Assembly (NCBI GenBank): GCA_964607755.1
Contig: CAZSMC010000006.1
Location: 19,955-83,954 of the forward strand
Reading direction: 5' to 3'
DNA from: an uncultured Cytophagia bacterium
GTDB taxonomy: Bacteria; Zhuqueibacterota; Zhuqueibacteria; Residuimicrobiales; Krinioviventaceae
DNA: 64,000 nucleotides
Positions within the stretch are counted from its first letter, which is position 1, and every line of letters begins with the position of its first letter. The translations under genes were made by a program, and so were the position numbers. The notes beneath the pieces were generated by a model. That model was not told the DNA's origin, did no database searches, and saw nothing but the letters and a program-made list of their open reading frames with translations. This document shows, piece by piece, positions 1 through 64,000 of this stretch.

Positions 1-1166
1 CAGAAACGGCACCCGCAATTCCAGACTAAACCGCATGCCCATGCGGTCAGCGCGCTGCAGATTGATGTTGTGCAAGTTATTGATGCAGCGTCTGGCTTCG
101 TTGTTCACGTCGGCGACATCCCAGTTTTTCATATATTGGTACCCGGCAAACACTTCGTCTGCGCCTTCACCGGTCAAAACCACAGTCACATGTTCGGCTG
201 CCAATTTACAGGTAAAATAGCAGGGCACAGCGCAGCGAACCAGCGAGGGATCGTAACTTTCCAGATAGCGAATGACCTGGGCCAGGGCTTTGTAATAATC
301 TTCTTCAGTAAACACCAGCTCGTGATGCGTTGACCCGATATGCTTTGCCGCAATGCGTGACGCTTTAAGATCATCACTTTCGTTGCCTTTGCCGTCTTTC
401 ATGCCCACGGCAAAAGTGTGCAGGTGCGGAATTCTCTGAGCAGCGATAGCAGCGACCAGGCTGCTGTCCAGTCCGCCGCTGCAAAACGCACCGACGTGGA
501 TTCCCGGGTCTGATAAAAGCCGCTTTTCAACAGCGTCAATAAACGTGTCCTGGATTGTATCGGCAGCCTCATCGATCGTCCACTCATTGTTTTCCTGAAT
601 GCGGGGCGGTTCGTAATATTTGACAAATCCGGTTTCCGGTGTATAATAATGACCGGCCGGGAATTCGTGCACCTGATCGACGCCAGCATGTGACATGGCG
701 CCAAGTTCGGATGAAAAATACAAATTGTCTTTGTAATAGCCGTAATAGAGGGGTTTGATGCCGATATGATCCCGTGCCAGGAAGAGCGTGTCGTTATCAA
801 AAATAGCAAAGGCGTACATGCCGTCCAGCTCTTTGATAAAATCATTGCCTTTTTCTTCATATAGTGGCAAAATAACTTCTGTATCGGATTCGGTCTGATA
901 CGGATAATCTGGTTTGACGTTATTTTTTAATTCCAGATAATTGTAAATCTCGCCGTTACAAATCAGACCGCGTTTTTCATTCTGGGTTAAAATCGGTTGA
1001 TGGCCGCCACTGACATCGACGATAGATAACCGGTTGTGGCCGAACGAACCGGCTGAATTGCTGTAAAGTCCTCTGTCATTGGGGCCCCGGTGTTCCATGG
1101 TATCCATCATTTTTAATATTGTTTTATCATCGGGTTGTCCATAGCACCCTGCGATACCACACATTA
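1..1166 (-). CDS. asnB: Asparagine synthase (glutamine-hydrolysing). The N-terminal ~388 aa are present; the 3' end runs off the window edge.
   Basis: Reverse-strand translation from the ATG at 1166 gives 'MCGIAGCYG...' (Ntn Cys2), '...HNRLSIVDVSGGHQP...' and the PP-loop 'FCSGGLDSS'. An AGGA is upstream. Missed by the ORF track because it runs off the edge. Confidence 0.8.
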
Positions 1167-1205
1167 TATAATCCTCATTTTATGATCAATAGTTTTTAGA
1201 TTTTT

Positions 1206-2681
1206 TTATGAAACGAGTATACGGTTTTTTATTTCATTCACTTCTTTAAAGTCAAGAGCGCCCTCAGCTCGCTGGCCTTGATAGAGCCAACCTTTACGCA
1301 ATCCGGAGCGCGCCGCTTTCATAAACTTTGTGCTGCTTCGTCCTGAGGTGACCGCTTTGCTAATCAGTTCAACCTGTGCATCAACAGTTTCTGAGGAATA
1401 CTCTTCCTGTCCGTTGAGGATGAACTCGATGCGGTTCGACAGATCATCCTGCAGCTCGTTGGTCACCGGCGCATTAAACATGCTCAGTGCATCAGTGACG
1501 GCTGTTTGCGCCACATCTGAGATATCATAATCCGGGGATTCGGTTAACAGTTTTTTGACGTGGCTGATGACTTTATCATCGATAATATATTGTTCCGGGC
1601 AGACTGTGAGCACCTGTTCGAGCATTCCCAAGGCGCTGTTGATATATTGCGCGCCGCTCGCCGCCTCAAAGACCCAGCTCAGCGTTTTCTCGGCCACAGT
1701 TTGCGCGTTGGGTTCTTTTTCATCTGATACGGCTGCTGTGCCGCAGCACGGAATGCCGTAATAATAGGTGAGATCCGTTACCATGGCCACCCGCCTGATG
1801 CTCTCTGGCTGACACCACCGCGGAGAGCCGTCAGAAAACAAATCAGAGGTAATAGGAATAGCCCGGTAAAAAACTTTGGCTCCGCTCTTGATGAGGTTGG
1901 CAAGCACAACAGCGGAGAGGATTTCGGCGTTCACTTGAATGAGCTCGCCGACCTCGGAAAGCGGGGCAGTTGCACCGGCCTGTGGACAACTGGAGATGGC
2001 AACCGGCAGTCCATGCTCGACCATTTTCATGTATTTTTCAATGGTTGGACTCACCAGATTCATGGGACTCACGGTTAGAGAAGCAATGAACGAAATCCGC
2101 GACGGGTCTTCAATAGCGGTGAGAATCTCGGGCAGTTTCTCAATTTTAACCAGATTAGCCAGGTTAATATGCTTTGTCGTATTCTCGATGAAAATACGGG
2201 TTTTTTCCATATCCATTTCATTTTCTGCAACATCCGGCTCGACCGGACGGGTGATAAAATCGACGTTGTCCAATTTTTCGCAAATCCGGATAATATCAAT
2301 GAGGTCCTGAGTGACAGCCGGTTTGCGTGTGAATGAACCGTCCTTAGTTTGGTGTAAGACATAAAGAGCTTGTCCGCCAGTGCCGAAATGCACTGCCGGG
2401 GAGTCCACATTTACATCTATAGTCAGTTTATTTTCCGGATCGCTCGCTCCAAGCTCGATCTTTTTGGCTGTTTGTTGAACCGCTTGTTCGACCATGGATT
2501 GAGGAACAGTCACCCGGCCATCCTTGACATCGGCACCGCCGTCTTTGAATAACCGAATGGCCTCGTCGCTTTCTACTTTGACACCTAATTCCGAGAGAAG
2601 CCGGCACGAGCCCGCGTGAATTAATGTGCACTCCTCCTCACTCAGAAACTGTGTTTTTTTTATGCGTGTACCTCTGGACAT
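1206..2681 (-). CDS. MttB-family (trimethylamine-type) methyltransferase, non-pyrrolysine; substrate:corrinoid methyltransferase paralogue 1
   Basis: 491 aa, the typical MttB-superfamily length and TIM-barrel-like composition. No in-frame TAG. Paralogous to 3477-5012 and 5889-7370. Sits next to a corrinoid protein. Confidence 0.75.
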   Translation of the reverse strand: MSRGTRIKKTQFLSEEECTLIHAGSCRLLSELGVKVESDEAIRLFKDGGADVKDGRVTVPQSMVEQAVQQTAKKIELGASDPENKLTIDVNVDSPAVHFGTGGQALYVLHQTKDGSFTRKPAVTQDLIDIIRICEKLDNVDFITRPVEPDVAENEMDMEKTRIFIENTTKHINLANLVKIEKLPEILTAIEDPSRISFIASLTVSPMNLVSPTIEKYMKMVEHGLPVAISSCPQAGATAPLSEVGELIQVNAEILSAVVLANLIKSGAKVFYRAIPITSDLFSDGSPRWCQPESIRRVAMVTDLTYYYGIPCCGTAAVSDEKEPNAQTVAEKTLSWVFEAASGAQYINSALGMLEQVLTVCPEQYIIDDKVISHVKKLLTESPDYDISDVAQTAVTDALSMFNAPVTNELQDDLSNRIEFILNGQEEYSSETVDAQVELISKAVTSGRSSTKFMKAARSGLRKGWLYQGQRAEGALDFKEVNEIKNRILVS

Positions 2682-2769
2682 ACGTTACCTTTATTTTGAT
2701 GCACTAAACTGTTAGCGTCTCTTTCCACGCTATCAACGTGTCAGAATATTTTTGGTAAAATATCCTTTT

Positions 2770-3447
2770 TTATCGGGCCATTTTTTCCAGTTTGTGAATA
2801 GCGTCAAATGCGTCCTCGCCATAAACATCTGCACCGATCTTTTTAGCAAACTCTTCAGACACCGGAGCACCGCCGACGCAGACTTTGACCTGATCCCGCA
2901 GGCCTTTTTCCTTCAGCAAGTTAATGACATCTTCCATGTGGCCCATCGTTGTGGTGAGCAGAGCGGACAGACCGAGATAAGACGCCTTTTTCTCTTCAAC
3001 AGCCTGGACGATTTTATCCGCTTTCACGCCAACGCCGAGGTCTTCAACCTCAAAGCCGGAGCCGCGCAAAAGAGTCGAGACGATATTTTTGCCAATGTCG
3101 TGAAGGTCATCTTCTACAGTGGCGATAATAAATTTACCTCGCGATTTGACATCACCTTCAAGAAGCATGGGTTCGAGAATTTCCGTCGCTTCGCTGACGC
3201 ATTCTGCGGCTGCCAGCATATCCGGAATCAGATAATCACCGTTCTCATATCGTTCTCCCACTTTTTCCATTCCGGGACTTACGGCTTTGTTCAGAATATC
3301 GGATGGCGAAATCCCTTCATCAAGAGCCTGCTGCACCAGTTCGACCACGCCGGGCTCGCCTTCCATATCGCCGTCAAATCCCTCATCTTCACTGTCAATG
3401 CGTCCTTCAATAACATTCTTTTTGATTTTTTCAAGAATATCTGACAT
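2770..3447 (-). CDS. Cobalamin-binding corrinoid protein (MtgC/MttC-like)
   Basis: 225 aa with the B12-binding signature 'DLHDIGKN' (DxHxxG), '...SALL...' (SxL) and 'VGGA' (GG). An N-terminal helical cap domain is present. Confidence 0.8.
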   Translation of the reverse strand: MSDILEKIKKNVIEGRIDSEDEGFDGDMEGEPGVVELVQQALDEGISPSDILNKAVSPGMEKVGERYENGDYLIPDMLAAAECVSEATEILEPMLLEGDVKSRGKFIIATVEDDLHDIGKNIVSTLLRGSGFEVEDLGVGVKADKIVQAVEEKKASYLGLSALLTTTMGHMEDVINLLKEKGLRDQVKVCVGGAPVSEEFAKKIGADVYGEDAFDAIHKLEKMAR

Positions 3448-3476
3448 TTTTGTTCTCCTTTATATTTATAAAGTGT

Positions 3477-5012
3477 TTATAATTCAAAACGTTCTTTTGG
3501 CAAGAGACCTGGAATTTTATCATATATCTTGTCAACAATAGCCTGATCGAGTTTTTCATCTTCACCGGCAAAGATCTCTTCCAGACGATGGTGAGCCTTG
3601 ATCAGCACTTCGTCCTTGTCACTCTCTGACTCGAAGGCATACGGCGCTGTAACCAGACCTTTCCTGCGAGCTTTGCGAATATACCGGGCAAACAATTTTG
3701 TGCTCGATGCCAGCGTGTGCTTGATTTGTTCAGCCGCATCCGCTACATCATTCTCGTTAAAAACCGGCTGCCGTAAGATATGCCGTATTTTTCCGACATG
3801 CGCGTCATCCAATACGGCTTGCAATGGACAAAAAACGTTGGTTTTATCGAGCAGACCGAATGCATAATGAATGTATTGAGCGCCGGCAGCGGCGACTTCA
3901 AGTTGAGCGAACACTTTTTCGATTGTTGCCTGCATGCCCGGCACTTTGGCATCGCCGACGCCTGCTGACGAATAACACGGTACGCCATAATGACGCGCCA
4001 TCTGGATGCAATCGGCGTTGTAATGAATAAATTCAGGGGCGCCGTAAAGGTCGTGCAGAGTATCCAGGCGGGCGCGCACGGGTACGGCTCCGTACAAAAC
4101 CGGCGTTCCCGGATTGACAATTTGTGCCATTGCTATACCTGCCAAAATTTCCGCATTGATGAGCGAGACAATGCCTTCTTCCTGGATCGGCGCTGTTGAT
4201 CCGCCCTGGGGCGAGCTCGAAATGACCACTGGCATGCCTCTCTGCGCAATAGCGATGAGTTTTTCCGTCGTATCTTCTACCATTTGCAGGGGACTCTTGA
4301 TGACACAAGTGATAAAAGAAACCAGTGGATTTTCTTTGAACGCCCGTTCTCCTCCGGCAATAATCTCTGCTATCTTTAGGATGTTATCGAGCTGACTCAG
4401 ATCAACCACACCGGCCTGAACGTGCTTTGTCATGTACATCAACGCTGCCATAAAGACATTGACATCCTTGTTTGCAAGCGTAATGTCCTCATCCTGAATG
4501 TTGACATTGCGGATGAAAAAGTCCACATTCTCCAGGCTGTTGCATAATTTAGCCGAGGTACACAGGTTTTTGAGCGAGCCACGTTCTTTGATAAATTCGG
4601 GATGCAGCATCGTTTCTGACGCATCATCTTTGCATACGTATTCCTTGAGTTCTGTTTTCAAAAAAATATTCGTTTCAGAACCGGTGCCAAAATACACGTT
4701 GGGCACTTGCGCATCCAAAAGTAATTTGTTGTCAGGATTTCTCGCACCCAGCACCACACGTTCCGGAATATTCGTTAATGTATCCTGAATAACCTGTGGC
4801 GTGATTTTTACATTCCAGGCATCCATTCCCTCATCAGCCCGGCTCACTTTGCATCCAGCCCTGCCGTATAAATCTGCGGCATGTTCGTTAAAACACGTCA
4901 CTCCCGGATCGTTGAGAATAGCCAACGAGCCTTCATGAATCGCTTTTATTTGTTCATCTGACATGCGCTTTTTCGGATTAACAAGCGTTGCGCGTCTGTA
5001 TTTTTTCTGCAT
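3477..5012 (-). CDS. MttB-family methyltransferase, non-pyrrolysine, paralogue 2
   Basis: 511 aa and uninterrupted. Similar to the other two MttB-like ORFs at the family level. Alternative start at 'MSDEQIKAIHEG'. Confidence 0.75.
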   Translation of the reverse strand: MQKKYRRATLVNPKKRMSDEQIKAIHEGSLAILNDPGVTCFNEHAADLYGRAGCKVSRADEGMDAWNVKITPQVIQDTLTNIPERVVLGARNPDNKLLLDAQVPNVYFGTGSETNIFLKTELKEYVCKDDASETMLHPEFIKERGSLKNLCTSAKLCNSLENVDFFIRNVNIQDEDITLANKDVNVFMAALMYMTKHVQAGVVDLSQLDNILKIAEIIAGGERAFKENPLVSFITCVIKSPLQMVEDTTEKLIAIAQRGMPVVISSSPQGGSTAPIQEEGIVSLINAEILAGIAMAQIVNPGTPVLYGAVPVRARLDTLHDLYGAPEFIHYNADCIQMARHYGVPCYSSAGVGDAKVPGMQATIEKVFAQLEVAAAGAQYIHYAFGLLDKTNVFCPLQAVLDDAHVGKIRHILRQPVFNENDVADAAEQIKHTLASSTKLFARYIRKARRKGLVTAPYAFESESDKDEVLIKAHHRLEEIFAGEDEKLDQAIVDKIYDKIPGLLPKERFEL

Positions 5013-5054
5013 AATAAATGTTCCCTGCTAAGCGGATTGTCTTGAAAGCACTTA

Positions 5055-5876
5055 TTATTTTGCTTGCTGACCGAACTCGCCTTTCCGGACAGCGCGCACA
5101 AAACGCCGGCAAAATTTATCATTACCAGCCACGAGATTGCCGAGCAAAATAGCTTCGCGCACTTCTCTTCGCATCGGGTCACAAATGGCGGAATCCAGTC
5201 CATGGGTAATCGCAGCTATGAGGAACGCCTCGTTCACGCGCGAGCGTTCAACAAGACCATAAGATACATTGGACAGCCCTATTGTTGTTTTGGCGCCAGG
5301 TAACGACTTTTTAATTCCTGCGATGGTGTTCAATGTTGTTTTACCATGGGTATGAGCTGACGACAGCGGCATCACCAGCGGATCGAAATAGATATTTTCC
5401 ACCGGCACGTTTGCCTTGTCAGCGGCTTCGGCAATGGATTTGCATACTTTGAGACGATCCTCGGTCGTTTCAGGAATTCCGCCGTCTCCCATGGCCAGGG
5501 CTATCAGCGGAACGTTATGCTCGGCTGCCAGAGGCAGCAATTCGTCCATTATATATTTTGCTTTTTTGATAGAATTGATCATCCAGGGCCGGCGATTATG
5601 CAGATATTCGGCTGCTTCTTTTATTATTTTGGGACTTGCCGAATCGATACCCAGCTTTTTCTCTGTCGTGTCCAGAGCAATGTCGATAAGCCATTTCATG
5701 TCATCGATTTCACGCTGTTCATCGCCGCTGCCGGTTCCGGCATTCAGATCAATATATGCAGCACCTGCCTCGTCCTGATCGGAAATTTGTTTTTTTATTA
5801 CAGATGCATCTTTGTCCAAAATCGCATTTTTGATAGATTTTCGGGAAGCGTTTATTTTTTCACCAATAATAATCAC
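5055..5876 (-). CDS. Methyl-tetrahydrofolate:corrinoid methyltransferase (pterin-binding, MtrH/AcsE/MtgA-like)
   Basis: 273 aa. 'IIGEKINAS' at the N-terminus and the 'DPL...', 'GLSN(V)SYG' pterin-binding barrel motifs typical of the MetH pterin domain / AcsE. Confidence 0.75.
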   Translation of the reverse strand: MIIIGEKINASRKSIKNAILDKDASVIKKQISDQDEAGAAYIDLNAGTGSGDEQREIDDMKWLIDIALDTTEKKLGIDSASPKIIKEAAEYLHNRRPWMINSIKKAKYIMDELLPLAAEHNVPLIALAMGDGGIPETTEDRLKVCKSIAEAADKANVPVENIYFDPLVMPLSSAHTHGKTTLNTIAGIKKSLPGAKTTIGLSNVSYGLVERSRVNEAFLIAAITHGLDSAICDPMRREVREAILLGNLVAGNDKFCRRFVRAVRKGEFGQQAK

Positions 5877-5888
5877 GCTTTTTCTCCT

Positions 5889-7370
5889 TTATTTGAGTGA
5901 ATAATGTTTTTCTACAATGTTGGGAAACTTTTCCAGGATTTTCCGGGCTTTTTCTTTTTCAATATAATGTGTTGGTTTTTCTGATAATATATCCGTGACC
6001 ATTTCGTGAGCAACGGCAGGCATTGCCTTTTTGCCGGCTTGTTCCCAGGCATCTCGTCTGTCTCTGTTCGTCAATTGGGTTGTCACATGTTCCCTGTACA
6101 TGTGTTTTCGGGTATGGCGTTGAGCGATAAAATTGCCGCCCGGTCCGGCTTCTTTAATAACATCAAAAGCCAGCGTTTTTGAATTCACCTGAATTCCTTT
6201 GACCGCGCGATCGATCAGCCCTAAAATCTCATTATCAATGACCAGCTTTTCTTTACTCACTGTTGTGGCGAATTCCATGAGACCGGCCGCATCGTGGATA
6301 AAATCTCCGCCTGCAGTAGCGACAAGTAAATTATTAATAGCTGTTTCATATCCGCATTGGGTATCCAGGGTTTTAGAATCACTTATGCCGGCGGTGGAAT
6401 AATAAGGAAAGCCGTAATATCGCGCCAGTTGCGCGGTTGCGGCATTGATCATACCGCTTTCTACGGGTCCACCTAAATAACCGATGTCTTGCATACTAAC
6501 GGACGTTGCCACACTGCCGTAAATGGCAGGAGCGCCCGGATTTGCCAGTTGTGTCAACATCATATTCACCAGGCCGTCGCAATTTTGGATAACAAGCGTG
6601 CCTGCCAGAGTCACTGGCGCCGTAGCACCGCAGAGCGGTTCTACAGGAACAGCCGTAGGGATGCCCTGACGCGCCAACTGAATAGTGAATGCACCGTACT
6701 TGCTGTCCAGGCGCAACGGGCTGATTCCGCAGGCAATCATCGAAATAAACGGACGCTCGCGCAACGCCTCAGCGCCACCGGCAATTTCTTCCGCAATGCT
6801 GATGACATCGTCAATACCTTTTGACGTGTAGATGCCACCCATAATGTGTTTTTTTGTATACATCAAGCCAGCAAAAAAACGATTCACATCCACATTATCC
6901 ACATTGATCTCGTTCGGATAAGTCGGCAGCAGCATAACATGCACATTTTTCAACTTGTCTACCAAGCGAATAACTTCGATAAGATCATTCAAATCGGCGG
7001 AGCGTTGTTGGCCATTGTTTTCATCATAGTCGAGAATATTGAGCGCCGTTCCACCAGTGCCGTAATACACATTACCAGCACCAAGGGTCGCGTTATATTT
7101 ATCTTCTCGCCCATACAACGTCACCTGAGGCGGAACCGTGGAAATAATATCTTTTATTGTCGATTCTTTCAGACGGACAATTCTATTGTCATAATCGATT
7201 TGAGCGTCGGTTTTTTCAAACAATTCAAATGCTTCTTGAGCCTGAACTTCAAAGCCCACTTCATTCAGCACTTGCATGGATGTTTGATGAATTTGTTCAA
7301 TCTCTTTATCGGTTAAAGGCAAATATTGCCATCGGGCAGGTTCATTCGATTTTCGTTGCATAACATTCAT
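5889..7370 (-). CDS. MttB-family methyltransferase, non-pyrrolysine, paralogue 3
   Basis: ORF track gives 5889-7469. I moved the start to the internal ATG ('MNVMQRKS...') at 7370 so it no longer overlaps the upstream gene by 89 nt. MttB-like core 'GTGGTALNILDYDEN...'. Confidence 0.7.
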   Translation of the reverse strand: MNVMQRKSNEPARWQYLPLTDKEIEQIHQTSMQVLNEVGFEVQAQEAFELFEKTDAQIDYDNRIVRLKESTIKDIISTVPPQVTLYGREDKYNATLGAGNVYYGTGGTALNILDYDENNGQQRSADLNDLIEVIRLVDKLKNVHVMLLPTYPNEINVDNVDVNRFFAGLMYTKKHIMGGIYTSKGIDDVISIAEEIAGGAEALRERPFISMIACGISPLRLDSKYGAFTIQLARQGIPTAVPVEPLCGATAPVTLAGTLVIQNCDGLVNMMLTQLANPGAPAIYGSVATSVSMQDIGYLGGPVESGMINAATAQLARYYGFPYYSTAGISDSKTLDTQCGYETAINNLLVATAGGDFIHDAAGLMEFATTVSKEKLVIDNEILGLIDRAVKGIQVNSKTLAFDVIKEAGPGGNFIAQRHTRKHMYREHVTTQLTNRDRRDAWEQAGKKAMPAVAHEMVTDILSEKPTHYIEKEKARKILEKFPNIVEKHYSLK

Positions 7371-7380
7371 CTCGCTTTTA

Positions 7381-8055
7381 TTATAACCGTCTGTATTCGC
7401 AATTTTCTTTTGTGCAGTACACGCAGGCATTGCCAGAGGCCTCTGCGGATTCTGCCGGACAAATACCAATCACACCAGAGAGTGATTTTCGTGGGGTCAT
7501 AGAATAGTTGGAATTCAATGTCACATCTAATTTTTCAAAAGGTAGGAGTTTGAGAATATCTTTCTGGCTTTTGATGGACCAATCACAATAACCAGGACTA
7601 TAGTGCCGGGTTATATCTTCGTCATCGTTTACTTTATCGCTGATCGTTTCGTAAAGATGAGTAACAGCAGATTCTGCAGCCAGAGACGCTGCGGTATCTA
7701 AAATATAACCGTAATCCGGGGATTCTTTTAAGGTCTTTTTAATGAGTTCATCAACTTTGGGACCCATGGTTATCAAGAAAACAACTGCTTTGTTACAATC
7801 CCGGAAAACTCGGGAAACTTTTTTACTGTCGAATGAAATATCATCACTTAATCGGACTGAATCTTCCTGATATTCACAGGGTACCACCCGGTAAACAGCC
7901 CGTGGAGAGGAGTGTTTGTAAATTTCTTTCAAGGCTTTTTTTGCCTGGCGACGAACTCGGGATGAAACCTTTGTTCGCCGCTTTCCCCCAAGCCTTTCAT
8001 AAAGAAATTTTATAGGGATGGAGAAAGGAATTGATTTTAACAATACCGTTTTCAT
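7381..8055 (-). CDS. Standalone vitamin-B12 methionine-synthase activation-domain-like protein (Met_synt_B12 family); candidate corrinoid reactivation factor
   Basis: 224 aa. 'RHYSPGYCDWS...NYSMTPRKSLSGVIGI' parallels E. coli MetH 'RPAPGYPACPE...SFAMWPGASVSGWYF'. Cys-rich C-terminal tail. Confidence 0.5.
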   Translation of the reverse strand: MKTVLLKSIPFSIPIKFLYERLGGKRRTKVSSRVRRQAKKALKEIYKHSSPRAVYRVVPCEYQEDSVRLSDDISFDSKKVSRVFRDCNKAVVFLITMGPKVDELIKKTLKESPDYGYILDTAASLAAESAVTHLYETISDKVNDDEDITRHYSPGYCDWSIKSQKDILKLLPFEKLDVTLNSNYSMTPRKSLSGVIGICPAESAEASGNACVYCTKENCEYRRL

Positions 8056-8732
8056 CGCAAAACCTCATTTTTTATGTCACATAGATTATTAATCATCATT
8101 GCTTAGAGTCTATGAATTACTCGTGAACGAACGTAACCGATACCATCACTGATACGTCAAATTATCATCCACGGTCTAGGACAGATCTATGATAGACTGT
8201 TTATCTGTGATTCAATCGACAAATATTGTCCCGAACTTCTTTACATGGTTAGAATAAGAAGGACAACAATCTGCTCTTTTCAGTCGGACTCTGCCGCCTT
8301 TTAAAAAGTTGTTCCCACAAAGATAATCGGGTTGGATAACTGCAGTTTTAAGCCTAAAACAAAGATTAACTTTTATAAAACAATACTTTGACAGTTACCA
8401 CAATGACACACTGGAAATCATTTTGAAAAGTTCAACGTGCAACCCGCAGGAACATGTCTTTTGCGTTTAGAATACTATAACCCCGTTACCGCAAAAAACT
8501 GTTGTAAAGAAAAATGGTTCAGTTGATTCAAAGAATAGTCTCATAATGGTATTTTTTTAATGAGCTTATTTTTTAAATGTTCTACCATAGTTATTACTTT
8601 GTAAAGGCGAAAAAATATAAGAATTTTAAATCATAAATCCAAATTTGAGAGCAGAATAATTGTCATATTAAAGAACAAGAAAAATCACGGCTTACTTTCC
8701 GTAATTTTTCTCAAGGGGCTTTTTTGAGGGAT

Positions 8733-8760
8733 AAAAAAAACCCCCGAAAAATGCGGGGGC
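8733..8760 (-). terminator. Rho-independent terminator of hsp20
   Basis: CCCCCG-aaaaatg-CGGGGG hairpin at 8741-8759. It is preceded on the plus strand by A8 at 8733-8740, which is a U8 tract after the hairpin on the minus-strand transcript. Confidence 0.65.
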
Positions 8761-8781
8761 CACGTCATGTTTTGGATTCAT

Positions 8782-9213
8782 TTATTGAATCTCAATCTCC
8801 CGAGATTTCGCTTCTTCAGATTTTGGCAGTGTCAGATGCAGCACACCATCTTTGTATTCTGCCTTGACTTTGCTTTCATCTACTTTGGTCGGTAATGTGA
8901 CAGAGCGCCGGAACGCACCATAAGTGCGTTCTTCATAATAACGGTTTTCGTCTTCTTTCTTGTCTTCATAATTGCGTTCGCCCTGCAGCGTTAACACATT
9001 GTTCTGCAATGACACATTGATATCTTCTTTCTTCATACCGGGAATATCAACATCGACAACGTAAGCATCTTTCTTTTCTTTGATATCCAGTCGAGGCGAC
9101 CATACGGTTGATTCTTCTTCCCAGTTTCTCCAAACATCATCGAAAAAACGATCGATCATTCTGGGAAATCTCGGATAATCAATGTCACCACGATTTCTTC
9201 TCATGATAGCCAT
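8782..9213 (-). CDS. Small heat-shock protein, Hsp20/alpha-crystallin family
   Basis: 143 aa. The alpha-crystallin domain 'PRLDIKEKKDAYVVDVDIPGMKKEDINVSL...GVLHLTLPK' is present. Confidence 0.9.
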   Translation of the reverse strand: MAIMRRNRGDIDYPRFPRMIDRFFDDVWRNWEEESTVWSPRLDIKEKKDAYVVDVDIPGMKKEDINVSLQNNVLTLQGERNYEDKKEDENRYYEERTYGAFRRSVTLPTKVDESKVKAEYKDGVLHLTLPKSEEAKSREIEIQ

Positions 9214-9368
9214 GATTATACCTCCTTCTAATTTACGTTCTTTATTTACCTTTTTACTTAATTCACCCTTTTAATTTACAACTTGCATGCCAAATTTTTA
9301 TCAATATGAAAGAGATGTTTTAATCTATTGATATTTAATAAATTATGACCAGGGATATAACATTTAGC

Positions 9369-9406
9369 TTGACAGATCGGATAGCAAAGGTCTGTCAATT
9401 TGACAG
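9369..9406. promoter_or_regulatory. TTGACAGA-N14-TCTGTCAA inverted repeat plus a third direct TTGACAG half-site, upstream of hsp20
   Basis: 'cTTGACAGAtcggatagcaaaggTCTGTCAAtTTGACAGtg' lies about 160-190 nt upstream of the hsp20 start, in a divergent AT-rich promoter region. Confidence 0.3.
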
Positions 9407-9512
9407 TGTGAATTTTAATTTTTGGCAGAGTTAAATGACATGTTGTCCTGGAGGAGAGAAATTTAGTGGAAAAATCAAAAAAATCCCCGCCAAAATGACC
9501 GGGAAAAAACGA

Positions 9513-9851
9513 TTAAAAACTGCCGAATTTCAGTTTGACCATAGCATTCGGACCGCCAAATTCACCTGCCGAGAGGCCATCCAAATCGAATCCGGTTATC
9601 ACATGGTAGCTGGCACCCACATCGACGCGCATCCAGGTAACCAAATTAACTTCAATAGCGGCGGATGGCGTGGCAAAGTAGACCCAGTCCTTGTCCCAAT
9701 TGCCACCTCCGCTTTCAACGCTATACTCAAAATTGCCGAATCCGGCGTGAATGCCTGCTATCCAGTGAAACATCTTGTCCGAATTCCATACGTACTCGAA
9801 ATGAAGACCATGCAGATTCATTTTTGCATAAACTGGTTCATTTTCACACAT
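9513..9851 (-). CDS. Hypothetical small protein, Gly/aromatic-rich with a C-terminal Phe (beta-barrel-like tail); no signal peptide seen
   Basis: 112-aa ORF, 78 nt downstream of the FadL-like outer-membrane gene. Ends '...KLKFGSF'. May be a remnant or an accessory barrel fragment. Confidence 0.25.
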   Translation of the reverse strand: MCENEPVYAKMNLHGLHFEYVWNSDKMFHWIAGIHAGFGNFEYSVESGGGNWDKDWVYFATPSAAIEVNLVTWMRVDVGASYHVITGFDLDGLSAGEFGGPNAMVKLKFGSF

Positions 9852-9929
9852 TTCTTAAAATGGTCTGGTGTGAGAGGAAAAATACCGCTGTTTTATTTTA
9901 ACAAAAAAAAGAAAACGAGCTATTTCAAA

Positions 9930-11534
9930 TTAAAAACGATAATCGACACCGATCATCAAGTTGTTCACATTCATCGTATAAATACCCGCGACATTCTCGG
10001 CAACCAGCATGTTATCGTAGCTCCAGGTCAATATTTCTTTATCATCGATAAAAATTCGTTCGTAATTCAAAGAAACCGCAAACGGCCCTACTGGCATGGA
10101 AAGACCGAGGTACACGTTATTGCGGCGCCCGATTTCAGGAATTGACGGCGATACTGTTTTATCTGTTGCCGCCCGGTTCTCTGTGGTAAATCCGCCGCGC
10201 AAGGTAAGCTGTCCAGCCTTGTATTCCGCACCAACACCTAATTTGAAGGTGTTGTCCCAATTCTGAGCCAACTGGGAAATTGTTTCGCCAGTTGTATCTT
10301 TTATTTTGATGACATCCCAGGCTGACCATTGGGTGTAATTAACATCTACAGCCAAAAGCACATTTGAGAGGCCGGAATAGCTAATGCCAAGTCCGACTTT
10401 CATGGGCAGGGGGACAGTGACCGTCGCTTCGGTATCGACAATATTGACAACATCACCGGAATAAAAATCCGAGACAATTAAATATTGCTGAGAATCGATT
10501 TGTCCAGCTTTGAGCAGCTTGTCAATAATTTCATAAGTGTTTTCTGCCAATTTCTGATATTCCGGCGCATCAGCAAAATAGGTTGTTTGTCTGTAATCGC
10601 CGGATGGCTTGAAATCTGTGAAATATTGAAAGGTAGCGCCGATGCTTAAATCATCAATCGGTTTGTACATGATTCCAGCGTTTGCGCCGAAACTGGTGCC
10701 CTCGCTCTGCATTTCAACCTCGTTAATGAGATGATCAAATGGTGGTTTGCGCATTTGTTCTAATGTGGCTAATTGGCTTTCTTCTAATTTGTATTGCAGG
10801 TATTGATACAACGTTTCGTTGTACAAGTAAGGATTTTGCAAAAAAGCAGGTTGACGCAGACCAAGCTTACCTAGCAAAATACTGGCACCGACACCAACTG
10901 AAAGCCGGTCGCTCAGCTTTCGGGAAATTGTCGGATGAATGTCGACAATCTGAATATCGCTCTCATATTCAAATTTCGGATAGGCGGCATTATACCCTTT
11001 ATAATCATCAAAAGGAACTGGCCGGCCCTGGGGCTGGTTTATCGCTGTTTCGAGCACATCCCATTTTGCACCCCATGCCATGGGCACCCAAAGTCCAATG
11101 CCAAACGCCCACTTGCCAGTGCTGTAAGACACGCCAGCAGCCGGCACTACAAAATCAATGGGCTCTCCGGATCGTTCTGTCTGAAAAGCCACACTAAAGC
11201 GTTTAAATGCACTGTCGTTATGTTCCTTATAGTAATGACTGTCACCTGCCTTGAACGTTCCTCTGGGCATGACGTATTCTATGCCCAATCCTGCTCTCCA
11301 GCCATCAGTAAAAGCCAGACCGGCGGGATTCCAATACATGGCGCTCCAATCATCGGCAATAGAACGATAACTGCCCCCCATCGCAGTTGCGCGCGTACCG
11401 ACATTGGTTAATTCAATCCCTGCGGCAAAAAGCGAAGTGATTGTCATAAGCATTAGATAGAGTGCGGTTCGCAGAAGTATGGATTTGGTCATTGTTCCTC
11501 CGGAGTCCAGTTGTGTATTCCTTTTGTAGTTCAT
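9930..11534 (-). CDS. Outer-membrane beta-barrel protein, FadL/OmpP1/TodX family (a PorV-like candidate)
   Basis: 534 aa with a signal peptide. Mature N-terminus 'AAGIELTNVGTRATAMGGSYRSIADDWSAMYWNPAGLAF' aligns with E. coli FadL '[37 protein letters not shown]'. C-terminal '...VDYRF' ends in an aromatic residue. Confidence 0.7.
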   Translation of the reverse strand: MNYKRNTQLDSGGTMTKSILLRTALYLMLMTITSLFAAGIELTNVGTRATAMGGSYRSIADDWSAMYWNPAGLAFTDGWRAGLGIEYVMPRGTFKAGDSHYYKEHNDSAFKRFSVAFQTERSGEPIDFVVPAAGVSYSTGKWAFGIGLWVPMAWGAKWDVLETAINQPQGRPVPFDDYKGYNAAYPKFEYESDIQIVDIHPTISRKLSDRLSVGVGASILLGKLGLRQPAFLQNPYLYNETLYQYLQYKLEESQLATLEQMRKPPFDHLINEVEMQSEGTSFGANAGIMYKPIDDLSIGATFQYFTDFKPSGDYRQTTYFADAPEYQKLAENTYEIIDKLLKAGQIDSQQYLIVSDFYSGDVVNIVDTEATVTVPLPMKVGLGISYSGLSNVLLAVDVNYTQWSAWDVIKIKDTTGETISQLAQNWDNTFKLGVGAEYKAGQLTLRGGFTTENRAATDKTVSPSIPEIGRRNNVYLGLSMPVGPFAVSLNYERIFIDDKEILTWSYDNMLVAENVAGIYTMNVNNLMIGVDYRF

Positions 11535-14095
11535 TTTATCAATATTAATTTACCGGTGTCTGAAAAGGTCCGTTCTTCGGCAATAGCGCTGGCCTGCATA
11601 TTATAAAAATAGACACCGGACGTCAAATCGCTGGCATCAACCGGCACATCGTGGACACCAGCCGTGAATAATTGATCGTAAAGTTGCTTTTCAAGCTGAC
11701 CTAAAATATTGTAAAGCGAGATCGATACACGGTTCGCCTGAGGCAATTGAAAACGAATGGTTGTTGATGAATTAAATGGATTCGGATAGGCGCCAAATAA
11801 TTTATAGTTTTTTAGCTCTTGAGGCTTTTCCCGGATTGCTGTTTCATCTATTAATTTTAAAGAGACATTATCGACATACACATCGGCATTATTATCGCCA
11901 ACGTTAATCACCACCCGTCCATTGGGATCGGACGGGTCTTCCATGTTAAATTCATAAGAGTAATGCCTTTTTGCCGGGCCTACCCCTGACAAGCCAATCT
12001 TGCTGTAATTGATCCACGGACTCTCATCCTGGCCGACTTTGGCTTCAATGGTTCGAGGCGATACAGCCCAGGCATCAAATTCAAAAAGATACTTTTCGCC
12101 CTGAACCAGAGGCATCTGGTTTTGCCGCAATTGCACCGCATAAACCGCATTACCGCCGTTGCTGATCTTAAAATGCGTTACACCGTCTTCAACGACCCAA
12201 TCGGCTTCGCCACCTTGCAGCTCATAAATCCATGCGGCTTTGTTTCTGGAAAAATCACCATTGGGCACAAGATTAACATTAGCAGCAACGTTCTGCACGA
12301 TAACCCGTTCTTCATTGGAATAGTCGCTTTCCGATCCATCCGGATACACTGCCGTTACACGCATATTATAAACCGTATTGTTTTCGAGATTGGTCATCGT
12401 TTTAATTGTTTTTTTCGACGTGTCTAACAGAGCCGTCGAGTGCCGGGTTGGTCCACCGTAAATATTGTAATATTCAACATCCGGATCGCCAAATTTGTTG
12501 AATATCAGTTTCACCTGCTCAAGTCCCTGCTCGACATAAAGACTCGGTTTTTCCACATTACCATTCCATGGACAGCGAAAGGTGCGGTAACATTCGTCCG
12601 GAGAAGCCCAGTTCATTTCGTACACCACCTCGCCATTTGGCGTGACTTCTGTTGCCTTGGGGCGGCTTGTCACAGCCCAGTTGATCAGCGAGTTTCCGTT
12701 TGGCAGGCGCTGATGGTTTCCCATATAATGAGAATATTCTGTACCTGGCGGATTTCGGTATTCCCACATTAGGGTAGCTGTCATATTTTCCACATCAAGT
12801 TTATATTCCACACCGCGCGAGACTTTGGGATTGCGGGAGGTACCGTTATCAAATACTGAATAATGATTGTCTCCCAATGCCAGGGCAGAATGCTGATTCT
12901 TAAATCCGTTCAGATCGTCGTTGACAAACTCGAATTGATTTTCCGGTCCGCCCAAACGCCAGATAAACTCTCCGGTGTGCCGGTTTATTTTTGACACTTC
13001 ACTCAAATGCCGGCTGGATAAAATGATGTGACCGTCATCGTCGATATCGATGGAATTCATGTGCGGAAAGCGGATATTATCGCCTTGCAGGTTTTCCAGT
13101 TCCAAAAATTGAATCACATCTTCGAAATGATCCCATGCCCGCCACTCAAAAATTTTATCGTGTTCGGCTGTAAATTCCTGGATACAGCATTCGCGGACCG
13201 TGGCATTTTTTCTGCCACCGCTCACATAAGCGCTCATATCTACATTCTCGTTGCGACGTCCGATGAGCAGGACATTGGCATTTTCCAGGATAATACATTC
13301 GTGTTCATCGGTGCTGTATCCATCAACGGCGCGGTATTCTGCTAAAAAATTGAAATCCTGATCAAAATTCAAAAACCGGTGGCCGCCGTGGCGTGCCAGC
13401 ATGGTGATGGTGCCGTTTCGCTGAACTTTGAAATCACGGCGGCGGTCCGTGGTTCTCAGGTACCAGACCGGCGAGCCATCGTTATCGAAAATGATGTTGT
13501 ATGGCGTGCCGCGTCCGCGATTGTTCAGGAAAATATAACCTTCGCCTGGCGCCTTGTTGACGCTGACATCGATGTGCGGAAAATCGCTTGGCACAGATAC
13601 ACCGTTAGGCATGATCCGAGCCTGACCGGCAGTCGGTTTGTTCAATTCTCTCGAACTTTGTGATAAAGTGTTATCGTTAATTTCTTCATTCGCAGTCAAA
13701 TCATCAAGCGGTTCAATAGGAGTAATATGAAAAACAAAAGAATGTTTTTCGATTCGCTCGATCGATGGTTTTGCGAAAACAGGTTCCAGCGTAACACTGA
13801 CTGTTGCGCCATGTTCAAACAGCTCATCCGGTTCAAAAATCACAGTCCGGTTGTCTGAGGCAATTCGGGTCGTTCCGGAAATGATCCTATGGTCATCCCG
13901 AACACGAATAAATTTTTGCATATTCTCGAGTAATTGCGGCGATGCTTCATCGAATCTTACGATAATCGTCGTTTGCGGCGTTACCCGGGTTGCATTGTCT
14001 TTTGGATAGACGTACTGATATCCCGGTACACTCGAAGCAACGGCTATACTCATCATTGAAAACAGTAGTATTGAAAAAAGACAGAAACGTTTCAT
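11531..14095 (-). CDS. Arylsulfate sulfotransferase (ASST)-family beta-propeller protein with Ig-like N-terminus, FN3 domain, CBM4/9-like domain and T9SS C-terminal sorting domain (paralogue A)
   Basis: 854 aa. ASST signatures 'FPHMNSIDIDDDGHIILSSRHLSEVSKI', 'SVFDNGTSRN', 'VSRGVEYKLD...TATLMWEY' match E. coli AssT 'WAHVNSIAYDAKDDSIILSSRHQGVVKI', 'TIFDNGDGRH', 'YSRFVEYKIDEKKGTVQQVWEY'. CBM-like 'NGDFS..W....GG' region. C-terminus 'YPNPFNSSTTIRFQLP...SLYNILGQ'. Confidence 0.8.
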   Translation of the reverse strand: MKRFCLFSILLFSMMSIAVASSVPGYQYVYPKDNATRVTPQTTIIVRFDEASPQLLENMQKFIRVRDDHRIISGTTRIASDNRTVIFEPDELFEHGATVSVTLEPVFAKPSIERIEKHSFVFHITPIEPLDDLTANEEINDNTLSQSSRELNKPTAGQARIMPNGVSVPSDFPHIDVSVNKAPGEGYIFLNNRGRGTPYNIIFDNDGSPVWYLRTTDRRRDFKVQRNGTITMLARHGGHRFLNFDQDFNFLAEYRAVDGYSTDEHECIILENANVLLIGRRNENVDMSAYVSGGRKNATVRECCIQEFTAEHDKIFEWRAWDHFEDVIQFLELENLQGDNIRFPHMNSIDIDDDGHIILSSRHLSEVSKINRHTGEFIWRLGGPENQFEFVNDDLNGFKNQHSALALGDNHYSVFDNGTSRNPKVSRGVEYKLDVENMTATLMWEYRNPPGTEYSHYMGNHQRLPNGNSLINWAVTSRPKATEVTPNGEVVYEMNWASPDECYRTFRCPWNGNVEKPSLYVEQGLEQVKLIFNKFGDPDVEYYNIYGGPTRHSTALLDTSKKTIKTMTNLENNTVYNMRVTAVYPDGSESDYSNEERVIVQNVAANVNLVPNGDFSRNKAAWIYELQGGEADWVVEDGVTHFKISNGGNAVYAVQLRQNQMPLVQGEKYLFEFDAWAVSPRTIEAKVGQDESPWINYSKIGLSGVGPAKRHYSYEFNMEDPSDPNGRVVINVGDNNADVYVDNVSLKLIDETAIREKPQELKNYKLFGAYPNPFNSSTTIRFQLPQANRVSISLYNILGQLEKQLYDQLFTAGVHDVPVDASDLTSGVYFYNMQASAIAEERTFSDTGKLILIK

Positions 14096-14147
14096 AAATT
14101 TTTTCCCTTGTCAGTTGTGCACATGATTTGTCGAAATGTCATTCAGC

Positions 14148-17100
14148 TCATTTTACAAATATCATTTTTTTAACGGCTTGATAGCGATTTTTGCTCTTTG
14201 CACTTTTGGCTTGCATCTCGTAAAAATAAATGCCTGTGCTCTTATCAGAAGCGTCAAAATCGATGCTGTGCTGACCAGTCTGATGTGTGCGATTCACAAG
14301 CTCAGCAATTTCTTCGCCACGAATATTATAAACACGTAATTTTACATTTGCGGCTTCCGGCACAAAATAAGAGATCGTTGTGCTCGTATTAAACGGATTG
14401 GGATAAGCAGGATACAACTCAAAAGTATCCGGCACCCGGGTTTCACCGCCCTCCAGTACGCTGGTATCATTAACGATTTGAAAATTATCAAAATGCGCTT
14501 CGCACAGAGCGTTGTCGTTGTGCGCTGTGACTGCCAGTCCGATGTACACCGTTTCATTCATATCGATCTGTTCCGAATCCACATAATTCCAGGATTCGCC
14601 GTCAGCGGATTCGTAACCGGTAAAAATATTCCCCCGGCGCACCAGTTTTATCCAGTAAGGCATTTTGAGATCGCCCTTGTTGGTATTGTGTGAACTTGCA
14701 TTTTTCTCTATACGTCTTTGGAACGCCATGCCGTTATTTACAGTCGCGCACATCATGGCGTGCTTTGCTGCCGCATGAAGCGAATTTCGAATCATCACCC
14801 CGGCTTTGGCCCATTCGTGCGTGTCGCTCATGGACAGCACACGTGCCGAAAGTTCGACGTTGCCTTCCACTCGCTGATAGGCATAATGAAACTCATCTCT
14901 GTTGCCCCAGATATCATCGCCCGAGCCTTTGACCACGTACCGGTCCTGCCAGATACCGGCATCACCCTCGATGCTCGTTTGTCCGATATCACGGTGCATC
15001 CAGGGGGAAGACAATTCGCGAAGAGGCAGGTCATCATCAATATTTTTCAGCGAAACATTGTCGATATAAACGTCTTCGGAAGCGCCGCCGCAATTGAACA
15101 CAATGCGCGCTTTATAATCAGAAGGATTCTCCATGAGAAACTCATAGGAAAAATGCCGTTTCGTTCTTCCCAGTGGTGTGGGATTGATTTTGCCATAGTT
15201 TTCATACGGACTCTCTGCCCGTTCAATTTTAGCATCGATGGCCCGGTTGCTTTCCGAGTAGGCATCGAATTCAAACACATATTTTTCACCTCGGACTATG
15301 GGAATATTTTCCTGTTTCAACTGCACGTTCCGGAAATCATCTCCGCCGTTATTAATATTGATGTGACAAAAGCCTTCGCTGGTCACATCAACTTGAGCCT
15401 CGGCATTCGTGACGGCAAAATCCCATTTATTTGTACTGTTCGAAAAATTACCGTTCCGGACCATATTGTCACCAGGCGAAACCAGATTCACATAAATGTC
15501 TTCTTCGTTAGAAAAATCGCTTTCGACACCCTGATCGTCTACAGCAGTAACGCGAAAATAATAGCGCTGGTCATTTGGCAGACCGGTGATTTTTGCCAGC
15601 GTTGCCTTGGACGTATCCACCACGGTTGTCGGATTGGGTGCGTTATCGCCGTAAATGTTATAATACTCGACGTTCGAATCGCCAAATTTATTAAAAACCA
15701 ACGTCACGTTATCACTGCCCTGTTCAACAAACAACAGCGGTTTCTCGACAACACCATCCCAGGGAAAGCGAAACGTGCGATAAGTATGATAACCATCGAC
15801 AAAATTCATCTCATAAACAACATTTCCATCCGGGGTAACTTCCATGGCCTTGGGTGAGTTCGATTTTACCCAGTTAATCAAGGTATTTCCATTTGGAAGC
15901 CGTTGAGCATTTCCCATATAATGCGTGTAATAATTTCTATTATCTGATCCACGACATTCCCACACCAGAGTTGCCGTCATTTTTTCAGTATCGAGTACAT
16001 ATTCAACTGCGCGGGATTGTTTCGGGTTGTGTAAATTACCATTGTCAAAAACTGTATAATGATTATCGCCGAGCACTCGAATATCATGTTGCATGTTAAA
16101 ACCATTGAGCTCATCATTAACAAATTCAAACTCATTATTTGCCCCGCCAAGCCGCCAGATAATCTGGCCAGTCTGCCGATGAATCTTTGTCACCTCGCTC
16201 AAATGACGGCTGGACAACAAAATATGTCCGTCCTCATCAATATCGATGGCATTCATATGCGGAAATCGAAATGAATTGGCTCTGGGGTCTGCTTCATTTG
16301 GCTCACAATAACCAATAATATCAGCAGGGTCAAAGTTATCCCAGGCTCGCCACTGAAATATTTTTTCGTGGTCAGGGGTAAATTCCTGGATGCAGCATTC
16401 TCGAACATTGGCGTTTGTCTTGCCGCCCGCCACATATTGACTCATATCAACAGTATCATTACGCCGGCCGATCAAAAGATAATGACCGTTTTCCAGCAAC
16501 TGCATGCCGTGTTCATCAGTGCCGTATCCATCCACAGCTTTAAATTCATCGATTTGGTTAAAATTTATATCATAATTCACAAAACGGTGTCCGCCATCTC
16601 GGGCGAGCATGGTGATGGTACCGTTTTTCTGCACCTTAAAATCACGGCGGCGGTCTCCGTCCTTGAAACGATGGTACCACACCGGCGAGCCGTCGTTATC
16701 AAAAATAATGTTATAGGGACCTTCATTGCGCCAGTTATTAATAAAAATATATCCATCGCCGGGATTCTTGTTGACAAAGACATCAATGTGCGGGAAATCG
16801 CTGGGAACCGAGACGCCGTTCGGCATGATCATCGCCCGACCCACAGCATCCGGTTTTGACAACGACGGCTGGACTTTTTCATCACGCTCGTCCGGCATGA
16901 CAAAATCCGGCAAAGGTTCATTGTTGGGAGTCACTTTAAATTCGAACGATGTCGGTTGAATCGTCTTGTTCAAAGTCCCAGTCACCTGGGGTGAGATAGT
17001 AACTGTCACCCGTTCCCCCGGTACATACTTTTGCTGGGGAGTAAAAATGATGGTTTCATCATCGGAAGCAATTTTTGTATTGCCAGTCAGGTTGCCGCTC

Positions 17101-17318
17101 TTGCTCCCGCTTATCTGAACACATGAATGGAGATTCGTCAACGCTGACGGTTCCACGTTCTCGAAACGGATGATAATCGTAGCGTTTCGTGCAACGCGGG
17201 TCGAATTGGCTTCGGGATAGAGATATTGATAATCATCCGGGATTTCAGCAGAAACGATCAGCGGGAATAAAACGAGCAACAGCCCATACATCAACCTATG
17301 TAAAAAACGATTTCGCAT
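14148..17318 (-). CDS. ASST-family T9SS cargo protein, paralogue B, with an extra ~200-aa ConA-like/DUF1349-like jelly-roll insert before the C-terminal domain
   Basis: 1056 aa. Same architecture as paralogue A ('FPHMNAIDIDEDGHILLSSRHLSEVTKI', 'VRECCIQEFT'). The insert contains '...FHYAYQRVEGNVELSARVLSMSDTHEWAKAGVMIRNS...'. C-terminus 'YPNPFNTSTTISYFVP...'. Confidence 0.8.
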   Translation of the reverse strand: MRNRFLHRLMYGLLLVLFPLIVSAEIPDDYQYLYPEANSTRVARNATIIIRFENVEPSALTNLHSCVQISGSKSGNLTGNTKIASDDETIIFTPQQKYVPGERVTVTISPQVTGTLNKTIQPTSFEFKVTPNNEPLPDFVMPDERDEKVQPSLSKPDAVGRAMIMPNGVSVPSDFPHIDVFVNKNPGDGYIFINNWRNEGPYNIIFDNDGSPVWYHRFKDGDRRRDFKVQKNGTITMLARDGGHRFVNYDINFNQIDEFKAVDGYGTDEHGMQLLENGHYLLIGRRNDTVDMSQYVAGGKTNANVRECCIQEFTPDHEKIFQWRAWDNFDPADIIGYCEPNEADPRANSFRFPHMNAIDIDEDGHILLSSRHLSEVTKIHRQTGQIIWRLGGANNEFEFVNDELNGFNMQHDIRVLGDNHYTVFDNGNLHNPKQSRAVEYVLDTEKMTATLVWECRGSDNRNYYTHYMGNAQRLPNGNTLINWVKSNSPKAMEVTPDGNVVYEMNFVDGYHTYRTFRFPWDGVVEKPLLFVEQGSDNVTLVFNKFGDSNVEYYNIYGDNAPNPTTVVDTSKATLAKITGLPNDQRYYFRVTAVDDQGVESDFSNEEDIYVNLVSPGDNMVRNGNFSNSTNKWDFAVTNAEAQVDVTSEGFCHININNGGDDFRNVQLKQENIPIVRGEKYVFEFDAYSESNRAIDAKIERAESPYENYGKINPTPLGRTKRHFSYEFLMENPSDYKARIVFNCGGASEDVYIDNVSLKNIDDDLPLRELSSPWMHRDIGQTSIEGDAGIWQDRYVVKGSGDDIWGNRDEFHYAYQRVEGNVELSARVLSMSDTHEWAKAGVMIRNSLHAAAKHAMMCATVNNGMAFQRRIEKNASSHNTNKGDLKMPYWIKLVRRGNIFTGYESADGESWNYVDSEQIDMNETVYIGLAVTAHNDNALCEAHFDNFQIVNDTSVLEGGETRVPDTFELYPAYPNPFNTSTTISYFVPEAANVKLRVYNIRGEEIAELVNRTHQTGQHSIDFDASDKSTGIYFYEMQAKSAKSKNRYQAVKKMIFVK

Positions 17319-17366
17319 TTTGATTTATCCTCGTTGATTATAAATTAAAATTAACAGAAATGAAAC

Positions 17367-19913
17367 TCATTTGAGAATTGACATTTTTTTGATATCTTGC
17401 CACATGTACTTCCCTTCCGCGGTTTGTGCATGCATTTTTATAAAGTAAAGACCGGAACTTAAATTATTCGATTCAAAACCGACCCGATGCCATCCTTTTT
17501 CCACATCGTGATCGATAAGATTCTCCACCATTTGACCGGCAATATTGTAAACAGAGAGATTGACGCCACTTTTTTCCGGGACATGGAACGCAATAGTAGT
17601 CGACGAGTTGAACGGATTCGGATAGTTATTTTTAAGAATAAAATCCGACGGCAAAGCAGGCTCGTCTTTCTCAACATTCGATTCGTCGACTAGTTTGAGA
17701 GAAATATTATCAATGTACACATCAGCTTCGTACTTGCCAGTATTGATAACCACCCGGGCATTGTAATCGGTTTGATCTTGCATTTCAAACGAATAAGAAA
17801 AATGCCTTTTTCGTGTGCTCAAGGGCGTTAAACCATTTTTGCTATAATTCGTCCACGGGGATTCATCTTCGCCGATTTTGGCTTCGATAGTTCGCGGTGC
17901 ACTGGCCCAGGCATCAAATTCAAAAAGGTACTCTTCACCTTGCACAAGCGTCAGCCCGGCCTGGCGAATCTGGACATCATGTTCATCGCCGCCACCGTTA
18001 TCGATTTTGAAATGAAAAACACCTTCCTCAACCGACCAGACTGCAGATGCACTGCCACGCACCAGCCAGGTCCAGTAGGCAACCCTGTTGTCAAAAGTAC
18101 CATTGGTTACCATATTTGTGCCAGGGTTGATAAAATGGATATCAGCGCTTTCTTCGTTGGAAAAGTCACTTTCCGAGCCGTCTTTGTTGACCGCAGTCAC
18201 CCGGAAATAATACTTTTCACCGGTCTTAATATCTGTGAGCTTTTTCAGCGTTTGTTCCGAAGTCGCTATTACTTTTGTCGGCCGACGATGAGTATCGCCG
18301 TAAATTCGATAATAATCCACATCCGGATCACCGAATTTGTTAAAAATCAGAGTGACATTTGTGGGCGTGGGCTCGACAATTAAGTAGGGTTTTTCCACCG
18401 TGCCATTCCACGGGAATCGAAACGCGCGGTATGTCTTCGCGTCCTGGACAAAATTCATTTCATAAACCTTGTCGCCGTCCGGTGTGACTTCCATGGCTTT
18501 TGGCAGTTTTTCAATCGCCCAGTTGATGAACGTATTGCCATTCAGCAGGCGTTGGGCATTCCCCATGTGGTAGGCATACGTCGGCGGATCTTCCATATAA
18601 CTCCACACCAGGGTGGCTGTGCCTTTTTCTGGATCAATTTCATATTCCAGCGCTCTGGACACCTGGGGATTATGCAGACAGCCATTGTCAAAAATGGTGT
18701 AATGTCCGTTGCCCAATACCCGGACACTGTGCTGATTATAAAAACCGTCAAGCGGATCATCGACAAAATCAAAATCATTATTAGCGCCGCCCAGCCGCCA
18801 GATCATCTCGCCGGTCTGCCGGTCAATTTTTGTCACCTCGCTCAGGCGTTTGCTTGAGAGGATGATATTAGCGTCATCGTCAATATCGATCGAATTCATG
18901 TGAGGAAAACGGAAGGAATCGTGCGTTGGCAAATCATCCGGACTGTAACCGATCATATCGCGGGGATCAAAATTCTCCCAGGCCGGCCATTGAAAAATGA
19001 GCTCACCGTACTCTGTGAATTCCTGAATAGCCGTTTCCCGAACCGTGGCATTCTTTTTTCCTCCGGACACATATTTGCTCATATCGACCTGGAAGGTACG
19101 CCGGCCAAGAAGCAGCACATGACCGTTTTCAAGCACGATGCATTCATGTTCATCTGTGCTGTATCCATTGGTCGCTTCAAACTCGTCAATCAGATTGAAA
19201 TTTTGGTCGAAATTGAGAAATCGCTCGCCCCCATCGCGGGCCAGCATGGTGAGGGTACCATTTTTTTGCACTTTGAAATCACGCCGGCGATCTGAAGTGC
19301 GAAGATACCACACCGGAGAACCGTTGCTGTTGAACATGACATTGTACGGCGTGCCGCCCCAATTATTGATGAAAATATACCCTTCAGCCGGATCTTTATT
19401 CACGCTCACGTTCACGTGCGGAAAGTCACTGGGTACAGAAATGCCATTTGGCATGATGCACGCACCGCCAGCAGTGTTTTGAAGAACATTATTTGATTTT
19501 TTTATTGTGCTTTTTGAGGATTCCGAGAAGGAACAATTCTCCTTGCGAGCTACAGAAAATGTAAAAGTTAAGCGATCCCTATTTACACCATCGATTATAG
19601 GTTTTATTTCAACAGTAATCTTTTCACCGGGGGTAAAGGTCGTTTCGGGATTAAAAGTAATCGTGCGCTCATCTGAAGCCATTTTTGTATACCCGGAGAT
19701 TTTTCCGCTCTGTTGTCCATTTACAGCAATTATTTTATTCAGATTTGTAATTTTTTGCGGTGAGAGTTCTGAAAATCGAACGATAATCGAGGCGTGTCTG
19801 GAGACGTGAGTTGCATTCGGCGAAGGGGAAAGATACTGTATGTGTTCACGCTCCAATGAAAAAATGGAGCTCACAAAAAACAATGTTAGAATAAAAAAAA
19901 GTGATTTTTGCAT
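17367..19913 (-). CDS. ASST-family T9SS cargo protein, paralogue C (SSRH changed to SSKR; ECC changed to ETA)
   Basis: 848 aa. 'FPHMNSIDIDDDANIILSSKRLSEVTKI', 'VRETAIQEFT'. CBM-like and T9SS C-terminal domain ('YPNPFNSSTTIAFHVP') present. Confidence 0.8.
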   Translation of the reverse strand: MQKSLFFILTLFFVSSIFSLEREHIQYLSPSPNATHVSRHASIIVRFSELSPQKITNLNKIIAVNGQQSGKISGYTKMASDERTITFNPETTFTPGEKITVEIKPIIDGVNRDRLTFTFSVARKENCSFSESSKSTIKKSNNVLQNTAGGACIMPNGISVPSDFPHVNVSVNKDPAEGYIFINNWGGTPYNVMFNSNGSPVWYLRTSDRRRDFKVQKNGTLTMLARDGGERFLNFDQNFNLIDEFEATNGYSTDEHECIVLENGHVLLLGRRTFQVDMSKYVSGGKKNATVRETAIQEFTEYGELIFQWPAWENFDPRDMIGYSPDDLPTHDSFRFPHMNSIDIDDDANIILSSKRLSEVTKIDRQTGEMIWRLGGANNDFDFVDDPLDGFYNQHSVRVLGNGHYTIFDNGCLHNPQVSRALEYEIDPEKGTATLVWSYMEDPPTYAYHMGNAQRLLNGNTFINWAIEKLPKAMEVTPDGDKVYEMNFVQDAKTYRAFRFPWNGTVEKPYLIVEPTPTNVTLIFNKFGDPDVDYYRIYGDTHRRPTKVIATSEQTLKKLTDIKTGEKYYFRVTAVNKDGSESDFSNEESADIHFINPGTNMVTNGTFDNRVAYWTWLVRGSASAVWSVEEGVFHFKIDNGGGDEHDVQIRQAGLTLVQGEEYLFEFDAWASAPRTIEAKIGEDESPWTNYSKNGLTPLSTRKRHFSYSFEMQDQTDYNARVVINTGKYEADVYIDNISLKLVDESNVEKDEPALPSDFILKNNYPNPFNSSTTIAFHVPEKSGVNLSVYNIAGQMVENLIDHDVEKGWHRVGFESNNLSSGLYFIKMHAQTAEGKYMWQDIKKMSILK

Positions 19914-19937
19914 AGGTCATCCTTGTAGAGAATGATA

Positions 19938-20726
19938 TTACAATTCTTCTAATAGCTTTTTTGCTTGATGTTTTATCATCGTGTCCGCGGCAAGTCCATG
20001 TGCAACGTCTTCTGTCTCTACAATTTCTTTCAAAAGTCGTTTGGACCGCTCCTGCTGATCCTGTTCCGCCAGAGCTTGAGCAAGATATAATTTATTGAAA
20101 AGATTGTCCGGTGCCATTTTGTAAGCGCGTTCGAGATAGCTCAATGCCTTTTTCTTCGAAGGCCAGGTCAGCACCAAAGGAATTTTAGGTACTTTGCGGT
20201 GAAGCAAACCCAGCATGCGGTAACCCCCGGCATCGAGATAGTCGGCATCGAGTTCGATTGTCTTTTCAGCATGATATTTTACTTTGCCAGCCACTCCCTG
20301 GCGCGCAGAAGTTAAAAGTCCCTGCACTTCTCCCAGGTATCCCCATAAAATCCCCAACCAGCAATGCAGCTCAACCCCCTTTGGATACTCATCAACGACC
20401 TTTTCTCCAAAATCGATAGCGCGGTGGTAAAGTCGCTGTCTGTATTCTTTATCATCAGTGGTAAATGTGGCTTTAAAATAAAAGGCTCGAAGCAGCTTCC
20501 AAACAGCCTCGTATTTTTGCTCACCAGAATTTTCATTGACAGCTTGCCGATACCAGTGAATCGCCTTATTTATGGTTGAAGAATCGGCAAGAATTTTTTC
20601 TTTATTAAAATTTTTGTTCCGTTGTTCAAAAAGGCTGTCTGCACGGGAGAGTGGAGTAGCGGCGGCAAGAGGAAAAGCTAAGAACAACACACAAACAATA
20701 ATACATCGAAATACATTATTTTTCAT
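19938..20726 (-). CDS. Hypothetical secreted alpha-helical (TPR-like) protein
   Basis: 262 aa. Signal peptide 'MKNNVFRCIIVCVLFLAFPLAAA'. Repeated amphipathic helices with W/Y/L spacing typical of TPR-like folds. Confidence 0.45.
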   Translation of the reverse strand: MKNNVFRCIIVCVLFLAFPLAAATPLSRADSLFEQRNKNFNKEKILADSSTINKAIHWYRQAVNENSGEQKYEAVWKLLRAFYFKATFTTDDKEYRQRLYHRAIDFGEKVVDEYPKGVELHCWLGILWGYLGEVQGLLTSARQGVAGKVKYHAEKTIELDADYLDAGGYRMLGLLHRKVPKIPLVLTWPSKKKALSYLERAYKMAPDNLFNKLYLAQALAEQDQQERSKRLLKEIVETEDVAHGLAADTMIKHQAKKLLEEL

Positions 20727-21116
20727 CGAGCACCGGGGAATTTCGTCATTCCTTTAATTACCTGGATTTCAAGCGTTCCGCTTGCAGTTGTTTAAAAAAA
20801 TAGATTGTAAAAAATTGTTAATACATTTTTAAAATATATAATTTATAGCGACATTTCAAAGCATGAATTTACAATCAATGTATGAAAAATCCGTAAACTT
20901 TACAGCGATTAAAGCGAACCTTTTTACCTGTCAGGCATTCAATTAGATACATGAATTTAGAGAAACACCTGTAAATATTGACAATAAAAAATGTATATAG
21001 ATACATATCATTTAAGTAAACCAACTTGACAAGAAATAGTTCTTGATTTTCTATCAAAATTGTGTTAAAATTATGGACATTTTAAATTTGGATAAACTAA
21101 GGATTTTATAAGGCTT

Positions 21117-22649
21117 ATGAATGCAAAATTGAAACTCTTTGCGCTTTGTCTTCTTTCTTTGACTGTCTTTGTTCTGTTAACCTGTGATTCTGATACCGGA
21201 ACAGGACCTGAAAAAGAAAAACCACAAAGTGCTGTTAAAGGAACAGTTACATTCACCGGCGAATGGCCGGCAGCTCCATCAGAGGTTCGCATGGTTGCTT
21301 CTGTATCGTTTCCACCAGCCTCTGCGGATGATTTGATTTTAGGAGAATCCATTCCTCAAGATGTCTCTTCGTACGATTACACATTAAAACTGGATCCTGG
21401 TAAATACAGACTCATTGGTGTGGCCTGGCGCACATCAGATGCTGAGTGGACTCTATCCAACATTTGCGGCGTTTACATTGCCGGCGGTGATCCGTTTATC
21501 CCGGGCGTGGTGACACTGGGAAATGAGGATTCCGTGGCTGAAGATATTGACTTTTCAGTAGACCGCTCAATCGCCAAACCAGCAAGTCAAGCTAAAATTG
21601 AAGGATCGGTACATTTTGAAGGACAATGGCCACAGGAATATACGCATGCCATTGTTGTGGGATCGACAAACGATCCGTTTTCCGATTCGTTTTCACTTTT
21701 TGATTTGAGCTTTGGCAACGTCATCGAAAAAGGCACTCAATCGATAAATTACACCATAAACGCACAACCTGCCACGTATCAGGCGATTGGAGTGTTATTT
21801 TTTAATGTGAACGAATCAATTTCTGGAGAAGCGTTTTATTATTCCCAGAACGTCAATGCGCTGTCCATTGTGCAAGTGACTGTGGGGGCGAATCAGACTG
21901 TGGCTGGCCCTGATTTTGATATTAAATTTACCGTAGCAAATAGCGGTATCAAAGGTACAGTCATATTTACCGGAAGCTGGCCGGCTCCTCCGGCTGAAGT
22001 ACGGCTCGTTGCTACTGAAACGTTCCCACCCAGTCTGGATGACCTGATTATTGGTGAGTCGCTGCCGGCAAACCAGCAATCTGCAAATTACTTTTTCCAT
22101 CTTGCGCCTGGCAGCTATAAAGTTGTGGGTGTGGCCTGGCGCGCTGAAAGCCAGAGCTGGGCATTGACAAGTATCTGTGGCGCGTATTTCGCGGGTGAGG
22201 ATTCTCTGTCGCCAACCGAGGTTGTCATTCCTTCGGAAGATTCTGTGATTGAAAATGTCAACATGAAAGTGAATCGTACCAAAGCCAGGGAAGTCACGGA
22301 TACTAAAATCGCCGGCAGTATTGAATTTCAGGGCGAGTGGCCGTCTGACATTATCGAAGCCCGGGTTATCGCCACGACAAAGTTCAATATTTTCCCCACA
22401 GAATTGCCAACCATGCTGGACCTTGGATTTAGCGATGGCATCGAACCGGGAACTGCGCAAGTTGATTATTTGATCCAGGCTTTTCCGGGGACTTTTGTGG
22501 CAACCGGGGTGTTATTCTTCCGTGAAGGCCAGAAATTGACCATGAATGATATTTTTTATTCGCTCGATGTCAATGGACTTGACTTGTCACAATACAAAGT
22601 CGAGAGAAATAAAACAGCAGATGGGCCGGATTTTGTGATTCAGTTTTAG
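21117..22649 (+). CDS. Hypothetical lipoprotein built from four tandem ~120-aa repeats in an (AB)(AB) arrangement
   Basis: Lipobox 'VLLTC'. Repeat starts 'VKGTVTFTGEWPAAPSEVRMVA', 'IEGSVHFEGQWPQEYTHAIVVG', 'IKGTVIFTGSWPAPPAEVRLVA', 'IAGSIEFQGEWPSDIIEARVIA'. Confidence 0.6.
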   Translation: MNAKLKLFALCLLSLTVFVLLTCDSDTGTGPEKEKPQSAVKGTVTFTGEWPAAPSEVRMVASVSFPPASADDLILGESIPQDVSSYDYTLKLDPGKYRLIGVAWRTSDAEWTLSNICGVYIAGGDPFIPGVVTLGNEDSVAEDIDFSVDRSIAKPASQAKIEGSVHFEGQWPQEYTHAIVVGSTNDPFSDSFSLFDLSFGNVIEKGTQSINYTINAQPATYQAIGVLFFNVNESISGEAFYYSQNVNALSIVQVTVGANQTVAGPDFDIKFTVANSGIKGTVIFTGSWPAPPAEVRLVATETFPPSLDDLIIGESLPANQQSANYFFHLAPGSYKVVGVAWRAESQSWALTSICGAYFAGEDSLSPTEVVIPSEDSVIENVNMKVNRTKAREVTDTKIAGSIEFQGEWPSDIIEARVIATTKFNIFPTELPTMLDLGFSDGIEPGTAQVDYLIQAFPGTFVATGVLFFREGQKLTMNDIFYSLDVNGLDLSQYKVERNKTADGPDFVIQF

Positions 22650-22760
22650 GCAGGATTAGGACAGCAAGACTTTTTATAGAAAGGTGCGCCAGTAATACCT
22701 TAGTTAATAGTGTATAATGCAGATGTTTGTTTTGTGAGCAGAAAATCGGAAACAGGTTTA

Positions 22761-22857
22761 ACAATGGGTCGCTGAATGAATTCAATTTATTTGATAAGAC
22801 CAAAATAAATAGTAGCTTATAAATATTACTCCCAATCAAAAAGCGACCCATTGTTCC
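22761..22857. repeat. About 95-bp element bounded by perfect 13-bp inverted repeats (AACAATGGGTCGC ... GCGACCCATTGTT)
   Basis: Read directly at 22761-22773 and 22845-22857. The AT-rich 71-nt interior has no ORF. It lies in a convergent intergenic region. Confidence 0.35.
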
Positions 22858-23070
22858 AGATGTCAGATTATCTCCACCTAACCCAGGTTCGACACTTTAA
22901 TGTTAAATTCAATATTTACAATAAAAGAACAGGTCTTCACTACACGGGATTAGGGAATCATTTTTATTGTAAATAATGAACTTAAATCAAAAATAATTTA
23001 TAAAATAGCCAAAATATAAAACAACTGTCGAACTTGGGCTAATAACCAAGGTAATACATTTGCCATAAAA

Positions 23071-23100
23071 AAAAGTCCGGTAAAAATTTACCGGACTTTT
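23071..23100. terminator. Bidirectional rho-independent terminator between convergent genes
   Basis: A8 (23066-73), then GTCCGGTAAA-aa-TTTACCGGAC (23075-23096), then TTTT. A perfect 10-bp-arm palindrome flanked by an A-run and a T-run. Confidence 0.6.
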
Positions 23101-23134
23101 CGCGTTCATCTCATTCTTTTCAATTCATGTGGTC

Positions 23135-24220
23135 TCAACTCAGAAACGTCTCATAAATCGGGGCATAATCTTGTCGAATCTTTTCCTCATCCAGACCAAA
23201 TTTTTCCAGACTGTATTTATGTTTGCTCTTGTAATTTCTTTGCTTTTCTGCGGTTTCCTGAATGGTTTTTTGCAGTTCAGATGACGGTTTTTCACCAATA
23301 AAGTCCATAATCTCGTTCATCAGATTATCAAAATTCTGCATCAGTCGCGGAAACGTGACGACTTTGACCTTATCTTTTGGGATTTTACCAGATACATAAT
23401 CATTATAGAATTTCATCGACAGCTCCAGAAACGCATCGTAAAGACGATCGATGTATTTCTGCCGTGTCTCTTCCGGCAAATTCCAGAATCCGAATCGGCC
23501 GTCAAGGACGCCAGTGACCAGACTTAATCCCGAAGGCACAGTGCTGAGCGGGTCCCTCACCATGTACAGGATTTTAGCATCAGGGAATTCGTTTAAAAAG
23601 CGGGGAATGCGAACGCCAAGCGAAAACAACTTGCCAATCACCCGGTCGCGTTTTTCGCTGATAAGATTGCGGCGCCATATTTTTCTCAGCCAGCTAAAAT
23701 CACGTTTTGAGGTATCGCGAATGTCGGGATCGAACATCTCTTTTGGATCGTCTTCAGACCAGGCGAGGAAAAAGCCATAAACAAAAAAGCCGTCAAAGTA
23801 ACGGAAAAGCAAGGAAGGATCATCGGTTTCAATGCCGGTCAGGCTTGTTTTGTGCGCAGCCGCTTCGTGGAACCGAGCCGGGCTCATTTTTTCTAGCAGG
23901 GGCAGAAAAGGTTTTAATAGTGTTTGCAAAACCAGCGAGGGGTAAAGCATTTTCCAGATTCGCATCCCGGAACCAAGTCCGTTTTGGACTAAAAAGCGCT
24001 GCAAAAAGGTCGTGCCGGTTCTGGGATTACCCACAATAACCACCGGATTTTTCACCCGTTTTTTCCACAATGACGGAAAAAAGACATAGTCCAGAATCAT
24101 GCCAATAGAGACGATTACATAGAGCAGCAAAAATCCGATAAACATGGGCAGGAGAGCGAACCATTTATGAAACGTGTGACCAACTGCCTTGAAAACCATG
24201 ATCATTCGAGAAAGCATCAA
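23135..24220 (-). CDS. Membrane-anchored PAPS-dependent sulfotransferase (Sulfotransfer_3-like)
   Basis: 361 aa. N-terminal transmembrane segment. 5'-PSB P-loop 'VIVGNPRTGTTFLQRFL'. 3'-PB-like 'LYMVRDPLSTVPS'. Confidence 0.7.
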   Translation of the reverse strand: MMLSRMIMVFKAVGHTFHKWFALLPMFIGFLLLYVIVSIGMILDYVFFPSLWKKRVKNPVVIVGNPRTGTTFLQRFLVQNGLGSGMRIWKMLYPSLVLQTLLKPFLPLLEKMSPARFHEAAAHKTSLTGIETDDPSLLFRYFDGFFVYGFFLAWSEDDPKEMFDPDIRDTSKRDFSWLRKIWRRNLISEKRDRVIGKLFSLGVRIPRFLNEFPDAKILYMVRDPLSTVPSGLSLVTGVLDGRFGFWNLPEETRQKYIDRLYDAFLELSMKFYNDYVSGKIPKDKVKVVTFPRLMQNFDNLMNEIMDFIGEKPSSELQKTIQETAEKQRNYKSKHKYSLEKFGLDEEKIRQDYAPIYETFLS

Positions 24221-24242
24221 AATCCTCCGTTATATATTTTCC

Positions 24243-25211
24243 TTACCATTGCACCAGCGCAAAAGCAACAGACAAACCGGCTCCGGTCCCGCCAAGGAGC
24301 AACAGATCACCACGTTTTAAAAGTCCCTTTTCATCAGCAATAGCCAGGGCCAGCGGCGTGGACGACGCAATCGTATTTCCGTATTCTGCGATAATATTGA
24401 CAACTTTGCTCTGTTCAATCCCATAGTCGCTTGCCAGATCCAAAGCTGGTCCCGATGCCTGATGAGGGATGAGCCAATCGATATCTTTGGCGCCCAGACC
24501 ATTGCGGCTCAATAAATCTTCCAGGGCATCCCTGACACGCTTCCTTGCCATGCGATAAACTCGTGTGCCTTTCATATGAAAAAGATTGTCCTCCGGCTTG
24601 GTCTTTTCCGGATGCCCGGGTGGATGCTTTGTCCCGGCACCGCGAAATTCGGTGAACTCGGCGCCTTCCGGCCAGGTGTTCATTTCCCAATCGATAATCC
24701 GGCTGTTTTCCGAATCGGGCGTTTTTTCCACAACGGCAGCAGCGGCCGCATCTCCGAATAGCGATGCACTTTCCGGTTCTTTCATATTTCGCCAGGGCGT
24801 TCCGGTTTCAGAAGAGACGATTAATATTTTTTTGTACATATCTGTTTGCAGCAGTGTTGCCGCATTCATCAAAGCGACAACAAAAGAAAGACAGGTAGCG
24901 TGCACTGACCAGGACGGAATGCCGTTGTAACCAAGCTGCCGCATAATGAAAACTGAACTGTCAGGAAGAAGTTGAAGCGGAGTGGTCGACGCGTTCAGCA
25001 GACAATCCGGAGCGCGGTTATCCCCGAGCGCCATCTGTGCTGCTTTTGCACCCATCACTTCCATAGATTCTTCGGCAATGTGCCGATTGATGACGCCAGT
25101 GCGCGATTTTATCCACTTTGCGCTGCGGCCGATTTTCGGCGCCAGGTCTTCAGCCGTCTCGACTTTTGGCGGAGCACAATAGCCGGTTGATACAATTTTT
25201 ATGTTTAGCAT
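24243..25211 (-). CDS. FabH-like 3-oxoacyl-ACP synthase III family ketosynthase/acyltransferase (second copy, not in the fab cluster)
   Basis: Start moved to 'MLNIKIVSTGY' (ATG complement at 25209-25211, AAAGGA RBS). Cys-His-Asn triad context 'HATCLSF', 'PHQAS', 'YGNTIASS'. 22 nt upstream of the sulfotransferase. Confidence 0.7.
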   Translation of the reverse strand: MLNIKIVSTGYCAPPKVETAEDLAPKIGRSAKWIKSRTGVINRHIAEESMEVMGAKAAQMALGDNRAPDCLLNASTTPLQLLPDSSVFIMRQLGYNGIPSWSVHATCLSFVVALMNAATLLQTDMYKKILIVSSETGTPWRNMKEPESASLFGDAAAAAVVEKTPDSENSRIIDWEMNTWPEGAEFTEFRGAGTKHPPGHPEKTKPEDNLFHMKGTRVYRMARKRVRDALEDLLSRNGLGAKDIDWLIPHQASGPALDLASDYGIEQSKVVNIIAEYGNTIASSTPLALAIADEKGLLKRGDLLLLGGTGAGLSVAFALVQW

Positions 25212-25317
25212 GGAATATTCTTTCCTTTTATCCCACGATTCATCCGCGCCCGGTTTGCATATTGCGGCCGGATCAATCATTTGGCGACCGATCATGGATC
25301 AGTCGCCAATCGTTCTT

Positions 25318-28185
25318 TTAGTTAATGACCATCATTTTTCGCGTTTTGGAAAAGTGACGGTCAACTGTTAAAGTATAAAAGTAAATACCTGAGGTCAACT
25401 CGTGGGCATCAAAATTGACCCGGTACTCATTGGCTTGCTGAACCTCGTTGACGAGCGTTTTAACGTGCTTGCCAAGGACGTCGTAAACCTTTAACGTCAC
25501 ATGCCCGGCTTTTGGTATGTGATAGGTGATGGTGGTTTGAGCATTGAACGGATTCGGATGATTCTGCAAAAGTGAGTAATCTGAAATAACGCTTTCATGC
25601 TCTTCTACCAAAACACCGGATGTGATACTGAACGACTGACTCTTGTCATTGACGTTGGCGTCTGCTAAACTCTTGATTAAAATCTGATAATTTGACCCCT
25701 CACTTAAACTCACGGGGATATCCCATGAATATCCCCCGGAGCTATAGGTGGTGTCAATTGTCATGTAAAATGAATCGTTTTTGTAAAGCTCGATAATAAC
25801 ATCACTTTTGATAATGTCATCCCAGGTGATGAAATGTTCGATTCCGCGCTGCCACTTTGTACCACTTTTTGGTAAAATGATGGAAATGTAAGGCGCTTCT
25901 GTCTTGAACGATTGCGACGGCGACCATGCACTCTCACCCACGCTGTTGAATGCCTTGACCCGCCAGTAATACGTCGAATTATTTTCCGCAGATTCAACAT
26001 TATAAACGGCAGGCGAGATAAATTCTTCATCGACAATCAAATTGGTAAATGCCTCATCCGAGGCAACCTGCAAATGATACGAATCAGCATAACCCACCGG
26101 ATTCCATTCCAGTCGGACCGGTTGTGTCTGATCCACAGACACTCCATCTCGCGGACTGACAAGCAGCGGCGGGAACGTTTGCGACTCGTAATCCGGATAA
26201 CCCAAAGCAAATTCACCAAATTTCGTCATTGTGGCTTCGACTTTGTTTGTTGCCGGATTGTAATTTGTCGGCAAAGGAATGAACAATCCTCGGCCTTCGA
26301 ATTCCCGATGATAAACCACGATTGAATCCGGATTTTCAAACGCGTAAAAATCGGCATCAAAAGAAATTTTTGCTTTTATATTCGATATGTTAAATTGAGA
26401 AACAACAATCCGTTCAGGACGAATAATGGGTGCTTTGCCCAGCCATTGCGGCGAAACAGGTGCATAATTGTAGCGTTTCACTCTGGCTTCGTTATAGCCA
26501 AACCCGCCCATTTCATTGAACTTGAGACTGACTCCGGTTTTCTGATCCGCCGTATCAAAAGTATATGTATTTCCCACCAGCAGCTCGAACAACATGACAT
26601 TGGCAGCCGGCGCCCCGCGTTCCCAGTTGAATCGAAACGCGCGATAACTGGCTGTCAGCGGTTTATCGAATTTTAATTCGAGAACCACGTTGCCATCAGG
26701 ATCGACTTCGCTGATAGCGGCTTTGCCGTACATTGCCCCCATGCCCCATCCAATTACAGTGTTGCCATTTGATAAGCGTTGAGCGCTTCCCATTGTAGGA
26801 GTAAAAATATCCGGGTCATGACGGAATTCCCAGACCTTTTCTGCGGTCATGGCTTTCTCATCTATTTCATACTCGACGGCCCTGGAATAGGGGCGATTAA
26901 AACCGTGATGCTGATCACCGCCATCGAACATGATGATATTGCCATTGGGCAAGCGGCGCACATCGTGCTGAAACATGAAATACAAGGGCGCAAATGGCTC
27001 GCCGGTATCATCGGTGATGTCAAACTGGTTGTTCTTACCACCCATCCGCCAAATAATGTCTCCTGTTTGACGGTTGACTTTTGTAATTTCCGCAAGAGCC
27101 AATGTGGAAACGAGGAGATGACTGTCATTGTCCAGTTCAATGGAATTGATATGGATGGCATCAAAAATCGGCTGCGTCAGATCGTTATAGGAATCCGTGA
27201 GTTTATAATGATCCCAGCTTCGCCATTGAAAAATAACATTTTTATCGACATCGAGTTCTTGAATAACAGAACCGGCCACCATAGCGCCGGGGTGACCGCC
27301 GTCCACGATTTTACTCATATCCACAGGCTGTAAATCGTAACACACCATCATAACATGACCGTTGGGTAGCATCTGAAATTCGTGAAAATCAGCAATATAA
27401 CCATTACCCATCTGATAATTATCAACCACACTATAAGTGCTGTCCATGATAAAAAATTCCGTGTCACCGCCGCCGCCAAACTGATAAAACTCGGAAATCA
27501 CGCCATAGCACAGCATGCCGTTAGGCAGCACTTTGAAATCAACCGGTGCCCCGGTGGTAATTTTGTTCCAATATTGAATGGACTCGTCGTTATTGATAAT
27601 GAGATTATAGCCGTTGCCTGTTACAAAATGAGTGGCAGAGAGAAAGAGCGAGCCTTTTGCTGTTTCGCCGGTTTTGGTGATAGAAAAATGCGGGAAACCG
27701 GTGGGCAAACTATCAGCCATGGTTTTCCCCAGTGGCATAGCAGGCTGATCCGGAACAAGCCAGCTACTCAGCTCTTTTTGGTATGTACTCGGATTCACAG
27801 GTTGTTCCAACGGTGTGACTTTGAATTGAAAAGAAAACGCCGGCACAGCGGTCCCGTCCTGGGTTCGGCATCCTTCCTTTAAAGAGATAGTGACCGTTTC
27901 GGACGGATCAAAACGCTGATCTGGTTTGAAAATGACTGTTTTTTCATCTGGTGAGAATACTATCGTTCCGGAATGTTCTCCGCTTTTTGAGCCAATCACA
28001 GAAAATTTTTCTTTATCAAAGGTGGATCGATCAATAATTTCACCCGGACGAATAATGATATTATTACTTCGCGGAACGAACCTCGCTCCATCGAGCGGAA
28101 AAATATATTCCACAGAAGATGGTTTTGCAGCAAAAAGAATGGTTGTTACTGCGAGAATACAAAGGATGAGAGTAAATTTTTTCAT
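25318..28185 (-). CDS. Divergent ASST-family T9SS cargo protein, paralogue D (SSRH changed to STLA; no CBM4/9; two FN3-like domains)
   Basis: Start at 'MKKFTLIL' (GAGGAG RBS 11 nt upstream), not the ORF-track ATG at 28203. 'IHINSIELDNDSHLLVSTLALAEITKVNRQTGDIIWRMGG', 'YSRAVEYEID'. C-terminus 'HPNPFNAQTTITYHIP'. Confidence 0.75.
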   Translation of the reverse strand: MKKFTLILCILAVTTILFAAKPSSVEYIFPLDGARFVPRSNNIIIRPGEIIDRSTFDKEKFSVIGSKSGEHSGTIVFSPDEKTVIFKPDQRFDPSETVTISLKEGCRTQDGTAVPAFSFQFKVTPLEQPVNPSTYQKELSSWLVPDQPAMPLGKTMADSLPTGFPHFSITKTGETAKGSLFLSATHFVTGNGYNLIINNDESIQYWNKITTGAPVDFKVLPNGMLCYGVISEFYQFGGGGDTEFFIMDSTYSVVDNYQMGNGYIADFHEFQMLPNGHVMMVCYDLQPVDMSKIVDGGHPGAMVAGSVIQELDVDKNVIFQWRSWDHYKLTDSYNDLTQPIFDAIHINSIELDNDSHLLVSTLALAEITKVNRQTGDIIWRMGGKNNQFDITDDTGEPFAPLYFMFQHDVRRLPNGNIIMFDGGDQHHGFNRPYSRAVEYEIDEKAMTAEKVWEFRHDPDIFTPTMGSAQRLSNGNTVIGWGMGAMYGKAAISEVDPDGNVVLELKFDKPLTASYRAFRFNWERGAPAANVMLFELLVGNTYTFDTADQKTGVSLKFNEMGGFGYNEARVKRYNYAPVSPQWLGKAPIIRPERIVVSQFNISNIKAKISFDADFYAFENPDSIVVYHREFEGRGLFIPLPTNYNPATNKVEATMTKFGEFALGYPDYESQTFPPLLVSPRDGVSVDQTQPVRLEWNPVGYADSYHLQVASDEAFTNLIVDEEFISPAVYNVESAENNSTYYWRVKAFNSVGESAWSPSQSFKTEAPYISIILPKSGTKWQRGIEHFITWDDIIKSDVIIELYKNDSFYMTIDTTYSSGGYSWDIPVSLSEGSNYQILIKSLADANVNDKSQSFSITSGVLVEEHESVISDYSLLQNHPNPFNAQTTITYHIPKAGHVTLKVYDVLGKHVKTLVNEVQQANEYRVNFDAHELTSGIYFYTLTVDRHFSKTRKMMVIN

Positions 28186-28302
28186 AGTTGTTTTTCTCCT
28201 CAATTCAAAAGTTCCTTTCTGTTCTATTTCCGTTTAGGTAATATGACCTCGCATTATTAGATTTGTAGCACACCTGAAAGGTGTACTACAAGCGTCTTGG
28301 CT

Positions 28303-30879
28303 TTATTTGAGCACTGTTAATTTTTGAATCTTGTCAAATGTGCGTGAACTGTTTGTCGATCTGGCTTGCATGCGATAAAAGTAAAGTCCTGAGCTTAAAT
28401 CAATACGACTTAACTGGATAGCATGCGAACCGGCATTAAATTCTGCATTTACCAGGTCGGCTATTTTTTTGCCCAAAAGATTGTAAATTGATATTTTAAC
28501 GTGACTCTTTTCAGGAACATCGAACGGAATCGTGGTTACCGGATTAAACGGATTGGGGTAATTGCGTTTCAACGCATATTTTCTTGGTGCTGAATCTTGT
28601 TTTTCAACCCTGGTATCGTTCATCATTTTTAAGGTAATATTATCGATATATACATCGGCATTATCGGTTCCGGTATTGATAACCACCCGACTGTTTGCAT
28701 CAGTTGGTTCTTCCATCAGGAATTCATATGAGTAATGTTTTTTGCGCCGCCCCAAAGCGGTCAAGCCGATTTTGCTATAATTGATCCACGGCCCATGATC
28801 CTGCGCCACCTTGATTTCTGCCACACGGGACGCATCTGCCCAGGCATCGAATTCAAATAGATATCTTTCGCCTTCAATAAGCGTGTAACCATTTTGGCGC
28901 AATTGAACTTCCCAAATATTATCTCCGCCCCGCTCAATGTCAAAATGACTGACACCGTCCTCAATTATCCATTCTGCCCGCGCACTACCGCGAACTTCCC
29001 ATGTCCAATTATTTTTATGCTGAGAAAAATCACCGTTAATCATCATGTTATCACCGGGCTCGACAAAATTGACCATAATATCTTTTTCTTCAGAAAAAGC
29101 GCTTTCGGTTCCATCCTTGTTGACCGCCGTGACACGGAAATAATAACGATGACCGTTTTCCAGGCCGGTGAGTTCTTTTAACGTTGCTTTTGACGTATCG
29201 ATAACTGTTGTGGGATGACGTTGGGTACCACCGTAGATATTATAATAGTCCACATCCGGATCGCCGAATTTGTTAAAGATCAGAGTTATATTGTTATATT
29301 TCGGTTCGACAAACAAATTCGGCTGCAGCGCCATGCCGTTCCATGGAAAACGAAACACCCGGTAGCTGTGATAACGCTGGACAAAATTCATCTCGTAAAC
29401 TTTTTCGCCGTCCGGTGTCACTTCAGTACTTTTGGGAAGTGAGCCGTCGGCCCAGTTTATATGCGTATTTCCATTTGGCAGCCGCTGGACATTGCCCATC
29501 CAGTGCGAGTACTTGTCCGGATTATCACGAAAACTCCATACCAGCTCGGCAGTCAAATTCTCGGTATCAATTTCATATTCCAGTGCACGCGAGACCGGAG
29601 GATCATGCTCGTTACCGTTATCAAAAACAGTGTAATGGTTATTACCGAGAGCGCGAACAGAGTGCTGGTTTTCGAATCCATGCAGCGGATCGTTGATGAA
29701 TTCAAAATCATTATTTTCGCCGCTCAATCTCCAAATAATCTCACCTGTCTCCCGGTCGATTTTTGTCGCCTCACTCAGATGCCGACTTGACAAAACGATA
29801 TTGCCGTCATCATCAATATCAATCGAATTCATGTGCGGAAAGCGGATATATCCGCTGGTCAAATCATTTTCACCCGGTACATAGGTATCGCGAATATCAA
29901 AATTATCCCAGGCACGCCACTCAAAAATCAATTCATGTTCCGGCGTAAATTCCTGGATGCAGCATTCACGAACTGTGGCATTTTTCTGGCCACCGTCCAC
30001 ATATTTGCTCATATCCACTGTTTCAGTCCGGCGACCGATAAGCAGATAATGCCCGTCTTCCAAAAGCTGCATGCCGTGTTCATCAGTAGCGTATCCATTA
30101 ACCGCGTGAAAAGAATCGACGACTGTGTAATTGTGATCTAATTCAATAAATCCTTCACCAAACGGATAACCAGTGCGCACCAGCATGGTTAGATTGCCAT
30201 TCTTCTGAACTTTGAAATCCCGGCGCCGGTCCGGAGTTTTCATGTACCAGATAGGCGAGCCGTCGCTTTCAAGAATCAGATTGTACGATTGTCCTCCCCA
30301 GTTATTAAGGAACAGATAGCCATCAGATGGATTCTCGTTGATAAAAACTTCGATGTGCGGAAAATCACTCGGCACAGACACGCCATTTGGCATAATCCTG
30401 GCTGTGCTTTGCAAATTCGTTTTTGACACAGATTTTTGCAGTGCGCAATGCTTTTCTTGTTCATCTTTTGTGAGCGCAATATCAGTGTAATTTTCACCCA
30501 CAGAAACAGTAAACTGGTAATTCAAATTTTTTACATGAACATTCTTGGCAGAGAACCGCGGCGACACAGTCACTGATACGCGTTCACCAGGAGCAAACGG
30601 CGTATCCGGTTCAAAAATAACGGTGTTACCATCTGAAGCAATTTTTGTGCGGCCCGTATATTCTCTATTTTCCTCATCCCTTACTTTAAGAAAAGAGGAT
30701 AAATTCGTAATGTGTGTTGGCGCAATTTCATCAAACCGCATAATAATGGTTGAATGCTTTGACACATGAACAGCATCAGGTTTGGGAAAAAGATATTGAT
30801 AACCCATATCTCGAAAAGAAGAAAATGAACAGCCGATTAAAAGAAAAAATACAAAAATGATTTTTTTTACATCAAACAT
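28303..30879 (-). CDS. ASST-family T9SS cargo protein, paralogue E
   Basis: 858 aa. 'FPHMNSIDIDDDGNIVLSSRHLSEATKI', 'VRECCIQEFT', CBM-like 'MINGDFSQHKNNWTWEVRGS...'. C-terminus 'YPNPFNPVTTIPFDVP'. Confidence 0.8.
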   Translation of the reverse strand: MFDVKKIIFVFFLLIGCSFSSFRDMGYQYLFPKPDAVHVSKHSTIIMRFDEIAPTHITNLSSFLKVRDEENREYTGRTKIASDGNTVIFEPDTPFAPGERVSVTVSPRFSAKNVHVKNLNYQFTVSVGENYTDIALTKDEQEKHCALQKSVSKTNLQSTARIMPNGVSVPSDFPHIEVFINENPSDGYLFLNNWGGQSYNLILESDGSPIWYMKTPDRRRDFKVQKNGNLTMLVRTGYPFGEGFIELDHNYTVVDSFHAVNGYATDEHGMQLLEDGHYLLIGRRTETVDMSKYVDGGQKNATVRECCIQEFTPEHELIFEWRAWDNFDIRDTYVPGENDLTSGYIRFPHMNSIDIDDDGNIVLSSRHLSEATKIDRETGEIIWRLSGENNDFEFINDPLHGFENQHSVRALGNNHYTVFDNGNEHDPPVSRALEYEIDTENLTAELVWSFRDNPDKYSHWMGNVQRLPNGNTHINWADGSLPKSTEVTPDGEKVYEMNFVQRYHSYRVFRFPWNGMALQPNLFVEPKYNNITLIFNKFGDPDVDYYNIYGGTQRHPTTVIDTSKATLKELTGLENGHRYYFRVTAVNKDGTESAFSEEKDIMVNFVEPGDNMMINGDFSQHKNNWTWEVRGSARAEWIIEDGVSHFDIERGGDNIWEVQLRQNGYTLIEGERYLFEFDAWADASRVAEIKVAQDHGPWINYSKIGLTALGRRKKHYSYEFLMEEPTDANSRVVINTGTDNADVYIDNITLKMMNDTRVEKQDSAPRKYALKRNYPNPFNPVTTIPFDVPEKSHVKISIYNLLGKKIADLVNAEFNAGSHAIQLSRIDLSSGLYFYRMQARSTNSSRTFDKIQKLTVLK

Positions 30880-31231
30880 AACGAAAATCCTGCGTTAAAT
30901 TTAATAATTATAACCCACAATGCAACAAACTGTTCCGAAGTTCCTTCGAGCATTGAATATTTTTTCAACTTTAATAAATGGATCACAACCCATTATTGAC
31001 CAAAAAGAATTAAAATATGAAAAGTTCAGAATATTGAAGAAAGAGGAAAGATAACAACGAGCAACATTTAAAATTTGTTGAACGTTGAAGAAAGGATTGG
31101 AATATAGACTTTTAATAAAACGCAAATAATGTCGTATGGAAAATCGCAAGCGCGCCGCTTTGTCCTTTCAGGAATTTGAATATATTATTTCGACAAACCA
31201 TAATATACTATTTTATTTTCAAAATTCAATA

Positions 31232-32596
31232 TTAAGGTTTTTGCCACGGCACTTTACCAACCTGTTGGATATGTGCACGCAGTTCTTTTTTCAACTTCTT
31301 AAACATCTCGTGATCTTGCGCCAGAGGATTTTGCTCAAAAGGATCAGAAGACAAGTCGTAAAGCCGGTAATCTTCAAAAGGAGTTTCCTGCACCAACTTC
31401 CAATTTTGGTGCCGTGCCGCATAATAATCCCGGCCGCCGTAGAACCAGCCTTCTCTTCGAACCCAGAATAACGTTCGTTCGTTGAGTTCTTGTTCTTTGC
31501 CCGTAAGCGTAGGCGCGATGCTCTTGCCCTCAATCGGATGGTCTATTTGCACACCCGCCACATCACAAAGCGTCGGGAACCAGTCCATGGTCATGCACAC
31601 CAGATTGCTCGTTGTGTTTGGCTCGATGTGTCCGTGCCACACAGCGCATGTCGGCACTTTTATGCCGCCTTCGTACATGCTTTGTTTGCCCGCACGCAAA
31701 TCGCCGTTATTGGCACCAACTTTTAATTGACCGCCATTGTCGGATGTAAAGATGATCAACGTGTTCTCGTACATTCCGTTTTCTTTTAGTGCTTCAATCA
31801 CTTTGCCAATGCCGTAGTCCATGTGTTCGATCAGTGCCACCAGTTTGGCGCGTTGCTCACTGATGTCCGGTTCGCGTTCACGCACCTTATTCAACCATTC
31901 GTCTGGTGGCTGAACAGGCACGTGCGGTGCATTATAAGCCAGGTACAGAAAGAACGGTTGCTCGGAATTCTGTTGTTCATTGAGATAGTCAACAGCCCAT
32001 TGAGTGAACAAATCCGTTGCATGACCTTCTGGCTCGATAACATCTTTATTCAAACGCATATAGTTTTTATCATGACGAAAGTGGGTGTAATAGTCGTCCA
32101 TCATGTCGCCGAGAAAACCGTGAAAGTGATCGAATCCACGCTCATTGGGAATGTTTGGCGAGTCCAGTCCCAAATGCCACTTGCCAATACAGGCGGTGCG
32201 GTATCCGGCCTGTTTCAACATGGCTGGCAAAAGCACAGCATCCGGTGACAAATAGCCGAAATTGCCACTCGAATAGGAACGAATTACACCGGGCACACCG
32301 ACAAGGTCGGGGTAGCGGCCTGTGAGCAGAGCTGCACGCGTGGGCGAGCACACCGGACAATTGGCGTAAAAATTGTTGAATTTCATGCCATTTACTATCA
32401 GAACATCGATATTCGGAGTGCGCATATCTTTTGCGCCATAACCTGACAAATCGCCGTAACCCAAATCATCAGCCAGGATAAAGAGAATGTTGGGCCGGGA
32501 GTTTTTGTTTGCCCGTGCTTTTTGTGAATATGGTAACGATACGGCTGCCAATCCTGCAGCCGCAGATCTGATGAAATGGCGTCGGGTAATGTTCAT
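31232..32596 (-). CDS. Arylsulfatase (formylglycine-dependent sulfatase), Tat-exported
   Basis: Twin-arginine signal 'MNITRRHFIRSAAAGLAAVS'. Sulfatase signature 'CPVCSPTRAALLTGR' (C-x-P-x-R). 'ILADDLGYGD'. Confidence 0.85.
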   Translation of the reverse strand: MNITRRHFIRSAAAGLAAVSLPYSQKARANKNSRPNILFILADDLGYGDLSGYGAKDMRTPNIDVLIVNGMKFNNFYANCPVCSPTRAALLTGRYPDLVGVPGVIRSYSSGNFGYLSPDAVLLPAMLKQAGYRTACIGKWHLGLDSPNIPNERGFDHFHGFLGDMMDDYYTHFRHDKNYMRLNKDVIEPEGHATDLFTQWAVDYLNEQQNSEQPFFLYLAYNAPHVPVQPPDEWLNKVREREPDISEQRAKLVALIEHMDYGIGKVIEALKENGMYENTLIIFTSDNGGQLKVGANNGDLRAGKQSMYEGGIKVPTCAVWHGHIEPNTTSNLVCMTMDWFPTLCDVAGVQIDHPIEGKSIAPTLTGKEQELNERTLFWVRREGWFYGGRDYYAARHQNWKLVQETPFEDYRLYDLSSDPFEQNPLAQDHEMFKKLKKELRAHIQQVGKVPWQKP

Positions 32597-32661
32597 AAAA
32601 ATTATCCTGTCATGTTTTTGAATTGGTAAAAGTCAAACAATCACTAAAATCATTTTTTGAT

Positions 32662-33150
32662 TCAGGGAAGAGGAAAATTTATTGCTGGATCCTCTATGAT
32701 AAATAGCCAGTCGTGTCCCCGACCACTGGTTGGCGGGGTATACGTTTGAATGCCGGCAGTATCGCCCGTATGCACCGGATAAAAAACACCATAGCGGGTG
32801 TCATACCATATTTCTTTTCTTTTTTCAGCTTTTATCCAGGATTTATCGATCAATGCCTTGTCGCCATAAGCATTGGGTTCATCCAGGCCATCGCGTTCAG
32901 CCAAAACCACAGCCTGGATGACAGTAAAACCCTTTTCAGCGCGATTCTCCAGATAAGTCACAGCCTCTTCCCGGTCTAGCCGGTGAAACAATTCCCAGGC
33001 TGTATCGCCGAGATAAAAAAACGATGTGCCGTCACTGAAAACCAGATAGCGGCCGTTTTCACTGACGGTGAGTTGTTTGGGAGAAGCAAAGGTTGAAAGT
33101 GAAAGAAATAAAAAAAAAGCAAGCAATACCGCAATACTTTTATTTCTCAT
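32662..33150 (-). pseudogene. N-terminal fragment of a GH140/DUF4038-family glycoside hydrolase (truncated)
   Basis: Signal peptide, then '[29 protein letters not shown]...', the characteristic DUF4038 start. Only 162 aa, against about 450 aa for the family. The sulfatase gene follows directly. Confidence 0.4.
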
Positions 33151-33213
33151 AATGGGAAACCTGATTGATTTTGAGATAAAAATTATTCATCAAAAGTAGA
33201 ATAGTACAATGAA

Positions 33214-33525
33214 TTAGTCCTCTATTGTAACACCATGTATCCACAATTCGTACTCGCTTAGATCAAGTTGGTCATTCCAAATAATTCCATATCCCCCTAC
33301 ATCGACATTCACACTTTTAAAAAACGCCGGTTCTCGTAAAAGATGAAAAAATGGTTTTTGCAAAATTGGCTTGCAATCATATTCTTTGACAACATTGTTG
33401 TCAAAAGTAACTGTCAACTTGTAATCATTCTTTGGTTGTACTGACTTTATTTTCGGGTAAAACTTGTGACTCATTAAAGTATTATAAAATTGATGCAGCT
33501 GAAATTTAATTTTCTTTGACATCAA
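33214..33525 (-). CDS. DUF2442-family small protein
   Basis: 103 aa. '...KPILQKPFFHLLREPAFFKSVNVDVGGYGIIWNDQLDLSEYELW' fits the DUF2442 pattern. Confidence 0.55.
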   Translation of the reverse strand: MMSKKIKFQLHQFYNTLMSHKFYPKIKSVQPKNDYKLTVTFDNNVVKEYDCKPILQKPFFHLLREPAFFKSVNVDVGGYGIIWNDQLDLSEYELWIHGVTIED

Positions 33526-33582
33526 TAAAATGTTGTTTTATCTTGTATGGAAAAATGGGCGGGGAAAATCCCGCCCACTATT

Positions 33583-35772
33583 TTATTTCACGACAAAACT
33601 ATCTTTAACCCATTGAGCCGCACCAAGATCGAGACTGCGCTGAATCGGCACCGAGCCGCCAATCATGACGTTGAATTCACCCTTTTCAATAATGCGTTTT
33701 CCATCATTATCAACGATCTGCATCAGTTCTGGTGTGATGGTAAACCTCACTTTTTTGCTCTCTCCCGGCCAGAGCTTAACACGCTTGAAATCTTTCAGCG
33801 ACATGTTCGGCACAGTCACCGAAGCGTCTACATCTGAAATATAGAGTTGCACAATCTCTTCGGCTTTGACCGAACCTGTATTTTTGATCGTCACAGTGGC
33901 TTTCACAGATTCGCCTTTTTTCACTGCTGATTCGAGTTCGAGATCGCTGTATTCGAATGTTGTGTAACTCAGACCAAATCCGAACGGAAACAGCGGCTCT
34001 TTTTCCATGTAACGATAAGTTCGCCCCGCCATGCTGTAATCTTCGTACGGCGGCAGATCGTCAACAGATTTCGGGAACGTTAACGGCAAACGACCGGAAG
34101 GAACCGCATCGCCAAAAATCACATCGGCAACGGCATTGCCGCCTTCCTGTCCCGGGTACCAGACAAACAGAAACGCATCGGCCATATCGTATACTTCGGG
34201 ACAGGCAATCGGACTGCCGCCGGTCATGACCACAACAAGTTTATTGGCTTTGCTGCGAATTTTTTTCAAAAAGTTCACTTGATTTTCAGGCAATCCGATT
34301 TGCTCGCGGTCACCTTTGTGCGGCGAGGCAATGGATTCACCTTCTTCCCCTTCCAGCAACTGGGAAATACCCAGGCAAGCAATAGTCACATCCGCATTTT
34401 CCGCTTCACCGGAAAACCAGTCAATGGGATTGACGTTCGGGCGGTCGAGCAAAGCACCCTGGCGATACATCACAGACGTGGCATCGCCGACTTTGCCGAC
34501 AACGCCTTCCATGATCGTGACCATGTTTTCATTCAAGCCATAATAATTCGCCAGTAACGCCTGCATGTGCGTGGCCAGCGGACCGGTTACGTACACCTTT
34601 TGCAAATCCTTGCGAACCGGTAAAAGATTACCTTTGTTCTTTAACAGCACAATCGATTTTTGCGCGGCTTTGCGGGCAAGATTGACATGCTCGTCGCAAG
34701 CGATCACTTCAGCGCCAATGTCATTAAAAGGCACCATTTCGGCTGGATCGAATAAACCGAGGCGGAAACGGGTTTCCAGCAATTCCTTTAAATTGCGGTC
34801 TACATCTTCCTCTGAGCAGAGCCCTTGATCCACTGCATCAATGATGTAAGGATAAGTGTTGCCACAATTCAGATTACAGCCGTTTTTCAGAGCCAAAGCC
34901 GCAGCTTCTGCTGGTGTTTCCACAACATTGTGGCCCTGGTAAAAATCGACAATTGCCCAACAGTCTGAGGTGAAATAACCGTCAAAATTCCACATACCAC
35001 GAAGCACCTCGCCCATCAAATAAGGGTGAGCGCAACAGGGATCGCCGTTGGTGCGATTGTAAGCGCCCATCACACCTTCCACTTTGGCTTCGGTGACCAG
35101 CGCTTCAAATGCGGGCAAATAAGTATCCCACATTTCACGCTTGCTAACAACAGCATCAAACTCGTGACGCAGACCTTCGGGACCGCTATGAACAGCATAA
35201 TGTTTGGCGCATCCGGCAGCCTGGAGATATTTTGGATGATTGCCTTGCAAACCCTTGACAAACGCCACACCAATGCGAGATGTCAAGAACGGATCTTCGC
35301 CGTAGGTCTCATGGCCGCGGCCCCAGCGGGGATCACGAAAAAGATTCACGTTTGGGCTCCAGAACGTCAGGCCCTGGTATTGTCCGCGATAACCTTCGGC
35401 AGAGCACAGATTGAATTTCGCCCGTCCTTCAATGCCAATAACGGATGCCACCTCGTGAATCAAATTTGGGTCCCAGGTTGCAGCCAGGCCAATAGCCTGC
35501 GGGAAAACGGTGGCGCGACCATTCCGGGCGACTCCGTGCAGACATTCACTCCACCAGTTATAGGCCGGAATATCCAGTCTCGGAATGGCTTCCGCATTGT
35601 AAATGAGCTGGCCAACTTTTTCTTCCAGCGTCAAGCGGGACACCAAATCATCAACCCGTTCCTCAAGCGGAAGATTGGGATTGCGGAACGGATATTCATA
35701 GGATTGCGCATAGACACTCCCTACCATTAAAATCACGACTAAAAACAAGAACGACCACAGCACTTCTTTCAT
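33583..35772 (-). CDS. Glycoside hydrolase family 3 beta-glucosidase/beta-xylosidase (BglX-like)
   Basis: 729 aa with a signal peptide. GH3 N- and C-terminal domains. Nucleophile context 'GYFTSDCWAI'. FN3-like C-terminal domain. Confidence 0.85.
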   Translation of the reverse strand: MKEVLWSFLFLVVILMVGSVYAQSYEYPFRNPNLPLEERVDDLVSRLTLEEKVGQLIYNAEAIPRLDIPAYNWWSECLHGVARNGRATVFPQAIGLAATWDPNLIHEVASVIGIEGRAKFNLCSAEGYRGQYQGLTFWSPNVNLFRDPRWGRGHETYGEDPFLTSRIGVAFVKGLQGNHPKYLQAAGCAKHYAVHSGPEGLRHEFDAVVSKREMWDTYLPAFEALVTEAKVEGVMGAYNRTNGDPCCAHPYLMGEVLRGMWNFDGYFTSDCWAIVDFYQGHNVVETPAEAAALALKNGCNLNCGNTYPYIIDAVDQGLCSEEDVDRNLKELLETRFRLGLFDPAEMVPFNDIGAEVIACDEHVNLARKAAQKSIVLLKNKGNLLPVRKDLQKVYVTGPLATHMQALLANYYGLNENMVTIMEGVVGKVGDATSVMYRQGALLDRPNVNPIDWFSGEAENADVTIACLGISQLLEGEEGESIASPHKGDREQIGLPENQVNFLKKIRSKANKLVVVMTGGSPIACPEVYDMADAFLFVWYPGQEGGNAVADVIFGDAVPSGRLPLTFPKSVDDLPPYEDYSMAGRTYRYMEKEPLFPFGFGLSYTTFEYSDLELESAVKKGESVKATVTIKNTGSVKAEEIVQLYISDVDASVTVPNMSLKDFKRVKLWPGESKKVRFTITPELMQIVDNDGKRIIEKGEFNVMIGGSVPIQRSLDLGAAQWVKDSFVVK

Positions 35773-35887
35773 CAGATATTCTCCTTTTTGTTAGTCAAAA
35801 TTCATTCTTAACCTATAAAATGAGCGATTTTCGTTAAAAAAGCAAACCAATTTTCGAAAAATTGTTTTGAATTCATTGTCAAAAATA

Positions 35888-37831
35888 TTATTCATACGGT
35901 ATCCAGACAGTCATCTCACCAATACCGCGATGCGCCCAGGCATAATAGGGAATTGCAGTAAACTTTACCTCAGCATTGCTATCTTTTCTTCGAGCTTTTC
36001 CGTGAACAACACAAACACCTTCTAATAATTCAGGATGAAATGTAGCGTGAAATTCGGCGTCATTATCCACATACAAATTTCGAACTCGACCGGAATGATC
36101 AACAGCTTCGGCGCAGTAGACAATCGGTCCGCGTTGCAACGCCATCTTTCTGCGATCGGCTCTGACTTTTTCATGGGCTATCACCTTGCGCACAGGCATG
36201 GGCAGATCGAGCTTAATCTCATCTCCGGGTGTCCATTCACGTTCTATCCGGGCATAGCCATTGATGATATTCAGGGGAATAGGTTCGCCGTTCATGGTTA
36301 ACAAGATCGGAGAATCGTAATCATCCACATATCGATACAGATCACTCGGTAGCTGGCGGTTTTGCGCCCAACCCGGAATGCGCAGAGCCATTGTAAACAC
36401 GGCAGGTTGTTCGGTTTGCACCGTTATTGAAATGTTCCCACTCCATGGATATTCTGTTTTTTGTTTGAATTGAATTTTTTGATCCTGGAAACTCATTTGA
36501 GTCTGGTTGCCGATATATAAATTTGTAAATACAGTATCGTCCCGAACTGCGTAGACATATCCGGGCACAGAAGGAATAATGCGGGACAAATTAGACGGAC
36601 AGCATGAACAGTCAAACCACTCTTTGCGTGTCAGGGCGCCCTGGTTAAAGGGCGTCTGGCCATCAAAAGCAAGGACATTTGGATAGAAAAATGTATTCCC
36701 TTCTAATGAGACACCGGCAAGTACATTGTTATACAAACTCTTTTCCAGCACATCGATATATTTTGCCTGGCCGGTGAGCAGAAACATGCGCTGATTCCAA
36801 AGCACGTTGGCAATGGCCGCGCACGTCTCGCAATATGACGCTTCGTTTGGCAATTCATAATTATCGCCAAAACTTTCGCCTTCGCGACTAGCGCCAATTC
36901 CCCCAATAATATAGAGCTTTTTAGCGACCACATTATTCCAAATGTGGTCGAGCGCTTTAATATAAGCTTGCTTTCCGGTAAGCGCCGCCACATCCGTCAT
37001 ACCGGCATAGAGATAGCCGGCACGTACCGCATGGCCGACTGCTTCGCTCTGTTCAACGACAGGTTTATGATCCTGAGAATAAGTCCCATATAACTCGTGC
37101 CCGGCGGCGTTCCCGCGCTGATCGAGAAAAAATGTGGCCAGGTCCAGGTACTTTTTGTTACCCGAAACACGATAAAGTTTAACCAGACCGATTTCAATCT
37201 CCTCATGTCCGGGTACGCCATGGTTGCCATTCGGACCAAATTCAGTAGCAATCAGATCGGCATTTTTTAAGGCCACATTCAGCAAGGAACGTTTTCCAGT
37301 TGCGCGATAGTGCGCCACAGCGGCTTCGTACAAATGTCCGGCATTGTACAGCTCATGCCCACCTTTCAGATCTGACCAACGATTTTCATCACCGGACCAG
37401 TCGGTAGGCGGCTTGTTCGGATTAATCGTCCGCCACGTCATTAAATAACCATCCTCTTCCTGGGCAGCCGCGATTTTGGCGATGACCTCATCTAAATATT
37501 TTTGCAACTCCGGATCGGGATGCACGCTCAATGAATAAGATGCGCCTTCGATAATTTTATAAACATCCGAATCGTCAAAAGGGAACGGAGACTGGAACTC
37601 TCCGTCCTGTAATCCCGCAGCAATGGCAAAATTATCAATGCGACCGGATTCTTTGCACTTTTTAAAAGCGGCCGGTATGGTCACCGTCCGATTGGTGTTC
37701 AGCCGTTCAGACCAAAACTGATCTGTTATCTGCACTTTTGTGAACGATACAGGTTGAATTGGATAATCATGTCGATGGCTTGAACAGGAGAGCACCAAAA
37801 AAACACAAATACATAAACTAATAACCCGCAT
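35888..37831 (-). CDS. Glycoside hydrolase family 127 (DUF1680, beta-L-arabinofuranosidase HypBA1-like) lipoprotein
   Basis: Start at 'MRVISLCICVFLVLSCSS' (AGGAGG RBS), not the upstream ATG. 'HELYNAGHLYEAAVAHY'. Cys-containing 'ETCAAIANV'. Confidence 0.75.
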   Translation of the reverse strand: MRVISLCICVFLVLSCSSHRHDYPIQPVSFTKVQITDQFWSERLNTNRTVTIPAAFKKCKESGRIDNFAIAAGLQDGEFQSPFPFDDSDVYKIIEGASYSLSVHPDPELQKYLDEVIAKIAAAQEEDGYLMTWRTINPNKPPTDWSGDENRWSDLKGGHELYNAGHLYEAAVAHYRATGKRSLLNVALKNADLIATEFGPNGNHGVPGHEEIEIGLVKLYRVSGNKKYLDLATFFLDQRGNAAGHELYGTYSQDHKPVVEQSEAVGHAVRAGYLYAGMTDVAALTGKQAYIKALDHIWNNVVAKKLYIIGGIGASREGESFGDNYELPNEASYCETCAAIANVLWNQRMFLLTGQAKYIDVLEKSLYNNVLAGVSLEGNTFFYPNVLAFDGQTPFNQGALTRKEWFDCSCCPSNLSRIIPSVPGYVYAVRDDTVFTNLYIGNQTQMSFQDQKIQFKQKTEYPWSGNISITVQTEQPAVFTMALRIPGWAQNRQLPSDLYRYVDDYDSPILLTMNGEPIPLNIINGYARIEREWTPGDEIKLDLPMPVRKVIAHEKVRADRRKMALQRGPIVYCAEAVDHSGRVRNLYVDNDAEFHATFHPELLEGVCVVHGKARRKDSNAEVKFTAIPYYAWAHRGIGEMTVWIPYE

Positions 37832-38469
37832 TTTTCCTCCTAAAGTTTTATTCATTTTATCTTATTCAACCACACATCAATCCGGCGCTGATACTGGAAA
37901 TCTTTTTGCAGGATACCCATTGCTCGTTGGTTATTGAACATTTACCTACAAAGTTTATTTAAAAAACGCAAACAAAATCCCCAACAACGCCCCTACCTGG
38001 CCAATCCAAAAGGTAAACATCCATTTGATGAGATCAGATCGCGTATGTTCAATTTTTGAGTCCAGGCGTTTTTCTACCTGTGCAATCGTCACATTAACTT
38101 TGCCAATTTATTCCGTAACGGTTTTTCAACAGACGCAATTTTTACCATTCGGCCCTCCTGTTTCAATAAACATGGATAAATTTAGCGAAATTTCAAGTAA
38201 ATGCAAGGAAAAAGTCGTTCTCTCGTATTCTGGAAGTAGAAGGATGTGCCAGTGGTACATAAAAGGCTGCATTATTGATTTTATTTCCTCTCAATATCAA
38301 TTATATGAACACATACTGATCATCGCGCTATCCTGCTATTGGAAAAAATTAATATTGATTTACATTATTGAATATATTATGTTAACAAACAAATAATAAT
38401 ACATGATGCTTGAGGCATTGCACTTTTGGTCCATTTCAATTAAAAGTAAATTTTTACGGAGAACCCCTT

Positions 38470-40035
38470 ATGCAACGGACAAAATCTTTAAACTCTTCCG
38501 GTTTTAAACTCGGCGGCTTACAGGCGAGTATTTTGGTTGTTTTGCGAATGCTTATCGGATGGCATTTTCTTTATGAGGGTCTGGTTAAACTAACAAATCC
38601 AGAGTGGACTTCGGTTGCTTTTTTAGCAGAATCAAAATGGCTGTTATCGGACTTTTTTCACTGGATTGTGGCGAACCCAGCTATTTTAGACATTGTCGAT
38701 GCGATGAATACTTGGGGACTCATTCTCATTGGCCTGGGATTGTTCCTGGGTGCGCTGACACGGGTTTCAGCAATTGCCGGAATCTTGTTGCTGGCGTTGT
38801 ATTATGTTGCCAATCCTCCGCTCATCGGCTTGTCCACAGGTATGCCAACAGAAGGCAATTATCTTTTTGTCGATAAAAATTTGATCGAAATGATGGCACT
38901 ACTCATCATTGCCCTGCTTCCTACAGGGCGTATCTTTGGCCTGGACGGTCTGTTTGCCAGCCTGATAAGAAAAGAAAATAAAAAAGCGCGGCAAGAAGCG
39001 GCAAAAAAAGAACAGCCGCAAACCGCTGCCAGTGCATCCCGACGGGCAGCGCTGAAGCACTTGGCAACCGTGCCTCTGCTCGGCGCTTTTGTTTACGCTT
39101 ATATAAGAAAACTGGGTTACGAAAGCTATGAAGAAAAACATCTTATGGACGCATCTGACCAGCGGATTGATTCTCAAACCGGCGCGACTGTAAAAACGTT
39201 TCAATTTTCCACGTTAAAAGATTTAAAAGGAACCCTGCCCAAAGGCAAAATCAAAGACCTCGAGGTGAGCCGTCTCTTCCTCGGTGGCAATTTAATTGGC
39301 GGGTGGGCCCATGCCCGTGATCTGATCTACGTTTCCAAACTGGTGAAATCTTATCACACAGACCGCAAAGTTTTTGATACGTTAAAAATGGCAGAACATT
39401 GTGGTATCACCACCCTGCTAACCAATCCTCAGCTTTCGCGCGTGATTAACGAATACTGGCGTAAGGAAAAAGGCACTATTCAATTCTTTTCAGACTGCGG
39501 TTACAAAGGCGATGCGATTGAAGGCGCAAAAATATCCATTGACTCCGGTGCTCACGCCTGCTATGTTCAGGGTGAAATCGGCGACCGCTGGGCGGCCGAA
39601 GGCCGGTTCTATGATATTGCCAGGACGCTGGACATAACACGTAACGCCGGTTTGCCTGCCGGCATCGGGGCGCACAAAATTGAAACTATCAAAGCTTGCG
39701 TTGAGCAGGGACTCAAGCCGGACTTTTGGGTTAAAACCCTGCATCACACAAATTACTGGTCGGCCATTCCGAAGGAAAAGAATGACAACATTTGGTGTGA
39801 AAAACCGCAGGAAACGATTCAGTTCATGGAAAATCTCCAAGAACCGTGGATTGCCTTTAAGGTTTTAGCTGCCGGTGCGATTCATCCGAATGAAGCCTTT
39901 CCGTACGCTCTCAAGAATGGCGTTGACTTTTTATGCGTCGGTATGTACGATTTTCAGATTGTCGAAGATGTGAATATCGCCTTGAACGCATTAAATAGCG
40001 ATTTGTCCGAACGCTCTCGTCCCTGGCGCGCGTGA
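38470..40035 (+). CDS. DoxX-family membrane domain fused to a ~330-aa C-terminal domain of unknown function
   Basis: Start at 'MQRTKSLN' (GGAGA RBS). Residues ~20-170 form four transmembrane helices of DoxX/DoxD type ('LRMLIGWHFLYEGLVKL'). A Lys/Ala-rich linker follows, then a soluble domain I cannot place. Confidence 0.5.
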   Translation: MQRTKSLNSSGFKLGGLQASILVVLRMLIGWHFLYEGLVKLTNPEWTSVAFLAESKWLLSDFFHWIVANPAILDIVDAMNTWGLILIGLGLFLGALTRVSAIAGILLLALYYVANPPLIGLSTGMPTEGNYLFVDKNLIEMMALLIIALLPTGRIFGLDGLFASLIRKENKKARQEAAKKEQPQTAASASRRAALKHLATVPLLGAFVYAYIRKLGYESYEEKHLMDASDQRIDSQTGATVKTFQFSTLKDLKGTLPKGKIKDLEVSRLFLGGNLIGGWAHARDLIYVSKLVKSYHTDRKVFDTLKMAEHCGITTLLTNPQLSRVINEYWRKEKGTIQFFSDCGYKGDAIEGAKISIDSGAHACYVQGEIGDRWAAEGRFYDIARTLDITRNAGLPAGIGAHKIETIKACVEQGLKPDFWVKTLHHTNYWSAIPKEKNDNIWCEKPQETIQFMENLQEPWIAFKVLAAGAIHPNEAFPYALKNGVDFLCVGMYDFQIVEDVNIALNALNSDLSERSRPWRA

Positions 40036-40314
40036 TTTTTATGGACCGCAAGAAATTTATTTTATGAATTTCTTGCGGTTCTCATTCCGACTTTCCACAA
40101 AATCGTTACACGATCATCAAATCAAAATCTGCCAAATCAAAATACAACTGTTTAGATTCAAGGCATTTTATCTTGCTGACAAATGAAAAGAATGTTCATT
40201 TTTCCAACAATTTCCCATCTCCTTACCTTTTCCCTTGATAAAATCATTAATTTCCTTAATTTTATAAAAGACAAATTTTAAATCATTCAAACAATGACAA
40301 ATGGAGTTGTGACG

Positions 40315-42105
40315 ATGAAAATGAATCTACCAGCAAAACGTCTTCGCGGTTCGATGCCCAGGGTTGGCATTCGACCCGTCATTGACGGACGTGAAAAAGG
40401 CGTTCGCGAATCTTTGGAGAATCAAACCATGGACATGGCAAAAGCGGCTGCCAAATTCATCTCTGATAATATTCGTCATTCCAACGGCCTGCCCGTGGAA
40501 TGTGTTATTGCCGACTCGACAATTGGCCGTGTCGCCGAAGCGGCTGAATGTGCAGAAAAATTCGCCCGCGCAGGTGTGGGCGTTTCACTCACTGTGACGC
40601 CCAGTTGGTGCTATGGCACCGAAGTCATGGACAGCGAGCCGTTGATTCCCAAGGCGGTTTGGGGATTTAACGGGACCGAACGCCCCGGAGCGGTTTATCT
40701 TGCTGCGGCGCTTGCCGGATACAGTCAACGGGGCTTGCCCGCTTTTGGTATCTATGGCCGTGATGTTCAGGATGCTGATGACAAATCCATCCCTAAAGAT
40801 GTGCAGGAAAAACTGTTGAAATTTGTCAAAGCCGGTTTAGCGGTTGCCGAGATGCGAGGCAAATCTTATCTGTCCATCGGTTCGGTTTCCATGGGCATTG
40901 CCGGTTCGATTGTTGACCAGGAATTTTTTCATGATTATCTGGGCATGCGCAGTGAATCTGTTGACATGTCCGAGCTCGTCCGCCGGATGGAAGAGGGCAT
41001 CTATGATCATGGTGAATTTGAGCGCGCTCTGAAATGGGTCAAAGAAAATTGCCAGGAAGGCATGGACCCAAACGATAATCCCAGTTCGCGCGAACGCAAG
41101 GATCAGGAATGGGAAATGGTTGTAAAAATGACGCTTATTGCCCGCGATCTAATGATCGGCAATCCAAATTTAAAAAACATTGGATTTGGTGAAGAATCAA
41201 TGGGCCACAATGCCATTGCCGCCGGATTTCAGGGACAACGTCAATGGACAGATCATTTTACGAATGGTGATTTTATGGAAGCCATGCTGAATTCATCTTT
41301 CGATTGGAACGGCATCCGCGAGCCGTTCATTTTTGCGACGGAAAACGACGCTCTCAACGGCGTTTCCATGCTTTTCGGTCATTTGCTGACAGACACTGCA
41401 CAAATCTTTTCCGATGTGCGAACCTACTGGAGCCCTGCCGCTGTCGAACGCGTGACCGGCAAAAAATTGACTGGCAAAGCGGAACACGGCATCATTCACT
41501 TGATCAACTCGGGATCGACAACACTCGATGGCACCGGCCGTCAAAAAGCTAATGGTCAATCCGTGATGAAACCGTTTTGGGATATTACTCCGGAGGAAGT
41601 TAAGAATTGTCTGAAAGCGACAAGATGGTGCCCGGCAGAATTGGAATATTTCCGCGGCGGCGGATTTTCCTCGCAATTCAAAACAAAAGGTGAAATGCCA
41701 GTGACTATGTCACGCATTAATCTGATTAAAGGACTGGGTCCCGTACTACAGATCGCTGAAGGTTATACTATTGACCTGCCGGAAGACATTCATAAAAAAC
41801 TGGATGAGCGGACGAACCCAACCTGGCCGACCACATGGTTTACGCCGAAATTGACAGGAGAAGGTGCGTTCCAGGATGTGTACACAGTGATGGCCAATTG
41901 GGGTGCCAATCATGGCGCCATTAGTTACGGACATATCGGTGATTTACTCATCACACTGGCTTCGATCGTACGCATTCCGGTATGCATGCACAATGTTGAA
42001 AAGAACCGGATTTTCCGGCCCAGCACCTGGTCTGCTTTTGGGACTCAAGAAAGTGAAGGTGCGGATTACCGCGCTTGCCGGAATTTTGGCCCGTTGTACT
42101 GGTAA
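40315..42105 (+). CDS. fucI: L-fucose isomerase
   Basis: '[48 protein letters not shown]...' matches E. coli FucI '[36 protein letters not shown]'. About 597 aa. Confidence 0.85.
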
Positions 42106-42265
42106 AAGAAAAGTTGTACTAAAACTAATTTGCCCGTGAAACACACGAAAATTTTATCATGTTTTTATCGTTCTGATCACTGTGATTTGAGATTTATTTG
42201 AATTTTGGGATTTGGTTTTTGTTATTTTTAATAAGAGAAAATTACTTTATGTAGAGGTTTTAACT

Positions 42266-43429
42266 GTGGCAGAAAAATTAAAAATCGGTGTGCTTTTTGG
42301 CGGACGGTCTACTGAACATCAGGTTTCGCTGGTGTCAGCAAGTTCGGTCATGTCTGCTCTTGATGCCCAAAAATATGACATCCTGCCTATCGGCATCACA
42401 CTCAAGGGACAATGGCTTTCTGGCAAAGACGTGATGACTTTTTTGAAAACAGGTTCAGGACCGCAACCGGAGCATGTCTTCTTGCCGGCAGATCCCACTG
42501 AAAAACAGCTCCTGACTGTGAGCCGCGGACTGGCAGCAAAAGTGGATGTGATCTTTCCGGTACTGCACGGCTCTTTTGGAGAGGACGGAACTATCCAGGG
42601 TTTGCTCGAGCTTGCTGATGTGCCGTACGTCGGTGCCGGTGTGTTAGGTTCTGCCGTTTGTATGGACAAAATCGTACAAAAACAGGTGTGTCTGCAAGCC
42701 GGACTGCCAACAGTCCCCTATAAATGGTTTCACCGCATTGACTGGCAAAATCAGCATAATCTAAAAAATTCCCTCCTCCTGCAAGAACAGATCGGTTCAG
42801 CCTCACATGAAGAAATGTTAAAGCACATAGCTAATGCTCTCGATTTCCCGGTATTTGTCAAGCCTGCATCATTAGGCTCGAGTGTGGGCATCACCAAAGC
42901 AAAAAACATTATTGAATTGCATAGCGGCATCGAACAGGCAGTGCAGTATGACCGCAAAGTGCTCGTTGAAGCGGCGGTCAATAATGCTCGCGAAATCGAA
43001 GTTTCGGTTCTTGGCAACGAACACCCCAAAACCACGGTACCCGGGGAAGTGATTCCGTCAAATGAGTTTTACGATTATAATGCCAAATATGTGGATGGGG
43101 CATCGGATTTAAAAATTCCTGCAGAGCTGCCTGAATCTCTGACAACGGAAATTCAAAATGCGGCGATAAAAGGCGTTATAGCATCCGGAGTAGAGGGCAT
43201 GGCGCGGGTTGATTTTCTTGTTAACAGTGAAACGAATGAATTTGTTCTGAATGAAATCAACACCATTCCAGGATTTACCGCAATCAGCATGTACCCGAAA
43301 TTGTGGCAAGCATCCGGGATGTCTTATTCACAATTGCTGGATGAATTGATTAATCTGGCGCTGGAACGGTATAAACAGCGCGCCTCGCTCAACACAAGTT
43401 TCAAACCCAAAGAAAAATGGTATCGATAG
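42266..43429 (+). CDS. ddl: D-alanine--D-alanine ligase
   Basis: Probable GTG start ('VAEKLKIGVLFGGRSTEHQVSL'). ATP-grasp motifs 'HGSFGEDGTIQGLLEL', 'KPASLGSSVGI', 'EINTIPG'. Confidence 0.75.
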   Translation: MAEKLKIGVLFGGRSTEHQVSLVSASSVMSALDAQKYDILPIGITLKGQWLSGKDVMTFLKTGSGPQPEHVFLPADPTEKQLLTVSRGLAAKVDVIFPVLHGSFGEDGTIQGLLELADVPYVGAGVLGSAVCMDKIVQKQVCLQAGLPTVPYKWFHRIDWQNQHNLKNSLLLQEQIGSASHEEMLKHIANALDFPVFVKPASLGSSVGITKAKNIIELHSGIEQAVQYDRKVLVEAAVNNAREIEVSVLGNEHPKTTVPGEVIPSNEFYDYNAKYVDGASDLKIPAELPESLTTEIQNAAIKGVIASGVEGMARVDFLVNSETNEFVLNEINTIPGFTAISMYPKLWQASGMSYSQLLDELINLALERYKQRASLNTSFKPKEKWYR

Positions 43430-43432
43430 TCT

Positions 43433-44191
43433 ATGGGTAACTCTACGTCATTCATCTGGGGAATTCGTCCGGTGCAGGAATGGCTCGATAGCAAATTGCC
43501 AATAAAGTGCCTCTATGTGTCCCGGGATGCAAGCGGGAAATCCATACAAACTTTACTCTCAATAGCTGAGAAACGCGGCGTGCCTGTCAAACGGGCAGCG
43601 CCTCAACATCTCGAACAATTATCCGGTACCCGCAAGCATCAGAACATTGTCGCCAAAGTCAAGCTGCCCGGATATGTGAACTTTTCTGATCTGTTAAAAC
43701 ATGCATTGGAACAGAATGAGCCACCGCTCATAGCCATACTTGATAATGTGCAAGACCCGCACAATTTGGGCGCTATCCTGCGCTCTGCAGATGCAGCAGG
43801 TTTTCATGGCGTCATTATTCCCCGCGACAAGGCGGCAGGTTTGACCGCAACTGTGATTAAAACCTCGGCAGGCGCCTCGGCCCACGTCCCGATTGCACGG
43901 GTGACTAATATCGCCCGAACCGTTGAAACACTCAAAAAGGAAGGTTTTTGGATTACCGGTACATCTCAGGACAGTGAACGCGATTACCACGATGTCGATT
44001 TCAATGGTCCAAGCGCTATTGTTATGGGCAGCGAAGGCACAGGCATGCGGCGACTGGTTCGCGAAAAATGTGACTTTCTGGTTTGCATTCCCATGTACGG
44101 ACATGTGAATTCACTGAACGTTTCGGTGGCTGCCGGTCTGATGTTTTTCACAGCTCGCCACCAGCGACAACAGCAAAAACATGAGCCTTAA
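43433..44191 (+). CDS. rlmB: 23S rRNA (guanosine-2'-O)-methyltransferase, SpoU/TrmH family
   Basis: 'ILDNVQDPHNLGAILRSADAAGFHGVIIP', 'IVMGSEGTGMR', 'IPMYGHVNSLNVSVAAG'. Confidence 0.8.
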   Translation: MGNSTSFIWGIRPVQEWLDSKLPIKCLYVSRDASGKSIQTLLSIAEKRGVPVKRAAPQHLEQLSGTRKHQNIVAKVKLPGYVNFSDLLKHALEQNEPPLIAILDNVQDPHNLGAILRSADAAGFHGVIIPRDKAAGLTATVIKTSAGASAHVPIARVTNIARTVETLKKEGFWITGTSQDSERDYHDVDFNGPSAIVMGSEGTGMRRLVREKCDFLVCIPMYGHVNSLNVSVAAGLMFFTARHQRQQQKHEP

Positions 44192-44205
44192 CTCTCGGGA
44201 TAAAT

Positions 44206-45150
44206 ATGCAAAATTTCATTACTGCACTCGATATTGTTGCACCGGTCTTTTTCTTAATCTTTATTGGGTTTTGGCTCCAGCGCCGCCAAATCATCAACGA
44301 TAATTTTAACCGAACTGCTTCCAAAATCGTGTTTCAGGTAGCTTTGCCAGCGCTTGTTTTTGAACGCATCGCTACTACCCGTTTTGCCGAGGTGTTCAGT
44401 ATAAAGCTCATTGCATTTGGCATTCTTATCATTTCAGGCTTGTTCGGATTATTCTCTTTATTTTCCGGATTTTGTTGCAAAACCGGGCGTGACCAGGGGG
44501 CGTTTATTCAGGGTAGCGTGAGAAGCAACTTTGCGATTCTTGGCATGGCGCTTATCTACAATGCTTTTGGGAAAACTGCGCTGAGCAAGGCTGCCATTTT
44601 TCTGGCGCTTATCTTGCCGTTTTTTAACATCTATTCTGTTTTAGCGCTGGTTTTGCCTCTGCACAAGGAAGAATCCGTATCGATTTGGAAGACGTTTGTG
44701 GATATTGTTAAAAACCCGCTAATCATTGCCGCTTTTGTTGCCCTGCCGTTTTCTGTTTTTCACATTCCGATTCATGATATTTTCACTAAAACCATTGGCT
44801 ATTTATCCAATCTCACCCTGCCCCTGGCTTTGTTGGCCATTGGCGGACAACTCACTTTTCAGAGCATGCGCGATGATTTCCGGGAAGCTGCCTGGGCGGG
44901 AATAAATAAAATAATTCTTATGCCGTTTATTATCACTTTTTTGGCGATTTTGTTCGGTTTTCGGGGTGAGAATCTTGGCGTTTTGTTTTTCCTCGGCGCA
45001 GCCCCGACAGCTATTTCCAGCTATCCGATGGCAGATGCTCTGGGAAGCAACGCCCGGTTGGCTGGAAATATTATTCTCATAACCACCGTGGGGGCAATTT
45101 TTACTGTCTCTGCTGGTATTTTTATTTTAAAAACTATGGGTTATTTTTAG
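44206..45150 (+). CDS. AEC-family (auxin-efflux-carrier / malate permease-like) membrane transporter
   Basis: 314 aa, about 10 transmembrane segments. The N-terminus 'MQNFITALDIVAPVFFLIFIGF' is typical of the AEC family. Confidence 0.65.
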   Translation: MQNFITALDIVAPVFFLIFIGFWLQRRQIINDNFNRTASKIVFQVALPALVFERIATTRFAEVFSIKLIAFGILIISGLFGLFSLFSGFCCKTGRDQGAFIQGSVRSNFAILGMALIYNAFGKTALSKAAIFLALILPFFNIYSVLALVLPLHKEESVSIWKTFVDIVKNPLIIAAFVALPFSVFHIPIHDIFTKTIGYLSNLTLPLALLAIGGQLTFQSMRDDFREAAWAGINKIILMPFIITFLAILFGFRGENLGVLFFLGAAPTAISSYPMADALGSNARLAGNIILITTVGAIFTVSAGIFILKTMGYF

Positions 45151-45159
45151 GAGGAGGTT

Positions 45160-45843
45160 ATGAACGACCATTTGTTTTTGCACGAGGAATTACTGCTCCT
45201 GGCATTGTGTGACCAGAAAGGCACGATCCACTCAAACACCGATTATAATTACGCCATTGCCGGCGGGATTATGGCAGAATTGTTACTACACAACCGAATA
45301 GAACTATCCTCATCAAAAAAGAAACAGGTTCGAATTACAGATGCTACGCCGTTAGGAAACCGGCTTGTGGATGATGTTCTGGGTAAAATCAGGGTATCTA
45401 AAAGACAGAAAACTTTGCAAACCTGGATTCAAAAATGTGCCCAAACCGGGAAAATCAAGCACAAGGTAGCGGAACCGCTTGTTCAACAAGGACTTTTAAG
45501 AATGGAGCAGGACAAAGTGATGGGACTTTTTCCGCGTAAACGCTATCCTACAGTGAACCGCCAGCCGGAGCAAGGCATCATTCAGCGGATCCGTCAGGCT
45601 GTTCTGAACGATTCTGATGACCTTGAACCGCGAACGGTTCTGCTGATTTCTCTGGCAAAAAGCACCAACCTTTTAAAAACCTGCCTCGACAAAAGAGAAA
45701 TCAAGCAGCATAAAGATCGCATAAAAAAAATTATCAACGGAGAGTTTGTCGGTAGCGCAACCACAGAAGCTATTCAAGCCATGCAGGCCGCAGCAGCAGC
45801 AGTTGCAGTGACGACAGTCGCAGCATCAGCCGGAAATCGATAA
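45160..45843 (+). CDS. GPP34/GOLPH3-family protein
   Basis: 'LHEELLLLALCDQKGTIHS...YAIAGGIMAELLLHNRIEL' is the GPP34 signature. Confidence 0.55.
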   Translation: MNDHLFLHEELLLLALCDQKGTIHSNTDYNYAIAGGIMAELLLHNRIELSSSKKKQVRITDATPLGNRLVDDVLGKIRVSKRQKTLQTWIQKCAQTGKIKHKVAEPLVQQGLLRMEQDKVMGLFPRKRYPTVNRQPEQGIIQRIRQAVLNDSDDLEPRTVLLISLAKSTNLLKTCLDKREIKQHKDRIKKIINGEFVGSATTEAIQAMQAAAAAVAVTTVAASAGNR

Positions 45844-45910
45844 AATTTGAGTCAAATGTAAAAGTTAAAGATTTTATTCTGGAATGGCCGGAGCTCAAAT
45901 GTGACCGGAT

Positions 45911-46666
45911 TCAAATGAGTCCGAGAAAACGAAGAGCTTCGCTGGCGGCTTTTTGCTCGGCACGTTTTTTAGAATAGCCTTCACCATAACCTACTTTTTG
46001 GTGATCTACTGTAACAGAGACAGTGAAAAGTTTTTTGTGGTCAGGGCCTTCTTCTTTTTCAGTGTTATAAAACGGACCGTCCAGGCCCAGGCTCTGGCAA
46101 TGTTCCTGCAGCAGACTTTTATTGTTGCGTAAATGTCCGTTATTTAAAAGCCTGTCCAATTGATCAGTGATATTTTTGTGAATGAATTTTCTGGCAGCTT
46201 CCAGGCCGCCGTCCAGATATACCGCGCCAATAATCGCTTCCACGGCATCGGCTAAAATGGACTTCCGTTTCCGGCCTCCGGAGCGCGCTTCGGATTCATT
46301 TAAAAGAATGTACCGCCCCAGCTCGAATTCTGTGGCTATATCCGCTAAAAGCCGTCCACTTACTAGCAGTGATTTGTAATTCGTCAAAATACCCTCGGTT
46401 TCATTGGGATATTTTCTAAAAAGAAACTCTGTTACCACGAGTCCAAGCACAGAATCTCCAAGCAATTCAAGCCGTTCATTGGAAGCGATTCTGGGTTCGC
46501 CGGAATACGCTAAATAAGAACGGTGTTTGAGCGCCTGAAAGAGCAAATCTTTATTGCTGAATTTGTAATTCAGACGCTCACAAAGCTCATCCAGATTCGT
46601 ATCCACTTTCGCCGATTTTTCAGCAAAAAGTTGCAGGACAAATTGCTTGAGGGATTTGGGAAGCAT
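45911..46666 (-). CDS. rnc: Ribonuclease III
   Basis: 'ERLELLGDSVLGLVVTEFLF' catalytic motif. C-terminal dsRBD 'KKLFTVSVTVDHQKVGYGEGYSKKRAEQKAASEAL'. Confidence 0.85.
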   Translation of the reverse strand: MLPKSLKQFVLQLFAEKSAKVDTNLDELCERLNYKFSNKDLLFQALKHRSYLAYSGEPRIASNERLELLGDSVLGLVVTEFLFRKYPNETEGILTNYKSLLVSGRLLADIATEFELGRYILLNESEARSGGRKRKSILADAVEAIIGAVYLDGGLEAARKFIHKNITDQLDRLLNNGHLRNNKSLLQEHCQSLGLDGPFYNTEKEEGPDHKKLFTVSVTVDHQKVGYGEGYSKKRAEQKAASEALRFLGLI

Positions 46667-46672
46667 ATCTGA

Positions 46673-47920
46673 TTAATCACCTGTATATTTTTTAAAAGCA
46701 ATACACGCATTGTGTCCGCCGAACCCAAAAGAATTTGACAGCGCACATTTCACATCCATTTCCCTGGCTGTATTTGGAATGTAATCAAGATCGCACTCCG
46801 GGTCCGGTTTTTCGTAGTTGATTGTCGGATGAAAAAGGCCGTGCTTAAGAGACAGTACAGTCGCCATTGCTTCAATAGCACCTGAAGCCCCAAGCATGTG
46901 GCCAACCATAGATTTCGTAGAACTAATAGCCAATTTTTTGGCACGATCGCCAAAAATCGTTTTAATAGCTGTAGTTTCAACCCGGTCATTCGGCGGAGTC
47001 GACGTGCCGTGTGCATTAATATACCCGACATCTTTAGGATCGATTTCCGCGTCCTGCATGGCAATTTTCATCGCGCGTGCTGCTCCGTCTCCATCCGGGT
47101 CAGGCGCTGTGATGTGATAAGCATCGCACGTGAAACCCACGCCTGAAATTTCACCATAAATATTCGCACCCCGGTTTTTGGCATGTTCCAATTCTTCCAG
47201 AACAAGAATCGCGCCGCCCTCCCCCATGACAAACCCGTCCCGGTCCGCGTCAAAAGGCCGGCTCGCCTTTTCCGGCTCGTCATTTCGGGTGGAAATGGCT
47301 TTCAAAGCGTTAAATCCGGCAACTCCCATACCTGTGAGCGGAGCTTCACTACCACCGGCAACCATTGAAATAGCCTTGCCGTAATGAATGGCATTGAACG
47401 CTTCACCCAGTGCATGAGAAGCCGATGCGCACGCCGACACAGTACAATAGTTAATTCCCTTTAGTCCGTATTTGATGGCGATATAGCCGGGTGAAATATC
47501 CGGGATTAATTTTGGTATAAAGAAAGGGCTGACTTTTTTTGCACCTGATTTTCGGAATAGTTCGAGTTGTTCCCCAAAAGTGTTCATTCCGCCAATTCCG
47601 GATGCGATGATAGCTCCCACGAGTTCGGTATTCACTTTGGAAAAATCGATTCCGGAATCCTGGATCGCTTTATCAGCAGCAACCACAGCGAATTGGGTAA
47701 ACAAATCCATATGCCGGGCTTGCTTACGTTCCATGTAAGTTAACGGGTCGAAATTCTTGACTTCTGCAGCAATTTTGGTTGCATGGGGTTCGGGGTCCGT
47801 CCGGGTTAGCGGTCCGACTCCACTTTTGCCATTGACCAGGTTATCCCAAAATTCGTCAATCGCATGTCCAAGCGGGGAAACAAGTCCCATACCCGTAACC
47901 ACGACTCGTTTTCCGTTCAT
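46673..47920 (-). CDS. fabF: 3-oxoacyl-ACP synthase II
   Basis: 415 aa. Cys-His-His context 'CASASHA', 'HGTSTP', 'GHMLGASG'. Confidence 0.9.
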   Translation of the reverse strand: MNGKRVVVTGMGLVSPLGHAIDEFWDNLVNGKSGVGPLTRTDPEPHATKIAAEVKNFDPLTYMERKQARHMDLFTQFAVVAADKAIQDSGIDFSKVNTELVGAIIASGIGGMNTFGEQLELFRKSGAKKVSPFFIPKLIPDISPGYIAIKYGLKGINYCTVSACASASHALGEAFNAIHYGKAISMVAGGSEAPLTGMGVAGFNALKAISTRNDEPEKASRPFDADRDGFVMGEGGAILVLEELEHAKNRGANIYGEISGVGFTCDAYHITAPDPDGDGAARAMKIAMQDAEIDPKDVGYINAHGTSTPPNDRVETTAIKTIFGDRAKKLAISSTKSMVGHMLGASGAIEAMATVLSLKHGLFHPTINYEKPDPECDLDYIPNTAREMDVKCALSNSFGFGGHNACIAFKKYTGD

Positions 47921-48055
47921 TTGCTCCTCTTGGCTTGTTCATTCTTTACGTACCCGCGTACTGTTCCGGTTAGGAACAACGGTGCACCATGGTATTCGCA
48001 TACAATTAAAAAAGGGCAGCCACAGCCGCCCATCTGTGCTTGTGTGTTTTTTTTA

Positions 48056-48289
48056 TTAGCCTTTTTTTTCTTTGAGATAATTCAAGGCATCTCCGACCGT
48101 CTGAAGCTTTTCTGCTTCTTCGTCCGGAATTTCCATTCCGAATTCTTCTTCAAATGCCATAACCAACTCTACAGTATCCAGAGAGTCGGCTCCTAAATCA
48201 TCGATAAAAGAAGCTTCCGGAGTCACTTCGCTGGCATCTACGCCCAACTGTTCAACGATAATTTCTTTAACGCGGTCTTGCATAGACAT
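48056..48289 (-). CDS. acpP: Acyl carrier protein
   Basis: 77 aa. '[21 protein letters not shown]'. Confidence 0.9.
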
Positions 48290-48352
48290 TATAATCTTCC
48301 TCCTGAAATTTTGTTAAGAGTTAATGTATAAAATATTACAATTCAGTACAAC

Positions 48353-49096
48353 TCACATAACCATGCCGCCGTCACAATTCAGCACCTGGCCTGTCATGTA
48401 ATCTGAAAGCGGGCTGGCCAGAAAAAGAACGACATTGGCAACATCCCGAGGCTGTCCGGCGCGATTTAACGGAATGACGTTCATAAACGCCTCAATCGCA
48501 GAATCGGGCAACTTTTTTGTCATTTCCGTTTCAATATAGCCCGGCGCCACCGCATTGACCTGAATATTGCGGGAACCGAATTCTTTGGCAATGCTTTTGG
48601 TAAAGCCAATCACTCCGGCTTTGGAAGCGGAATAATTTGCCTGCCCGGCGTTACCCATAATACCGACCACTGAAGCTATGTTGATGATCTTGCCGCTCTT
48701 TTGTTTCATCAGCGGACGGGTTGCTGCCTTTGTACAATTGAAGGTTCCTTTTAAATTGACAGCGATAACGCTATCCCAATCTTTTTCGTCCATACGCATC
48801 AGCAATTTGTCACGGGTAATTCCGGCATTGTTGATCAGGATATCAAAGCTGTTAAATTCATCTATTGTTTTCCTTATCAATTTTTCAGCATCATTATACG
48901 AGGACACATCGGTTTGGACAGCAATGGCATTGCAGTCCATATCGCGGATAGAAGCTGCTGTTTTTTCAGCGCCGTCTTTATCTACGTCAGAGATGACGAG
49001 ATGACATCCCGCTTCTGCCAACCGCGTGGCAATCGAAGCACCGATGCCCCGGGCACCGCCGGTTATAATTGCGACTTTGTTGTGTAAATCGATCAA
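48353..49096 (-). CDS. fabG: 3-oxoacyl-ACP reductase
   Basis: SDR family. 'ITGGARGIG', 'NAG', 'YSASKAG'. Confidence 0.9.
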   Translation of the reverse strand: MIDLHNKVAIITGGARGIGASIATRLAEAGCHLVISDVDKDGAEKTAASIRDMDCNAIAVQTDVSSYNDAEKLIRKTIDEFNSFDILINNAGITRDKLLMRMDEKDWDSVIAVNLKGTFNCTKAATRPLMKQKSGKIINIASVVGIMGNAGQANYSASKAGVIGFTKSIAKEFGSRNIQVNAVAPGYIETEMTKKLPDSAIEAFMNVIPLNRAGQPRDVANVVLFLASPLSDYMTGQVLNCDGGMVM

Positions 49097-50031
49097 TGGG
49101 CCTCCTCTATCACTTTTACTAATTGTTCTGCTGTACCAACATTGATTGCCGGGACAGATTTGTCGATACGGCGTAAAAGACCGCTCAACACTTTTCCGGC
49201 GCCAATTTCATAGAATGTATCAGCACCGGCAGCGATCATATTACGAATCGTATCCATCCACATGACCGGACTGACGAGTTGCTTTTCAAGCAATTGTTGG
49301 ATGGATTGGCAATTCTGCGCAGGTTGCGCTGTAACGTTATGATAAACAGGTCGTTCTGGTGGTTTGCAATTGACTTTTGCCAGGGCTGAGGAGAATGTGT
49401 CCAGAGCTGGCTGCATTAGATGAGAATGAAATGCACCGCTGACATTAAGAGGAACGGCGCGCCTGGCGCCAGCGTTTTTTGCCAGCTCGATGGCTTTTAC
49501 TATACCATCGATTTCTCCGGATATGACAATCTGTTCCGGTGAGTTATAGTTGGCAATCGATACAGAACCAGTTTTTGCCGCTTTTTGGCATACATCTTTA
49601 AGTGTATCTTTATCAAGTCCAATAATAGCAGCCATGGAACCTTTCTGATAGGTATTGGCATTTCCCATCAAATCACCGCGAAGTTTTACCAAACCCAGTC
49701 CGGTTTCAAAATCAAAACTTTTTGCTGTAGCCAGAGCAGAGTATTCACCCAGACTGTGACCGGCCATCATGTGTGGTGTAACATGAGGTTCAAGTTTTTC
49801 AAACAACACGAAACTATGAACAAAGAGCGCAGGTTGCGTAATGTTTGTCTGCGATAATTCTTCTACCGGTCCTTCAAAAGAAAGTTTGGCAACATCAAAA
49901 CCGAGGATTTCATTAGCCTGTTCGTATCGATCCCGCACATCGGCGTACGCCTCGAACAGGTCGCGCCCCATGCCCACATATTGTGATCCCTGACCCGGAA
50001 AAAGAAATGATGTTTTACGTGCTATGTTCAT
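49093..50031 (-). CDS. fabD: Malonyl-CoA:ACP transacylase
   Basis: 'FLFPGQGSQYVGMG', 'GHSLGEYSAL'. Confidence 0.9.
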   Translation of the reverse strand: MNIARKTSFLFPGQGSQYVGMGRDLFEAYADVRDRYEQANEILGFDVAKLSFEGPVEELSQTNITQPALFVHSFVLFEKLEPHVTPHMMAGHSLGEYSALATAKSFDFETGLGLVKLRGDLMGNANTYQKGSMAAIIGLDKDTLKDVCQKAAKTGSVSIANYNSPEQIVISGEIDGIVKAIELAKNAGARRAVPLNVSGAFHSHLMQPALDTFSSALAKVNCKPPERPVYHNVTAQPAQNCQSIQQLLEKQLVSPVMWMDTIRNMIAAGADTFYEIGAGKVLSGLLRRIDKSVPAINVGTAEQLVKVIEEAH

Positions 50032-50043
50032 TTTTCAGGATTT

Positions 50044-51033
50044 TTAAAACCGGATGGCTGCGCTTGCCCATGTAAATCCACCGCCAAAAGCAGCCAGCAC
50101 AGCTACATCTCCGTCTTTTAATCGACCTTGGTTAATGGCTTCATAAAGGGCAATTGGGATTGAAGCCGCAGAAGTGTTGCCATATTTATTCACATTAATA
50201 AATACGCGTTCGGGTGGCAATTTTATACGTTTAGCCGTGGCATCAATAATTCTGATATTCGCCTGATGTGGAATGAGCAGATCTACTTCCGCCGTAGTTA
50301 GTCCGGCTTTTTCTAAAATATGCTCTGCTGCGTCACCCATACAGGTCACGGCGTGCTTAAAGACCTCGCGTCCCTGCATTGAAATGTAATGCAGCCGTTT
50401 TTCATAATTCTCCGGAGTAGGCGGATATTTTGTGCCACGACCTTTCATATACAAAAGTTTATAAAGCCGGCCGTCACTTTTTGTCATCGTCGCCAGAATA
50501 CCGTGATCATTATTTGAAGGCTGTATTACTGCAGCTCCGGCTCCGTCACCAAACAGCACACAAGTGTTACGATCAGTATAGTCGGTAATTTTTGAAAGCG
50601 TTTCACCGCCGATAACCAGTACATTTTTCGCCCGGCCATTGGCAATTAAAGAATCTGCCAGTTCCAGGCCATAAATAAATCCAGAGCACGTTGCCGAGAT
50701 ATCCATAGCCGATGCATTAAAGGCGCCAATATTTCTTTGCACTAACACTGCAGTAGCTGGAAAACCGATATCCGGAGTTACAGTACCCAGAATAATGGCA
50801 TCGATATCCCTGGCTTTTACATGAGCATCAGCCATGGCATTTTTAGCGGCTTCCGTGCACAAGTCTGATGTGTACTGTCCTTCTTCTGCGATGTGTCTGT
50901 TTTCAATACCGGTGCGGGCTCGAATCCACTCGTCACTCGTATCGACCATTTGTTCCAAATCGTGGTTGGATAACGTCTTTTTGGGTATTCCTATTCCAAT
51001 TCCGGCTATCTTGGATCGAATTTTTTCTGTCAA
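50044..51033 (-). CDS. fabH: 3-oxoacyl-ACP synthase III (housekeeping copy)
   Basis: 'ATCSGF', 'HQANIRI', 'GNTSAASIP'. Within the plsX-fab cluster. Confidence 0.9.
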   Translation of the reverse strand: MTEKIRSKIAGIGIGIPKKTLSNHDLEQMVDTSDEWIRARTGIENRHIAEEGQYTSDLCTEAAKNAMADAHVKARDIDAIILGTVTPDIGFPATAVLVQRNIGAFNASAMDISATCSGFIYGLELADSLIANGRAKNVLVIGGETLSKITDYTDRNTCVLFGDGAGAAVIQPSNNDHGILATMTKSDGRLYKLLYMKGRGTKYPPTPENYEKRLHYISMQGREVFKHAVTCMGDAAEHILEKAGLTTAEVDLLIPHQANIRIIDATAKRIKLPPERVFINVNKYGNTSAASIPIALYEAINQGRLKDGDVAVLAAFGGGFTWASAAIRF

Positions 51034-51036
51034 AAA

Positions 51037-52086
51037 TTATCCTTTCCTATCGATGTCAGCTTTTTCTTTTTCACGAGCGCTATATTTCGCGATTTCGGTT
51101 TTAATATGATCATTGACATTTTCAGAAACCATCTTGTAGGCAGCAAAAATAGCATTGCGAATAGCCCGCGGTGTGGATTTCCCGTGAGCAATAATACAGG
51201 AACCATTGACACCCAAAAGCGGAGCGCCGCCGTATTCCTGATAATCGAATAATTTTCGCATTCCATCAAAAGTGCGCTTCATAAGAGCAGCGCCAATTTG
51301 TGAAAACAGTTGTTTATGAATAAGCCTTTTGATGCTCACTTTGAGCAAAGGATGCAAGCTTTCTGCTGTTTTAAGAACAATATTGCCGGTAAAGCCATCA
51401 CAGACGGTCACGTTACAAGTGCCGCGTAAGATGTCATTGCCTTCGATGTTGCCGATAAAATTTAAATGACTTTTCTCAAGTAATGAATGAGCGCGTACTG
51501 TCAACTCATTACCTTTTGATGACTCCTGGCCCATGCTTAATAATCCAACTGTTGGTTCTTCGATGTCTTTATAAAGTCGCGAATAATAGATGCTGCCCAT
51601 AATGGCAAACTGAAGAAGGTCTTCGGCACGATTGTCCGAGTTTGCCCCGGCATCGATAAGCAAAGTAGACTTGCCGCTTTCTGTCGGCAACATAGAGCCT
51701 ATGCCCGGCCGGCGGATACCCTTAATCCGCCGAAGTCCGAATAACGCTTTGGCCATAACGGCGCCGGTGTTGCCAGCGCTAACAAAAGCGTCTACTTTGC
51801 GGTCGGCGTTCAACTGTATACCCACAGCAATTGAAGAATCCGGTTTTTGCTTTAGCGCCGTCGATGGCTGCTCCTGCATGCCAACAACCTGGGAGGCGTG
51901 GTAATAGGATATAGGTAAATTTTGCGTGTAAAAATGCCGTTCCACTTCGCGCTTTAATTTGTTTATGTCACCGACAAGCATCACCTCAAAATTATTTTTC
52001 GAAGCGCGAGCTGCTTCTATGCCTCCATGAACAACATCGTAAGGTGCATTATCTCCCCCCATGGCATCTAAAGCAATTTTAATCAA
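51037..52086 (-). CDS. plsX: Phosphate acyltransferase
   Basis: 'MIKIALDAMGGDNAP'. Confidence 0.9.
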   Translation of the reverse strand: MIKIALDAMGGDNAPYDVVHGGIEAARASKNNFEVMLVGDINKLKREVERHFYTQNLPISYYHASQVVGMQEQPSTALKQKPDSSIAVGIQLNADRKVDAFVSAGNTGAVMAKALFGLRRIKGIRRPGIGSMLPTESGKSTLLIDAGANSDNRAEDLLQFAIMGSIYYSRLYKDIEEPTVGLLSMGQESSKGNELTVRAHSLLEKSHLNFIGNIEGNDILRGTCNVTVCDGFTGNIVLKTAESLHPLLKVSIKRLIHKQLFSQIGAALMKRTFDGMRKLFDYQEYGGAPLLGVNGSCIIAHGKSTPRAIRNAIFAAYKMVSENVNDHIKTEIAKYSAREKEKADIDRKG

Positions 52087-52162
52087 ATTGAAGCTCCGGA
52101 TTTTAGGTACGCATACGCTATTGAAATTATCCTATTTGTATGCGAATTGGCGGGCATTTAAC

Positions 52163-52345
52163 TCACGATTCTCTTGGAAGAAATATTGATCGTCCTTTAT
52201 AATATCCACAACTGGGACACGCTCTGTGCGGCAGTGTCGGCTGATGACAATTTGAACATTCCACTACTGTTGGTTTTGAAGCTTTCCAGTTTGCTCTATG
52301 TTTCGATCGCCGTGCTTTTGAATGTTTTCTCTTTGGTAATGCCAT
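52163..52345 (-). CDS. rpmF: 50S ribosomal protein L32
   Basis: 'MALPKRKHSKARRSKHR...CSNCHQPTLPHRACPSCGYY'. Confidence 0.9.
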   Translation of the reverse strand: MALPKRKHSKARRSKHRANWKASKPTVVECSNCHQPTLPHRACPSCGYYKGRSIFLPRES

Positions 52346-52360
52346 GTTATCCTCTATCGA

Positions 52361-52873
52361 TCAACTGTTTGTGTTAAATTTTATCTTTTTTAATGCTTCC
52401 CATCTTGGGTCAATATGTTCATCTTTGCAATTACAGTCATTTTCGTTCAAATTAGTACCACAAAATTGACACAAACCACTGCAATTTTCTTTGCACAGTT
52501 TCTTAACTGGCAATGTCACCAGTAGTGTTTGACGAATCGATTCGGTTATATTTATGTCCAATTCCCCTTCAGGGATGAGATAAATATCTTCATTTTCTTC
52601 TCTTAAAAGCTGGGGGTCTGTTGTGAGTAAAAGATCAATCGTTTCGTCAATATCTAACAAAAACTGTTCAATACATCGATCGCAGATGAGATCACTTTGT
52701 GTCTTGATATTGGTCTTGACGAAAATATCGTCATTGATCTTGTTTATATCATAGTAAATATAGATCGCTTTTTCAAAGCCATCTTGTTTGTGTAAATCAA
52801 CATCTCCGGGCATGATCTGTACATTTCGCTTTGAATGCCCTTGTGGGAGATGAGCAAACGTAAAACTGAGCAT
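52361..52873 (-). CDS. yceD: YceD/DUF177 family protein (large-subunit rRNA accumulation)
   Basis: 170 aa. C-terminal 'CxxLCxxCGxNLN...CNC'. In conserved synteny upstream of rpmF-plsX. Confidence 0.7.
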   Translation of the reverse strand: MLSFTFAHLPQGHSKRNVQIMPGDVDLHKQDGFEKAIYIYYDINKINDDIFVKTNIKTQSDLICDRCIEQFLLDIDETIDLLLTTDPQLLREENEDIYLIPEGELDINITESIRQTLLVTLPVKKLCKENCSGLCQFCGTNLNENDCNCKDEHIDPRWEALKKIKFNTNS

Positions 52874-52964
52874 GATTCATTTCACCTCCAAATCATTCAA
52901 AAATGTAGCAATTAATCTTGCAATAGTCAAGCAAAAATCCAATCATTTGAACAAGATTCAGCGC

Positions 52965-53381
52965 TCATAACAGCTCTGCTGTGCTGAAAAAGAAAGAAAC
53001 TTCTGTTTTTGCCGTCTCTTGAGCATCTGAACCGTGAACCAGGTTACGTTCAACATTTTCAGCAAATTCTTTGCGAATCGTTCCTTCTGCTGCCTTCCTG
53101 GGGTCTGTATTGCCCATCAGAGCGCGCCACGATTCAATTGCATTCTCTTTTTCCAACACAGCAACAATGACCGGTCCTTCGGTCATAAAGTTGATAAGCG
53201 ATGAATAAAATGGTTTATCTTTATGAACTTTATAAAATTCCTTTGCTGTCTTTTCATCCAGATGAAGCATTTTCATTCCTGAAATTGTAAATCCGTTTTT
53301 CTGAATGCGCTCCAGCACAGTACCAACAAGTTTTTTCTTGAGACAATCCGGTTTCAAAATCGCCAGGGTTCGCTCCTGCAT
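52965..53381 (-). CDS. ndk: Nucleoside diphosphate kinase
   Basis: 'ERTLAILKPD', 'NLVHGSD'. Confidence 0.9.
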   Translation of the reverse strand: MQERTLAILKPDCLKKKLVGTVLERIQKNGFTISGMKMLHLDEKTAKEFYKVHKDKPFYSSLINFMTEGPVIVAVLEKENAIESWRALMGNTDPRKAAEGTIRKEFAENVERNLVHGSDAQETAKTEVSFFFSTAELL

Positions 53382-53415
53382 GTGATTTTCCTTTCATTCT
53401 TTTTCGTGTTTTCTA

Positions 53416-53964
53416 TTATCCAGTTATCTTTTTTGCTTCTTGAAAACCCAGATCAAAAGCCTCCATATTGATATCTTCTGTGCCTTTGGGAACGCGGGCT
53501 TGTATGGCATTTCTCATCGCTTCAACGGTAACTATTTTTGCAACACCTGCAATGATTCCCAATGCAATAATGTTCGCCACAATCGCCCGGCCGATCTTTT
53601 CTCTTGCCAGTTTGATAATCGGCACACTTACAACCCTAAAATCCCCTTCCGGCACCTGAGACACATTGTCGCTGTCCACGATGACAAGACCGTCGCGGCG
53701 AACATCGCCAATATAGCGGTCTACAGATTCTTGAGTGAGCGCCAAAAACAAATCTATGTTTACAGCTTTGGGATAATCAATGTCATCATCGGAAATAATC
53801 ACTTCGGAACGGCTTGCCCCGCCCCGGGCTTCTGGACCGTATGACTGACTTTGCGTTGCGTTCAAATCATCATAAATAGCTGCTGCCTCTGCAAGTATTT
53901 TACCAGCCAGCATTAAACCCTGTCCTCCCTCGCCGCTCAAACGGACTTCGTATCGGGAACTCAC
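53416..53964 (-). CDS. 2-oxoacid:ferredoxin oxidoreductase, gamma subunit
   Basis: 182 aa. 'RLSGEGGQGLMLAGKILAEAA'. Confidence 0.8.
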   Translation of the reverse strand: MSSRYEVRLSGEGGQGLMLAGKILAEAAAIYDDLNATQSQSYGPEARGGASRSEVIISDDDIDYPKAVNIDLFLALTQESVDRYIGDVRRDGLVIVDSDNVSQVPEGDFRVVSVPIIKLAREKIGRAIVANIIALGIIAGVAKIVTVEAMRNAIQARVPKGTEDINMEAFDLGFQEAKKITG

Positions 53965-54043
53965 AATAGCCTCCTTTGTTCCAACGTAAATTTAAATATT
54001 TTCTGACACGAATCAAAATAGAACACTGAACGAGCATATTTTT

Positions 54044-54850
54044 TCAGCAAAATTGCTCGATCAACTGCTGATATTCCTCGCGCGCTTCCGGCCGTTCTCT
54101 GTCAACAAAGATGCCGGTAACAATTTTTCCTTCTAGCTCGGCTTCCGACATCTGCCCGGCTTTGCGCATAGACACGGTGTGCTCTTTCTGCCATCTTAGC
54201 ATCTCCACCCCGGAACCTATTTTATTGCGTCTGCCAAAAGTGGTCGGACATGGTGACATGGCTTCAACCAGTGAAAATCCCTTTCGCGCGATAGCTTTGC
54301 CAATCATTTTCTCCAATTGAACGGCGTTGTAAGCCGTTCCCCGTGCCACAAAAGAGGCGCCAGCCGCTTTGGTTAATTCCGGGATGTCAAAGTAACCTTC
54401 AAAACTTCCGAACGGCGCGGTGCTGGCACGTGCCGAATACGGCGTGGTTGGCGAGACCTGGCCGCCTGTCATGCCGTAAATTTGATTATTGAAAAGTACA
54501 ACAGTGATATCAATATTCCGCCTCGCCGCATGAATCAAATGATTGCCACCAATAGCTGCAGCATCACCGTCACCGGTGACGACAATAATGTGCAGATCAG
54601 GATTTGCCATTTTTATGCCAGTGGCAAAAGCCAGCGCCCGGCCGTGAGTGGTGTGCAGGGTGTTGAAATCAACATAACCGGTTAAACGTCCCGAACAACC
54701 GATTCCTGAAACGATACACACCCGGTCTTTGGAAAGCGAATTGCTTTCAATCGCCCGGATCATTGATTTCATCACAATACCGTGTCCGCACCCCGGGCAC
54801 CAGATGAGCGGCATCTTGTCGGTACGAAGAAAATGCTGATAATCAAACAT
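54044..54850 (-). CDS. 2-oxoacid:ferredoxin oxidoreductase, beta (TPP-binding) subunit
   Basis: 'WCPGCGHG', 'GDGDAAAIGGNH'. Confidence 0.85.
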   Translation of the reverse strand: MFDYQHFLRTDKMPLIWCPGCGHGIVMKSMIRAIESNSLSKDRVCIVSGIGCSGRLTGYVDFNTLHTTHGRALAFATGIKMANPDLHIIVVTGDGDAAAIGGNHLIHAARRNIDITVVLFNNQIYGMTGGQVSPTTPYSARASTAPFGSFEGYFDIPELTKAAGASFVARGTAYNAVQLEKMIGKAIARKGFSLVEAMSPCPTTFGRRNKIGSGVEMLRWQKEHTVSMRKAGQMSEAELEGKIVTGIFVDRERPEAREEYQQLIEQFC

Positions 54851-55997
54851 GGACAGGTTCCTCCAGCACGGTCAGAATATCCTGCGGTGTGACAGGCATG
54901 CCGTTTATCTTTGATATTTTTTCTACAGGCACTTTTCCCTTTACCGCACATTCGATTTCATGGGCAAGCTGGCCAGAGTTCATCTCTGGTACGATGATCC
55001 GGTTGACTGACCCAAGGATTTTTTTTATGTGAGATTCAGCAAAAGGCCAGATGGTTTTTAAGCGGAGCATACCGACTCGCACACTTTCACTTTGCGCTGT
55101 TTTAATCGCATGCCGCGCAGAACGCGCCACAGATCCGTAAGCCACAATGACCGTGTCAGCGTCTTCGAGTTGATACTCTTCCACCTCGATAATTTCATCC
55201 CGCCTTGCGTCAATTTTCCGGTCCAGCCTCTCATAAAGCTCCTGAACTTTTTGATGATTATTAGTCGGGAAACCGGTTTCATCATGTGCCAGGCCGGTCA
55301 CATGAAATCGATAGCCGGAACCAAAATCAGCCATGGGAGGCACACCGGAGGGTGTGAACTCGTACGGCAGATAATCTTCTTTCCTTCCATTCGGCTTTAT
55401 ACGGTTCACCACAGAAATTTCCTCTGGTGAGGGGAAAAACACTTTTTCATTCAAATGAGCAATCACTTCATCCATTAGTAAAATAACAGGTGTTCGATAT
55501 TGCTCCGACAGGTTAAACGCCGTAACAGTCAGATCAAACGCTTCCCGCACACTGGACGGTGCCAGAGCAATGATGGGGTGATCGCCATGCGTGCCCCATT
55601 TGGCTTGCATCACATCGCCCTGCGAGGGCATAGTGGGCAAGCCGGTACTTGGTCCACCGCGCATTACGTTGACGACTACACAGGGAACTTCTGCCATTAC
55701 CGCATAACCGATATTTTCTTGCATCAATGAAAAACCAGGTCCGCTGGTTGCAGTCATAGATTTCACACCAGTCAGCGAACCGCCGATAATTGCGGCCATG
55801 GAGGAAATCTCATCTTCCATTTGAATAAAAACACCGCCGTGCCGGGGAAGCTGCTCGGCAAGCGTCTCGGCAATTTCCGACGACGGCGTGATCGGATAGC
55901 CGGCATAAAAACGCATACCGGCTGCTAAAGCGCCCAGAGCGCAGGCTTCGTTCCCGGTAATGACACGAACGCTGCCGTCATTTTGAGTTTTTTGCAT
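54843..55997 (-). CDS. 2-oxoacid:ferredoxin oxidoreductase, alpha subunit
   Basis: 'AGYPITPSSEI', 'MAAIIGGSLTG'. Confidence 0.85.
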   Translation of the reverse strand: MQKTQNDGSVRVITGNEACALGALAAGMRFYAGYPITPSSEIAETLAEQLPRHGGVFIQMEDEISSMAAIIGGSLTGVKSMTATSGPGFSLMQENIGYAVMAEVPCVVVNVMRGGPSTGLPTMPSQGDVMQAKWGTHGDHPIIALAPSSVREAFDLTVTAFNLSEQYRTPVILLMDEVIAHLNEKVFFPSPEEISVVNRIKPNGRKEDYLPYEFTPSGVPPMADFGSGYRFHVTGLAHDETGFPTNNHQKVQELYERLDRKIDARRDEIIEVEEYQLEDADTVIVAYGSVARSARHAIKTAQSESVRVGMLRLKTIWPFAESHIKKILGSVNRIIVPEMNSGQLAHEIECAVKGKVPVEKISKINGMPVTPQDILTVLEEPVHV

Positions 55998-56000
55998 CGC

Positions 56001-56216
56001 TTATTCCACGTCTGCGCTTGATTTGTTCTTGATTACGCTAATGGCAAAGTCAGGGCATCTGATTTCACACATCATGCAAGCGGTACATGCCTCTAAATTT
56101 TTAACAACCGCTTTGCCGTTTTTCATTTCTAATACATCAGTCGGGCAAAAAACCACACATATTTCACAGCCTTTGCACCATTCGTTCTTTATTTCTATTG
56201 AAACTGAATTTTTCAT
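56001..56216 (-). CDS. 2-oxoacid:ferredoxin oxidoreductase, delta subunit (2x[4Fe-4S] ferredoxin)
   Basis: 'CKGCEICVVFCP' and 'CTACMMCEIRCP'. Confidence 0.8.
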   Translation of the reverse strand: MKNSVSIEIKNEWCKGCEICVVFCPTDVLEMKNGKAVVKNLEACTACMMCEIRCPDFAISVIKNKSSADVE

Positions 56217-56255
56217 TTAAATCTCTTAACAGAAATTATACTTTGAGCTGTGGAA

Positions 56256-57566
56256 TTATATTTTTTCAAGAACATCTTTCAGCGTCGGATGACCAATTTC
56301 CTGCAATTCATAGAACACCCGTATCGTCGGTTTTTTGATCTTTGTGATACGCCGCAAATCGATTGGCGTTCCGATAATTACAGCGTCACAATCGGTGCGA
56401 TTCACGGTGTTTTCCAGATCTATCATCTGTGCTTTGCCATAGCCCATTGCTGGCAGCAGGGCACCAATGTCAGGATATTTTTCAAATGTTTCTTTTAATG
56501 TTCCTTGAAGAAACGGCCTGGGATCAACAATTTCAGCAGCGCCATATTTTCGCGCCGCCATGACACCGGCTCCGAATTTCATCTCGCCGTGAGTCAGGGT
56601 TGGGCCGTCTTCAACCACCAGGACTCGCTTGCCGCTGATAAGCTCCGGTCGATCCACTCGAATCGGCGAAGCGGCGTCAATAATCTGAGCAGTTGGATTC
56701 ATTTCGCGCACATTTTTTCGAACGCTTTCAATATCTGCTATATTTGCACTGATCTCTTTATTAATGACGATACAATGTGCCATGCGAACATTAGCCTCAG
56801 CCGGGAAATAAGCGGTTTCATGTCCCGGACGCAGTGGATCAACAATTGTGATATGAATGTCCGGTTTATAAAATGGCAGATCGTTATTACCGCCATCCCA
56901 TAAAATCACATCCGCTTCTTTTTCAGCCTGTTCAAGAATTGCGCCATAATCGACGCCCGCATAAACAACACTGCCCCGCATGATGTGTGGTTCGTATTCT
57001 TCCATTTCTTCAATTGTGCAATTATATTTTTGCAAATCGTCGAGCGAGGCAAAACGCTGCACTTTTTGCGTCTTGAGATCACCATAAGGCATTGGATGCC
57101 GAACCGCGACGATTTTTTTGCCGCGTTCTTTAAGAATCTCGGCGACCCGGCGCGTGGTTTGACTTTTTCCACACCCGGTACGCACAGCGCCAACAGCCAC
57201 AACAGGGACGTTGGATTTTAGCATGGTAAATTTCGGGCCGAGCAATGAAAAAGTAGCTCCCAGGGAATTGACCACACCAGAGTAATGCATGACCGTTTGA
57301 TTTGACACATCGCTGTATGAGAAAAAAACCTCATCCACATTATGCTTGTCAATCAAATCTAAAAGTTCGTTCTCCGGCCGGATGGGAATGCCTTCCGGGT
57401 AAAACGATCCGGCCAACTCTGCCGGATACCGGCGCCCTTCGATGTTTGGGATTTGTGTTGCAGTAAAAGCGATTACATCGTAATCATCATTATCTCGGAA
57501 AAATGTATTAAAATTATGAAAGTCGCGACCTGCTGCACCCATGATAATCACTTTCTTGCCGGGCAT
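56256..57566 (-). CDS. P-loop protein resembling cyclic 2,3-diphosphoglycerate synthetase
   Basis: Start set at 'MPGKKVIIMGAAGRDFHNFN' (GGAGG RBS). Unusual P-loop 'GAVRTGCGKSQTT'. About 436 aa. Confidence 0.4.
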   Translation of the reverse strand: MPGKKVIIMGAAGRDFHNFNTFFRDNDDYDVIAFTATQIPNIEGRRYPAELAGSFYPEGIPIRPENELLDLIDKHNVDEVFFSYSDVSNQTVMHYSGVVNSLGATFSLLGPKFTMLKSNVPVVAVGAVRTGCGKSQTTRRVAEILKERGKKIVAVRHPMPYGDLKTQKVQRFASLDDLQKYNCTIEEMEEYEPHIMRGSVVYAGVDYGAILEQAEKEADVILWDGGNNDLPFYKPDIHITIVDPLRPGHETAYFPAEANVRMAHCIVINKEISANIADIESVRKNVREMNPTAQIIDAASPIRVDRPELISGKRVLVVEDGPTLTHGEMKFGAGVMAARKYGAAEIVDPRPFLQGTLKETFEKYPDIGALLPAMGYGKAQMIDLENTVNRTDCDAVIIGTPIDLRRITKIKKPTIRVFYELQEIGHPTLKDVLEKI

Positions 57567-57695
57567 AAATCCTCCGTTTTTTCGATAAAACTCTAAATTA
57601 AAACCACACGAAATTTGATAGACCCACCAGTTCGCATATGCCAACTGTTTTTTCACTTTCTTATATCCATAAAAAAAGCAGGCAATAAACCTGCT

Positions 57696-58709
57696 CTATT
57701 CATTCATAGCGGATGACTTTTCATAAAAATTGAGTTGATCAAAGATCACTTTTTTTATGTCATCAAAAGTTTCAAGGGAGAACAATTTTTTTCTGATTTG
57801 GGTGGCGTTTGGAAATCCTTTAAAATACAGTGACAATTGTTTGCGCATCATAAATACACACCGCTTTTCACCAAAAGTTTCTTTTGACAGCTCCAGGTGA
57901 CGCAGGCAAACGTGTAACCGTTCCGAATAACTGGGAACGTGCGGTTCCCGGTTTTTTTCCAGATAATCCTTAATTTGCTTGAAAATCCAGGGATTTCCAA
58001 ACGCAGCCCGGCCAATCATTATTCCATCGCAGCCGGTTTGCTGAAGCATTTGCTCAGCATCGTAAGCTGTCTCGATATCGCCATTGCCAATGACAGGAAT
58101 AGAAACAGCTTTTTTTACTGCCGTAATCAATGACCAATCGGACTGGCCCCGGAACTGCATACTCTGAGTGCGTGGATGGACAGCTACAGCGGCAATGCCA
58201 ACCTCTTCCAGAACCTGGGCCGCTTCCACTACCTGGATGGAGTGTATATCCCAGCCGCTGCGCAGCTTGGCAGTGACCGGCAGGTCCGTTGCATGCACAG
58301 CAGCGGCGGCAACCGCACGCAGTTTCGGGAGATTGCGCATCAAAGCGCAGCCGGCGCCACGGCGAATCACCTTTTTAGCCGGACAGCCAAAATTGAGATC
58401 AATGAAATCCGGTTTTAATTGGGAAATGATCTCGACAGCTTTACCGACCGTTTCCGGATCGGCACCAAAAATTTGCACGCCAATCGGACGTTCTTCAGCG
58501 TCAAAACGTGCAAGCTCTAATGTCTTCTTTTGCTTCCGGATGATGCCATCGGCACTGACCATTTCGGTATATAAAATATCAGCGCCGTATCGCCGACATA
58601 ACCGCCGAAACGGCGAGTCAGACCATCCGGCCAACGGGGCTAATGCCGTTGGATGCTTTATGTCTGCCCCGAATAAATTCACAGCGGGCGAATATAATGG
58701 TTTCATCAT
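57696..58709 (-). CDS. dusB: tRNA-dihydrouridine synthase
   Basis: 'ALAPLAGWSDSPFRRLCRRYGADILYTEMVSA', 'NFGCPAKKV'. Confidence 0.8.
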   Translation of the reverse strand: MMKPLYSPAVNLFGADIKHPTALAPLAGWSDSPFRRLCRRYGADILYTEMVSADGIIRKQKKTLELARFDAEERPIGVQIFGADPETVGKAVEIISQLKPDFIDLNFGCPAKKVIRRGAGCALMRNLPKLRAVAAAAVHATDLPVTAKLRSGWDIHSIQVVEAAQVLEEVGIAAVAVHPRTQSMQFRGQSDWSLITAVKKAVSIPVIGNGDIETAYDAEQMLQQTGCDGIMIGRAAFGNPWIFKQIKDYLEKNREPHVPSYSERLHVCLRHLELSKETFGEKRCVFMMRKQLSLYFKGFPNATQIRKKLFSLETFDDIKKVIFDQLNFYEKSSAMNE

Positions 58710-58820
58710 TGCGAGTCAAGGTTTTTCCTGTCTCAACCGTAAAAGCTCACTGACGGGAGAAAATCTTTGCAGCATTACAAAAAAGTGGGCTAAAGCCCGT
58801 TATGTTGAGAGGTCATCTTT

Positions 58821-58875
58821 AACCCCGAGCTAAAGCTCGGGGCAATATTATAGCCCCGACTTTTAAGTCGGGGTT
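58821..58875. repeat. Two tandem, related GC-rich stem-loops (CCCCGAGC-taaa-GCTCGGGG and CCCCGAC-ttttaa-GTCGGGG)
   Basis: Read directly at 58823-58842 and 58854-58873. They lie in a 500-bp intergenic region downstream of thiI and upstream of dusB. Confidence 0.4.
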
Positions 58876-59209
58876 ATTATTGAGATTCTTTAATAGGCAC
58901 TTTAGTGCCCAAATATTAAAATTTCCACCCAAGACTGAGCTCTTACTCTCAACCTGTTAAATACAAAATTCGTTGAAAATAGTTTCTATTCGATAGTTGA
59001 AATGATAAATGTGCAACCTGACGAAAAAAAATGTCGTAACTATTCACGGAAAATCTTTGACAGATTAATAGGATTGGCAAGATTTATATTTAATCCAATT
59101 GATTTTGACTTTGAATATCCTGTTAAAAAATTTAAATGCTTAATAAAAACAAAATTTGCCTTGCGTAACCGCGTTTAAATTTACCGGCAAAAGTAGGAGC
59201 AAATATAGA

Positions 59210-60385
59210 TCAACGGCTTTCCGGGAAATGCAGTTTCTTGATTTCTGTTTGATGCAGTGATTCTCTTAAAAGTTCGAGCCACATTAAATTCTGCTCGGCT
59301 GCCAGCACGTCTTCCATCTTTGCTTTGGTTTCAGGATTTCTGGGAACAAGATAACTGCAGCAATCGTCGTGGGGTTCAGTTGAGATTTTATACGTGCCGA
59401 GTTCCCGGGCTCGTTTGACAATCATGTCCTTGTTCATACCAACAAGCGGTCTCAGCACCGGCAGGCTAACCGCATTAGCGATAGCGCCAATATTTTCCAG
59501 AGTTTGCGAAGCCACCTGTCCAAGGCTTTCACCAGACACCAGTGCTCTGGCGCGTTCGCGTTTTGCAATGCGTTCCGCCAGCCGGAACATCATTCTCCGG
59601 TACAGGATAATTCGCAATTTCGTCGGCGCCTTGGCAATGATCTGTCGCTGAATTTCAGCCAGGGGAACAATGTATAAGATACTATAATATTGATACCGGG
59701 TCAAAAGCTCAGTGAGATGGATAGCATTGTAAACCGAGGTTTTTTCAGTGAACGGAAAGCTGTGAAAATGCACAAAAACCACATGACATCCGCGCGTCAT
59801 GATAATATGTGATGAAACTGGCGAATCGATGCCAGCGGACAGCAGACTCACCACTTTGCCAGTGCTGCCCACCGGTAAACCGCGAAGGCCTTCCACGCTT
59901 TCCACAGAATAAAAAACCTGTTTGTTGAAAATCTCAATGGTCACAGTCAAATCAGCCCGGTCGCTTAAATCTACTTTTGTCCTGGTTTTGGATTGAATGT
60001 GCGCCCCGACTATGCGATTGATCTCAACAGAATTGTGCGGGAAATCCTTATCCGCACGCCGGGTGTCAATGCGAAAAGAATCAAACTCTTTATCTTTTAC
60101 CGTTTGATAGATTTGCTCTTTAAGACCATCCAGTTCTGTGCTGCCCTGATGGGCCACACGCAGATAAGAAGTGCCAACGACATTTTTGAGCCGGTCCAGC
60201 AAAAGCCGCTCATCTGCTTCTTCAGGATAATACAGCAAAAATCGGCCGTAATCCATTTTTACCCGCGTACCTGGAATATCTGTTATAGCGTGGCGAATAT
60301 TATTTCGCAACCGGGTTTCGAAAAAACCGCGATTGCCTTTTTTCAACGTGATTTCACTGTGATGGATAATAATAACTTTATGCAT
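59210..60385 (-). CDS. thiI: tRNA 4-thiouridine sulfurtransferase ThiI (THUMP + PP-loop, no rhodanese domain)
   Basis: 'IIIHHSEITLKKGNRGFFE' (THUMP start). PP-loop 'LLSAGIDSPVSS'. Confidence 0.8.
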   Translation of the reverse strand: MHKVIIIHHSEITLKKGNRGFFETRLRNNIRHAITDIPGTRVKMDYGRFLLYYPEEADERLLLDRLKNVVGTSYLRVAHQGSTELDGLKEQIYQTVKDKEFDSFRIDTRRADKDFPHNSVEINRIVGAHIQSKTRTKVDLSDRADLTVTIEIFNKQVFYSVESVEGLRGLPVGSTGKVVSLLSAGIDSPVSSHIIMTRGCHVVFVHFHSFPFTEKTSVYNAIHLTELLTRYQYYSILYIVPLAEIQRQIIAKAPTKLRIILYRRMMFRLAERIAKRERARALVSGESLGQVASQTLENIGAIANAVSLPVLRPLVGMNKDMIVKRARELGTYKISTEPHDDCCSYLVPRNPETKAKMEDVLAAEQNLMWLELLRESLHQTEIKKLHFPESR

Positions 60386-60556
60386 TTTTTTCTGCTTTTA
60401 GAATGAACCGGACAAGCCGAATAGTTAATTGTTTTAGAAAATATAATCAAACACAGCTTTGAATTGAATTGTTCATCTTTTGTTCCAAACAGGCAAAAAA
60501 AATCCGGCTTGAAAAAATCACAAACCGGTTTTTTTCTTAAACATTTTGGGTTTGTT

Positions 60557-61138
60557 TCATTCCTGAGTGATATTCCCTAAAAGGATGTCGCTGACTTGTT
60601 TCGAGGCTGCGGCAAGATCAAAATTTTTGGACTTTGACAGGACATAATTGGCAGAAATCTGATCAACAGCTCCAAATACGACCTGCTTAAAAATGGTGGG
60701 ATTTATTTCAGTCCGGAATTCACCGTTTTTCTGGCCTTCCTCAAAAGCGTCGCCAATGGTATCCAGATATTCTTTGAACCGGGTGCCATGGTAGCTGTGC
60801 AGAAACTTGCTGCTCTGGCGTAATTCTACTTCAAAAAGAAGTGTTAAATCAGGGTTGTTCTGGACCATCTTAAAGTGCTGCTCGATAAATGTAATAATTT
60901 TGTCGCGAGCCGTCTTTTGTTGCTTCATGACATGATGCATGGCCTCAATGATGGGCACCATTTCTTCCTCGAAAATAGAGATGAGTAGATCATCCTTATT
61001 TTCAAAGTATAGATATGTAGTTCCGGTTGCGACACCCGCATCTTTGGCAATATCCTCGACCTTGGCTTTATAAAAGCCTTCACGTGCAAAAATTTTAATA
61101 GCTGATTTTAGCAGACGCTGTCTTTTTTTATCATCCAT
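60557..61138 (-). CDS. TetR/AcrR-family transcriptional regulator
   Basis: HTH 'KVEDIAKDAGVATGTTYLYFENKDDLL'. Confidence 0.8.
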   Translation of the reverse strand: MDDKKRQRLLKSAIKIFAREGFYKAKVEDIAKDAGVATGTTYLYFENKDDLLISIFEEEMVPIIEAMHHVMKQQKTARDKIITFIEQHFKMVQNNPDLTLLFEVELRQSSKFLHSYHGTRFKEYLDTIGDAFEEGQKNGEFRTEINPTIFKQVVFGAVDQISANYVLSKSKNFDLAAASKQVSDILLGNITQE

Positions 61139-61333
61139 GGTCTTTATTCCTCCAATGTACGGTCCTGTTATATATGAACGAAATTCAAATTACTAAACTC
61201 CATTGATAAAAACAATAATTTTTGAAATAAAAGAGCCTTTTTCCTTTACATTAATATTTTGTATTTTACGCGAAACAAATTATAAACAACTTCGTCTTTA
61301 TGTCTAAACAGTTCATATTAAAGAGAGGCTGAA

Positions 61334-62056
61334 ATGACTGGTAATGAAAATGCTTTATCGTTGCAATCGCAGGATTTGAACGTGTTGCAGCGCATAATAA
61401 ATGTATTTGTTGCGCCAGCAGCAACTTTCAAAGCGGTTCGTCTCCGGCCGAAATGGCTCACCCCATTTCTGATCATTCTTGTCCTTACATTGGGCATCAC
61501 GCACTTTCTCAAGCCTGTGGCTCAGCAGGTTCAGAGAAAAGCTATGATCGAGCAATTGGAAAAGCAAGGCATGAGCGAGTCACAAATTGATTCACAGGTG
61601 GAAAATCTGCAATCGATGATGAAAATCTGGATGTATCCATCCGCTCTCCTGGCAACGGCGTTCATGCTGTTTGCTGGTGCGCTTATCTGGCTTTTTATCA
61701 GCAATACGATCATTGGCAGTGATGTCAATTTCGGGCAAATGATGGGGGTGAACTGTTACCGTTATCTCATACTACTGCTTGGCAGCCTGATCAAGTTACC
61801 GATTATGCTCTCTCAGAATACCATTAACGTACATTTTAGTCTGGCTACATTCATGTCCGATGAAGCGCAAAACACGTTTATCTATAAATTCCTCAGCAAC
61901 GTAGAACTATTCAACATCTGGTCAATTGCGGTGCTGTGCATTGGCCTCGCCGTTGTTGCACGAGTCAAAGTCGATAAAATTTGGCCCTGGGCAGCACTGT
62001 TGTTTCTCATTTACTATGCTGGTGCCGCCGGTATCGGAACAGCATTTGGGCGATAA
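61334..62056 (+). CDS. Hypothetical polytopic membrane protein (Yip1-like topology)
   Basis: 240 aa, about five transmembrane helices. Divergent from the TetR gene. Confidence 0.45.
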   Translation: MTGNENALSLQSQDLNVLQRIINVFVAPAATFKAVRLRPKWLTPFLIILVLTLGITHFLKPVAQQVQRKAMIEQLEKQGMSESQIDSQVENLQSMMKIWMYPSALLATAFMLFAGALIWLFISNTIIGSDVNFGQMMGVNCYRYLILLLGSLIKLPIMLSQNTINVHFSLATFMSDEAQNTFIYKFLSNVELFNIWSIAVLCIGLAVVARVKVDKIWPWAALLFLIYYAGAAGIGTAFGR

Positions 62057-62078
62057 ATCAAAATATGGAGTTGATATA

Positions 62079-63452
62079 ATGATCTCCCGCATAATGGTTC
62101 TCATCCTCGGAATGGCAGTATGTTCATCTTTATCCATCGCTGCACCACAAAGTGACAGCTTGTCACTCAAAGAGTGCATCGATATTGCATTGCAGAACAA
62201 TTCCCAGTTACGTTTGGCAGAGCACCAGGTCGAGTTAGCCACTACAAATATCACGACCGCGCGTTCGAACTGGCTGCCACAGGTTGATGTCAGTACAAAC
62301 GCCGGTCGAATCATTCAAGGACCGCGTAATCTCAAAGAAAACGTCCCGGTCGATATTGATCCTGTCACCGGACAGGTTATTTACGAGCAAAGACAGATTT
62401 TGCAGGACGCTACGAAATGGGACCGGTACGGTATTAATACATCTCTGAGTCAAAACATTTTCGATTTTGGCCGCACTACCAATTCCATTCACAGCGCTAA
62501 AACGCTTCATAAAGTTCGCCAGCACGAATTAATTAACACGCAACATTTGGTCATGGTCAACGTCAAAAGGGCGTTTTATGAATTGCTGAAATCTTATGAA
62601 TTGCTCAATGTTTACCAGGAAGCTGTTCGCGCTGCTGAAGAAAACCTGGATTATTACGAATCCATGCTGAACCTCGGGCTCATCTCAAAAGCGGAAATGT
62701 ATCAAGCCAAAGTCAATGTTGGCAATCAGCGCACCAACGTGATCAACCAGCAAAACAACATTCAATTTGCCAAGGCACAACTCAATAATGCCCTGGGCCG
62801 CGATCCGAATATCCCCATTGAAATTCGCCGAAATAGCGATAAGCCTCTTTTCCCGGATTATGATTTTGAAAAAGCATCTGAAATTGCGTTGGAAAATAAC
62901 GAAATCCTCAAAGCTCTCGACTTGCGTGTGAAGGCTCAGGAGTTTAGTATCAGAGCGGCACGGGCACGTTACTTGCCAGTTATCGGCGGCCAGATTTCCT
63001 ATAGCCGGAACAATACTGACGCTGGTCGGGTTTACACAACTAAACTTGACGAAGATTACTCGATTTCTTTTGGGGCTCAATTCAGCCTGAATATTTTTAA
63101 TGGTCTGGCGGACAAGGCCGAGATTCAGCGTCAAATCTTAAACCGTGAGATGGCGCTGGAGAATCTGCGCGAGGAACGCCGCCTGTTGCTTACCGATGTC
63201 AAAGAATATTTTTTACAGCTTGCAGCTTTTAAAGATATCATTGAAATTAATAAGGAAAATATCGACGCTTACGAAGAAAATCTGCGGCTGCAGCGCGAAA
63301 AGCGCCGCGTAGGCTCAGGAACCGAGCTGGAAGTATCCCAGGCCCAGGTTGAACTTGTCAGAGCTCGTGAAGCTCTGGTCAGCGCCGAGTACAATGCCAT
63401 GATCGCCCGCGCACAACTGGAAGCTGCTCTGGGCATAATTGAACAAAAATAA
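62079..63452 (+). CDS. TolC-family outer-membrane efflux protein
   Basis: Start at 'MISRIMVLILGMAV' (GGAG RBS). Two tandem alpha-helical and beta-barrel repeats ('LSLKECIDIALQNNSQL...', 'ALENLREERRLL...'). Confidence 0.75.
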   Translation: MISRIMVLILGMAVCSSLSIAAPQSDSLSLKECIDIALQNNSQLRLAEHQVELATTNITTARSNWLPQVDVSTNAGRIIQGPRNLKENVPVDIDPVTGQVIYEQRQILQDATKWDRYGINTSLSQNIFDFGRTTNSIHSAKTLHKVRQHELINTQHLVMVNVKRAFYELLKSYELLNVYQEAVRAAEENLDYYESMLNLGLISKAEMYQAKVNVGNQRTNVINQQNNIQFAKAQLNNALGRDPNIPIEIRRNSDKPLFPDYDFEKASEIALENNEILKALDLRVKAQEFSIRAARARYLPVIGGQISYSRNNTDAGRVYTTKLDEDYSISFGAQFSLNIFNGLADKAEIQRQILNREMALENLREERRLLLTDVKEYFLQLAAFKDIIEINKENIDAYEENLRLQREKRRVGSGTELEVSQAQVELVRAREALVSAEYNAMIARAQLEAALGIIEQK

Positions 63453-63475
63453 TGTGCATAGAACAGGATTGAACA

Positions 63476-63922
63476 ATGAAAAAAGTCAACATTATATTCG
63501 GTGCGCTTTTATTGATAGCATTACTATTATCGCTCTCGTGCGAGAAAACCGAAGGCGGTGGCGGCGGCGGTATTGATCCCAGTGCGACTGATCCTCGCAT
63601 CATAGATGGATTTATTTGTGGTGATGTGATGGATAATAAACCTTTGCGTATCGACAATGAATATTTCGTTGATGAATATGTTTACCTCTGGCTGTCGCTT
63701 GAAAATGTCAGCGGGTCTCATTCGGTTCGCGTTCTGTGGATCGATCCCGATGACGATATTATCGAACAAAAACAAAGCTTTGTTTCAGAAACCGGATATT
63801 TTACTCTATATTTCTGGATCGATACAAGCGCCACAGCACCCACCGGGCAGTGGATCGCAGAAATTTACATCGACGGCAATTTGATGCGCAGCTACACTTT
63901 TTGGTTGTTCAGGGAGAATTAA
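63476..63922 (+). CDS. Hypothetical lipoprotein with a poly-Gly linker
   Basis: Lipobox 'LSLSC', then 'EKTEGGGGGGIDPS'. Confidence 0.5.
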   Translation: MKKVNIIFGALLLIALLLSLSCEKTEGGGGGGIDPSATDPRIIDGFICGDVMDNKPLRIDNEYFVDEYVYLWLSLENVSGSHSVRVLWIDPDDDIIEQKQSFVSETGYFTLYFWIDTSATAPTGQWIAEIYIDGNLMRSYTFWLFREN

Positions 63923-64000
63923 ACGTCATTAAATTAAATCCCATCTGGTTCTGTTTTTCGTTGGGGTGTCATTTTTTCAAAACATACAGGGACGTATAGA

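Follow-up and report, generated by a model that had tools for sequence, protein, structure and literature searches.

The window analyzed here, a 64,000-nucleotide (64-kb) stretch of DNA, carries on its minus strand (positions 8055 to 1206) a co-directional, six-gene operon for B12-dependent demethylation. The operon encodes a MetH-type activation-domain protein, three non-pyrrolysine (non-Pyl) MttB-family methyltransferases, one methyl-tetrahydrofolate (THF):corrinoid methyltransferase (MT2), and one corrinoid protein. This cassette recurs in many unrelated anaerobes, and all three of its MttB-family enzymes lack the substrate-binding residues of characterized relatives. The data directly establish which genes and protein families are present, that pyrrolysine is absent, that the trio is conserved, and that the pockets differ by clade. 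On balance, we lean toward the view that this is a conserved, horizontally shared corrinoid-dependent cassette for methyl transfer to THF, with three methyltransferases acting on linked or successive substrates other than glycine betaine.

Gene set and layout of the operon

A preliminary description of this DNA had placed six open reading frames on the minus strand and read them as three divergent non-Pyl MttB proteins in one operon with a corrinoid protein, a methyl-THF transferase, and a MetH-type activation domain; both the positions and this composition were confirmed. All six genes end in TAA, and none contains an internal stop. The intergenic gaps along the operon are 10, 12, 42, 29, and 88 nt, four of which agree with the 10 to 45 nt given previously, whereas the 88-nt gap does not. 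No convincing terminator was found within the operon, and no transporter gene is part of it.

The leading gene (positions 7381 to 8055, minus strand) encodes a standalone MetH-type activation-domain protein of 224 aa (PF02965, 36.6 bits against a cutoff of 25) that matches TM0269 of Thermotoga maritima (PDB 1J6R) with an E value of 1e-9. Its YSPGYCDW motif and a C-terminal CxxCxxxxCx(Y/H)RR motif are present in every one of 7 aligned orthologues and in the Marispirochaeta activation-domain protein as well. The SAM-site motif RxxxGY reads RYSPGY in 5 of the 7 orthologues and R-HYSPGY in the window protein, where the Arg lies one position off. The presumed role of this protein is to reactivate the Co(II) corrinoid protein reductively, with SAM as the methyl donor; a search of the operon's called genes and of ±10 kb stretches in 13 related loci turned up no RamA gene. 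The MT2 gene (positions 5055 to 5876, minus strand; GTG start) encodes a 273-aa pterin-binding methyl-corrinoid:THF methyltransferase that matches PF00809 and, over residues 1 to 271, NF005719 (methyl-THF:corrinoid methyltransferase; 275.5 bits against a cutoff of 259). These matches identify it as an AcsE/MtgA-type enzyme and not as a member of the Pfam MtrH family. MT2 orthologues in the same slot of the cassette are 53 to 60% identical. The single corrinoid protein gene of the operon (positions 2770 to 3447, minus strand) encodes a 225-aa protein with cap and B12-binding domains (PF02607 and PF02310, both above their cutoffs) that scores slightly below the TIGR02370 cutoff (206.4 versus 215.3 bits) and carries, as read from its sequence, DLHDIG, corresponding to the DxHxxG His-ligand motif.

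The 726 nt upstream of the operon (positions 8056 to 8781) form an AT-rich intergenic promoter/leader region, near the far end of which lies a strong terminator (positions 8739 to 8761) 3' of the upstream Hsp20 gene. Mean column identity between this region and its counterpart in locus L020, from a relative that is 88% identical, was 87% in an alignment that also takes in ~15 to 20 nt of flanking coding sequence per end. The region had no match in an Rfam search, and its fold z-score was −0.67. Most related loci have a MarR gene in its place; no MarR remnant was found in positions 8056 to 8781.

Family membership and pocket residues of the three MttB paralogues

All three paralogues fall inside the MttB superfamily by Pfam. 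MttB-3 (clade a; positions 5889 to 7370, minus strand; 493 aa) matches PF06253 with 316 bits (E value of 3e-94), MttB-2 (clade b, deep branching; positions 3477 to 5012, minus strand; 511 aa) with 191 bits (2e-56), and MttB-1 (clade c, cysteine rich and deep branching; positions 1206 to 2681, minus strand; 491 aa) with 185 bits (1e-54), against a cutoff of 25 bits. The mechanically called frame of MttB-3 begins at 7469 and overlaps the upstream gene; an ATG at 7370 agrees with the orthologues. MttB-3 is nearly equally similar to MtgB (240 bits) and to Pyl-MttB (238 bits), while MttB-2 is ~25 to 26% identical to both and ~20% identical to 4YYC. For the most divergent paralogue, MttB-1, the only one subjected to a fold test, membership is also supported by an AF2 model (pLDDT of 94, pTM of 0.93) with Foldseek TM scores of 0.70 to 0.73 to 7XCL, 9YCE, and 4YYC, MttB and MtgB among them, as expected for the MttB/MtgB-type TIM barrel. 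Clades b and c match just the first ~415 of the 500 positions of the Pfam profile, and their C-terminal dimerization regions therefore appear to be divergent.

The three open reading frames contain no internal stops, in keeping with the earlier remark that no in-frame UAG is seen in them. The position of Pyl334 in the Methanosarcina barkeri enzyme is occupied by Ile (AUA codon) in MttB-3 and by Val in both MttB-2 and MttB-1. With TIGR02369 scores of 425, 237, and 214 bits for MttB-3, MttB-2, and MttB-1, all under the cutoff of 525, with no UAG, and with His, His, and Asn in the Tyr364 column, identity with the Pyl-dependent MttB (TIGR02369) is excluded. No tRNA gene of any kind was found in the 64-kb window. 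An Rfam PYLIS_3 match inside MttB-3 (positions 6287 to 6386, minus strand; 38.3 bits; gathering threshold, 38) was rejected as a recoding element: the UAG of the model aligns to the AUA (Ile) codon, and the match reflects coding-sequence homology.

We compared the pockets with those of characterized enzymes, drawing residue roles from published work (PMC13080624 and PMC9842639). Pocket positions were mapped by sequence alignment at 20 to 34% identity, and three alignment methods were concordant. The glycine-betaine tetrad of MtgB consists of Y97, R312, H348, and F356, and Arg312, the residue that pairs with the substrate's acidic group, is common to MtgB, MtcB, MtpB, MtyB, and MthB (PMC13080624). 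At the tetrad positions, clade a has G/Y/D/A, clade b S/Y/Y/T, and clade c G/C/S/V; thus none of the three clades keeps the tetrad, and Arg312 is replaced in all three, by Tyr in clades a and b and by Cys in clade c. At the MttB positions G110-T111/M249/Pyl334/Y364, the residues are GT/E/I/H in clade a, SE/S/V/H in clade b, and GQ/C/V/N in clade c. These signatures are invariant or nearly so among the 120 clade-a, 118 clade-b, and 78 clade-c sequences compared. The clade-a signature GT/E/Y/I/H-D is mostly invariant, with every position at least 95% conserved. In clade b, E/Y/H-Y/T is invariant, the Ser that aligns with Met249 is 99% conserved, and either Ser or Ala stands first. The clade-c cysteines C232 (aligned with Met249, immediately over the cobalt), C312, and C313 (C312-C313 being the Arg312 column) are 100% conserved, and C290, elsewhere in the protein, is 97% conserved. 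Because no clade has the tetrad and all three lack Arg312, the assignment of glycine betaine, proline betaine, carnitine, or butyrobetaine as substrates, offered in the preliminary description, is unjustified. The loss of Arg312, as seen in these alignments, does not prove that a carboxylate could not be bound by another route.

Recurrence and neighborhood of the cassette

The window paralogues are only 27 to 30% identical to each other. All-versus-all BLAST resolved three orthologous groups (a, b, and c) whose members are 51 to 74% identical across phyla; for a, b, and c, the Dethiobacter orthologues share 61%, 51%, and 51% identity with the window proteins. Neighbor-joining bootstrap values for clades a, b, and c were 100, 97, and 100; in a neighbor-joining tree that included MtgB, Pyl-MttB, and 4YYC as its reference sequences, clade a lay nearest to these and clades b and c branched deeply. 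Orthologues were found in Chitinivibrionales, Aminicenantes, Planctomycetota, Eisenbacteria, Spirochaetota, and Firmicutes, and the cassette itself is also present in Aminicenantes and several MAGs. The surrounding context of type IX secretion (T9SS) and glycan degradation had been correctly recognized, but with orthologues in several other phyla, the operon is not especially unexpected in a T9SS-bearing, FCB-type genome. Cultured hosts of the cassette exist, making it testable. Our literature search found nothing on this cassette.

The gene order activation protein-a-MT2-b-corrinoid protein-c is shared by the window, L020, L005, and L018 (Marispirochaeta), and it recurs with MetVF inserted in L006, L016, L003, and L019. 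Two corrinoid proteins are encoded in L003 and L019, and L003 has its MT2 gene after MetVF. L014 (Dethiobacter alkaliphilus AHT1) and L017 (Phosphitispora) have no adjacent activation-protein gene, and L017 is also missing an adjacent MT2 gene. Clades a and b are nearly always adjacent, with the MT2 gene alone between them. When contigs were matched by length, one of the top 120 clade-b matches was also present on at least 25 of the 58 clade-a contigs of ≥10 kb, and a clade-a or clade-b match on at least 20 of the 39 clade-c contigs. Clade c stands apart as a group of about 85 protein clusters (≥45% identity). It is dispensable, since L008 and L011 have a SAM-methyltransferase-like gene (424 aa) in its place, and its possession of its own corrinoid protein in two loci fits a separable module. 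Judged from sequence, the trio is not an ad hoc set of substrate-specific betaine demethylases but three ancient orthologous clades that travel together in a fixed order. That order, kept across phyla, argues for a linked pathway or related substrates. Co-inheritance could alternatively reflect mobility of a convenient multi-substrate operon.

Downstream of MttB-1, after 41 nt, begins a bona fide asparagine synthase B (AsnB) gene, identified by tblastn, whose 5' part (positions 1 to 1164, minus strand) runs off the window. The next gene, just outside the window, encodes a 488-aa AsnB-like protein in which Cys1 is replaced by Ser and the glutaminase site is degenerate, with synthetase/adenylation motifs intact; the full genes on L001 score 604 bits (AsnB) and 296 bits (AsnB-like protein) against NF006949. 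In 9 of 10 distinct clade-c loci, an AsnB-like gene lies 3' of clade c, either directly or past one or two genes (that of L018 was called as three fragments). An MTHFR gene lies inside the cassette in L003, L006, L016, and L019 and adjacent to it in L008 and L018, OpuAC-type ABC transporters adjoin it in L008/L009, L011/L012, and L019, and mechanosensitive-channel genes are nearby in L013 and L017.

Proposed pathway, alternatives, and known systems

We propose that the non-orthologous MttB-superfamily TIM barrels of clades a, b, and c would each transfer methyl groups from small methylated compounds to the Co(I) form of the one MtgC/MttC-like corrinoid protein. The AcsE/MtgA-like pterin-binding enzyme would move the methyl group to THF, and in several relatives the methyl-THF would then be oxidized by the cassette-encoded MetVF methylene-THF reductase. 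Oxidized Co(II) corrinoid would be rescued by the TM0269-like activation-domain protein through SAM-dependent reductive methylation. In characterized MttB-family systems, reactivation depends on the ATP-dependent RamA. The MTHFR genes in or near the cassette, the OpuAC-type transporters, and the mechanosensitive channels were counted as evidence for the direction of transfer and the type of substrate. The substrates are probably linked chemically rather than being three unrelated betaines; the most economical case would be a single osmolyte-type methylammonium compound that is demethylated in successive steps, clade c contributing an optional final or side reaction. The substrates are probably not glycine betaine, and their mode of binding probably differs from that of the known quaternary amines with a carboxylate or phosphate group. 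The Cys-less AsnB-like amide synthetase after clade c may modify the clade-c substrate or product. Points against this reading include the lack of a transporter gene in the window operon and the fact that no characterized enzyme of the MttB family is known to demethylate tertiary or secondary amines without pyrrolysine. Precedents exist for both substrate modification and stepwise demethylation, in MthK/MthB, where an MttB member acts on a substrate altered by an ATP-dependent enzyme (PMC12155760), and in strain DCMF, for which several MT1 enzymes sharing one MT2 were proposed to demethylate betaine stepwise (PMC9768040).

The preliminary description instead saw a multi-substrate hub, in which three independent, substrate-specific quaternary-amine demethylases share a corrinoid protein and a THF methyltransferase and harvest several osmolytes. 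The shared corrinoid/THF module stands, and the three pockets are clearly distinct. OpuAC-type transporters, which bind many quaternary amines, lie next to the cassette, organisms of the E. limosum type have many MttB paralogues with distinct substrates (PMC8604678 and PMC12155760), and a shared corrinoid/MT2 core with several partners is known in Ruegeria (PMC12478193). However, free assembly should vary by genome, yet the same three clades occur in the same order across phyla, and the Arg312 of every characterized enzyme for acidic quaternary amines is absent from all three (PMC13080624). Characterized systems, moreover, usually give each MT1 its own corrinoid protein. We regard independent demethylases of this kind as rather unlikely.

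The cysteines of clade c suggest another role, as a zinc- or metal-dependent thiol/thioether methyltransferase on the acceptor side of a split-MetH-like bidirectional hub, in which methyl-corrinoid would donate to THF or to a thiol (homocysteine or other), or as an enzyme that demethylates methylated sulfur compounds. The invariant pocket residues C232 and C312-C313, joined by the 97% conserved C290, give a C...(80 aa)...CC spacing that recalls the zinc ligands of homocysteine-binding TIM barrels. These ligands are C247, C310, and C311 in MetH and C217, C299, and C300 in BHMT. In other respects the operon, with its pterin, cap/B12, and activation modules, resembles a MetH taken apart, clade c has its own corrinoid protein in two loci, and the Ruegeria system couples MttB-type demethylation to methionine synthesis (PMC12478193). 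Nevertheless, a profile of 43 clade-c sequences matched MttB-family structures only and no homocysteine-binding domains; C312 and C313 lie in a beta-strand of the predicted model, so that both side chains may not reach one metal; and the AsnB-like partner would be left without an obvious role. Taken together, the split-MetH-like hub and the sulfur-directed reactions seem improbable to us. We also give little credence to the idea that clades a and b form one heteromeric enzyme, one subunit catalytic and the other providing scaffold or specificity, with fewer substrates than genes. MttB-family proteins are obligate dimers, and in the MttB-MttC structure the dimerization loop of the partner subunit grips the corrinoid protein (PMC9842639); the a and b genes are nearly always neighbors with MT2 alone between them, and the C-terminal dimerization regions of clades b and c appear divergent. 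Against this, both a and b keep fully invariant, distinct pockets, which suggests that both are catalytic. A very long shot is that the trio carries out Pyl-independent, stepwise N-demethylation (tri- to di- to mono- to amine) of a nonacidic methylammonium compound, for which choline and even trimethylamine are candidates. In this scheme the initial demethylations would fall to clades a and b. For the final and most difficult step, the Cys-less AsnB-like synthetase would use ATP to couple what is left, a secondary or primary methylamine, to a carboxylate, giving an N-methyl amide from which the cysteine/metal-containing clade-c protein would take the methyl group. If true, such a trio would be a functional alternative to the pyrrolysine enzymes MttB, MtbB, and MtmB.

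We also compared the cassette with known corrinoid methyltransferase systems. Like the glycine betaine:THF methyltransferase MtgB-MtgC-MtgA (Desulfitobacterium hafniense, Acetobacterium woodii, and Methanolobus vulcani; RamA activator), it combines a non-Pyl MttB-family MT1 with a cap-plus-B12 corrinoid protein and a pterin-binding MT2; clade a and MtgB share 32% identity, and MttB-1, the sole protein modeled, is predicted to share its TIM-barrel fold. Unlike that system, the cassette has three MT1 enzymes per corrinoid protein, none with the tetrad, and a MetH-type activation-domain protein replaces RamA in the operon. Clade a is 34% identical to the Pyl MttB of M. barkeri and has in common with it the G110-T111 loop and Tyr329, but the cassette has no UAG or pyrrolysine, has Ile/Val/Val at position 334 and H/H/N for Tyr364, and scores below the TIGR02369 cutoff. 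The methanogen enzymes MttB, MtbB, and MtmB (for tri-, di-, and monomethylamine) are a precedent for three dedicated enzymes in successive demethylation; however, they come from three families that are unrelated, have a separate corrinoid protein apiece, and pass methyl groups to coenzyme M, whereas in the cassette the three enzymes are paralogues from a single family, there is one corrinoid protein, and the acceptor is THF.

The activation-domain protein resembles TM0269 in its domain, its similar length, and the (R)xxxGY region of its putative SAM site. It differs in an extra conserved Cys (PGYCDW versus PGYGDL), in a conserved CxxCxxxxC near the C terminus, past the end of the alignment, and in being encoded with MttB-type enzymes rather than with methionine synthase. 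The best precedent for the pairing of clade c with an AsnB-like protein is the MthB-MthC-MthA-MthK choline pathway of Eubacterium limosum, in which an MttB-family MT1 is found beside an ATP-dependent enzyme that modifies the substrate before demethylation (PMC12155760). There, the helper is a kinase, not an AsnB-like adenylating amide synthetase, and MthB keeps Arg312 (PMC13080624), which clade c lacks. The MtgBCDE split-MetH hub of Ruegeria pomeroyi and Phaeobacter inhibens, like the cassette, serves several partners with one corrinoid protein and one pterin-binding methyltransferase (PMC12478193), and both resemble a disassembled MetH. That hub, however, operates in aerobes with RamA and DUF1638 reactivation and Arg-containing MtgB-type MttB proteins, and it has a canonical homocysteine-binding subunit, whereas the cassette has no homocysteine-binding domain. 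Finally, the DCMF cluster of "Candidatus Formimonas warabiya" combines several MttB-family MT1 enzymes and corrinoid proteins with a single MT2 and was proposed by its authors to act on glycine betaine and then dimethylglycine (PMC9768040); it includes MtgB-like enzymes along with BCCT transporters and is confined to one lineage, whereas the cassette is made up of other clades that are conserved across phyla.

Organization and coding status of the operon

Six close-set ORFs occupy the minus strand from 8055 to 1206, exactly where the preliminary description had placed them. Pfam and NCBIfam profiles identify, in order of transcription, a 224-aa MetH activation-domain protein (7381-8055; PF02965), MttB-3 (5889-7370; PF06253, E 3e-94), a pterin-binding methyl-THF:corrinoid methyltransferase (MT2; 5055-5876; NF005719 above its curated cutoff), MttB-2 (3477-5012; PF06253, E 2e-56), a corrinoid protein with cap and B12-binding domains and a DxHxxG motif (2770-3447; Pfam/NCBIfam), and MttB-1 (1206-2681; PF06253, E 1e-54). 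MT2 had been called MtrH/AcsE-like; it is AcsE/MtgA-like and, by Pfam, not MtrH-like. TAA is the stop codon of each of the six genes, all of which are free of internal stops. The intergenic gaps are 10, 12, 42, 29, and 88 nt, so four lie within the 10- to 45-nt range first given and the fifth is longer. A terminator search found no convincing terminator within the operon. Directly upstream lies an Hsp20 small heat-shock gene (8782-9213, minus strand), which is closed by a strong intrinsic terminator. Upstream as well is a gene for an outer-membrane channel of the Toluene_X/FadL type (9930-11534, minus strand); both genes are syntenic in a relative that is 88% identical.

The 726 nt between the operon and the Hsp20 gene (8056-8781) are noncoding and AT rich, and a MarR gene occupies this place in related loci. 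Compared with the 88%-identical relative, the stretch shows a mean column identity of 87%, with long, perfectly conserved blocks. A decayed MarR gene was rejected for want of any tblastn signal, and a riboswitch or structured leader was rejected because there was no Rfam match even at E values up to 1 and the fold z-score was -0.67, with two sequences compared. A promoter, a leader RNA, and a small gene are candidate roles for this region.

The three MttB proteins had been described as non-pyrrolysine members of the family, and this holds. At the position of Pyl334 in a protein alignment with the Methanosarcina barkeri structure, MttB-3 has Ile and both MttB-2 and MttB-1 have Val. The Rfam model for the mttB pyrrolysine insertion sequence, PYLIS_3, matches inside MttB-3 (6287-6386, minus strand), scoring 38.3 bits where the gathering score is 38. 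However, the UAG of the model falls on AUA, the MttB-3 gene contains no UAG, and the model is mostly sequence; we therefore reject pyrrolysine recoding of MttB-3 and attribute the match to coding-sequence homology. PYLIS_3 evidently responds to the coding homology of mttB genes that lack Pyl, and automated annotation can be misled by it. The 64-kb window contains no tRNA genes.

The host was confirmed to be an anaerobic, T9SS-bearing degrader of glycans and sulfated glycans. Elsewhere in the window (11531-30879, minus strand) are five large, paralogous secreted proteins of 848 to 1056 aa. All five have a beta-propeller of the arylsulfotransferase (ASST) type and a C-terminal T9SS sorting domain, together with either a Big_5 or an Ig-like domain, and four of the five also have CBM4_9. 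Scattered among them are a KAS III-like gene and a sulfotransferase gene (23135-24220), and a sulfatase gene (31232-32596), GH3, and GH127 follow. Such an expansion of extracellular ASST-like proteins is unusual. The operon had been thought unexpected in a genome of this kind, but Chitinivibrionales, Aminicenantes, Planctomycetota, and others have orthologues, so it is not anomalous in its host. A foreign origin was rejected on composition, as the GC content of 1-8000 (45 to 49%) is no different from that of the rest of the window.

Conservation of the MttB trio across phyla

Two Logan contigs from the same organism carry this operon, as does one contig of the 88%-identical relative. Orthologues of MttB-3 at 61 to 74% identity led to further loci in metagenomes and MAGs labeled Eubacteriales, Spirochaetia, Verrucomicrobiota, and Aminicenantes and in three named assemblies, those of Dethiobacter alkaliphilus AHT1, Phosphitispora sp. 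TUW77, and Marispirochaeta sp. The MttB-type methyltransferases of these loci fall, by all-versus-all BLAST and tblastn, into three orthologous groups, clade a (with MttB-3), clade b (with MttB-2), and clade c (with MttB-1). Orthologues are 51 to 74% identical across phyla, and paralogues inside one genome are 27 to 30% identical. A neighbor-joining tree with 100 bootstraps supported clades a, b, and c at 100, 97, and 100, respectively, with clade a on the MtgB/Pyl-MttB side (32 to 34% identity) and clades b and c forming a deep branch with 19 to 26% identity to any solved member. The first two clades, a and b, have a wide distribution that takes in Aminicenantes, Planctomycetota, Spirochaetota, Firmicutes, and other anaerobes. 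Clade c forms a discrete set of ~85 protein clusters, beyond which identity falls sharply to 34%.

The genes are arranged as [MarR]-activation protein-a-MT2-b-[MetV-MetF]-corrinoid protein-c. All 13 distinct loci contain clades a and b, the activation protein adjoins the cassette in 11 of the 13, and clade c is found in 10 of the 12 loci that reach far enough, the 13th ending before that point. The two loci lacking clade c (contigs L008/L009 and L011/L012) have in its place a gene for a 424-aa protein and an OpuA-type ABC transporter. The 424-aa protein (L008, 6718-7992; L011, 5891-7165) has a class-I SAM-methyltransferase motif, IIDLGCGSGDG, and no Pfam or NCBIfam match; a betaine transporter of the OpuA type comes after it on both contigs, which are the closest metagenomic relatives without clade c. 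Some cassettes encode two corrinoid proteins, the first following clade b and the second preceding clade c (locus L003, 11977-12681 and 15123-15797; locus L019, 5319-5987 and 7530-8216). This arrangement suggests that the corrinoid protein, clade c, and the asparagine synthase B (AsnB)-like gene that accompanies it can behave as a separate module. Deep specialization of the two corrinoid proteins was rejected, since they are 62 to 65% identical to each other, about the level seen between genomes. The single corrinoid protein of the window is equally close to both.

Across phyla, the AsnB-like gene follows clade c, directly or with one or two genes in between, in 9 of 10 distinct clade-c loci. 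Here, the window stops partway through a bona fide asparagine synthase B gene, the start of which is 41 nt beyond MttB-1; a longer contig, L001, continues with the 488-aa AsnB-like gene (14717-16183), just past the left end of the window. Orthologues of 482 to 488 aa occur in L003, L006, L014 (D. alkaliphilus), L016, L017 (Phosphitispora), L019, and L020 (the 88%-identical relative), and in L018 (Marispirochaeta) the gene is called as three fragments. The nucleophile Cys1 is replaced by Ser and other glutaminase residues are altered, but the PP-loop, GEGADExFxGY, and RxPFLD synthetase motifs are intact; judged by these motifs, the protein is therefore a predicted adenylating, amide-forming enzyme that is unable to use glutamine. 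A true AsnB or a CN-hydrolase gene lies beside it in some loci, CN-hydrolase genes being found in two. Four loci have MTHFR (MetVF) genes within the cassette and two more have them next to it, and OpuAC-type transporters lie beside it in three lineages. The MTHFR, OpuAC-type transporter, and CN-hydrolase genes point to a catabolic role, in which methyl groups of osmolyte-like quaternary compounds would be passed to THF and then oxidized.

Active-site pockets and competing readings

Non-pyrrolysine MttB homologues number in the thousands and are routinely annotated as trimethylamine methyltransferases or taken for betaine demethylases. To our knowledge, only six substrates are known. The structure and mutagenesis of MtgB define Y97 and F356 as a cation-pi pair and R312 and H348 as carboxylate binders (PMC13080624), and the MttB structure defines G110-T111, M249, Pyl334, and Y364 (PMC9842639). 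We mapped these columns by L-INS-i alignment of 22 and then 350 sequences; pairwise HMMER alignments agree. At Y97/R312/H348/F356 of MtgB, clade a has G/Y/D/A, clade b has S/Y/Y/T, and clade c has G/C/S/V; at G110-T111/M249/Pyl334/Y364 of MttB, the residues are GT/E/I/H, SE/S/V/H, and GQ/C/V/N, respectively. They are invariant or nearly so within each clade (120, 118, and 78 sequences for a, b, and c). In these columns, the glycine-betaine motif of MtgB is absent from all three clades, as is the arginine (R312) of all characterized acidic quaternary-amine enzymes, with MtcB, MtpB, MtyB, and MthB compared through the published statement that R312 is conserved in them (PMC13080624). The pockets of clades a and b hold Glu, Asp, Tyr, and His instead. 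Since all three clades lack a residue common to the characterized non-Pyl members, their chemistry likely differs from that of those members. To annotate these clades as methyltransferases of trimethylamine or betaines is probably incorrect.

The operon had initially been read as a multisubstrate hub, in which three demethylases with independent substrates share one corrinoid module. The six-gene set is real, and clusters of several MttB-type methyltransferases (MT1) with one MT2 have already been described, e.g., in strain DCMF (PMC9768040). However, the trio is fixed, has clade-specific invariant pockets, and moves between phyla as a unit, which argues against a casual collection of substrates and favors linked chemistry among the three enzymes; we consider independent substrates unlikely. 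Clade c could alternatively be a metal- or thiol-handling enzyme in a split-MetH-like hub (compare Ruegeria). Its pocket cysteines C232, C312, and C313 are 100% conserved, and a further cysteine of the protein, C290, is 97% conserved. The predicted fold of MttB-1 (AF2 pLDDT, 94) is an MttB-type barrel (TM scores of 0.70 to 0.73 to MttB, MtgB, and 4YYC), and a PDB profile search returned MttB-family chains only, with no homocysteine-binding or zinc methyltransferase domains, and we give this reading little credence. It is similarly improbable that clades a and b form a heteromer, for which there is a precedent in MttB-MttC, where the partner subunit holds the corrinoid protein (PMC9842639).

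Under the reading that we favor, the clades would act in successive demethylation of one methylammonium-type compound that lacks the usual acidic handle, and clade c with its AsnB-like partner would provide an optional final or side step involving substrate modification.

Proposed methyl flow and comparison with known systems

Homology gives a firm basis for the general mechanism, in which an MT1 enzyme would methylate the Co(I) corrinoid protein, MT2 would then methylate THF, and oxidized cofactor would be repaired by reductive methylation. The cassette defines three large, widespread, testable enzyme clades and is probably a widespread, unrecognized route that carries methyl groups derived from osmolytes into the C1 metabolism of anoxic sediments, where it would compete with methylotrophic methanogens. 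Cultured strains (D. alkaliphilus AHT1, Phosphitispora sp. TUW77, and Marispirochaeta) also carry it, which allows direct tests. "Uncharacterized MttB-like groups" are often named in MAG papers, and our literature search found nothing that links MttB with a MetH activation domain or with a gene resembling asparagine synthase. Two leads concern corrinoid mechanism. One is the MetH-type reactivation protein, to which a Cys motif has been added; the other is clade c, rich in cysteines and paired with an AsnB-like synthetase.

The activation protein resembles the standalone activation domain TM0269 (PDB 1J6R; E 1e-9). YSPGYCDW and a C-terminal CxxCxxxxCx(Y/H)RR are present in all seven aligned orthologues and in the Marispirochaeta protein. 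Within about residues 150 to 224, an extra conserved Cys sits in the SAM-site motif (PGYCDW), and CxxCxxxxC, followed by x(Y/H)RR, lies past the end of the TM0269 alignment. Such a motif may serve as a metal or Fe-S site where electrons enter. Characterized MttB-family systems use ATP-dependent RamA or RamQ for reactivation (PMC12155760, PMC12478193), and no RamA gene was found in or near any cassette examined. The pairing of clade c with the AsnB-like protein may be likened to MthK and MthB, in which MthK phosphorylates choline for MthB (PMC12155760).

What the first reader, a model, noticed from the sequence alone, without database searches (positions are those of the whole stretch)
11531..30879. 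Array of five T9SS-secreted ASST-family beta-propeller paralogues carrying carbohydrate-binding modules
Arylsulfate sulfotransferases (PAPS-independent phenol sulfate to phenol sulfotransferases, E. coli AssT type) are normally single periplasmic enzymes. Here five paralogues of 848-1056 aa in two tandem blocks each combine:
- an Ig-like N-terminus;
- the ASST propeller ('HMNSIDIDDDGHIILSSRH', 'FDNG', 'VEYxID...W');
- an FN3 domain;
- in four of five, a CBM4/9-like sugar-binding domain;
- a type IX secretion C-terminal domain.
That architecture predicts cell-surface or secreted sulfotransferases aimed at a glycan or glycoconjugate substrate. I do not know of a characterised ASST with this architecture or copy number.
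Basis: partly seen in the sequence, partly recalled or inferred. Interest (0 to 1): 0.85.

Follow-up and report, generated by a model that had tools for sequence, protein, structure and literature searches.

The report
Secreted sulfotransferase array with donor-making genes
Five secreted, sugar-binding relatives of an antibiotic-pathway sulfotransferase sit beside two genes that could make their sulfate donor, which suggests, without proving it, a way for bacteria to add sulfate to substrates outside the cell.

Summary
Five minus-strand genes (854, 1056, 848, 961 and 858 aa) each combine an Ig-like Big_5 domain, an ASST beta-propeller and a T9SS C-terminal domain. Four also carry a CBM4_9 module.

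These are a divergent KAS III ketosynthase, whose nearest solved relatives are the alpha-pyrone-forming MxnB and CorB, and a PAPS-type sulfotransferase. The propellers are closest, by sequence and by fold, to Cpz4 rather than to E. coli AssT. Cpz4 is the ASST of caprazamycin's two-step sulfation: a ketosynthase makes a pyrone, a PAPS enzyme sulfates it, and Cpz4 passes the sulfate to a sugar hydroxyl.

The ASST–KS–ST core recurs in KSB1, Bacteroidota and Ignavibacteriota assemblies, there followed by an APS kinase. Of 39 metagenome loci of at least 8 kb holding the sulfotransferase, 27 carry an ASST-like gene.

My best reading is a relay that carries activated sulfate to T9SS-exported enzymes, probably acting on beta-glucan-like glycans. 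No step has been shown biochemically, and no carrier exporter was found.

I rate it a new variant of a known kind, interest 0.72.

The parts
9930..11534 (-). FadL/TodX-family outer-membrane channel, last gene of the TPR-A3-A2-A1 operon; it overlaps the A1 stop by 4 nt
   Evidence: Pfam Toluene_X E 5e-38 over residues 34-501, with no hit to the Pfam PorV model. A short N-terminal NCBIfam PorV_fam hit covers only residues 44-84. A homologue sits next to the ASSTs in L004/L012, L013, L016 and L023. No PDB sequence match.
11531..14095 (-). ASST paralogue A1 (854 aa): signal peptide, Big_5 29-104, propeller about 186-500, beta-sandwich about 518-600, CBM4_9 608-734, T9SS CTD 770-837
   Evidence: Pfam and NCBIfam. 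AF2 model pLDDT 85.4. Foldseek top hits are Cpz4 9kf6/9kf4, and the CBM resembles 1gui. Active-site pattern HHNRH.
14148..17318 (-). ASST paralogue A2 (1056 aa): the A1 architecture plus a DUF1349 (concanavalin-like) domain at 806-948, before the CTD
   Evidence: Pfam. Active-site pattern HHNRH. Its 62%-identical counterpart in L001 also carries DUF1349.
17367..19913 (-). ASST paralogue A3 (848 aa): Big_5, propeller, FN3-like, CBM4_9, CTD; the Arg374 equivalent is Lys
   Evidence: Pfam. Active-site pattern HHNKH.
19938..20726 (-). Secreted TPR protein (262 aa) resembling lipid-binding TPR proteins; first gene of the second operon
   Evidence: NCBIfam BstC E 1e-10, below the cut-off. Best PDB match is BstC 7t1s at E 1e-6, followed by RMD3. 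Its homologue is called RMD1-3 in L004 and L104. Syntenic in 6 of 10 genome loci.
21117..22649 (+). Conserved lipoprotein (510 aa, invariant Cys23) made of four Ig-like beta-sandwich domains, function unknown, always on the opposite strand
   Evidence: No Pfam or NCBIfam family. Only 58 homologues, the named ones from KSB1 assemblies. AF2 pLDDT 84.8, and Foldseek finds only generic multi-Ig pilin/adhesin hits. Syntenic.
23135..24220 (-). PAPS-type sulfotransferase (361 aa) with a hydrophobic N-terminal segment; proposed loader of the carrier
   Evidence: Pfam Sulfotransfer_3 E 7e-15 and Sulfotransfer_1 E 4e-9. The PRTGTT and RDP motifs align with those of PDB 2z6v. 1732 homologues, 59-76% identical across phyla.
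24243..25295 (-). Specialised KAS III ketosynthase (probable start Met29 at 25211); proposed maker of a hydroxy-pyrone or enolic carrier
   Evidence: Best PDB matches are MxnB 4v2p (E 3e-50) and CorB 4yuc, against E 7e-38 for the best true FabH. The Cys-His-Asn triad is aligned. It is 31% identical to the window's housekeeping FabH at 50044-51033, which itself hits true FabHs at 1e-99. It is adjacent to the ST in 9 of the 10 genome loci and about 2 kb away in the tenth, L015.
25318..28203 (-). ASST paralogue A4 (961 aa): Big_5, propeller with insertions, FN3-like, Kre9_KNH Ig domain, CTD, no CBM; the subtype that always precedes KS and lacks the Arg374 equivalent
   Evidence: Pfam. Active-site pattern HHNLH. 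Every KS-adjacent ASST in KSB1, Bacteroidota and Ignavibacteriota loci has Leu, Met or Val at this site. 56% identical to its counterpart in L004.
28303..30879 (-). ASST paralogue A5 (858 aa): Big_5, propeller, FN3-like, CBM4_9, CTD; first gene of the A5-A4-KS-ST operon
   Evidence: Pfam. Active-site pattern HHNRH.
31232..32596 (-). Sulfatase (454 aa) 352 nt upstream of A5; a possible but unproven associate
   Evidence: Pfam Sulfatase E 3e-64. A sulfatase also lies near the ST/KS/ASST genes in L015, but not in the other loci.

Best explanation
The locus encodes a Cpz-like two-step sulfation relay adapted for use outside the cell.

**Proposed steps**
1. A specialised KAS III (24243-25295), related to the pyrone-forming ketosynthases MxnB and CorB, makes a lipophilic hydroxy-pyrone or similar enolic carrier.
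2. The adjacent membrane-associated PAPS-type sulfotransferase (23135-24220) sulfates that carrier in the cytoplasm, giving an aryl-sulfate-like ester with high transfer potential.
3. The carrier crosses the envelope. The BstC-like TPR protein, the four-Ig lipoprotein and the FadL-like channel are candidates for transit, or for re-uptake of the spent carrier.
4. Five T9SS-exported Cpz4-like ASSTs take the sulfuryl group onto the conserved histidine (A1 His402, equivalent to E. coli His436) by the ping-pong mechanism and pass it to an acceptor hydroxyl. No PAPS is available outside the cell, so this route would supply the donor.

Four of the five enzymes are targeted by a CBM4 module. The most likely acceptor is therefore a beta-glucan-like glycan, either environmental or on the cell's own surface.

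**Shown:** domain architectures, conservation of catalytic residues, closest relatives, and synteny across phyla.

**Inferred:** the chemical nature of the carrier, its export, the direction of transfer, and the acceptor.
For: **Family and active site**
- All five proteins hit PF05935/PF14269.
- The residues corresponding to E. coli His252, His356, Asn358, Arg374 and His436 align. Of 42 full-length propellers from related loci, 26 show HHNRH. His265, His345, Asn347 and His402 are invariant in 39 homologues.

**Nearest relative is Cpz4**
- Profile E 2e-48. Foldseek E 3e-26, TM 0.71 normalised to the target.
- Cpz4 sulfates a sugar hydroxyl. It uses sulfated triketide pyrones made by Cpz6 and loaded by the PAPS-dependent Cpz8.

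**The ketosynthase is specialised**
- It is closest to MxnB/CorB. The housekeeping fabH sits elsewhere in the window.

**Synteny**
- In 10 genome loci found through the ST, KS is adjacent in 9 and about 2 kb away in L015.
- An A4-type ASST lies directly upstream of KS in 7 loci. In L011 the contig ends inside KS. L014 has none in 2.2 kb of upstream DNA, and L015 has only weak ASST matches.
- Bacteroidota and Ignavibacteriota assemblies have ASSTx2-KS-ST-APS kinase-ASSTx3-4, which ties the cluster to PAPS supply.
- Of 39 metagenome loci of at least 8 kb carrying the ST, 27 have an ASST-like gene, 12 a KS and 7 an APS kinase.
- L104 repeats the core, with an MMPL transporter nearby.

**Export and targeting**
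- T9SS CTDs are above their cut-offs.
- The CBM resembles the CBM4 of PDB 1gui (deposited as laminarinase 16A), TM 0.81.
- ASST pairs sit inside GH16/GH3/GH5/GH30 clusters in L002 and L102.

**Lipid handling**
- The TPR protein's best PDB match is the sterol-binding BstC.
Against: - No step has been tested biochemically.
- The ketosynthase is a KAS III, not a type III PKS like Cpz6. Its product is unknown, and similarity to MxnB/CorB (E 3e-50) does not prove pyrone formation.
- No inner-membrane exporter and no PAPS-synthesis gene lies in the window.
- FadL-family channels are known for uptake.
- Many ASST paralogues in other assemblies lie far from any KS-ST pair (L002, L005, L006, L102, L103). 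I could not check whether those genomes carry the pair elsewhere.
- A sulfotransferase inside glycan-degrading clusters is counter-intuitive.
- The KS-adjacent paralogue A4 lacks the sulfuryl-binding Arg, so its role is unclear.
- I could not compare the ST with Cpz8 because no Cpz8 sequence was available.
Confidence: 0.55

Rival explanations
1. The secreted ASSTs use aryl sulfates already present in the environment (sulfated phenolics from algae, plants or sediments) as donors, or simply shuffle sulfate among phenols. The neighbouring KS and ST make an unrelated end product, such as a sulfated alkyl-pyrone or resorcinol lipid.
For: Characterised ASTs accept many simple aryl sulfates and phenols, and their natural substrates are mostly unknown. 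Bacterial ketosynthase-plus-sulfotransferase pairs can make sulfated lipids as end products, for example the sulfated adipostatins (abstract). Many ASST paralogues lie away from any KS-ST pair.
Against: The ASST-KS-ST order is kept in three phyla at 50-70% protein identity, there with an APS kinase. 27 of 39 ST-bearing metagenome loci carry an ASST-like gene. The nearest characterised relative, Cpz4, works with exactly such a partner pair.
Confidence: 0.17
2. The relay exists, but the acceptor is not a polysaccharide. It is a small molecule or envelope lipid or glycolipid of the producer, in other words a natural-product or cell-surface tailoring pathway. The CBM, Ig and CTD domains only anchor the enzymes at the surface.
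For: The only characterised precedent tailors a secondary metabolite. The accessory genes look lipid-related: FadL-like, BstC-like TPR, and an MMPL transporter in L104. The Bacteroidota and Ignavibacteriota versions have no CBM.
Against: Four of five paralogues carry a CBM4 above Pfam's cut-off with a good structural match to glucan-binding CBM4s. Five to seven diverged paralogues per locus suggest many acceptors rather than one metabolite. No other biosynthetic genes (NRPS, PKS, glycosyltransferases) lie in the locus.
Confidence: 0.13
3. The propellers work in the reverse sense as a sulfatase-independent desulfation device. They strip sulfate from sulfated polysaccharides onto the pyrone or phenol acceptor, to help glycan degradation.
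For: The locus lies among degradative genes: sulfatase, GH3, GH127 and an apiosidase remnant. Relatives sit in GH clusters. Ping-pong ASTs are in principle reversible.
Against: Sugar (alkyl) sulfates are poor donors compared with aryl sulfates (general chemistry, my own knowledge). A PAPS-dependent ST, and in other phyla an APS kinase, in the same operon make sense only if sulfate is being activated. The GH16/GH30/GH3 neighbours point to unsulfated beta-glucans.
Confidence: 0.05
4. The ASST-like propellers have lost sulfotransfer and act as glycan-binding or adhesin modules, or carry a different catalytic activity on glycans.
For: Some family members are clearly degenerate: patterns AHDSN and NNNAN in L019/L020, and Arg lost in the A4 type. 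The proteins are built like T9SS adhesins or glycoside hydrolases.
Against: The three histidines and the asparagine are invariant in 39 homologues, and Arg is at least 90% conserved. HHNRH is kept in 26 of 42 propellers despite sequence identities as low as about 30% between subtypes. That pattern indicates purifying selection on the sulfuryl-transfer site.
Confidence: 0.06

Closest known systems
Caprazamycin two-step sulfation (Cpz6 type III PKS, Cpz8 PAPS-dependent sulfotransferase, Cpz4 ASST; Streptomyces sp. MK730-62F2; Tang et al. 2013, as cited in PMC4924298 and PMC4257720; Cpz4 structures 9KF4/9KF6)
   Same: The propellers' nearest solved relative is Cpz4 by sequence and by fold. The same three-part logic sits in one locus: a ketosynthase of the thiolase superfamily, a PAPS-type sulfotransferase, and a PAPS-independent ASST. 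Cpz4 sulfates a sugar hydroxyl.
   Different: - The ketosynthase here is a KAS III close to MxnB/CorB, not a type III PKS.
- There are five or more ASST paralogues instead of one.
- They carry signal peptides, Ig, FN3-like and CBM4 domains and T9SS CTDs, so they act outside a Gram-negative-type cell.
- No antibiotic biosynthetic genes are present.
- Accessory FadL-like, TPR and lipoprotein genes are present.
- The phyla differ (KSB1, Bacteroidota, Ignavibacteriota).
E. coli CFT073 arylsulfate sulfotransferase AssT (PDB 3ELQ) and gut or Firmicutes ASTs (DhAST, BvAST)
   Same: Same Pfam family, a six-bladed propeller preceded by a beta-sandwich. His252, His356, Asn358, Arg374 and the sulfo-histidine His436 align.
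   Different: Only a distant match: E 2e-12, over a partial region. Those enzymes are single periplasmic or soluble proteins without CBM, FN3 or CTD domains and without a dedicated donor pathway. Alignment of Thr501 was inconclusive.
MxnB / CorB (head-to-head alpha-pyrone-forming KAS III enzymes of myxopyronin and corallopyronin; PDB 4V2P, 4YUC)
   Same: These are the best solved matches of the cluster ketosynthase (E 3e-50), with the Cys-His-Asn triad aligned.
   Different: MxnB and CorB act on carrier-protein-bound chains from large PKS/NRPS lines. No such assembly line or carrier protein lies in this locus. Whether a pyrone is formed is not known.
PAPS-dependent carbohydrate/polysaccharide sulfotransferases (Sulfotransfer_1/2 families)
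   Same: They share the proposed end result, O-sulfation of glycans.
   Different: According to the 2024 review, known polysaccharide sulfotransferases use PAPS directly and act where PAPS is available. Here the glycan-facing enzyme would be PAPS-independent and secreted.
T9SS-secreted multidomain glycoside hydrolases of the FCB group (catalytic domain + Ig/FN3 + CBM + type A CTD)
   Same: Same modular layout and export signal. Relatives of A1 and A4 are encoded side by side with such GH16, GH5 and GH3 enzymes.
   Different: The catalytic module is a sulfotransferase-type propeller, not a hydrolase.

Membership tests
Arylsulfate sulfotransferase (ASST; PF05935/PF14269) | Sequence and fold homology of the beta-propeller to characterised ASSTs | tested here: met
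   Pfam E 4e-27 to 5e-35 in all five. Profile against PDB: Cpz4 2e-48, E. coli AssT 2e-12. Foldseek to Cpz4: E 3e-26, TM 0.71.
Arylsulfate sulfotransferase (ASST; PF05935/PF14269) | Catalytic histidine that is transiently sulfated (E. coli His436) | tested here: met
   It aligns with the invariant 'QH' motif (A1 His402) in all five paralogues and in 39 homologues. The H436N mutant entry 4p04 aligns at the same column.
Arylsulfate sulfotransferase (ASST; PF05935/PF14269) | Sulfuryl-coordinating residues His252, His356, Asn358, Arg374 | tested here: met
   All four are present in A1, A2 and A5. A3 has Lys and A4 has Leu at the Arg374 position. So the feature is met for three paralogues, conservatively changed in one, and not met in A4.
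Arylsulfate sulfotransferase (ASST; PF05935/PF14269) | Thr501 of the E. coli active site | tested here: inconclusive
   It falls at the ragged end of the HMMER alignment, opposite an invariant Met. A structural superposition was not possible with these tools.
Arylsulfate sulfotransferase (ASST; PF05935/PF14269) | PAPS-independent sulfuryl transfer from an aryl sulfate to an acceptor | not testable with these tools
   This needs an enzyme assay.
T9SS type A cargo | C-terminal sorting domain (TIGR04183 / PF18962) above the curated cut-off, plus an N-terminal Sec signal | tested here: met
   PF18962 scores 38.7-42.5 bits against a cut-off of 27. TIGR04183 scores 34.8-41.8 against 23. Hydrophobic N-termini were read directly.
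T9SS type A cargo | T9SS machinery in the same genome | not tested
   No T9SS component was identified in the 64-kb window. A PorV gene lies beside related ASSTs in L102.
CBM4/CBM_4_9 carbohydrate-binding module | Profile match above cut-off and CBM4 beta-sandwich fold | tested here: met
   PF02018 scores 40.2-55.7 bits against 25.9 in A1, A2, A3 and A5, and is absent from A4. Foldseek matches: 1gui TM 0.81, 3p6b TM 0.69.
CBM4/CBM_4_9 carbohydrate-binding module | Actual glycan binding and its specificity | not testable with these tools
   Only indirect evidence: similarity to the CBM4 of PDB 1gui (laminarinase 16A), and GH16/GH30/GH3/GH5 neighbours in L002 and L102.
Fibronectin type III domain | Pfam fn3 above the gathering score | tested here: not met
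   Scores are 17.9-23.9 bits against 25, and A1 has no hit. The AF2 model nevertheless shows a beta-sandwich at about residues 518-600, so 'FN3-like' is a fair description.
Cpz-type two-step sulfation system | Cpz4-like ASST encoded with a PAPS-dependent sulfotransferase | tested here: met
   Sulfotransfer_3/1 hits with the PRTGTT and RDP motifs. The ST lies 1.1 kb from A4. Synteny holds across phyla, with an APS kinase in L019, L020, L030 and L031.
Cpz-type two-step sulfation system | Type III polyketide synthase (Cpz6) that makes the pyrone carrier | tested here: not met
   The ketosynthase has no Chal_sti_synt hit. It is a KAS III closest to MxnB/CorB. It is a functional analogue at best, not an orthologue.
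Cpz-type two-step sulfation system | A sulfated phenolic or pyrone intermediate that donates sulfate to the ASST | not testable with these tools
   This needs metabolite analysis and enzyme assays.

The most novel reading that the evidence does not exclude
This is one instance of a widespread, unrecognised bacterial pathway for extracellular sulfation. A recyclable lipophilic pyrone sulfate would shuttle activated sulfate from cytoplasmic PAPS across the envelope to arrays of secreted, CBM-targeted, PAPS-independent sulfotransferases that sulfate environmental or surface polysaccharides.

The ST/ASST pairing also appears in Bacteroidota, Ignavibacteriota and many ocean metagenome contigs. If real, the pathway would be the first family of PAPS-independent polysaccharide sulfotransferases. 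It would also be a bacterial source of sulfated, degradation-resistant glycans, or a way of tagging glycans for private use, given the adjacent sulfatase and GH3.
Probability: 0.25. Interest if true: 0.9.

Novelty: new variant of a known kind. Interest (0 to 1): 0.72.

Why it matters
Sulfation outside the cell poses a donor problem, because PAPS exists only in the cytoplasm. The only known biological workaround is the two-step relay of caprazamycin biosynthesis, regarded so far as a curiosity of one streptomycete antibiotic pathway.

This locus suggests the same logic has been built into a secreted, multi-paralogue, carbohydrate-targeted system. That system is conserved in several uncultured phyla and common in sediments and the ocean.

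If confirmed, it would:
- give the first PAPS-independent glycan sulfotransferases;
- assign a physiological role to a large ASST clade whose natural substrates are unknown;
- provide cofactor-free biocatalysts with built-in substrate targeting;
- point to a possible microbial contribution to the pool of sulfated polysaccharides that resist degradation.

It also makes the question directly testable with three recombinant proteins.

Tried and rejected
**Searches that led nowhere**
- The promoter/terminator scan of 9000-28900 found terminator-like sites at the chance level (23 against 20.8 expected), and the sigma-70 consensus may not apply to this phylum. It gave nothing on operon boundaries. 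Operons were inferred from 22-99 nt gene spacing instead.
- NCBIfam has no ASST-specific model that these proteins reach. It returned only CTD and CBM fragments.
- The exact-sequence cluster look-up gave no names or accessions. The Logan records gave no organism either. Assignment to KSB1 therefore rests on the names of the closest homologues.
- The FadL-like protein has no PDB sequence match.
- The 510-aa lipoprotein has no Pfam hit even at E 5. Its good AF2 model matches only generic multi-Ig pilins and adhesins at TM below 0.25, so its function remains unknown.
- Literature searches found no paper combining ASTs with T9SS, none linking KSB1 with sulfotransferases, and no use of 'two-step sulfation' outside the streptomycete context. 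PDB code 9KF4 is not cited in the library.

**Ideas considered and rejected**
- The FadL-like gene as a PorV-type T9SS shuttle. Pfam gives Toluene_X across the whole barrel and no hit to the PorV model, and only 40 N-terminal residues resemble PorV_fam.
- The KAS III as the housekeeping FabH. The true fab operon lies at 46673-52086.
- Recent tandem amplification. The paralogues are only 52-55% identical, and counterparts exist in another assembly.

Full report
**1. What is there**

The region holds five minus-strand genes in two blocks: A1-A3 at 11531-19913 and A4-A5 at 25318-30879.

- Pfam places an ASST propeller (PF05935, E 4e-27 to 5e-35, plus PF14269) in each. Every one also has an N-terminal Big_5 Ig-like domain and a type A T9SS sorting domain above the curated cut-offs.
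- CBM_4_9 is above its cut-off in A1, A2, A3 and A5.
- A4 has a Kre9_KNH Ig domain and two insertions instead. A2 has an additional DUF1349 domain.
- The fn3 hits are sub-threshold. The AF2 model of A1 (pLDDT 85.4) shows a beta-sandwich between the propeller and the CBM.
- All five N-termini read as Sec signal peptides.

**2. Are they plausible sulfotransferases?**

A profile of the five paralogues aligns with E. coli AssT. The E. coli residues correspond to A1 residues as follows (active-site list from the 2026 review):

| E. coli AssT | A1 |
|---|---|
| His252 | His265 |
| His356 | His345 |
| Asn358 | Asn347 |
| Arg374 | Arg362 |
| His436 (sulfo-histidine) | His402 |

- The three histidines and the asparagine are invariant in 39 homologues, and the arginine is at least 90% conserved.
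- Within the window, A1, A2 and A5 have the full set. A3 has Lys and A4 has Leu at the arginine position.
- Alignment of Thr501 was inconclusive.

**3. Which ASST?**

They are not the E. coli type. The best solved relative is 9KF4/9KF6, at profile E 2e-48 against 2e-12 for 3ELQ. Foldseek identifies that entry as Streptomyces Cpz4 of caprazamycin biosynthesis (E 3e-26, TM 0.71 normalised to the target, 27% identity).

Cpz4 is the ASST that preferentially sulfates a sugar hydroxyl. Its donors are triketide pyrones made by the type III PKS Cpz6 and sulfated by the PAPS-dependent Cpz8. This is the 'two-step sulfation' of Tang et al. 2013, as summarised in PMC4924298 and PMC4257720.

**4.

- **ST.** Directly downstream of A4 lie a KAS III (24243-25295) and a Sulfotransfer_3/Sulfotransfer_1 protein (23135-24220). 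The ST has PRTGTT and RDP motifs that align with the same motifs of PDB 2z6v. That entry is deposited as an uncharacterised protein; from memory it is a mycobacterial sulfotransferase. The ST also has a hydrophobic N-terminal segment.
- **KS.** The KAS III is not the housekeeping enzyme. The plsX-fabH-fabD-fabG-fabF operon lies at 46673-52086. That FabH hits true FabH structures at 1e-99 and MxnB at only 5e-38. The cluster KS is 31% identical to it. Its own best matches are MxnB (4V2P) and CorB (4YUC) at about 3e-50, against 7e-38 for the best FabH, with the Cys-His-Asn triad aligned. MxnB and CorB form alpha-pyrone rings.
- **Accessory genes.** The rest of the region holds a secreted TPR protein whose best PDB match is the sterol-binding BstC, a divergently transcribed lipoprotein of four Ig-like domains with no known family, and a FadL/TodX-type outer-membrane channel overlapping the end of A1.
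- **Operons.** Gene spacing of 22-99 nt suggests two operons, A5-A4-KS-ST and TPR-A3-A2-A1-FadL.

**5. Is the association conserved?**

- **Genome loci.** Searching genomes with the ST gave 10 loci.
  - KS is adjacent to ST in 9 and about 2 kb away in L015.
  - An A4-type ASST lies immediately upstream of KS in 7. In L011 the contig ends inside KS. L014 has none in 2.2 kb of upstream DNA, and L015 has only weak ASST matches.
  - The lipoprotein follows in 6 loci and the TPR protein in 5 of those. The FadL gene precedes the A4-type gene in 3.
  - The number of CBM-type ASSTs ranges from none to several.
- **Other phyla.** The ST family has 1732 homologues, 59-76% identical among the best 120 and spread across phyla. 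In a Bacteroidota and an Ignavibacteriota assembly the order is ASST-ASST-KS-ST-APS kinase-ASSTx3-4, all ASSTs being T9SS cargo. This ties the cluster to PAPS supply. L021 has the ST beside an inositol-monophosphatase-family gene, with a FadL-plus-ASST pair nearby. L104 repeats the core with a TonB receptor and an MMPL transporter nearby.
- **Metagenomes.** A metagenome scan found 453 relatives of the ST. Among the 39 kept loci of at least 8 kb, 27 carry an ASST-like gene, 12 a KS and 7 an APS kinase.
- **A distinct subtype.** The ASST directly upstream of KS always has Leu, Met or Val in place of the arginine. This holds in all three phyla, so it is a distinct, conserved subtype.

**6. What is the acceptor?**

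This is the weakest link in the argument.

- The CBM resembles the CBM4 of PDB 1gui, deposited as laminarinase 16A (profile E 3e-11, TM 0.81), and cellulase CBM4s.
- In two unrelated assemblies a CBM-type and a Kre9-type ASST sit together inside T9SS beta-glucanase clusters. L002 has GH16, GH3-CBM6, GH5, GH30 and LacI. L102 has PorV, two GH16, GH5-CBM6-CBM35 and an MFS sugar transporter.
- The window itself has a sulfatase, a GH3 and a GH127 just upstream.

This points to beta-glucan-like glycans but does not show it. It also leaves unexplained why a degradative locus would include a sulfating enzyme.

**7. Mechanism proposed**

KS makes a lipophilic hydroxy-pyrone-type carrier. The ST loads it from PAPS at the inner membrane. 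The sulfated carrier reaches the surface, where the T9SS-exported ASSTs transfer the sulfuryl group through sulfo-histidine to glycan hydroxyls bound by CBM4. The spent hydrophobic carrier could return through the FadL channel.

- **Shown:** the parts, their relatives, their conserved residues and their synteny.
- **Inferred:** the product of KS, the topology, the export route (no exporter lies in the window), and the acceptor.

Rival explanations are set out separately.

**8. Taxonomy and spread**

- The closest named homologues are from candidate division KSB1, with some from Calditrichales.
- The same architecture is present in at least 120 database clusters at 45-82% identity, which NCBI auto-names 'aryl-sulfate sulfotransferase'.
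- Multi-copy arrays are normal in these assemblies: six in L001/L004 and five in L103.
- The paralogues are old. A1, A2 and A4 have 56-63% identical counterparts in another KSB1 assembly, whereas within-genome identities are 32-55%.

**9. Novelty**

- The 2026 AST review does not mention secreted, CBM-bearing or polysaccharide-directed ASTs. It still lists 3ELQ as the only AST structure.
- The polysaccharide-sulfotransferase review treats PAPS as the donor.
- No paper in the library combines ASTs with T9SS, or KSB1 with sulfotransferases. Every mention of 'two-step sulfation' as enzymatic sulfation traces back to the streptomycete work.

The enzyme family and the relay principle are both known. 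The secreted, CBM-targeted, multi-paralogue form is new to me: it has a KAS III in place of the type III PKS and dedicated envelope accessory genes, and it is conserved across uncultured phyla. I call it a new variant of a known kind.

**10. Verdict**

Interest is 0.72, because the finding turns 'how can sulfate be transferred outside the cell?' into an experiment with three recombinant proteins. All functional steps remain inferences.

Noticed in passing
window 1206-8055 (-): A cluster of three MttB-family methyltransferases (1206-2681, 3477-5012, 5889-7469) with a corrinoid B12-binding protein (2770-3447), a pterin-binding protein (5055-5876) and a MetH-activation-like protein (7381-8055). 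It looks like a corrinoid-dependent methyl-transfer system for a methylated amine.
   Followed up: no
window 46673-52086 (-): The housekeeping fatty-acid synthesis operon plsX-fabH-fabD-fabG-(acpP)-fabF, followed by rnc. It served as an internal control showing that the cluster KAS III is a separate, specialised paralogue.
   Followed up: yes
window 25318-28203 and L004, L007-L010, L013, L016, L019, L020: The ASST immediately upstream of the ketosynthase always has Leu, Met or Val in place of the sulfuryl-binding arginine (E. coli Arg374) while keeping the three histidines. This holds in KSB1, Bacteroidota and Ignavibacteriota loci. It is a conserved subtype of unknown role.
   Followed up: partly
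L019:3522-6374 and L020:4072-6375: The first ASST of the Bacteroidota and Ignavibacteriota operons has lost all five active-site residues (patterns AHDSN and NNNAN). These are probably pseudoenzymes kept within the cluster.
   Followed up: no
L002:3257-15440 and L102:2772-17151: Pairs of a CBM4_9-type and a Kre9-type ASST are embedded in T9SS beta-glucanase clusters (GH16, GH3-CBM6, GH5, GH30, LacI; or PorV, two GH16, GH5-CBM6-CBM35, MFS transporter) with no KS or ST nearby.
   Followed up: partly
L103:3393-18644: Five tandem ASST genes, three with CBM_4_9, none with a recorded Por_Secre_tail hit, next to a Melibiase/NPCBM gene and an ECF sigma factor. This may be a variant with a different export or anchoring mode.
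   Followed up: no
L037-L101 (ocean metagenome contigs, including Tara): The ST family is abundant in marine metagenomes at 53-58% identity to the window's ST. It often has a distant ASST-like gene (22-33% identity) 3-6 kb away on the opposite strand, a KS about 2 kb downstream, and sometimes an APS kinase. One genome locus of this kind, L015, is labelled Neomarinimicrobiota.
   Followed up: partly
window 32662-33150 (-): A 162-aa ORF joins the first 78 positions of the apiosidase-like catalytic domain to the tail of Collagen_bind_2. It looks like an internally deleted remnant of a glycoside hydrolase gene.
   Followed up: no
window 45160-45843 (+): A full-length match to the GPP34 (Golgi phosphoprotein 3) family, E 3e-49, in a bacterial genome.
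   Followed up: no
window 8001-10000: G+C drops to 0.373, against 0.41-0.50 elsewhere. The dip surrounds an Hsp20 gene (8782-9213) and an ORF without any Pfam hit (9435-10145, plus strand, partly overlapping the FadL-like gene).
   Followed up: no
L104:20820-21083 and L104:1030-3219: In this KSB1-like locus an MMPL-family transporter lies about 10 kb from the ST, and a TonB-dependent receptor takes the place of the FadL-like channel among the ASSTs. These are candidate export and uptake partners that are absent from the window.
   Followed up: no

Follow-up and report, generated by a model that had tools for sequence, protein, structure and literature searches.

Clustering of a ketosynthase and a PAPS-type sulfotransferase with secreted aryl-sulfotransferase-like proteins: a candidate two-step sulfation relay

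A KAS III-like ketosynthase, a membrane-anchored PAPS-type sulfotransferase (ST) and several secreted aryl-sulfotransferase-like (ASST) proteins are encoded together in the window (the whole 64,000-nucleotide stretch of DNA analyzed here). This ketosynthase-ST-ASST arrangement exceeds chance: dozens of species-level genomes, spread over several phyla, show the adjacency too. By analogy, the locus is best read as the two-step sulfation of Streptomyces transposed to the envelope or the extracellular space, and we lean, with moderate confidence, towards a relay serving the cell envelope and exterior in which a sulfated carrier would be the ASST donor. The features concerned are these:

9930..11534, minus strand: FadL/TodX-family outer-membrane channel for hydrophobic molecules (Pfam Toluene_X 4.7e-38)
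11531..14095, minus strand: ASST-A, with Big_5, ASST propeller, CBM4_9 and T9SS C-terminal domain (Pfam); full H-H-N-R-H
14148..17318, minus strand: ASST-B, with Big_5, ASST propeller, fn3, CBM4_9, DUF1349 and T9SS C-terminal domain (Pfam); full H-H-N-R-H
17367..19913, minus strand: ASST-C, with Big_5, ASST propeller, fn3, CBM4_9 and T9SS C-terminal domain (Pfam)
19938..20726, minus strand: TPR protein with signal peptide (Pfam TPR_19), conserved beside the cluster in KSB1-type loci
21117..22649, plus strand: 510-aa lipoprotein with four internal repeats and lipobox LLTC, conserved beside ST in KSB1-type loci
23067..23100, minus strand: intrinsic-terminator-like hairpin and U-run 3' of ST, closing the ASST-E/ASST-D/ketosynthase/ST unit
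23135..24217, minus strand: ST, membrane-anchored PAPS-type sulfotransferase, 360 aa (Pfam, motifs, AlphaFold model)
24243..25211, minus strand: KAS III-like ketosynthase of an MxnB/CorB-related branch, 322 aa (Pfam ACP_syn_III and ACP_syn_III_C)
25318..28185, minus strand: ASST-D, the "core" secreted aryl-sulfotransferase-like protein, with Big_5, ASST propeller, Ig-like and T9SS C-terminal domain (Pfam)
28303..30879, minus strand: ASST-E, secreted aryl-sulfotransferase-like, with Big_5, ASST propeller, fn3, CBM4_9 and T9SS C-terminal domain (Pfam)
31232..32596, minus strand: Tat-signal formylglycine sulfatase (Pfam Sulfatase 3e-64, CSPTR motif)

Coordinates and Pfam assignments agree with the initial annotation in placing ASST-E, ASST-D, the ketosynthase, ST and the sulfatase, all five on the minus strand. 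The gaps separating ASST-E, ASST-D, the ketosynthase and ST are 117, 106 and 25 nt. The middle value is exactly the one originally given; the other two had been put at 118 and 22 nt. The first is indeed short, and comes to 117 nt from the public-assembly start of ASST-D (28185, giving 955 aa; the ORF spans 25318-28203), while 22 nt is correct from a TTG at 24220 and 25 nt from the ATG of ST. For the ketosynthase, the 322-aa form beginning MLNIKIV has the length of its orthologues. The hairpin at 23100-23067, whose stem is 14 bp long, has a dG of -19.1 kcal/mol (z = -5.2 relative to shuffled sequences) and leads into UUUUUUUU. With its small gaps and a strong terminator at the end, the four-gene unit from ASST-E to ST appears operon-like.

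The conserved neighborhood is wider than first annotated and also takes in 9930-22649, adding three ASST paralogues, the FadL-like outer-membrane protein, the TPR protein and the 510-aa repeat lipoprotein. The channel gene overlaps the ASST-A stop by 4 nt, and in loci L022 and L031 its orthologues (52-57% identity) have ASST genes on one side and ASST-D/ketosynthase/ST on the other. The TPR protein, with orthologues at 51-53% identity (L007, L008, L022), matches BstC, a sterol-transport outer-membrane protein, weakly (NCBIfam 1e-10, 41.5 bits against a cut-off of 350). Pfam and NCBIfam searches with the 510-aa lipoprotein gave no match; its orthologues (45-56% identity) keep position and orientation in L007, L008, L009, L012 and L022.

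Conservation of the neighborhood was surveyed in 80 species-representative loci with ST homologues (the best 80 of 281 genomic matches), 50 of which have full flanks (at least 3 kb on each side). A ketosynthase orthologue is present in 37/80 loci and lies directly upstream of ST in 26/80; ASST-like ORFs occur in 55/80. In the full-flank subset, the ketosynthase orthologue is found in 26 of 50 species-level loci and an ASST lies within 10 kb of ST in 36, while PAPS supply genes (APS kinase, CysD, CysNC, sat-cysC) accompany 12/50 and MMPL and LolA-like genes 10/50. These loci are labeled KSB1, Ignavibacteria, Bacteroidota, Marinimicrobia, Gammaproteobacteria (Ketobacter, Pseudomonadales) and Alphaproteobacteria. 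The pair of FabH-like gene and sulfotransferase beside ASST genes, for which the initial annotation had proposed a conservation check, is kept across phyla, and the adjacency, far from unique to this genome, recurs with an ASST directly adjacent in 31/50 full-flank loci. ST stands with neither partner nearby in 11/50, and no MMPL, LolA-like or PAPS-synthesis genes were found within the window; both observations speak against the relay model.

The ketosynthase was originally called FabH-like, a label that is right about the fold and undersells the enzyme. Its Cys-His-Asn triad is intact (ATCLSF, PHQAS, YGNT), it scores under every NCBIfam FabH cut-off, and a housekeeping fabH is present elsewhere in the window. 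The best solved relatives are MxnB (4V2P) and CorB (4YUC), which share the triad and the FabH-clade placement, and a family profile built from 27 members gave 269 bits for MxnB, 264 for CorB and 231 for the best true FabH. The identity of only 35% to MxnB versus 31% to the window's own FabH, and the 38-bit margin, count against the relay model. MxnB and CorB are head-to-head alpha-pyrone-forming ketosynthases of myxopyronin and corallopyronin biosynthesis that use carrier-protein-bound beta-ketoacyl/polyketide chains from trans-AT PKS lines (PMC5724707, PMC5506619). By analogy, a 4-hydroxy-alpha-pyrone type of product is predicted for the window enzyme. Unlike MxnB and CorB, it has no PKS or carrier-protein gene adjacent, and a FAAL-ACP gene occurs only in gammaproteobacterial versions of the cluster; the need of MxnB and CorB for carrier-bound chains, in a cluster without a carrier-protein gene, is a further point against the model.

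ST matches Pfam Sulfotransfer_3 (6.5e-15) and Sulfotransfer_1 (4e-9), has a hydrophobic N-terminal helix (23-46), and carries a PSB loop (GNPRTGTT) and a 3'-phosphate motif (VRDP) that align to mycobacterial Stf proteins. The structures nearest to its AlphaFold model (pLDDT 79.6) are STF1 (2ZQ5) and STF9 (2Z6V), with TM 0.62-0.69, and the remaining structural matches are all PAPS-dependent sulfotransferases. The mycobacterial Stf proteins resemble ST in PAPS dependence, are nearest to it in fold and sequence (at an identity of only ~18%), and include at least one member with a lipid acceptor. ST homologues with 53-76% identity are spread across many phyla, and some sources annotate them as the menaquinone-lipid sulfotransferase Stf3, whose substrate is a menaquinone-derived lipid. 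To our knowledge, Stf loci have neither the N-terminal membrane anchor nor the tight ketosynthase and ASST pairing.

Equivalents of His436, His252, His356 and Asn358 of E. coli ASST (EcAST) are kept in all five window ASSTs, whose Pfam ASST scores lie far over threshold. ASST-E (Pfam Arylsulfotrans 5e-30) has a signal peptide and the full H-H-N-R-H set; in ASST-C, which keeps His/His/Asn/His, the Arg position reads K-R with a one-residue shift. The complete five-residue set is found in 78/113 cluster ASSTs, and a few have lost several catalytic residues (L013_3985, NNNAN; L032_3513, AHDSN). ASST-D shares 32-35% identity with the other four window ASSTs. Its sequence matches Cpz4 (9KF4) at 6e-37 versus 6e-6 for E. 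coli ASST, and the nearest structure to its model (pLDDT 84.7) is Cpz4 (E 3e-29, TM 0.76, rmsd 2.7 A), with Cpz4 and EcAST leading the matches by a wide margin. Leu replaces Arg374, a residue that helps sulfuryl-group binding in EcAST, both in ASST-D and in its orthologues adjoining the ketosynthase-ST pair in other genomes. The lack of an Arg374 equivalent in the ASSTs most tightly tied to that pair weighs against the relay model. Judged by their export signals, the ASSTs of all lineages examined are extracytoplasmic. Those of the window have a T9SS C-terminal domain, those of the proteobacterial loci carry lipoprotein signals, and those of Marinimicrobia bear dockerin or T9SS domains; there are five to eight paralogues per locus.

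With E. coli CFT073 AssT (PDB 3ELQ) the window ASSTs share a six-bladed propeller fold (TM 0.67), the sulfo-histidine nucleophile (His436) with its matched His252, His356 and Asn358, and, one being periplasmic and the others secreted, an extracytoplasmic location. The sequence relationship is remote, and the window proteins differ in having T9SS export, other accessory domains and no DsbL/DsbI partners, as well as in the missing Arg374 of ASST-D. The window also encodes a putative donor-making pair beside its ASSTs, whereas we know of no natural donor for E. coli AssT.

The closest characterized system is the two-step sulfation of caprazamycin/liposidomycin in Streptomyces, with Cpz6 (a type III PKS), Cpz8/LipE (a PAPS sulfotransferase) and Cpz4/LipB (an ASST); as summarized in PMC6731281, citing Tang et al. 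(2013, Nat Chem Biol 9:610), PAPS-dependent Cpz8 sulfates a triketide pyrone and Cpz4 hands the sulfate to caprazamycin. As in the window, a thiolase-fold condensing enzyme, a PAPS sulfotransferase and a PAPS-independent ASST are co-encoded. Cpz4 is a true homologue of the window ASSTs and their nearest solved structure, and the Cpz carrier, a pyrone, matches the 4-hydroxy-alpha-pyrone predicted for an MxnB/CorB-like ketosynthase. For two of the three parts the parallel holds only by analogy, which also counts against the relay model: the condensing enzyme is a KAS III-like ketosynthase in place of a type III PKS, and ST and Cpz8 are not homologues, the ~360-aa, membrane-anchored, Sulfotransfer_3/Stf-type ST having shown no significant similarity when compared with soluble, ~215-aa Cpz8. 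Window-type loci differ also in their many ASST paralogues, all extracytoplasmic (T9SS, lipoprotein, dockerin) and bearing CBM and Ig domains, in lacking antibiotic scaffold genes, in belonging to Gram-negative, mostly uncultured phyla, and in their associated lipid-export genes.

In the relay that we favor, the ketosynthase would condense fatty-acid-derived thioesters into a 4-hydroxy-alpha-pyrone-type enolic lipid, as MxnB and CorB suggest. ST, in which a PAPS-type fold and motifs are seen, would then sulfate the lipid hydroxyl, with this acceptor and a cytoplasmic catalytic domain both predicted. PAPS is confined to the cytoplasm; an aryl- or enol-sulfate that is lipid-soluble and has a good leaving group could exit where PAPS could not. 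The sulfated carrier would next traverse the envelope, for which the window offers two candidates, the FadL-like channel and the TPR protein; the clusters of related genomes include MMPL/RND, LolA-like and outer-membrane-protein genes. Finally, the five T9SS-secreted ASSTs, whose secretion signals and catalytic residues are seen, would load the sulfuryl group from this donor, proposed by analogy with Cpz4, onto the conserved histidine and then transfer it to acceptors outside the cell. Glycans or phenolics are suggested as acceptors by the CBM4_9 modules and by Cpz4, whose own target is a sugar hydroxyl.

Other explanations can be imagined. The ketosynthase and ST might make a sulfated envelope lipid as an end product (an outer-membrane sulfolipid, cf. 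mycobacterial Stf products), with the ASSTs as separate T9SS cargo occupied, for example, with trans-sulfation among environmental phenolics and linked to the pair only by shared regulation or sulfur economy. The proximity of ST to STF1/STF9 in fold and sequence, the Stf3 annotation of its homologues, the recurrence of MMPL and LolA-like lipid-export genes in the clusters and three full-flank loci carrying the ketosynthase-ST pair with no ASST nearby would all suit this idea. We nevertheless consider it unlikely, as it leaves unexplained why ASSTs flank ST in 31/50 loci from phyla that secrete them by different routes (T9SS, lipoprotein, dockerin), why a single dedicated subfamily of ASSTs is always beside the pair, and why the ASSTs are nearest to Cpz4, whose natural donor is a PAPS-sulfated pyrone. 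An ordinary caprazamycin/liposidomycin-type secondary-metabolite cluster, its relay sulfating one natural product made elsewhere in the genome, is improbable, even though the sole characterized system with this three-part logic is an antibiotic pathway and Cpz4 is the nearest solved homologue. NRPS, PKS and nucleoside-modifying scaffold genes were not found in the window or the surveyed flanks; five to eight ASSTs per locus with carbohydrate-binding, Ig-like and T9SS domains suggest many surface enzymes and not one tailoring step; and cross-phylum conservation, with ST at 53-76% identity, is unusual for a specialized metabolite.

The ASST-like propellers could also use their fold for binding or hydrolysis instead of sulfate transfer, the linkage to ST having some other basis. 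The absent Arg374 equivalent in ASST-D and its orthologues, the degraded sites of L013_3985 and L032_3513, and the similar beta-propellers of B12-binding surface lipoproteins in Bacteroides are compatible with this, whereas the nucleophilic His with His/His/Asn in 5/5 window proteins, the complete set in 78/113, the Pfam scores and the structural lead of Cpz4 and EcAST make it highly improbable. Least probable of the four is a reverse relay for scavenging, in which ASSTs would strip environmental aryl or sugar sulfates onto a carrier, the FadL-like channel would import it, and ST would regenerate PAPS from PAP. Some PAPS-dependent sulfotransferases can re-sulfate PAP using aryl-sulfate donors (review PMC13426309), and a FadL-family uptake channel lies in the cluster, with a sulfatase and glycosidases next door; yet the genes that recur nearby serve PAPS production (ATP sulfurylase, APS kinase) and export (MMPL, LolA-like) and do not encode PAPS reductase or importers, and conservation of the cluster does not extend to the sulfatase.

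This sulfatase, with its twin-arginine-type N-terminus (MNITRRHFIRSAAAG, RRHFIRS), lies 352 nt upstream of ASST-E across an AT-rich spacer and adjoins glycosidase genes (an apiosidase-like remnant, GH3 and GH127). No homologue was found in the related loci (0/85), and it is probably a neighbor of the glycosidase genes, outside the conserved module. The desulfation leg of the coupled system first proposed is not supported, given this absence, the spacer and the glycosidase neighbors. The proposal is borne out in part: its core, in which the PAPS-dependent ST and the ASSTs are coupled through a lipid or polyketide-like carrier made locally, finds support in comparative genomics (synteny) and in the nearest characterized relatives, Cpz4 and MxnB/CorB. 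If the relay reading is true, a small sulfated carrier moves sulfate outside the cell, and the cluster may point to the long-sought natural donor of PAPS-independent aryl-sulfotransferases.

The gene list of the initial annotation was borne out in full by ORF mapping and family scans, and every gene on it lies on the minus strand. These genes are listed here with those downstream of them; ASST-A to ASST-E are five paralogues resembling PAPS-independent aryl sulfotransferases, and ST is the membrane-anchored PAPS-type sulfotransferase.

Genes of the cluster and the neighbouring sulfatase in the window
31232-32596, minus strand, sulfatase (Pfam Sulfatase, 3e-64), N-terminus MNITRRHFIRSAAAG, CSPTR motif
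28303-30879, minus strand, ASST-E (Pfam ASST)
25318-28203 as an ORF, minus strand, ASST-D; start at 28185 in public assemblies
24243-25211, minus strand, KAS III-like ketosynthase (Pfam ACP_syn_III and ACP_syn_III_C)
23135-24217, minus strand, ST, with an N-terminal hydrophobic helix and GNPRTGTT and VRDP motifs
21117-22649, plus strand, 510-aa repeat lipoprotein, between ST and the TPR gene
19938-20726, minus strand, TPR protein, downstream of ST
17367-19913, minus strand, ASST-C, with T9SS C-terminal domain and CBM4_9
14148-17318, minus strand, ASST-B, with T9SS C-terminal domain and CBM4_9
11531-14095, minus strand, ASST-A, with T9SS C-terminal domain and CBM4_9
9930-11534, minus strand, FadL/TodX-family outer-membrane channel, overlapping the end of ASST-A

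The intergenic gaps measure 352 nt between the sulfatase and ASST-E, 117 nt between ASST-E and ASST-D, 106 nt between ASST-D and the ketosynthase, and 25 nt between the ketosynthase and ST. A 14-bp hairpin followed by a U-run lies 3' of ST (dG -19.1 kcal/mol, z = -5.2); it was spotted by eye, then confirmed by folding, and had been missed by a generic terminator scan that performed at background (17 sites vs 14.9 expected). Given the short gaps and this hairpin, ASST-E, ASST-D, the ketosynthase and ST look like a single transcription unit. A scan for sigma-70 consensus promoters (53 sites vs 27 expected) was uninformative, the host lineage being non-proteobacterial.

The initial annotation would have been refuted had the adjacency of the ketosynthase-ST pair to ASST genes been unique to this genome, which is clearly not the case. 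Full-length ST homologues, 53-76% identical, are found in MAGs of KSB1, Ignavibacteriae, Bacteroidota and Marinimicrobia, and, in the same identity range, in those of Myxococcota, Gamma- and Alphaproteobacteria and Fibrobacterota. We surveyed 80 species-representative loci with flanks of up to 10 kb, the closest 80 of 281 genomic ST matches, by mapping the window proteins onto them with tblastn and clustering the flanking ORFs by all-against-all BLAST; ORF calling was mechanical, and taxon labels follow the MAG depositors. A ketosynthase orthologue (46-68% identity) is present in 37 of the 80 loci, directly upstream of ST in 26, and ASST-like ORFs, defined by single-linkage BLAST and checked by Pfam on representatives and by active-site alignment, occur in 55. 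Fifty loci have 3 kb or more on each side of ST; of these, an ASST lies within 10 kb in 36 and is adjacent in 31, the ketosynthase is found in 26, PAPS-synthesis genes (APS kinase, CysD, CysNC, sat-cysC) in 12, and an MMPL/RND transporter with a LolA-like protein in 10. ST has neither partner in 11 of these 50, mostly labelled Myxococcota, Deltaproteobacteria, Chitinispirillaceae and Fibrobacteraceae. The conserved feature is also wider than first drawn and includes further genes downstream of ST. Representative gene orders, with the locus in brackets, are as follows.

Gene orders in surveyed loci
KSB1-type (L022), first part: ASST, ASST, FadL, ASST-D, ketosynthase, ST, repeat lipoprotein, TPR
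KSB1-type (L022), after the TPR gene: outer-membrane protein, MMPL, LolA-like, sat-cysC, APS kinase
Ignavibacteria/Bacteroidota (L013, L021, L032): ASST, ASST, ketosynthase, ST, APS kinase, three to five ASSTs
Marinimicrobia (L083): ASST, ST, two unassigned proteins, ketosynthase, LRR-T9SS protein, ASST, MMPL, LolA-like
Gammaproteobacteria (L052): ketosynthase, ST, 416-aa lipoprotein ASST, fatty-acyl-AMP ligase fused to a carrier domain
L019 and L020 group: ketosynthase, ST, CysD, CysNC, Pst-like ABC transporter, ASST

The ketosynthase carries a Cys-His-Asn triad, read directly in its sequence, together with both KAS III Pfam domains. We reject a housekeeping FabH role: the protein scores below every NCBIfam FabH cut-off (239.8 vs 402 bits for NF005541, 222 vs 249 for NF006829 and 205 vs 292 for TIGR00747), and a separate fabH, only 31% identical to it, sits at 50044-51033 within the plsX-fabH-fabD-fabG-fabF operon of the window. 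Its top two solved matches are 4V2P (5e-50) and 4YUC (2e-49), the best true FabH reaching 5e-38, and a profile of 27 orthologues gave the same order (269 and 264 bits, vs 231 for the best true FabH). These structures are MxnB and CorB, stand-alone ketosynthases within the FabH clade that join two chains head to head to form the 4-hydroxy-alpha-pyrone ring of myxopyronin and corallopyronin (PMC5724707, PMC4578411). Because identity to MxnB is about 35%, a pyrone-forming assignment of the MxnB/CorB type is a lead and not proof. MxnB and CorB condense two beta-ketoacyl chains bound to carrier proteins, whereas no carrier-protein gene adjoins the ketosynthase in the window.

ST matches Pfam Sulfotransfer_3 and Sulfotransfer_1 and is remotely related by sequence to mycobacterial Stf, with the PSB loop and the 3'-phosphate motif aligning. 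The nearest folds to its model (pLDDT 79.6) are STF1 and STF9 (TM 0.62-0.69), and the remaining fold matches, among them the ST domains of CurM and olefin synthase, all belong to PAPS-dependent sulfotransferases. A membrane anchor is formed by helix 23-46, which has KKRVK charges C-terminal to it, and the charges flanking the helix favour a cytoplasmic position for the catalytic domain. Comparison by tblastn with the coding sequences of Cpz8, the PAPS sulfotransferase of Streptomyces caprazamycin sulfation, and of Hoch_6098, both taken from machine-read and error-containing text (PMC6731281, supplementary file 4), gave short motif matches only (E >= 0.006). Orthology of ST with Cpz8/LipE is rejected, Cpz8 being a soluble protein of about 215 aa that has no membrane anchor and no significant similarity to ST.

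All five ASSTs of the window contain the propeller domain, at 95-122 bits against a Pfam gathering cut-off of 24.2 (PF05935/PF14269); in ASST-D and ASST-E the propeller is six-bladed and matches both PF05935 and PF14269 at 95-105 bits. In these two proteins a signal peptide and a Big_5 Ig-like domain precede the propeller, which is accompanied by further Ig, fn3 or CBM4_9 modules and a C-terminal sorting domain for type IX secretion. The sorting domain is recognised by PF18962 in all five (38.7-42.5 bits vs a cut-off of 27) and by TIGR04183 in ASST-D and ASST-E (36-42 bits vs 23), and with their hydrophobic N-termini the five proteins have the sorting domain and signal peptide of type A T9SS cargo. 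Pairwise identity among ASST-A, B, C and E is 52-55%, and ASST-D shares only 32-35% with those four. Used as a query, ASST-D retrieved more than 2000 homologues. Its nearest solved relative by sequence is PDB 9KF4 (6e-37 by phmmer, vs 6e-6 for E. coli AssT), and an AlphaFold model of its propeller (pLDDT 84.7) was best matched by 9KF6 and 9KF4 (E 3e-29, TM 0.76, rmsd 2.7 A), with E. coli AssT next at 9e-17. Both 9KF entries are annotated in the Foldseek library as Cpz4, the caprazamycin sulfotransferase.

In E. coli AssT (EcAST) the sulfo-histidine forms at His436, helped by His252, His356, Asn358, Arg374 and Thr501 (PMC13426309). Equivalents of His252, His356, Asn358 and His436 are retained in all five window ASSTs, the His436 counterpart of ASST-D being H413 when its 961-aa ORF is numbered; that of Arg374 is kept in ASST-A, B and E, displaced by one residue in ASST-C and replaced by Leu in ASST-D. 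The full H-H-N-R-H set is present in 78 of the 113 ASST-like ORFs of the surveyed loci, and the ORFs lacking it are mostly those directly adjoining the ketosynthase-ST pair. At the Arg374 position the ASST-D orthologues of KSB1-type loci have Leu, Val or Met; in Ignavibacteria/Bacteroidota loci, the ASST immediately 5' of the ketosynthase reads HHSVH, and the proteobacterial lipoprotein ASSTs read HHNPH. Judged from these alignments, there is a distinct "core" ASST subfamily, linked to the ketosynthase-ST pair in every lineage surveyed, in which the Arg374 equivalent has become Leu, Val, Met or Pro, with the three His, and in most members the Asn, kept.

Core-subfamily ASSTs (locus and coordinates)
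Window 25318-28185 (ASST-D); L007:6022-8964; L009:5901-8843; L011:1096-3972; L014:11117-14017
L022:6121-8982; L029:9078-11939; L031:5995-8904
Ignavibacteria/Bacteroidota: L013:6415-8955
Gammaproteobacteria: L052:11233-12492

Since the ASSTs are extracytoplasmic in every lineage examined, whereas PAPS does not leave the cytoplasm, a relay is the simplest reading, in which sulfate passes from PAPS to a small carrier and from there to the secreted ASSTs. The analysis establishes the order of the genes, their conservation and domains, the catalytic residues, the folds and the closest relatives; the ketosynthase product, the ST acceptor, export and the donor role are inferred. The ketosynthase would make a hydroxypyrone-type lipid for ST to sulfate at the membrane's inner face. 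The sulfated carrier may then be exported by the MMPL, LolA-like and outer-membrane proteins in the relatives, and possibly by the FadL and TPR proteins here, to be used by the secreted ASSTs as a good-leaving-group donor to external acceptors. The CBM4_9 modules, together with the preference of Cpz4 for a sugar hydroxyl (PMC13426309), suggest glycans as acceptors, phenolics being equally possible.

A precedent exists in Streptomyces, where, as reported by Tang et al. 2013 (cited in PMC6731281), a triketide pyrone from a type III PKS is sulfated by the PAPS-dependent Cpz8 and its sulfate is then moved onto the antibiotic by the PAPS-independent ASST Cpz4. The window resembles the Cpz system in that its ASSTs are homologous to Cpz4 and a PAPS-dependent sulfotransferase is encoded together with an ASST, although ST itself is analogous and not homologous to Cpz8. 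Where Cpz has a type III PKS, the cluster has a pyrone-synthase-like KAS III ketosynthase, and no type III PKS was found in the window or the related loci. Unlike Cpz/Lip, the cluster has secreted ASST arrays, is associated with lipid-export genes in relatives, is conserved across Gram-negative phyla and has no antibiotic scaffold genes. By analogy, the system would work like the two-step Cpz/Lip sulfation minus two of its features, the type III PKS and a Cpz8 orthologue.

We searched the window for MMPL, LolA-like proteins, the recurrent but unassigned ORF families c3 and c4, APS kinase, CysDN and sat, and found none; these export and PAPS-supply genes are therefore placed elsewhere in this genome. 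The 510-aa lipoprotein has a lipobox (LLTC) and four repeats of about 125 aa, and occurs in the same position beside ST in five KSB1-type loci (45-56% identity). It has no Pfam or NCBIfam match, and Pfam at E values up to 1 gave nothing usable for it or for c3 and c4. The TPR protein (19938-20726) has a weak NCBIfam match (1e-10; 41.5 bits vs a cut-off of 350) to BstC, which belongs to a bacterial sterol transporter as its outer-membrane component, and in relatives the genes nearby encode a LolA-like protein and an MMPL whose domain is of the sterol-sensing type, which hints at a Bst-like lipid-trafficking arrangement. Downstream of ST, Marinimicrobia loci encode two proteins without Pfam matches (for instance L083:5999-6586 and L083:9690-11147; about 35 loci in all), one a secreted protein of about 200 aa, the other a protein of about 485 aa with a C-terminal aromatic residue. 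Outer-membrane barrels end in such a residue, and the two are candidate components of carrier export at its periplasmic and outer-membrane stages. A Pst-like ABC transporter (a PBP_like_2 binding protein, two permeases and a PstB-like ATPase), whose cargo may be phosphate or sulfate, lies inside or beside ST/CysDN/ASST clusters of several lineages, in L019 (13952-17475) and L020, and as c11 in L026, L036, L039 and L050. In gammaproteobacterial loci, a fusion of fatty-acyl-AMP ligase (FAAL) and carrier domain adjoins the ketosynthase, ST and ASST genes (L052:12710-14857; orthologues in L040, L042, L049 and L053) and may deliver the acyl substrate; the flanks of the gammaproteobacterial locus hold no other informative biosynthetic genes. 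Belonging to a cultivable lineage (Ketobacter relatives), the FAAL-bearing loci are good experimental entry points.

Desulfation, which the initial annotation had included in one coupled locus, is not supported as part of it. The sulfatase is a genuine formylglycine (type I) enzyme (217 bits in Pfam, CSPTR motif, Tat-type N-terminus), and we reject it as a module member: tblastn found no homologue in 85 related loci, and a long AT-rich spacer of 352 nt separates it from ASST-E. Between it and GH3/GH127 genes, the GH127 resembling an aceric-acid hydrolase, lies a 162-aa ORF (32662-33150, minus strand) that matches only the first 78 of 320 positions of an apiosidase-like catalytic domain, joined there to the last part of a Collagen_bind_2 domain; an internal deletion appears to have reduced a glycosidase gene to this remnant. 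Elsewhere in the window, 1206-8055 (minus strand) encodes three MttB-superfamily methyltransferase paralogues, an MtrH/MeTr-like pterin-binding protein and a small protein matching the activation domain of B12-dependent methionine synthase, a set that looks like corrinoid-dependent demethylation of quaternary amines or methylamines. The host is apparently anaerobic, with a 2-oxoacid oxidoreductase of the pyruvate:ferredoxin type at 53416-55997. At 45160-45843 (plus strand), adjoining an auxin-efflux-type membrane transporter, lies a bacterial GPP34/GOLPH3 homologue (Pfam 2.7e-49), related to the Golgi phosphoprotein of eukaryotes.

In its widest form, the relay would be an unrecognised and widespread kind of non-cytoplasmic sulfation in Gram-negative bacteria: a lipid-soluble pyrone-sulfate or similar enol-sulfate would form from PAPS at the inner membrane and, once exported, supply arrays of Cpz4-like ASSTs at the surface or in secreted form, whose targets might be glycans, phenolics or polymers of the cell's own surface. 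We hold this wide form only tentatively. Other readings of the same genes have to be set beside the relay, and the main discriminator among them is the dedicated ASST subfamily, usually with several further ASSTs, that flanks ST across lineages with different secretion routes. A sulfated envelope lipid could itself be the end product, the ASSTs being merely co-located, which we consider unlikely. The chance that this is a conventional natural-product cluster appears slim. We give little credence to propellers that are non-catalytic or not sulfotransferases at all, and hardly any more than a token place to a scavenging relay run in reverse, regenerating PAPS.

According to a 2026 review, next to nothing is known, Cpz4 excepted, of the donors and acceptors that PAPS-independent aryl sulfotransferases of bacteria use physiologically (PMC13426309). 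Our search of the literature found no such system described outside Streptomyces antibiotic pathways, and searches for 9KF4 and for ASSTs linked with T9SS, pyrones or these phyla returned no prior description. Next to Cpz4-like ASSTs, which form a large clade spanning several phyla, the cluster encodes a pair of candidate donor-making enzymes; this makes the donor question for bacterial ASSTs directly testable by experiment and suggests a route to sulfate targets beyond the reach of PAPS. If the relay holds, thousands of ASSTs in one clade would have their natural donor identified. If it holds in abundant uncultured groups (Marinimicrobia, KSB1, Ignavibacteria), microbes using it would be a source of the organic sulfate esters of oceans and sediments. 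These observations may thus bear on sulfated exopolymers, on organosulfur cycling and on biocatalytic sulfation with a cheap, regenerable donor.
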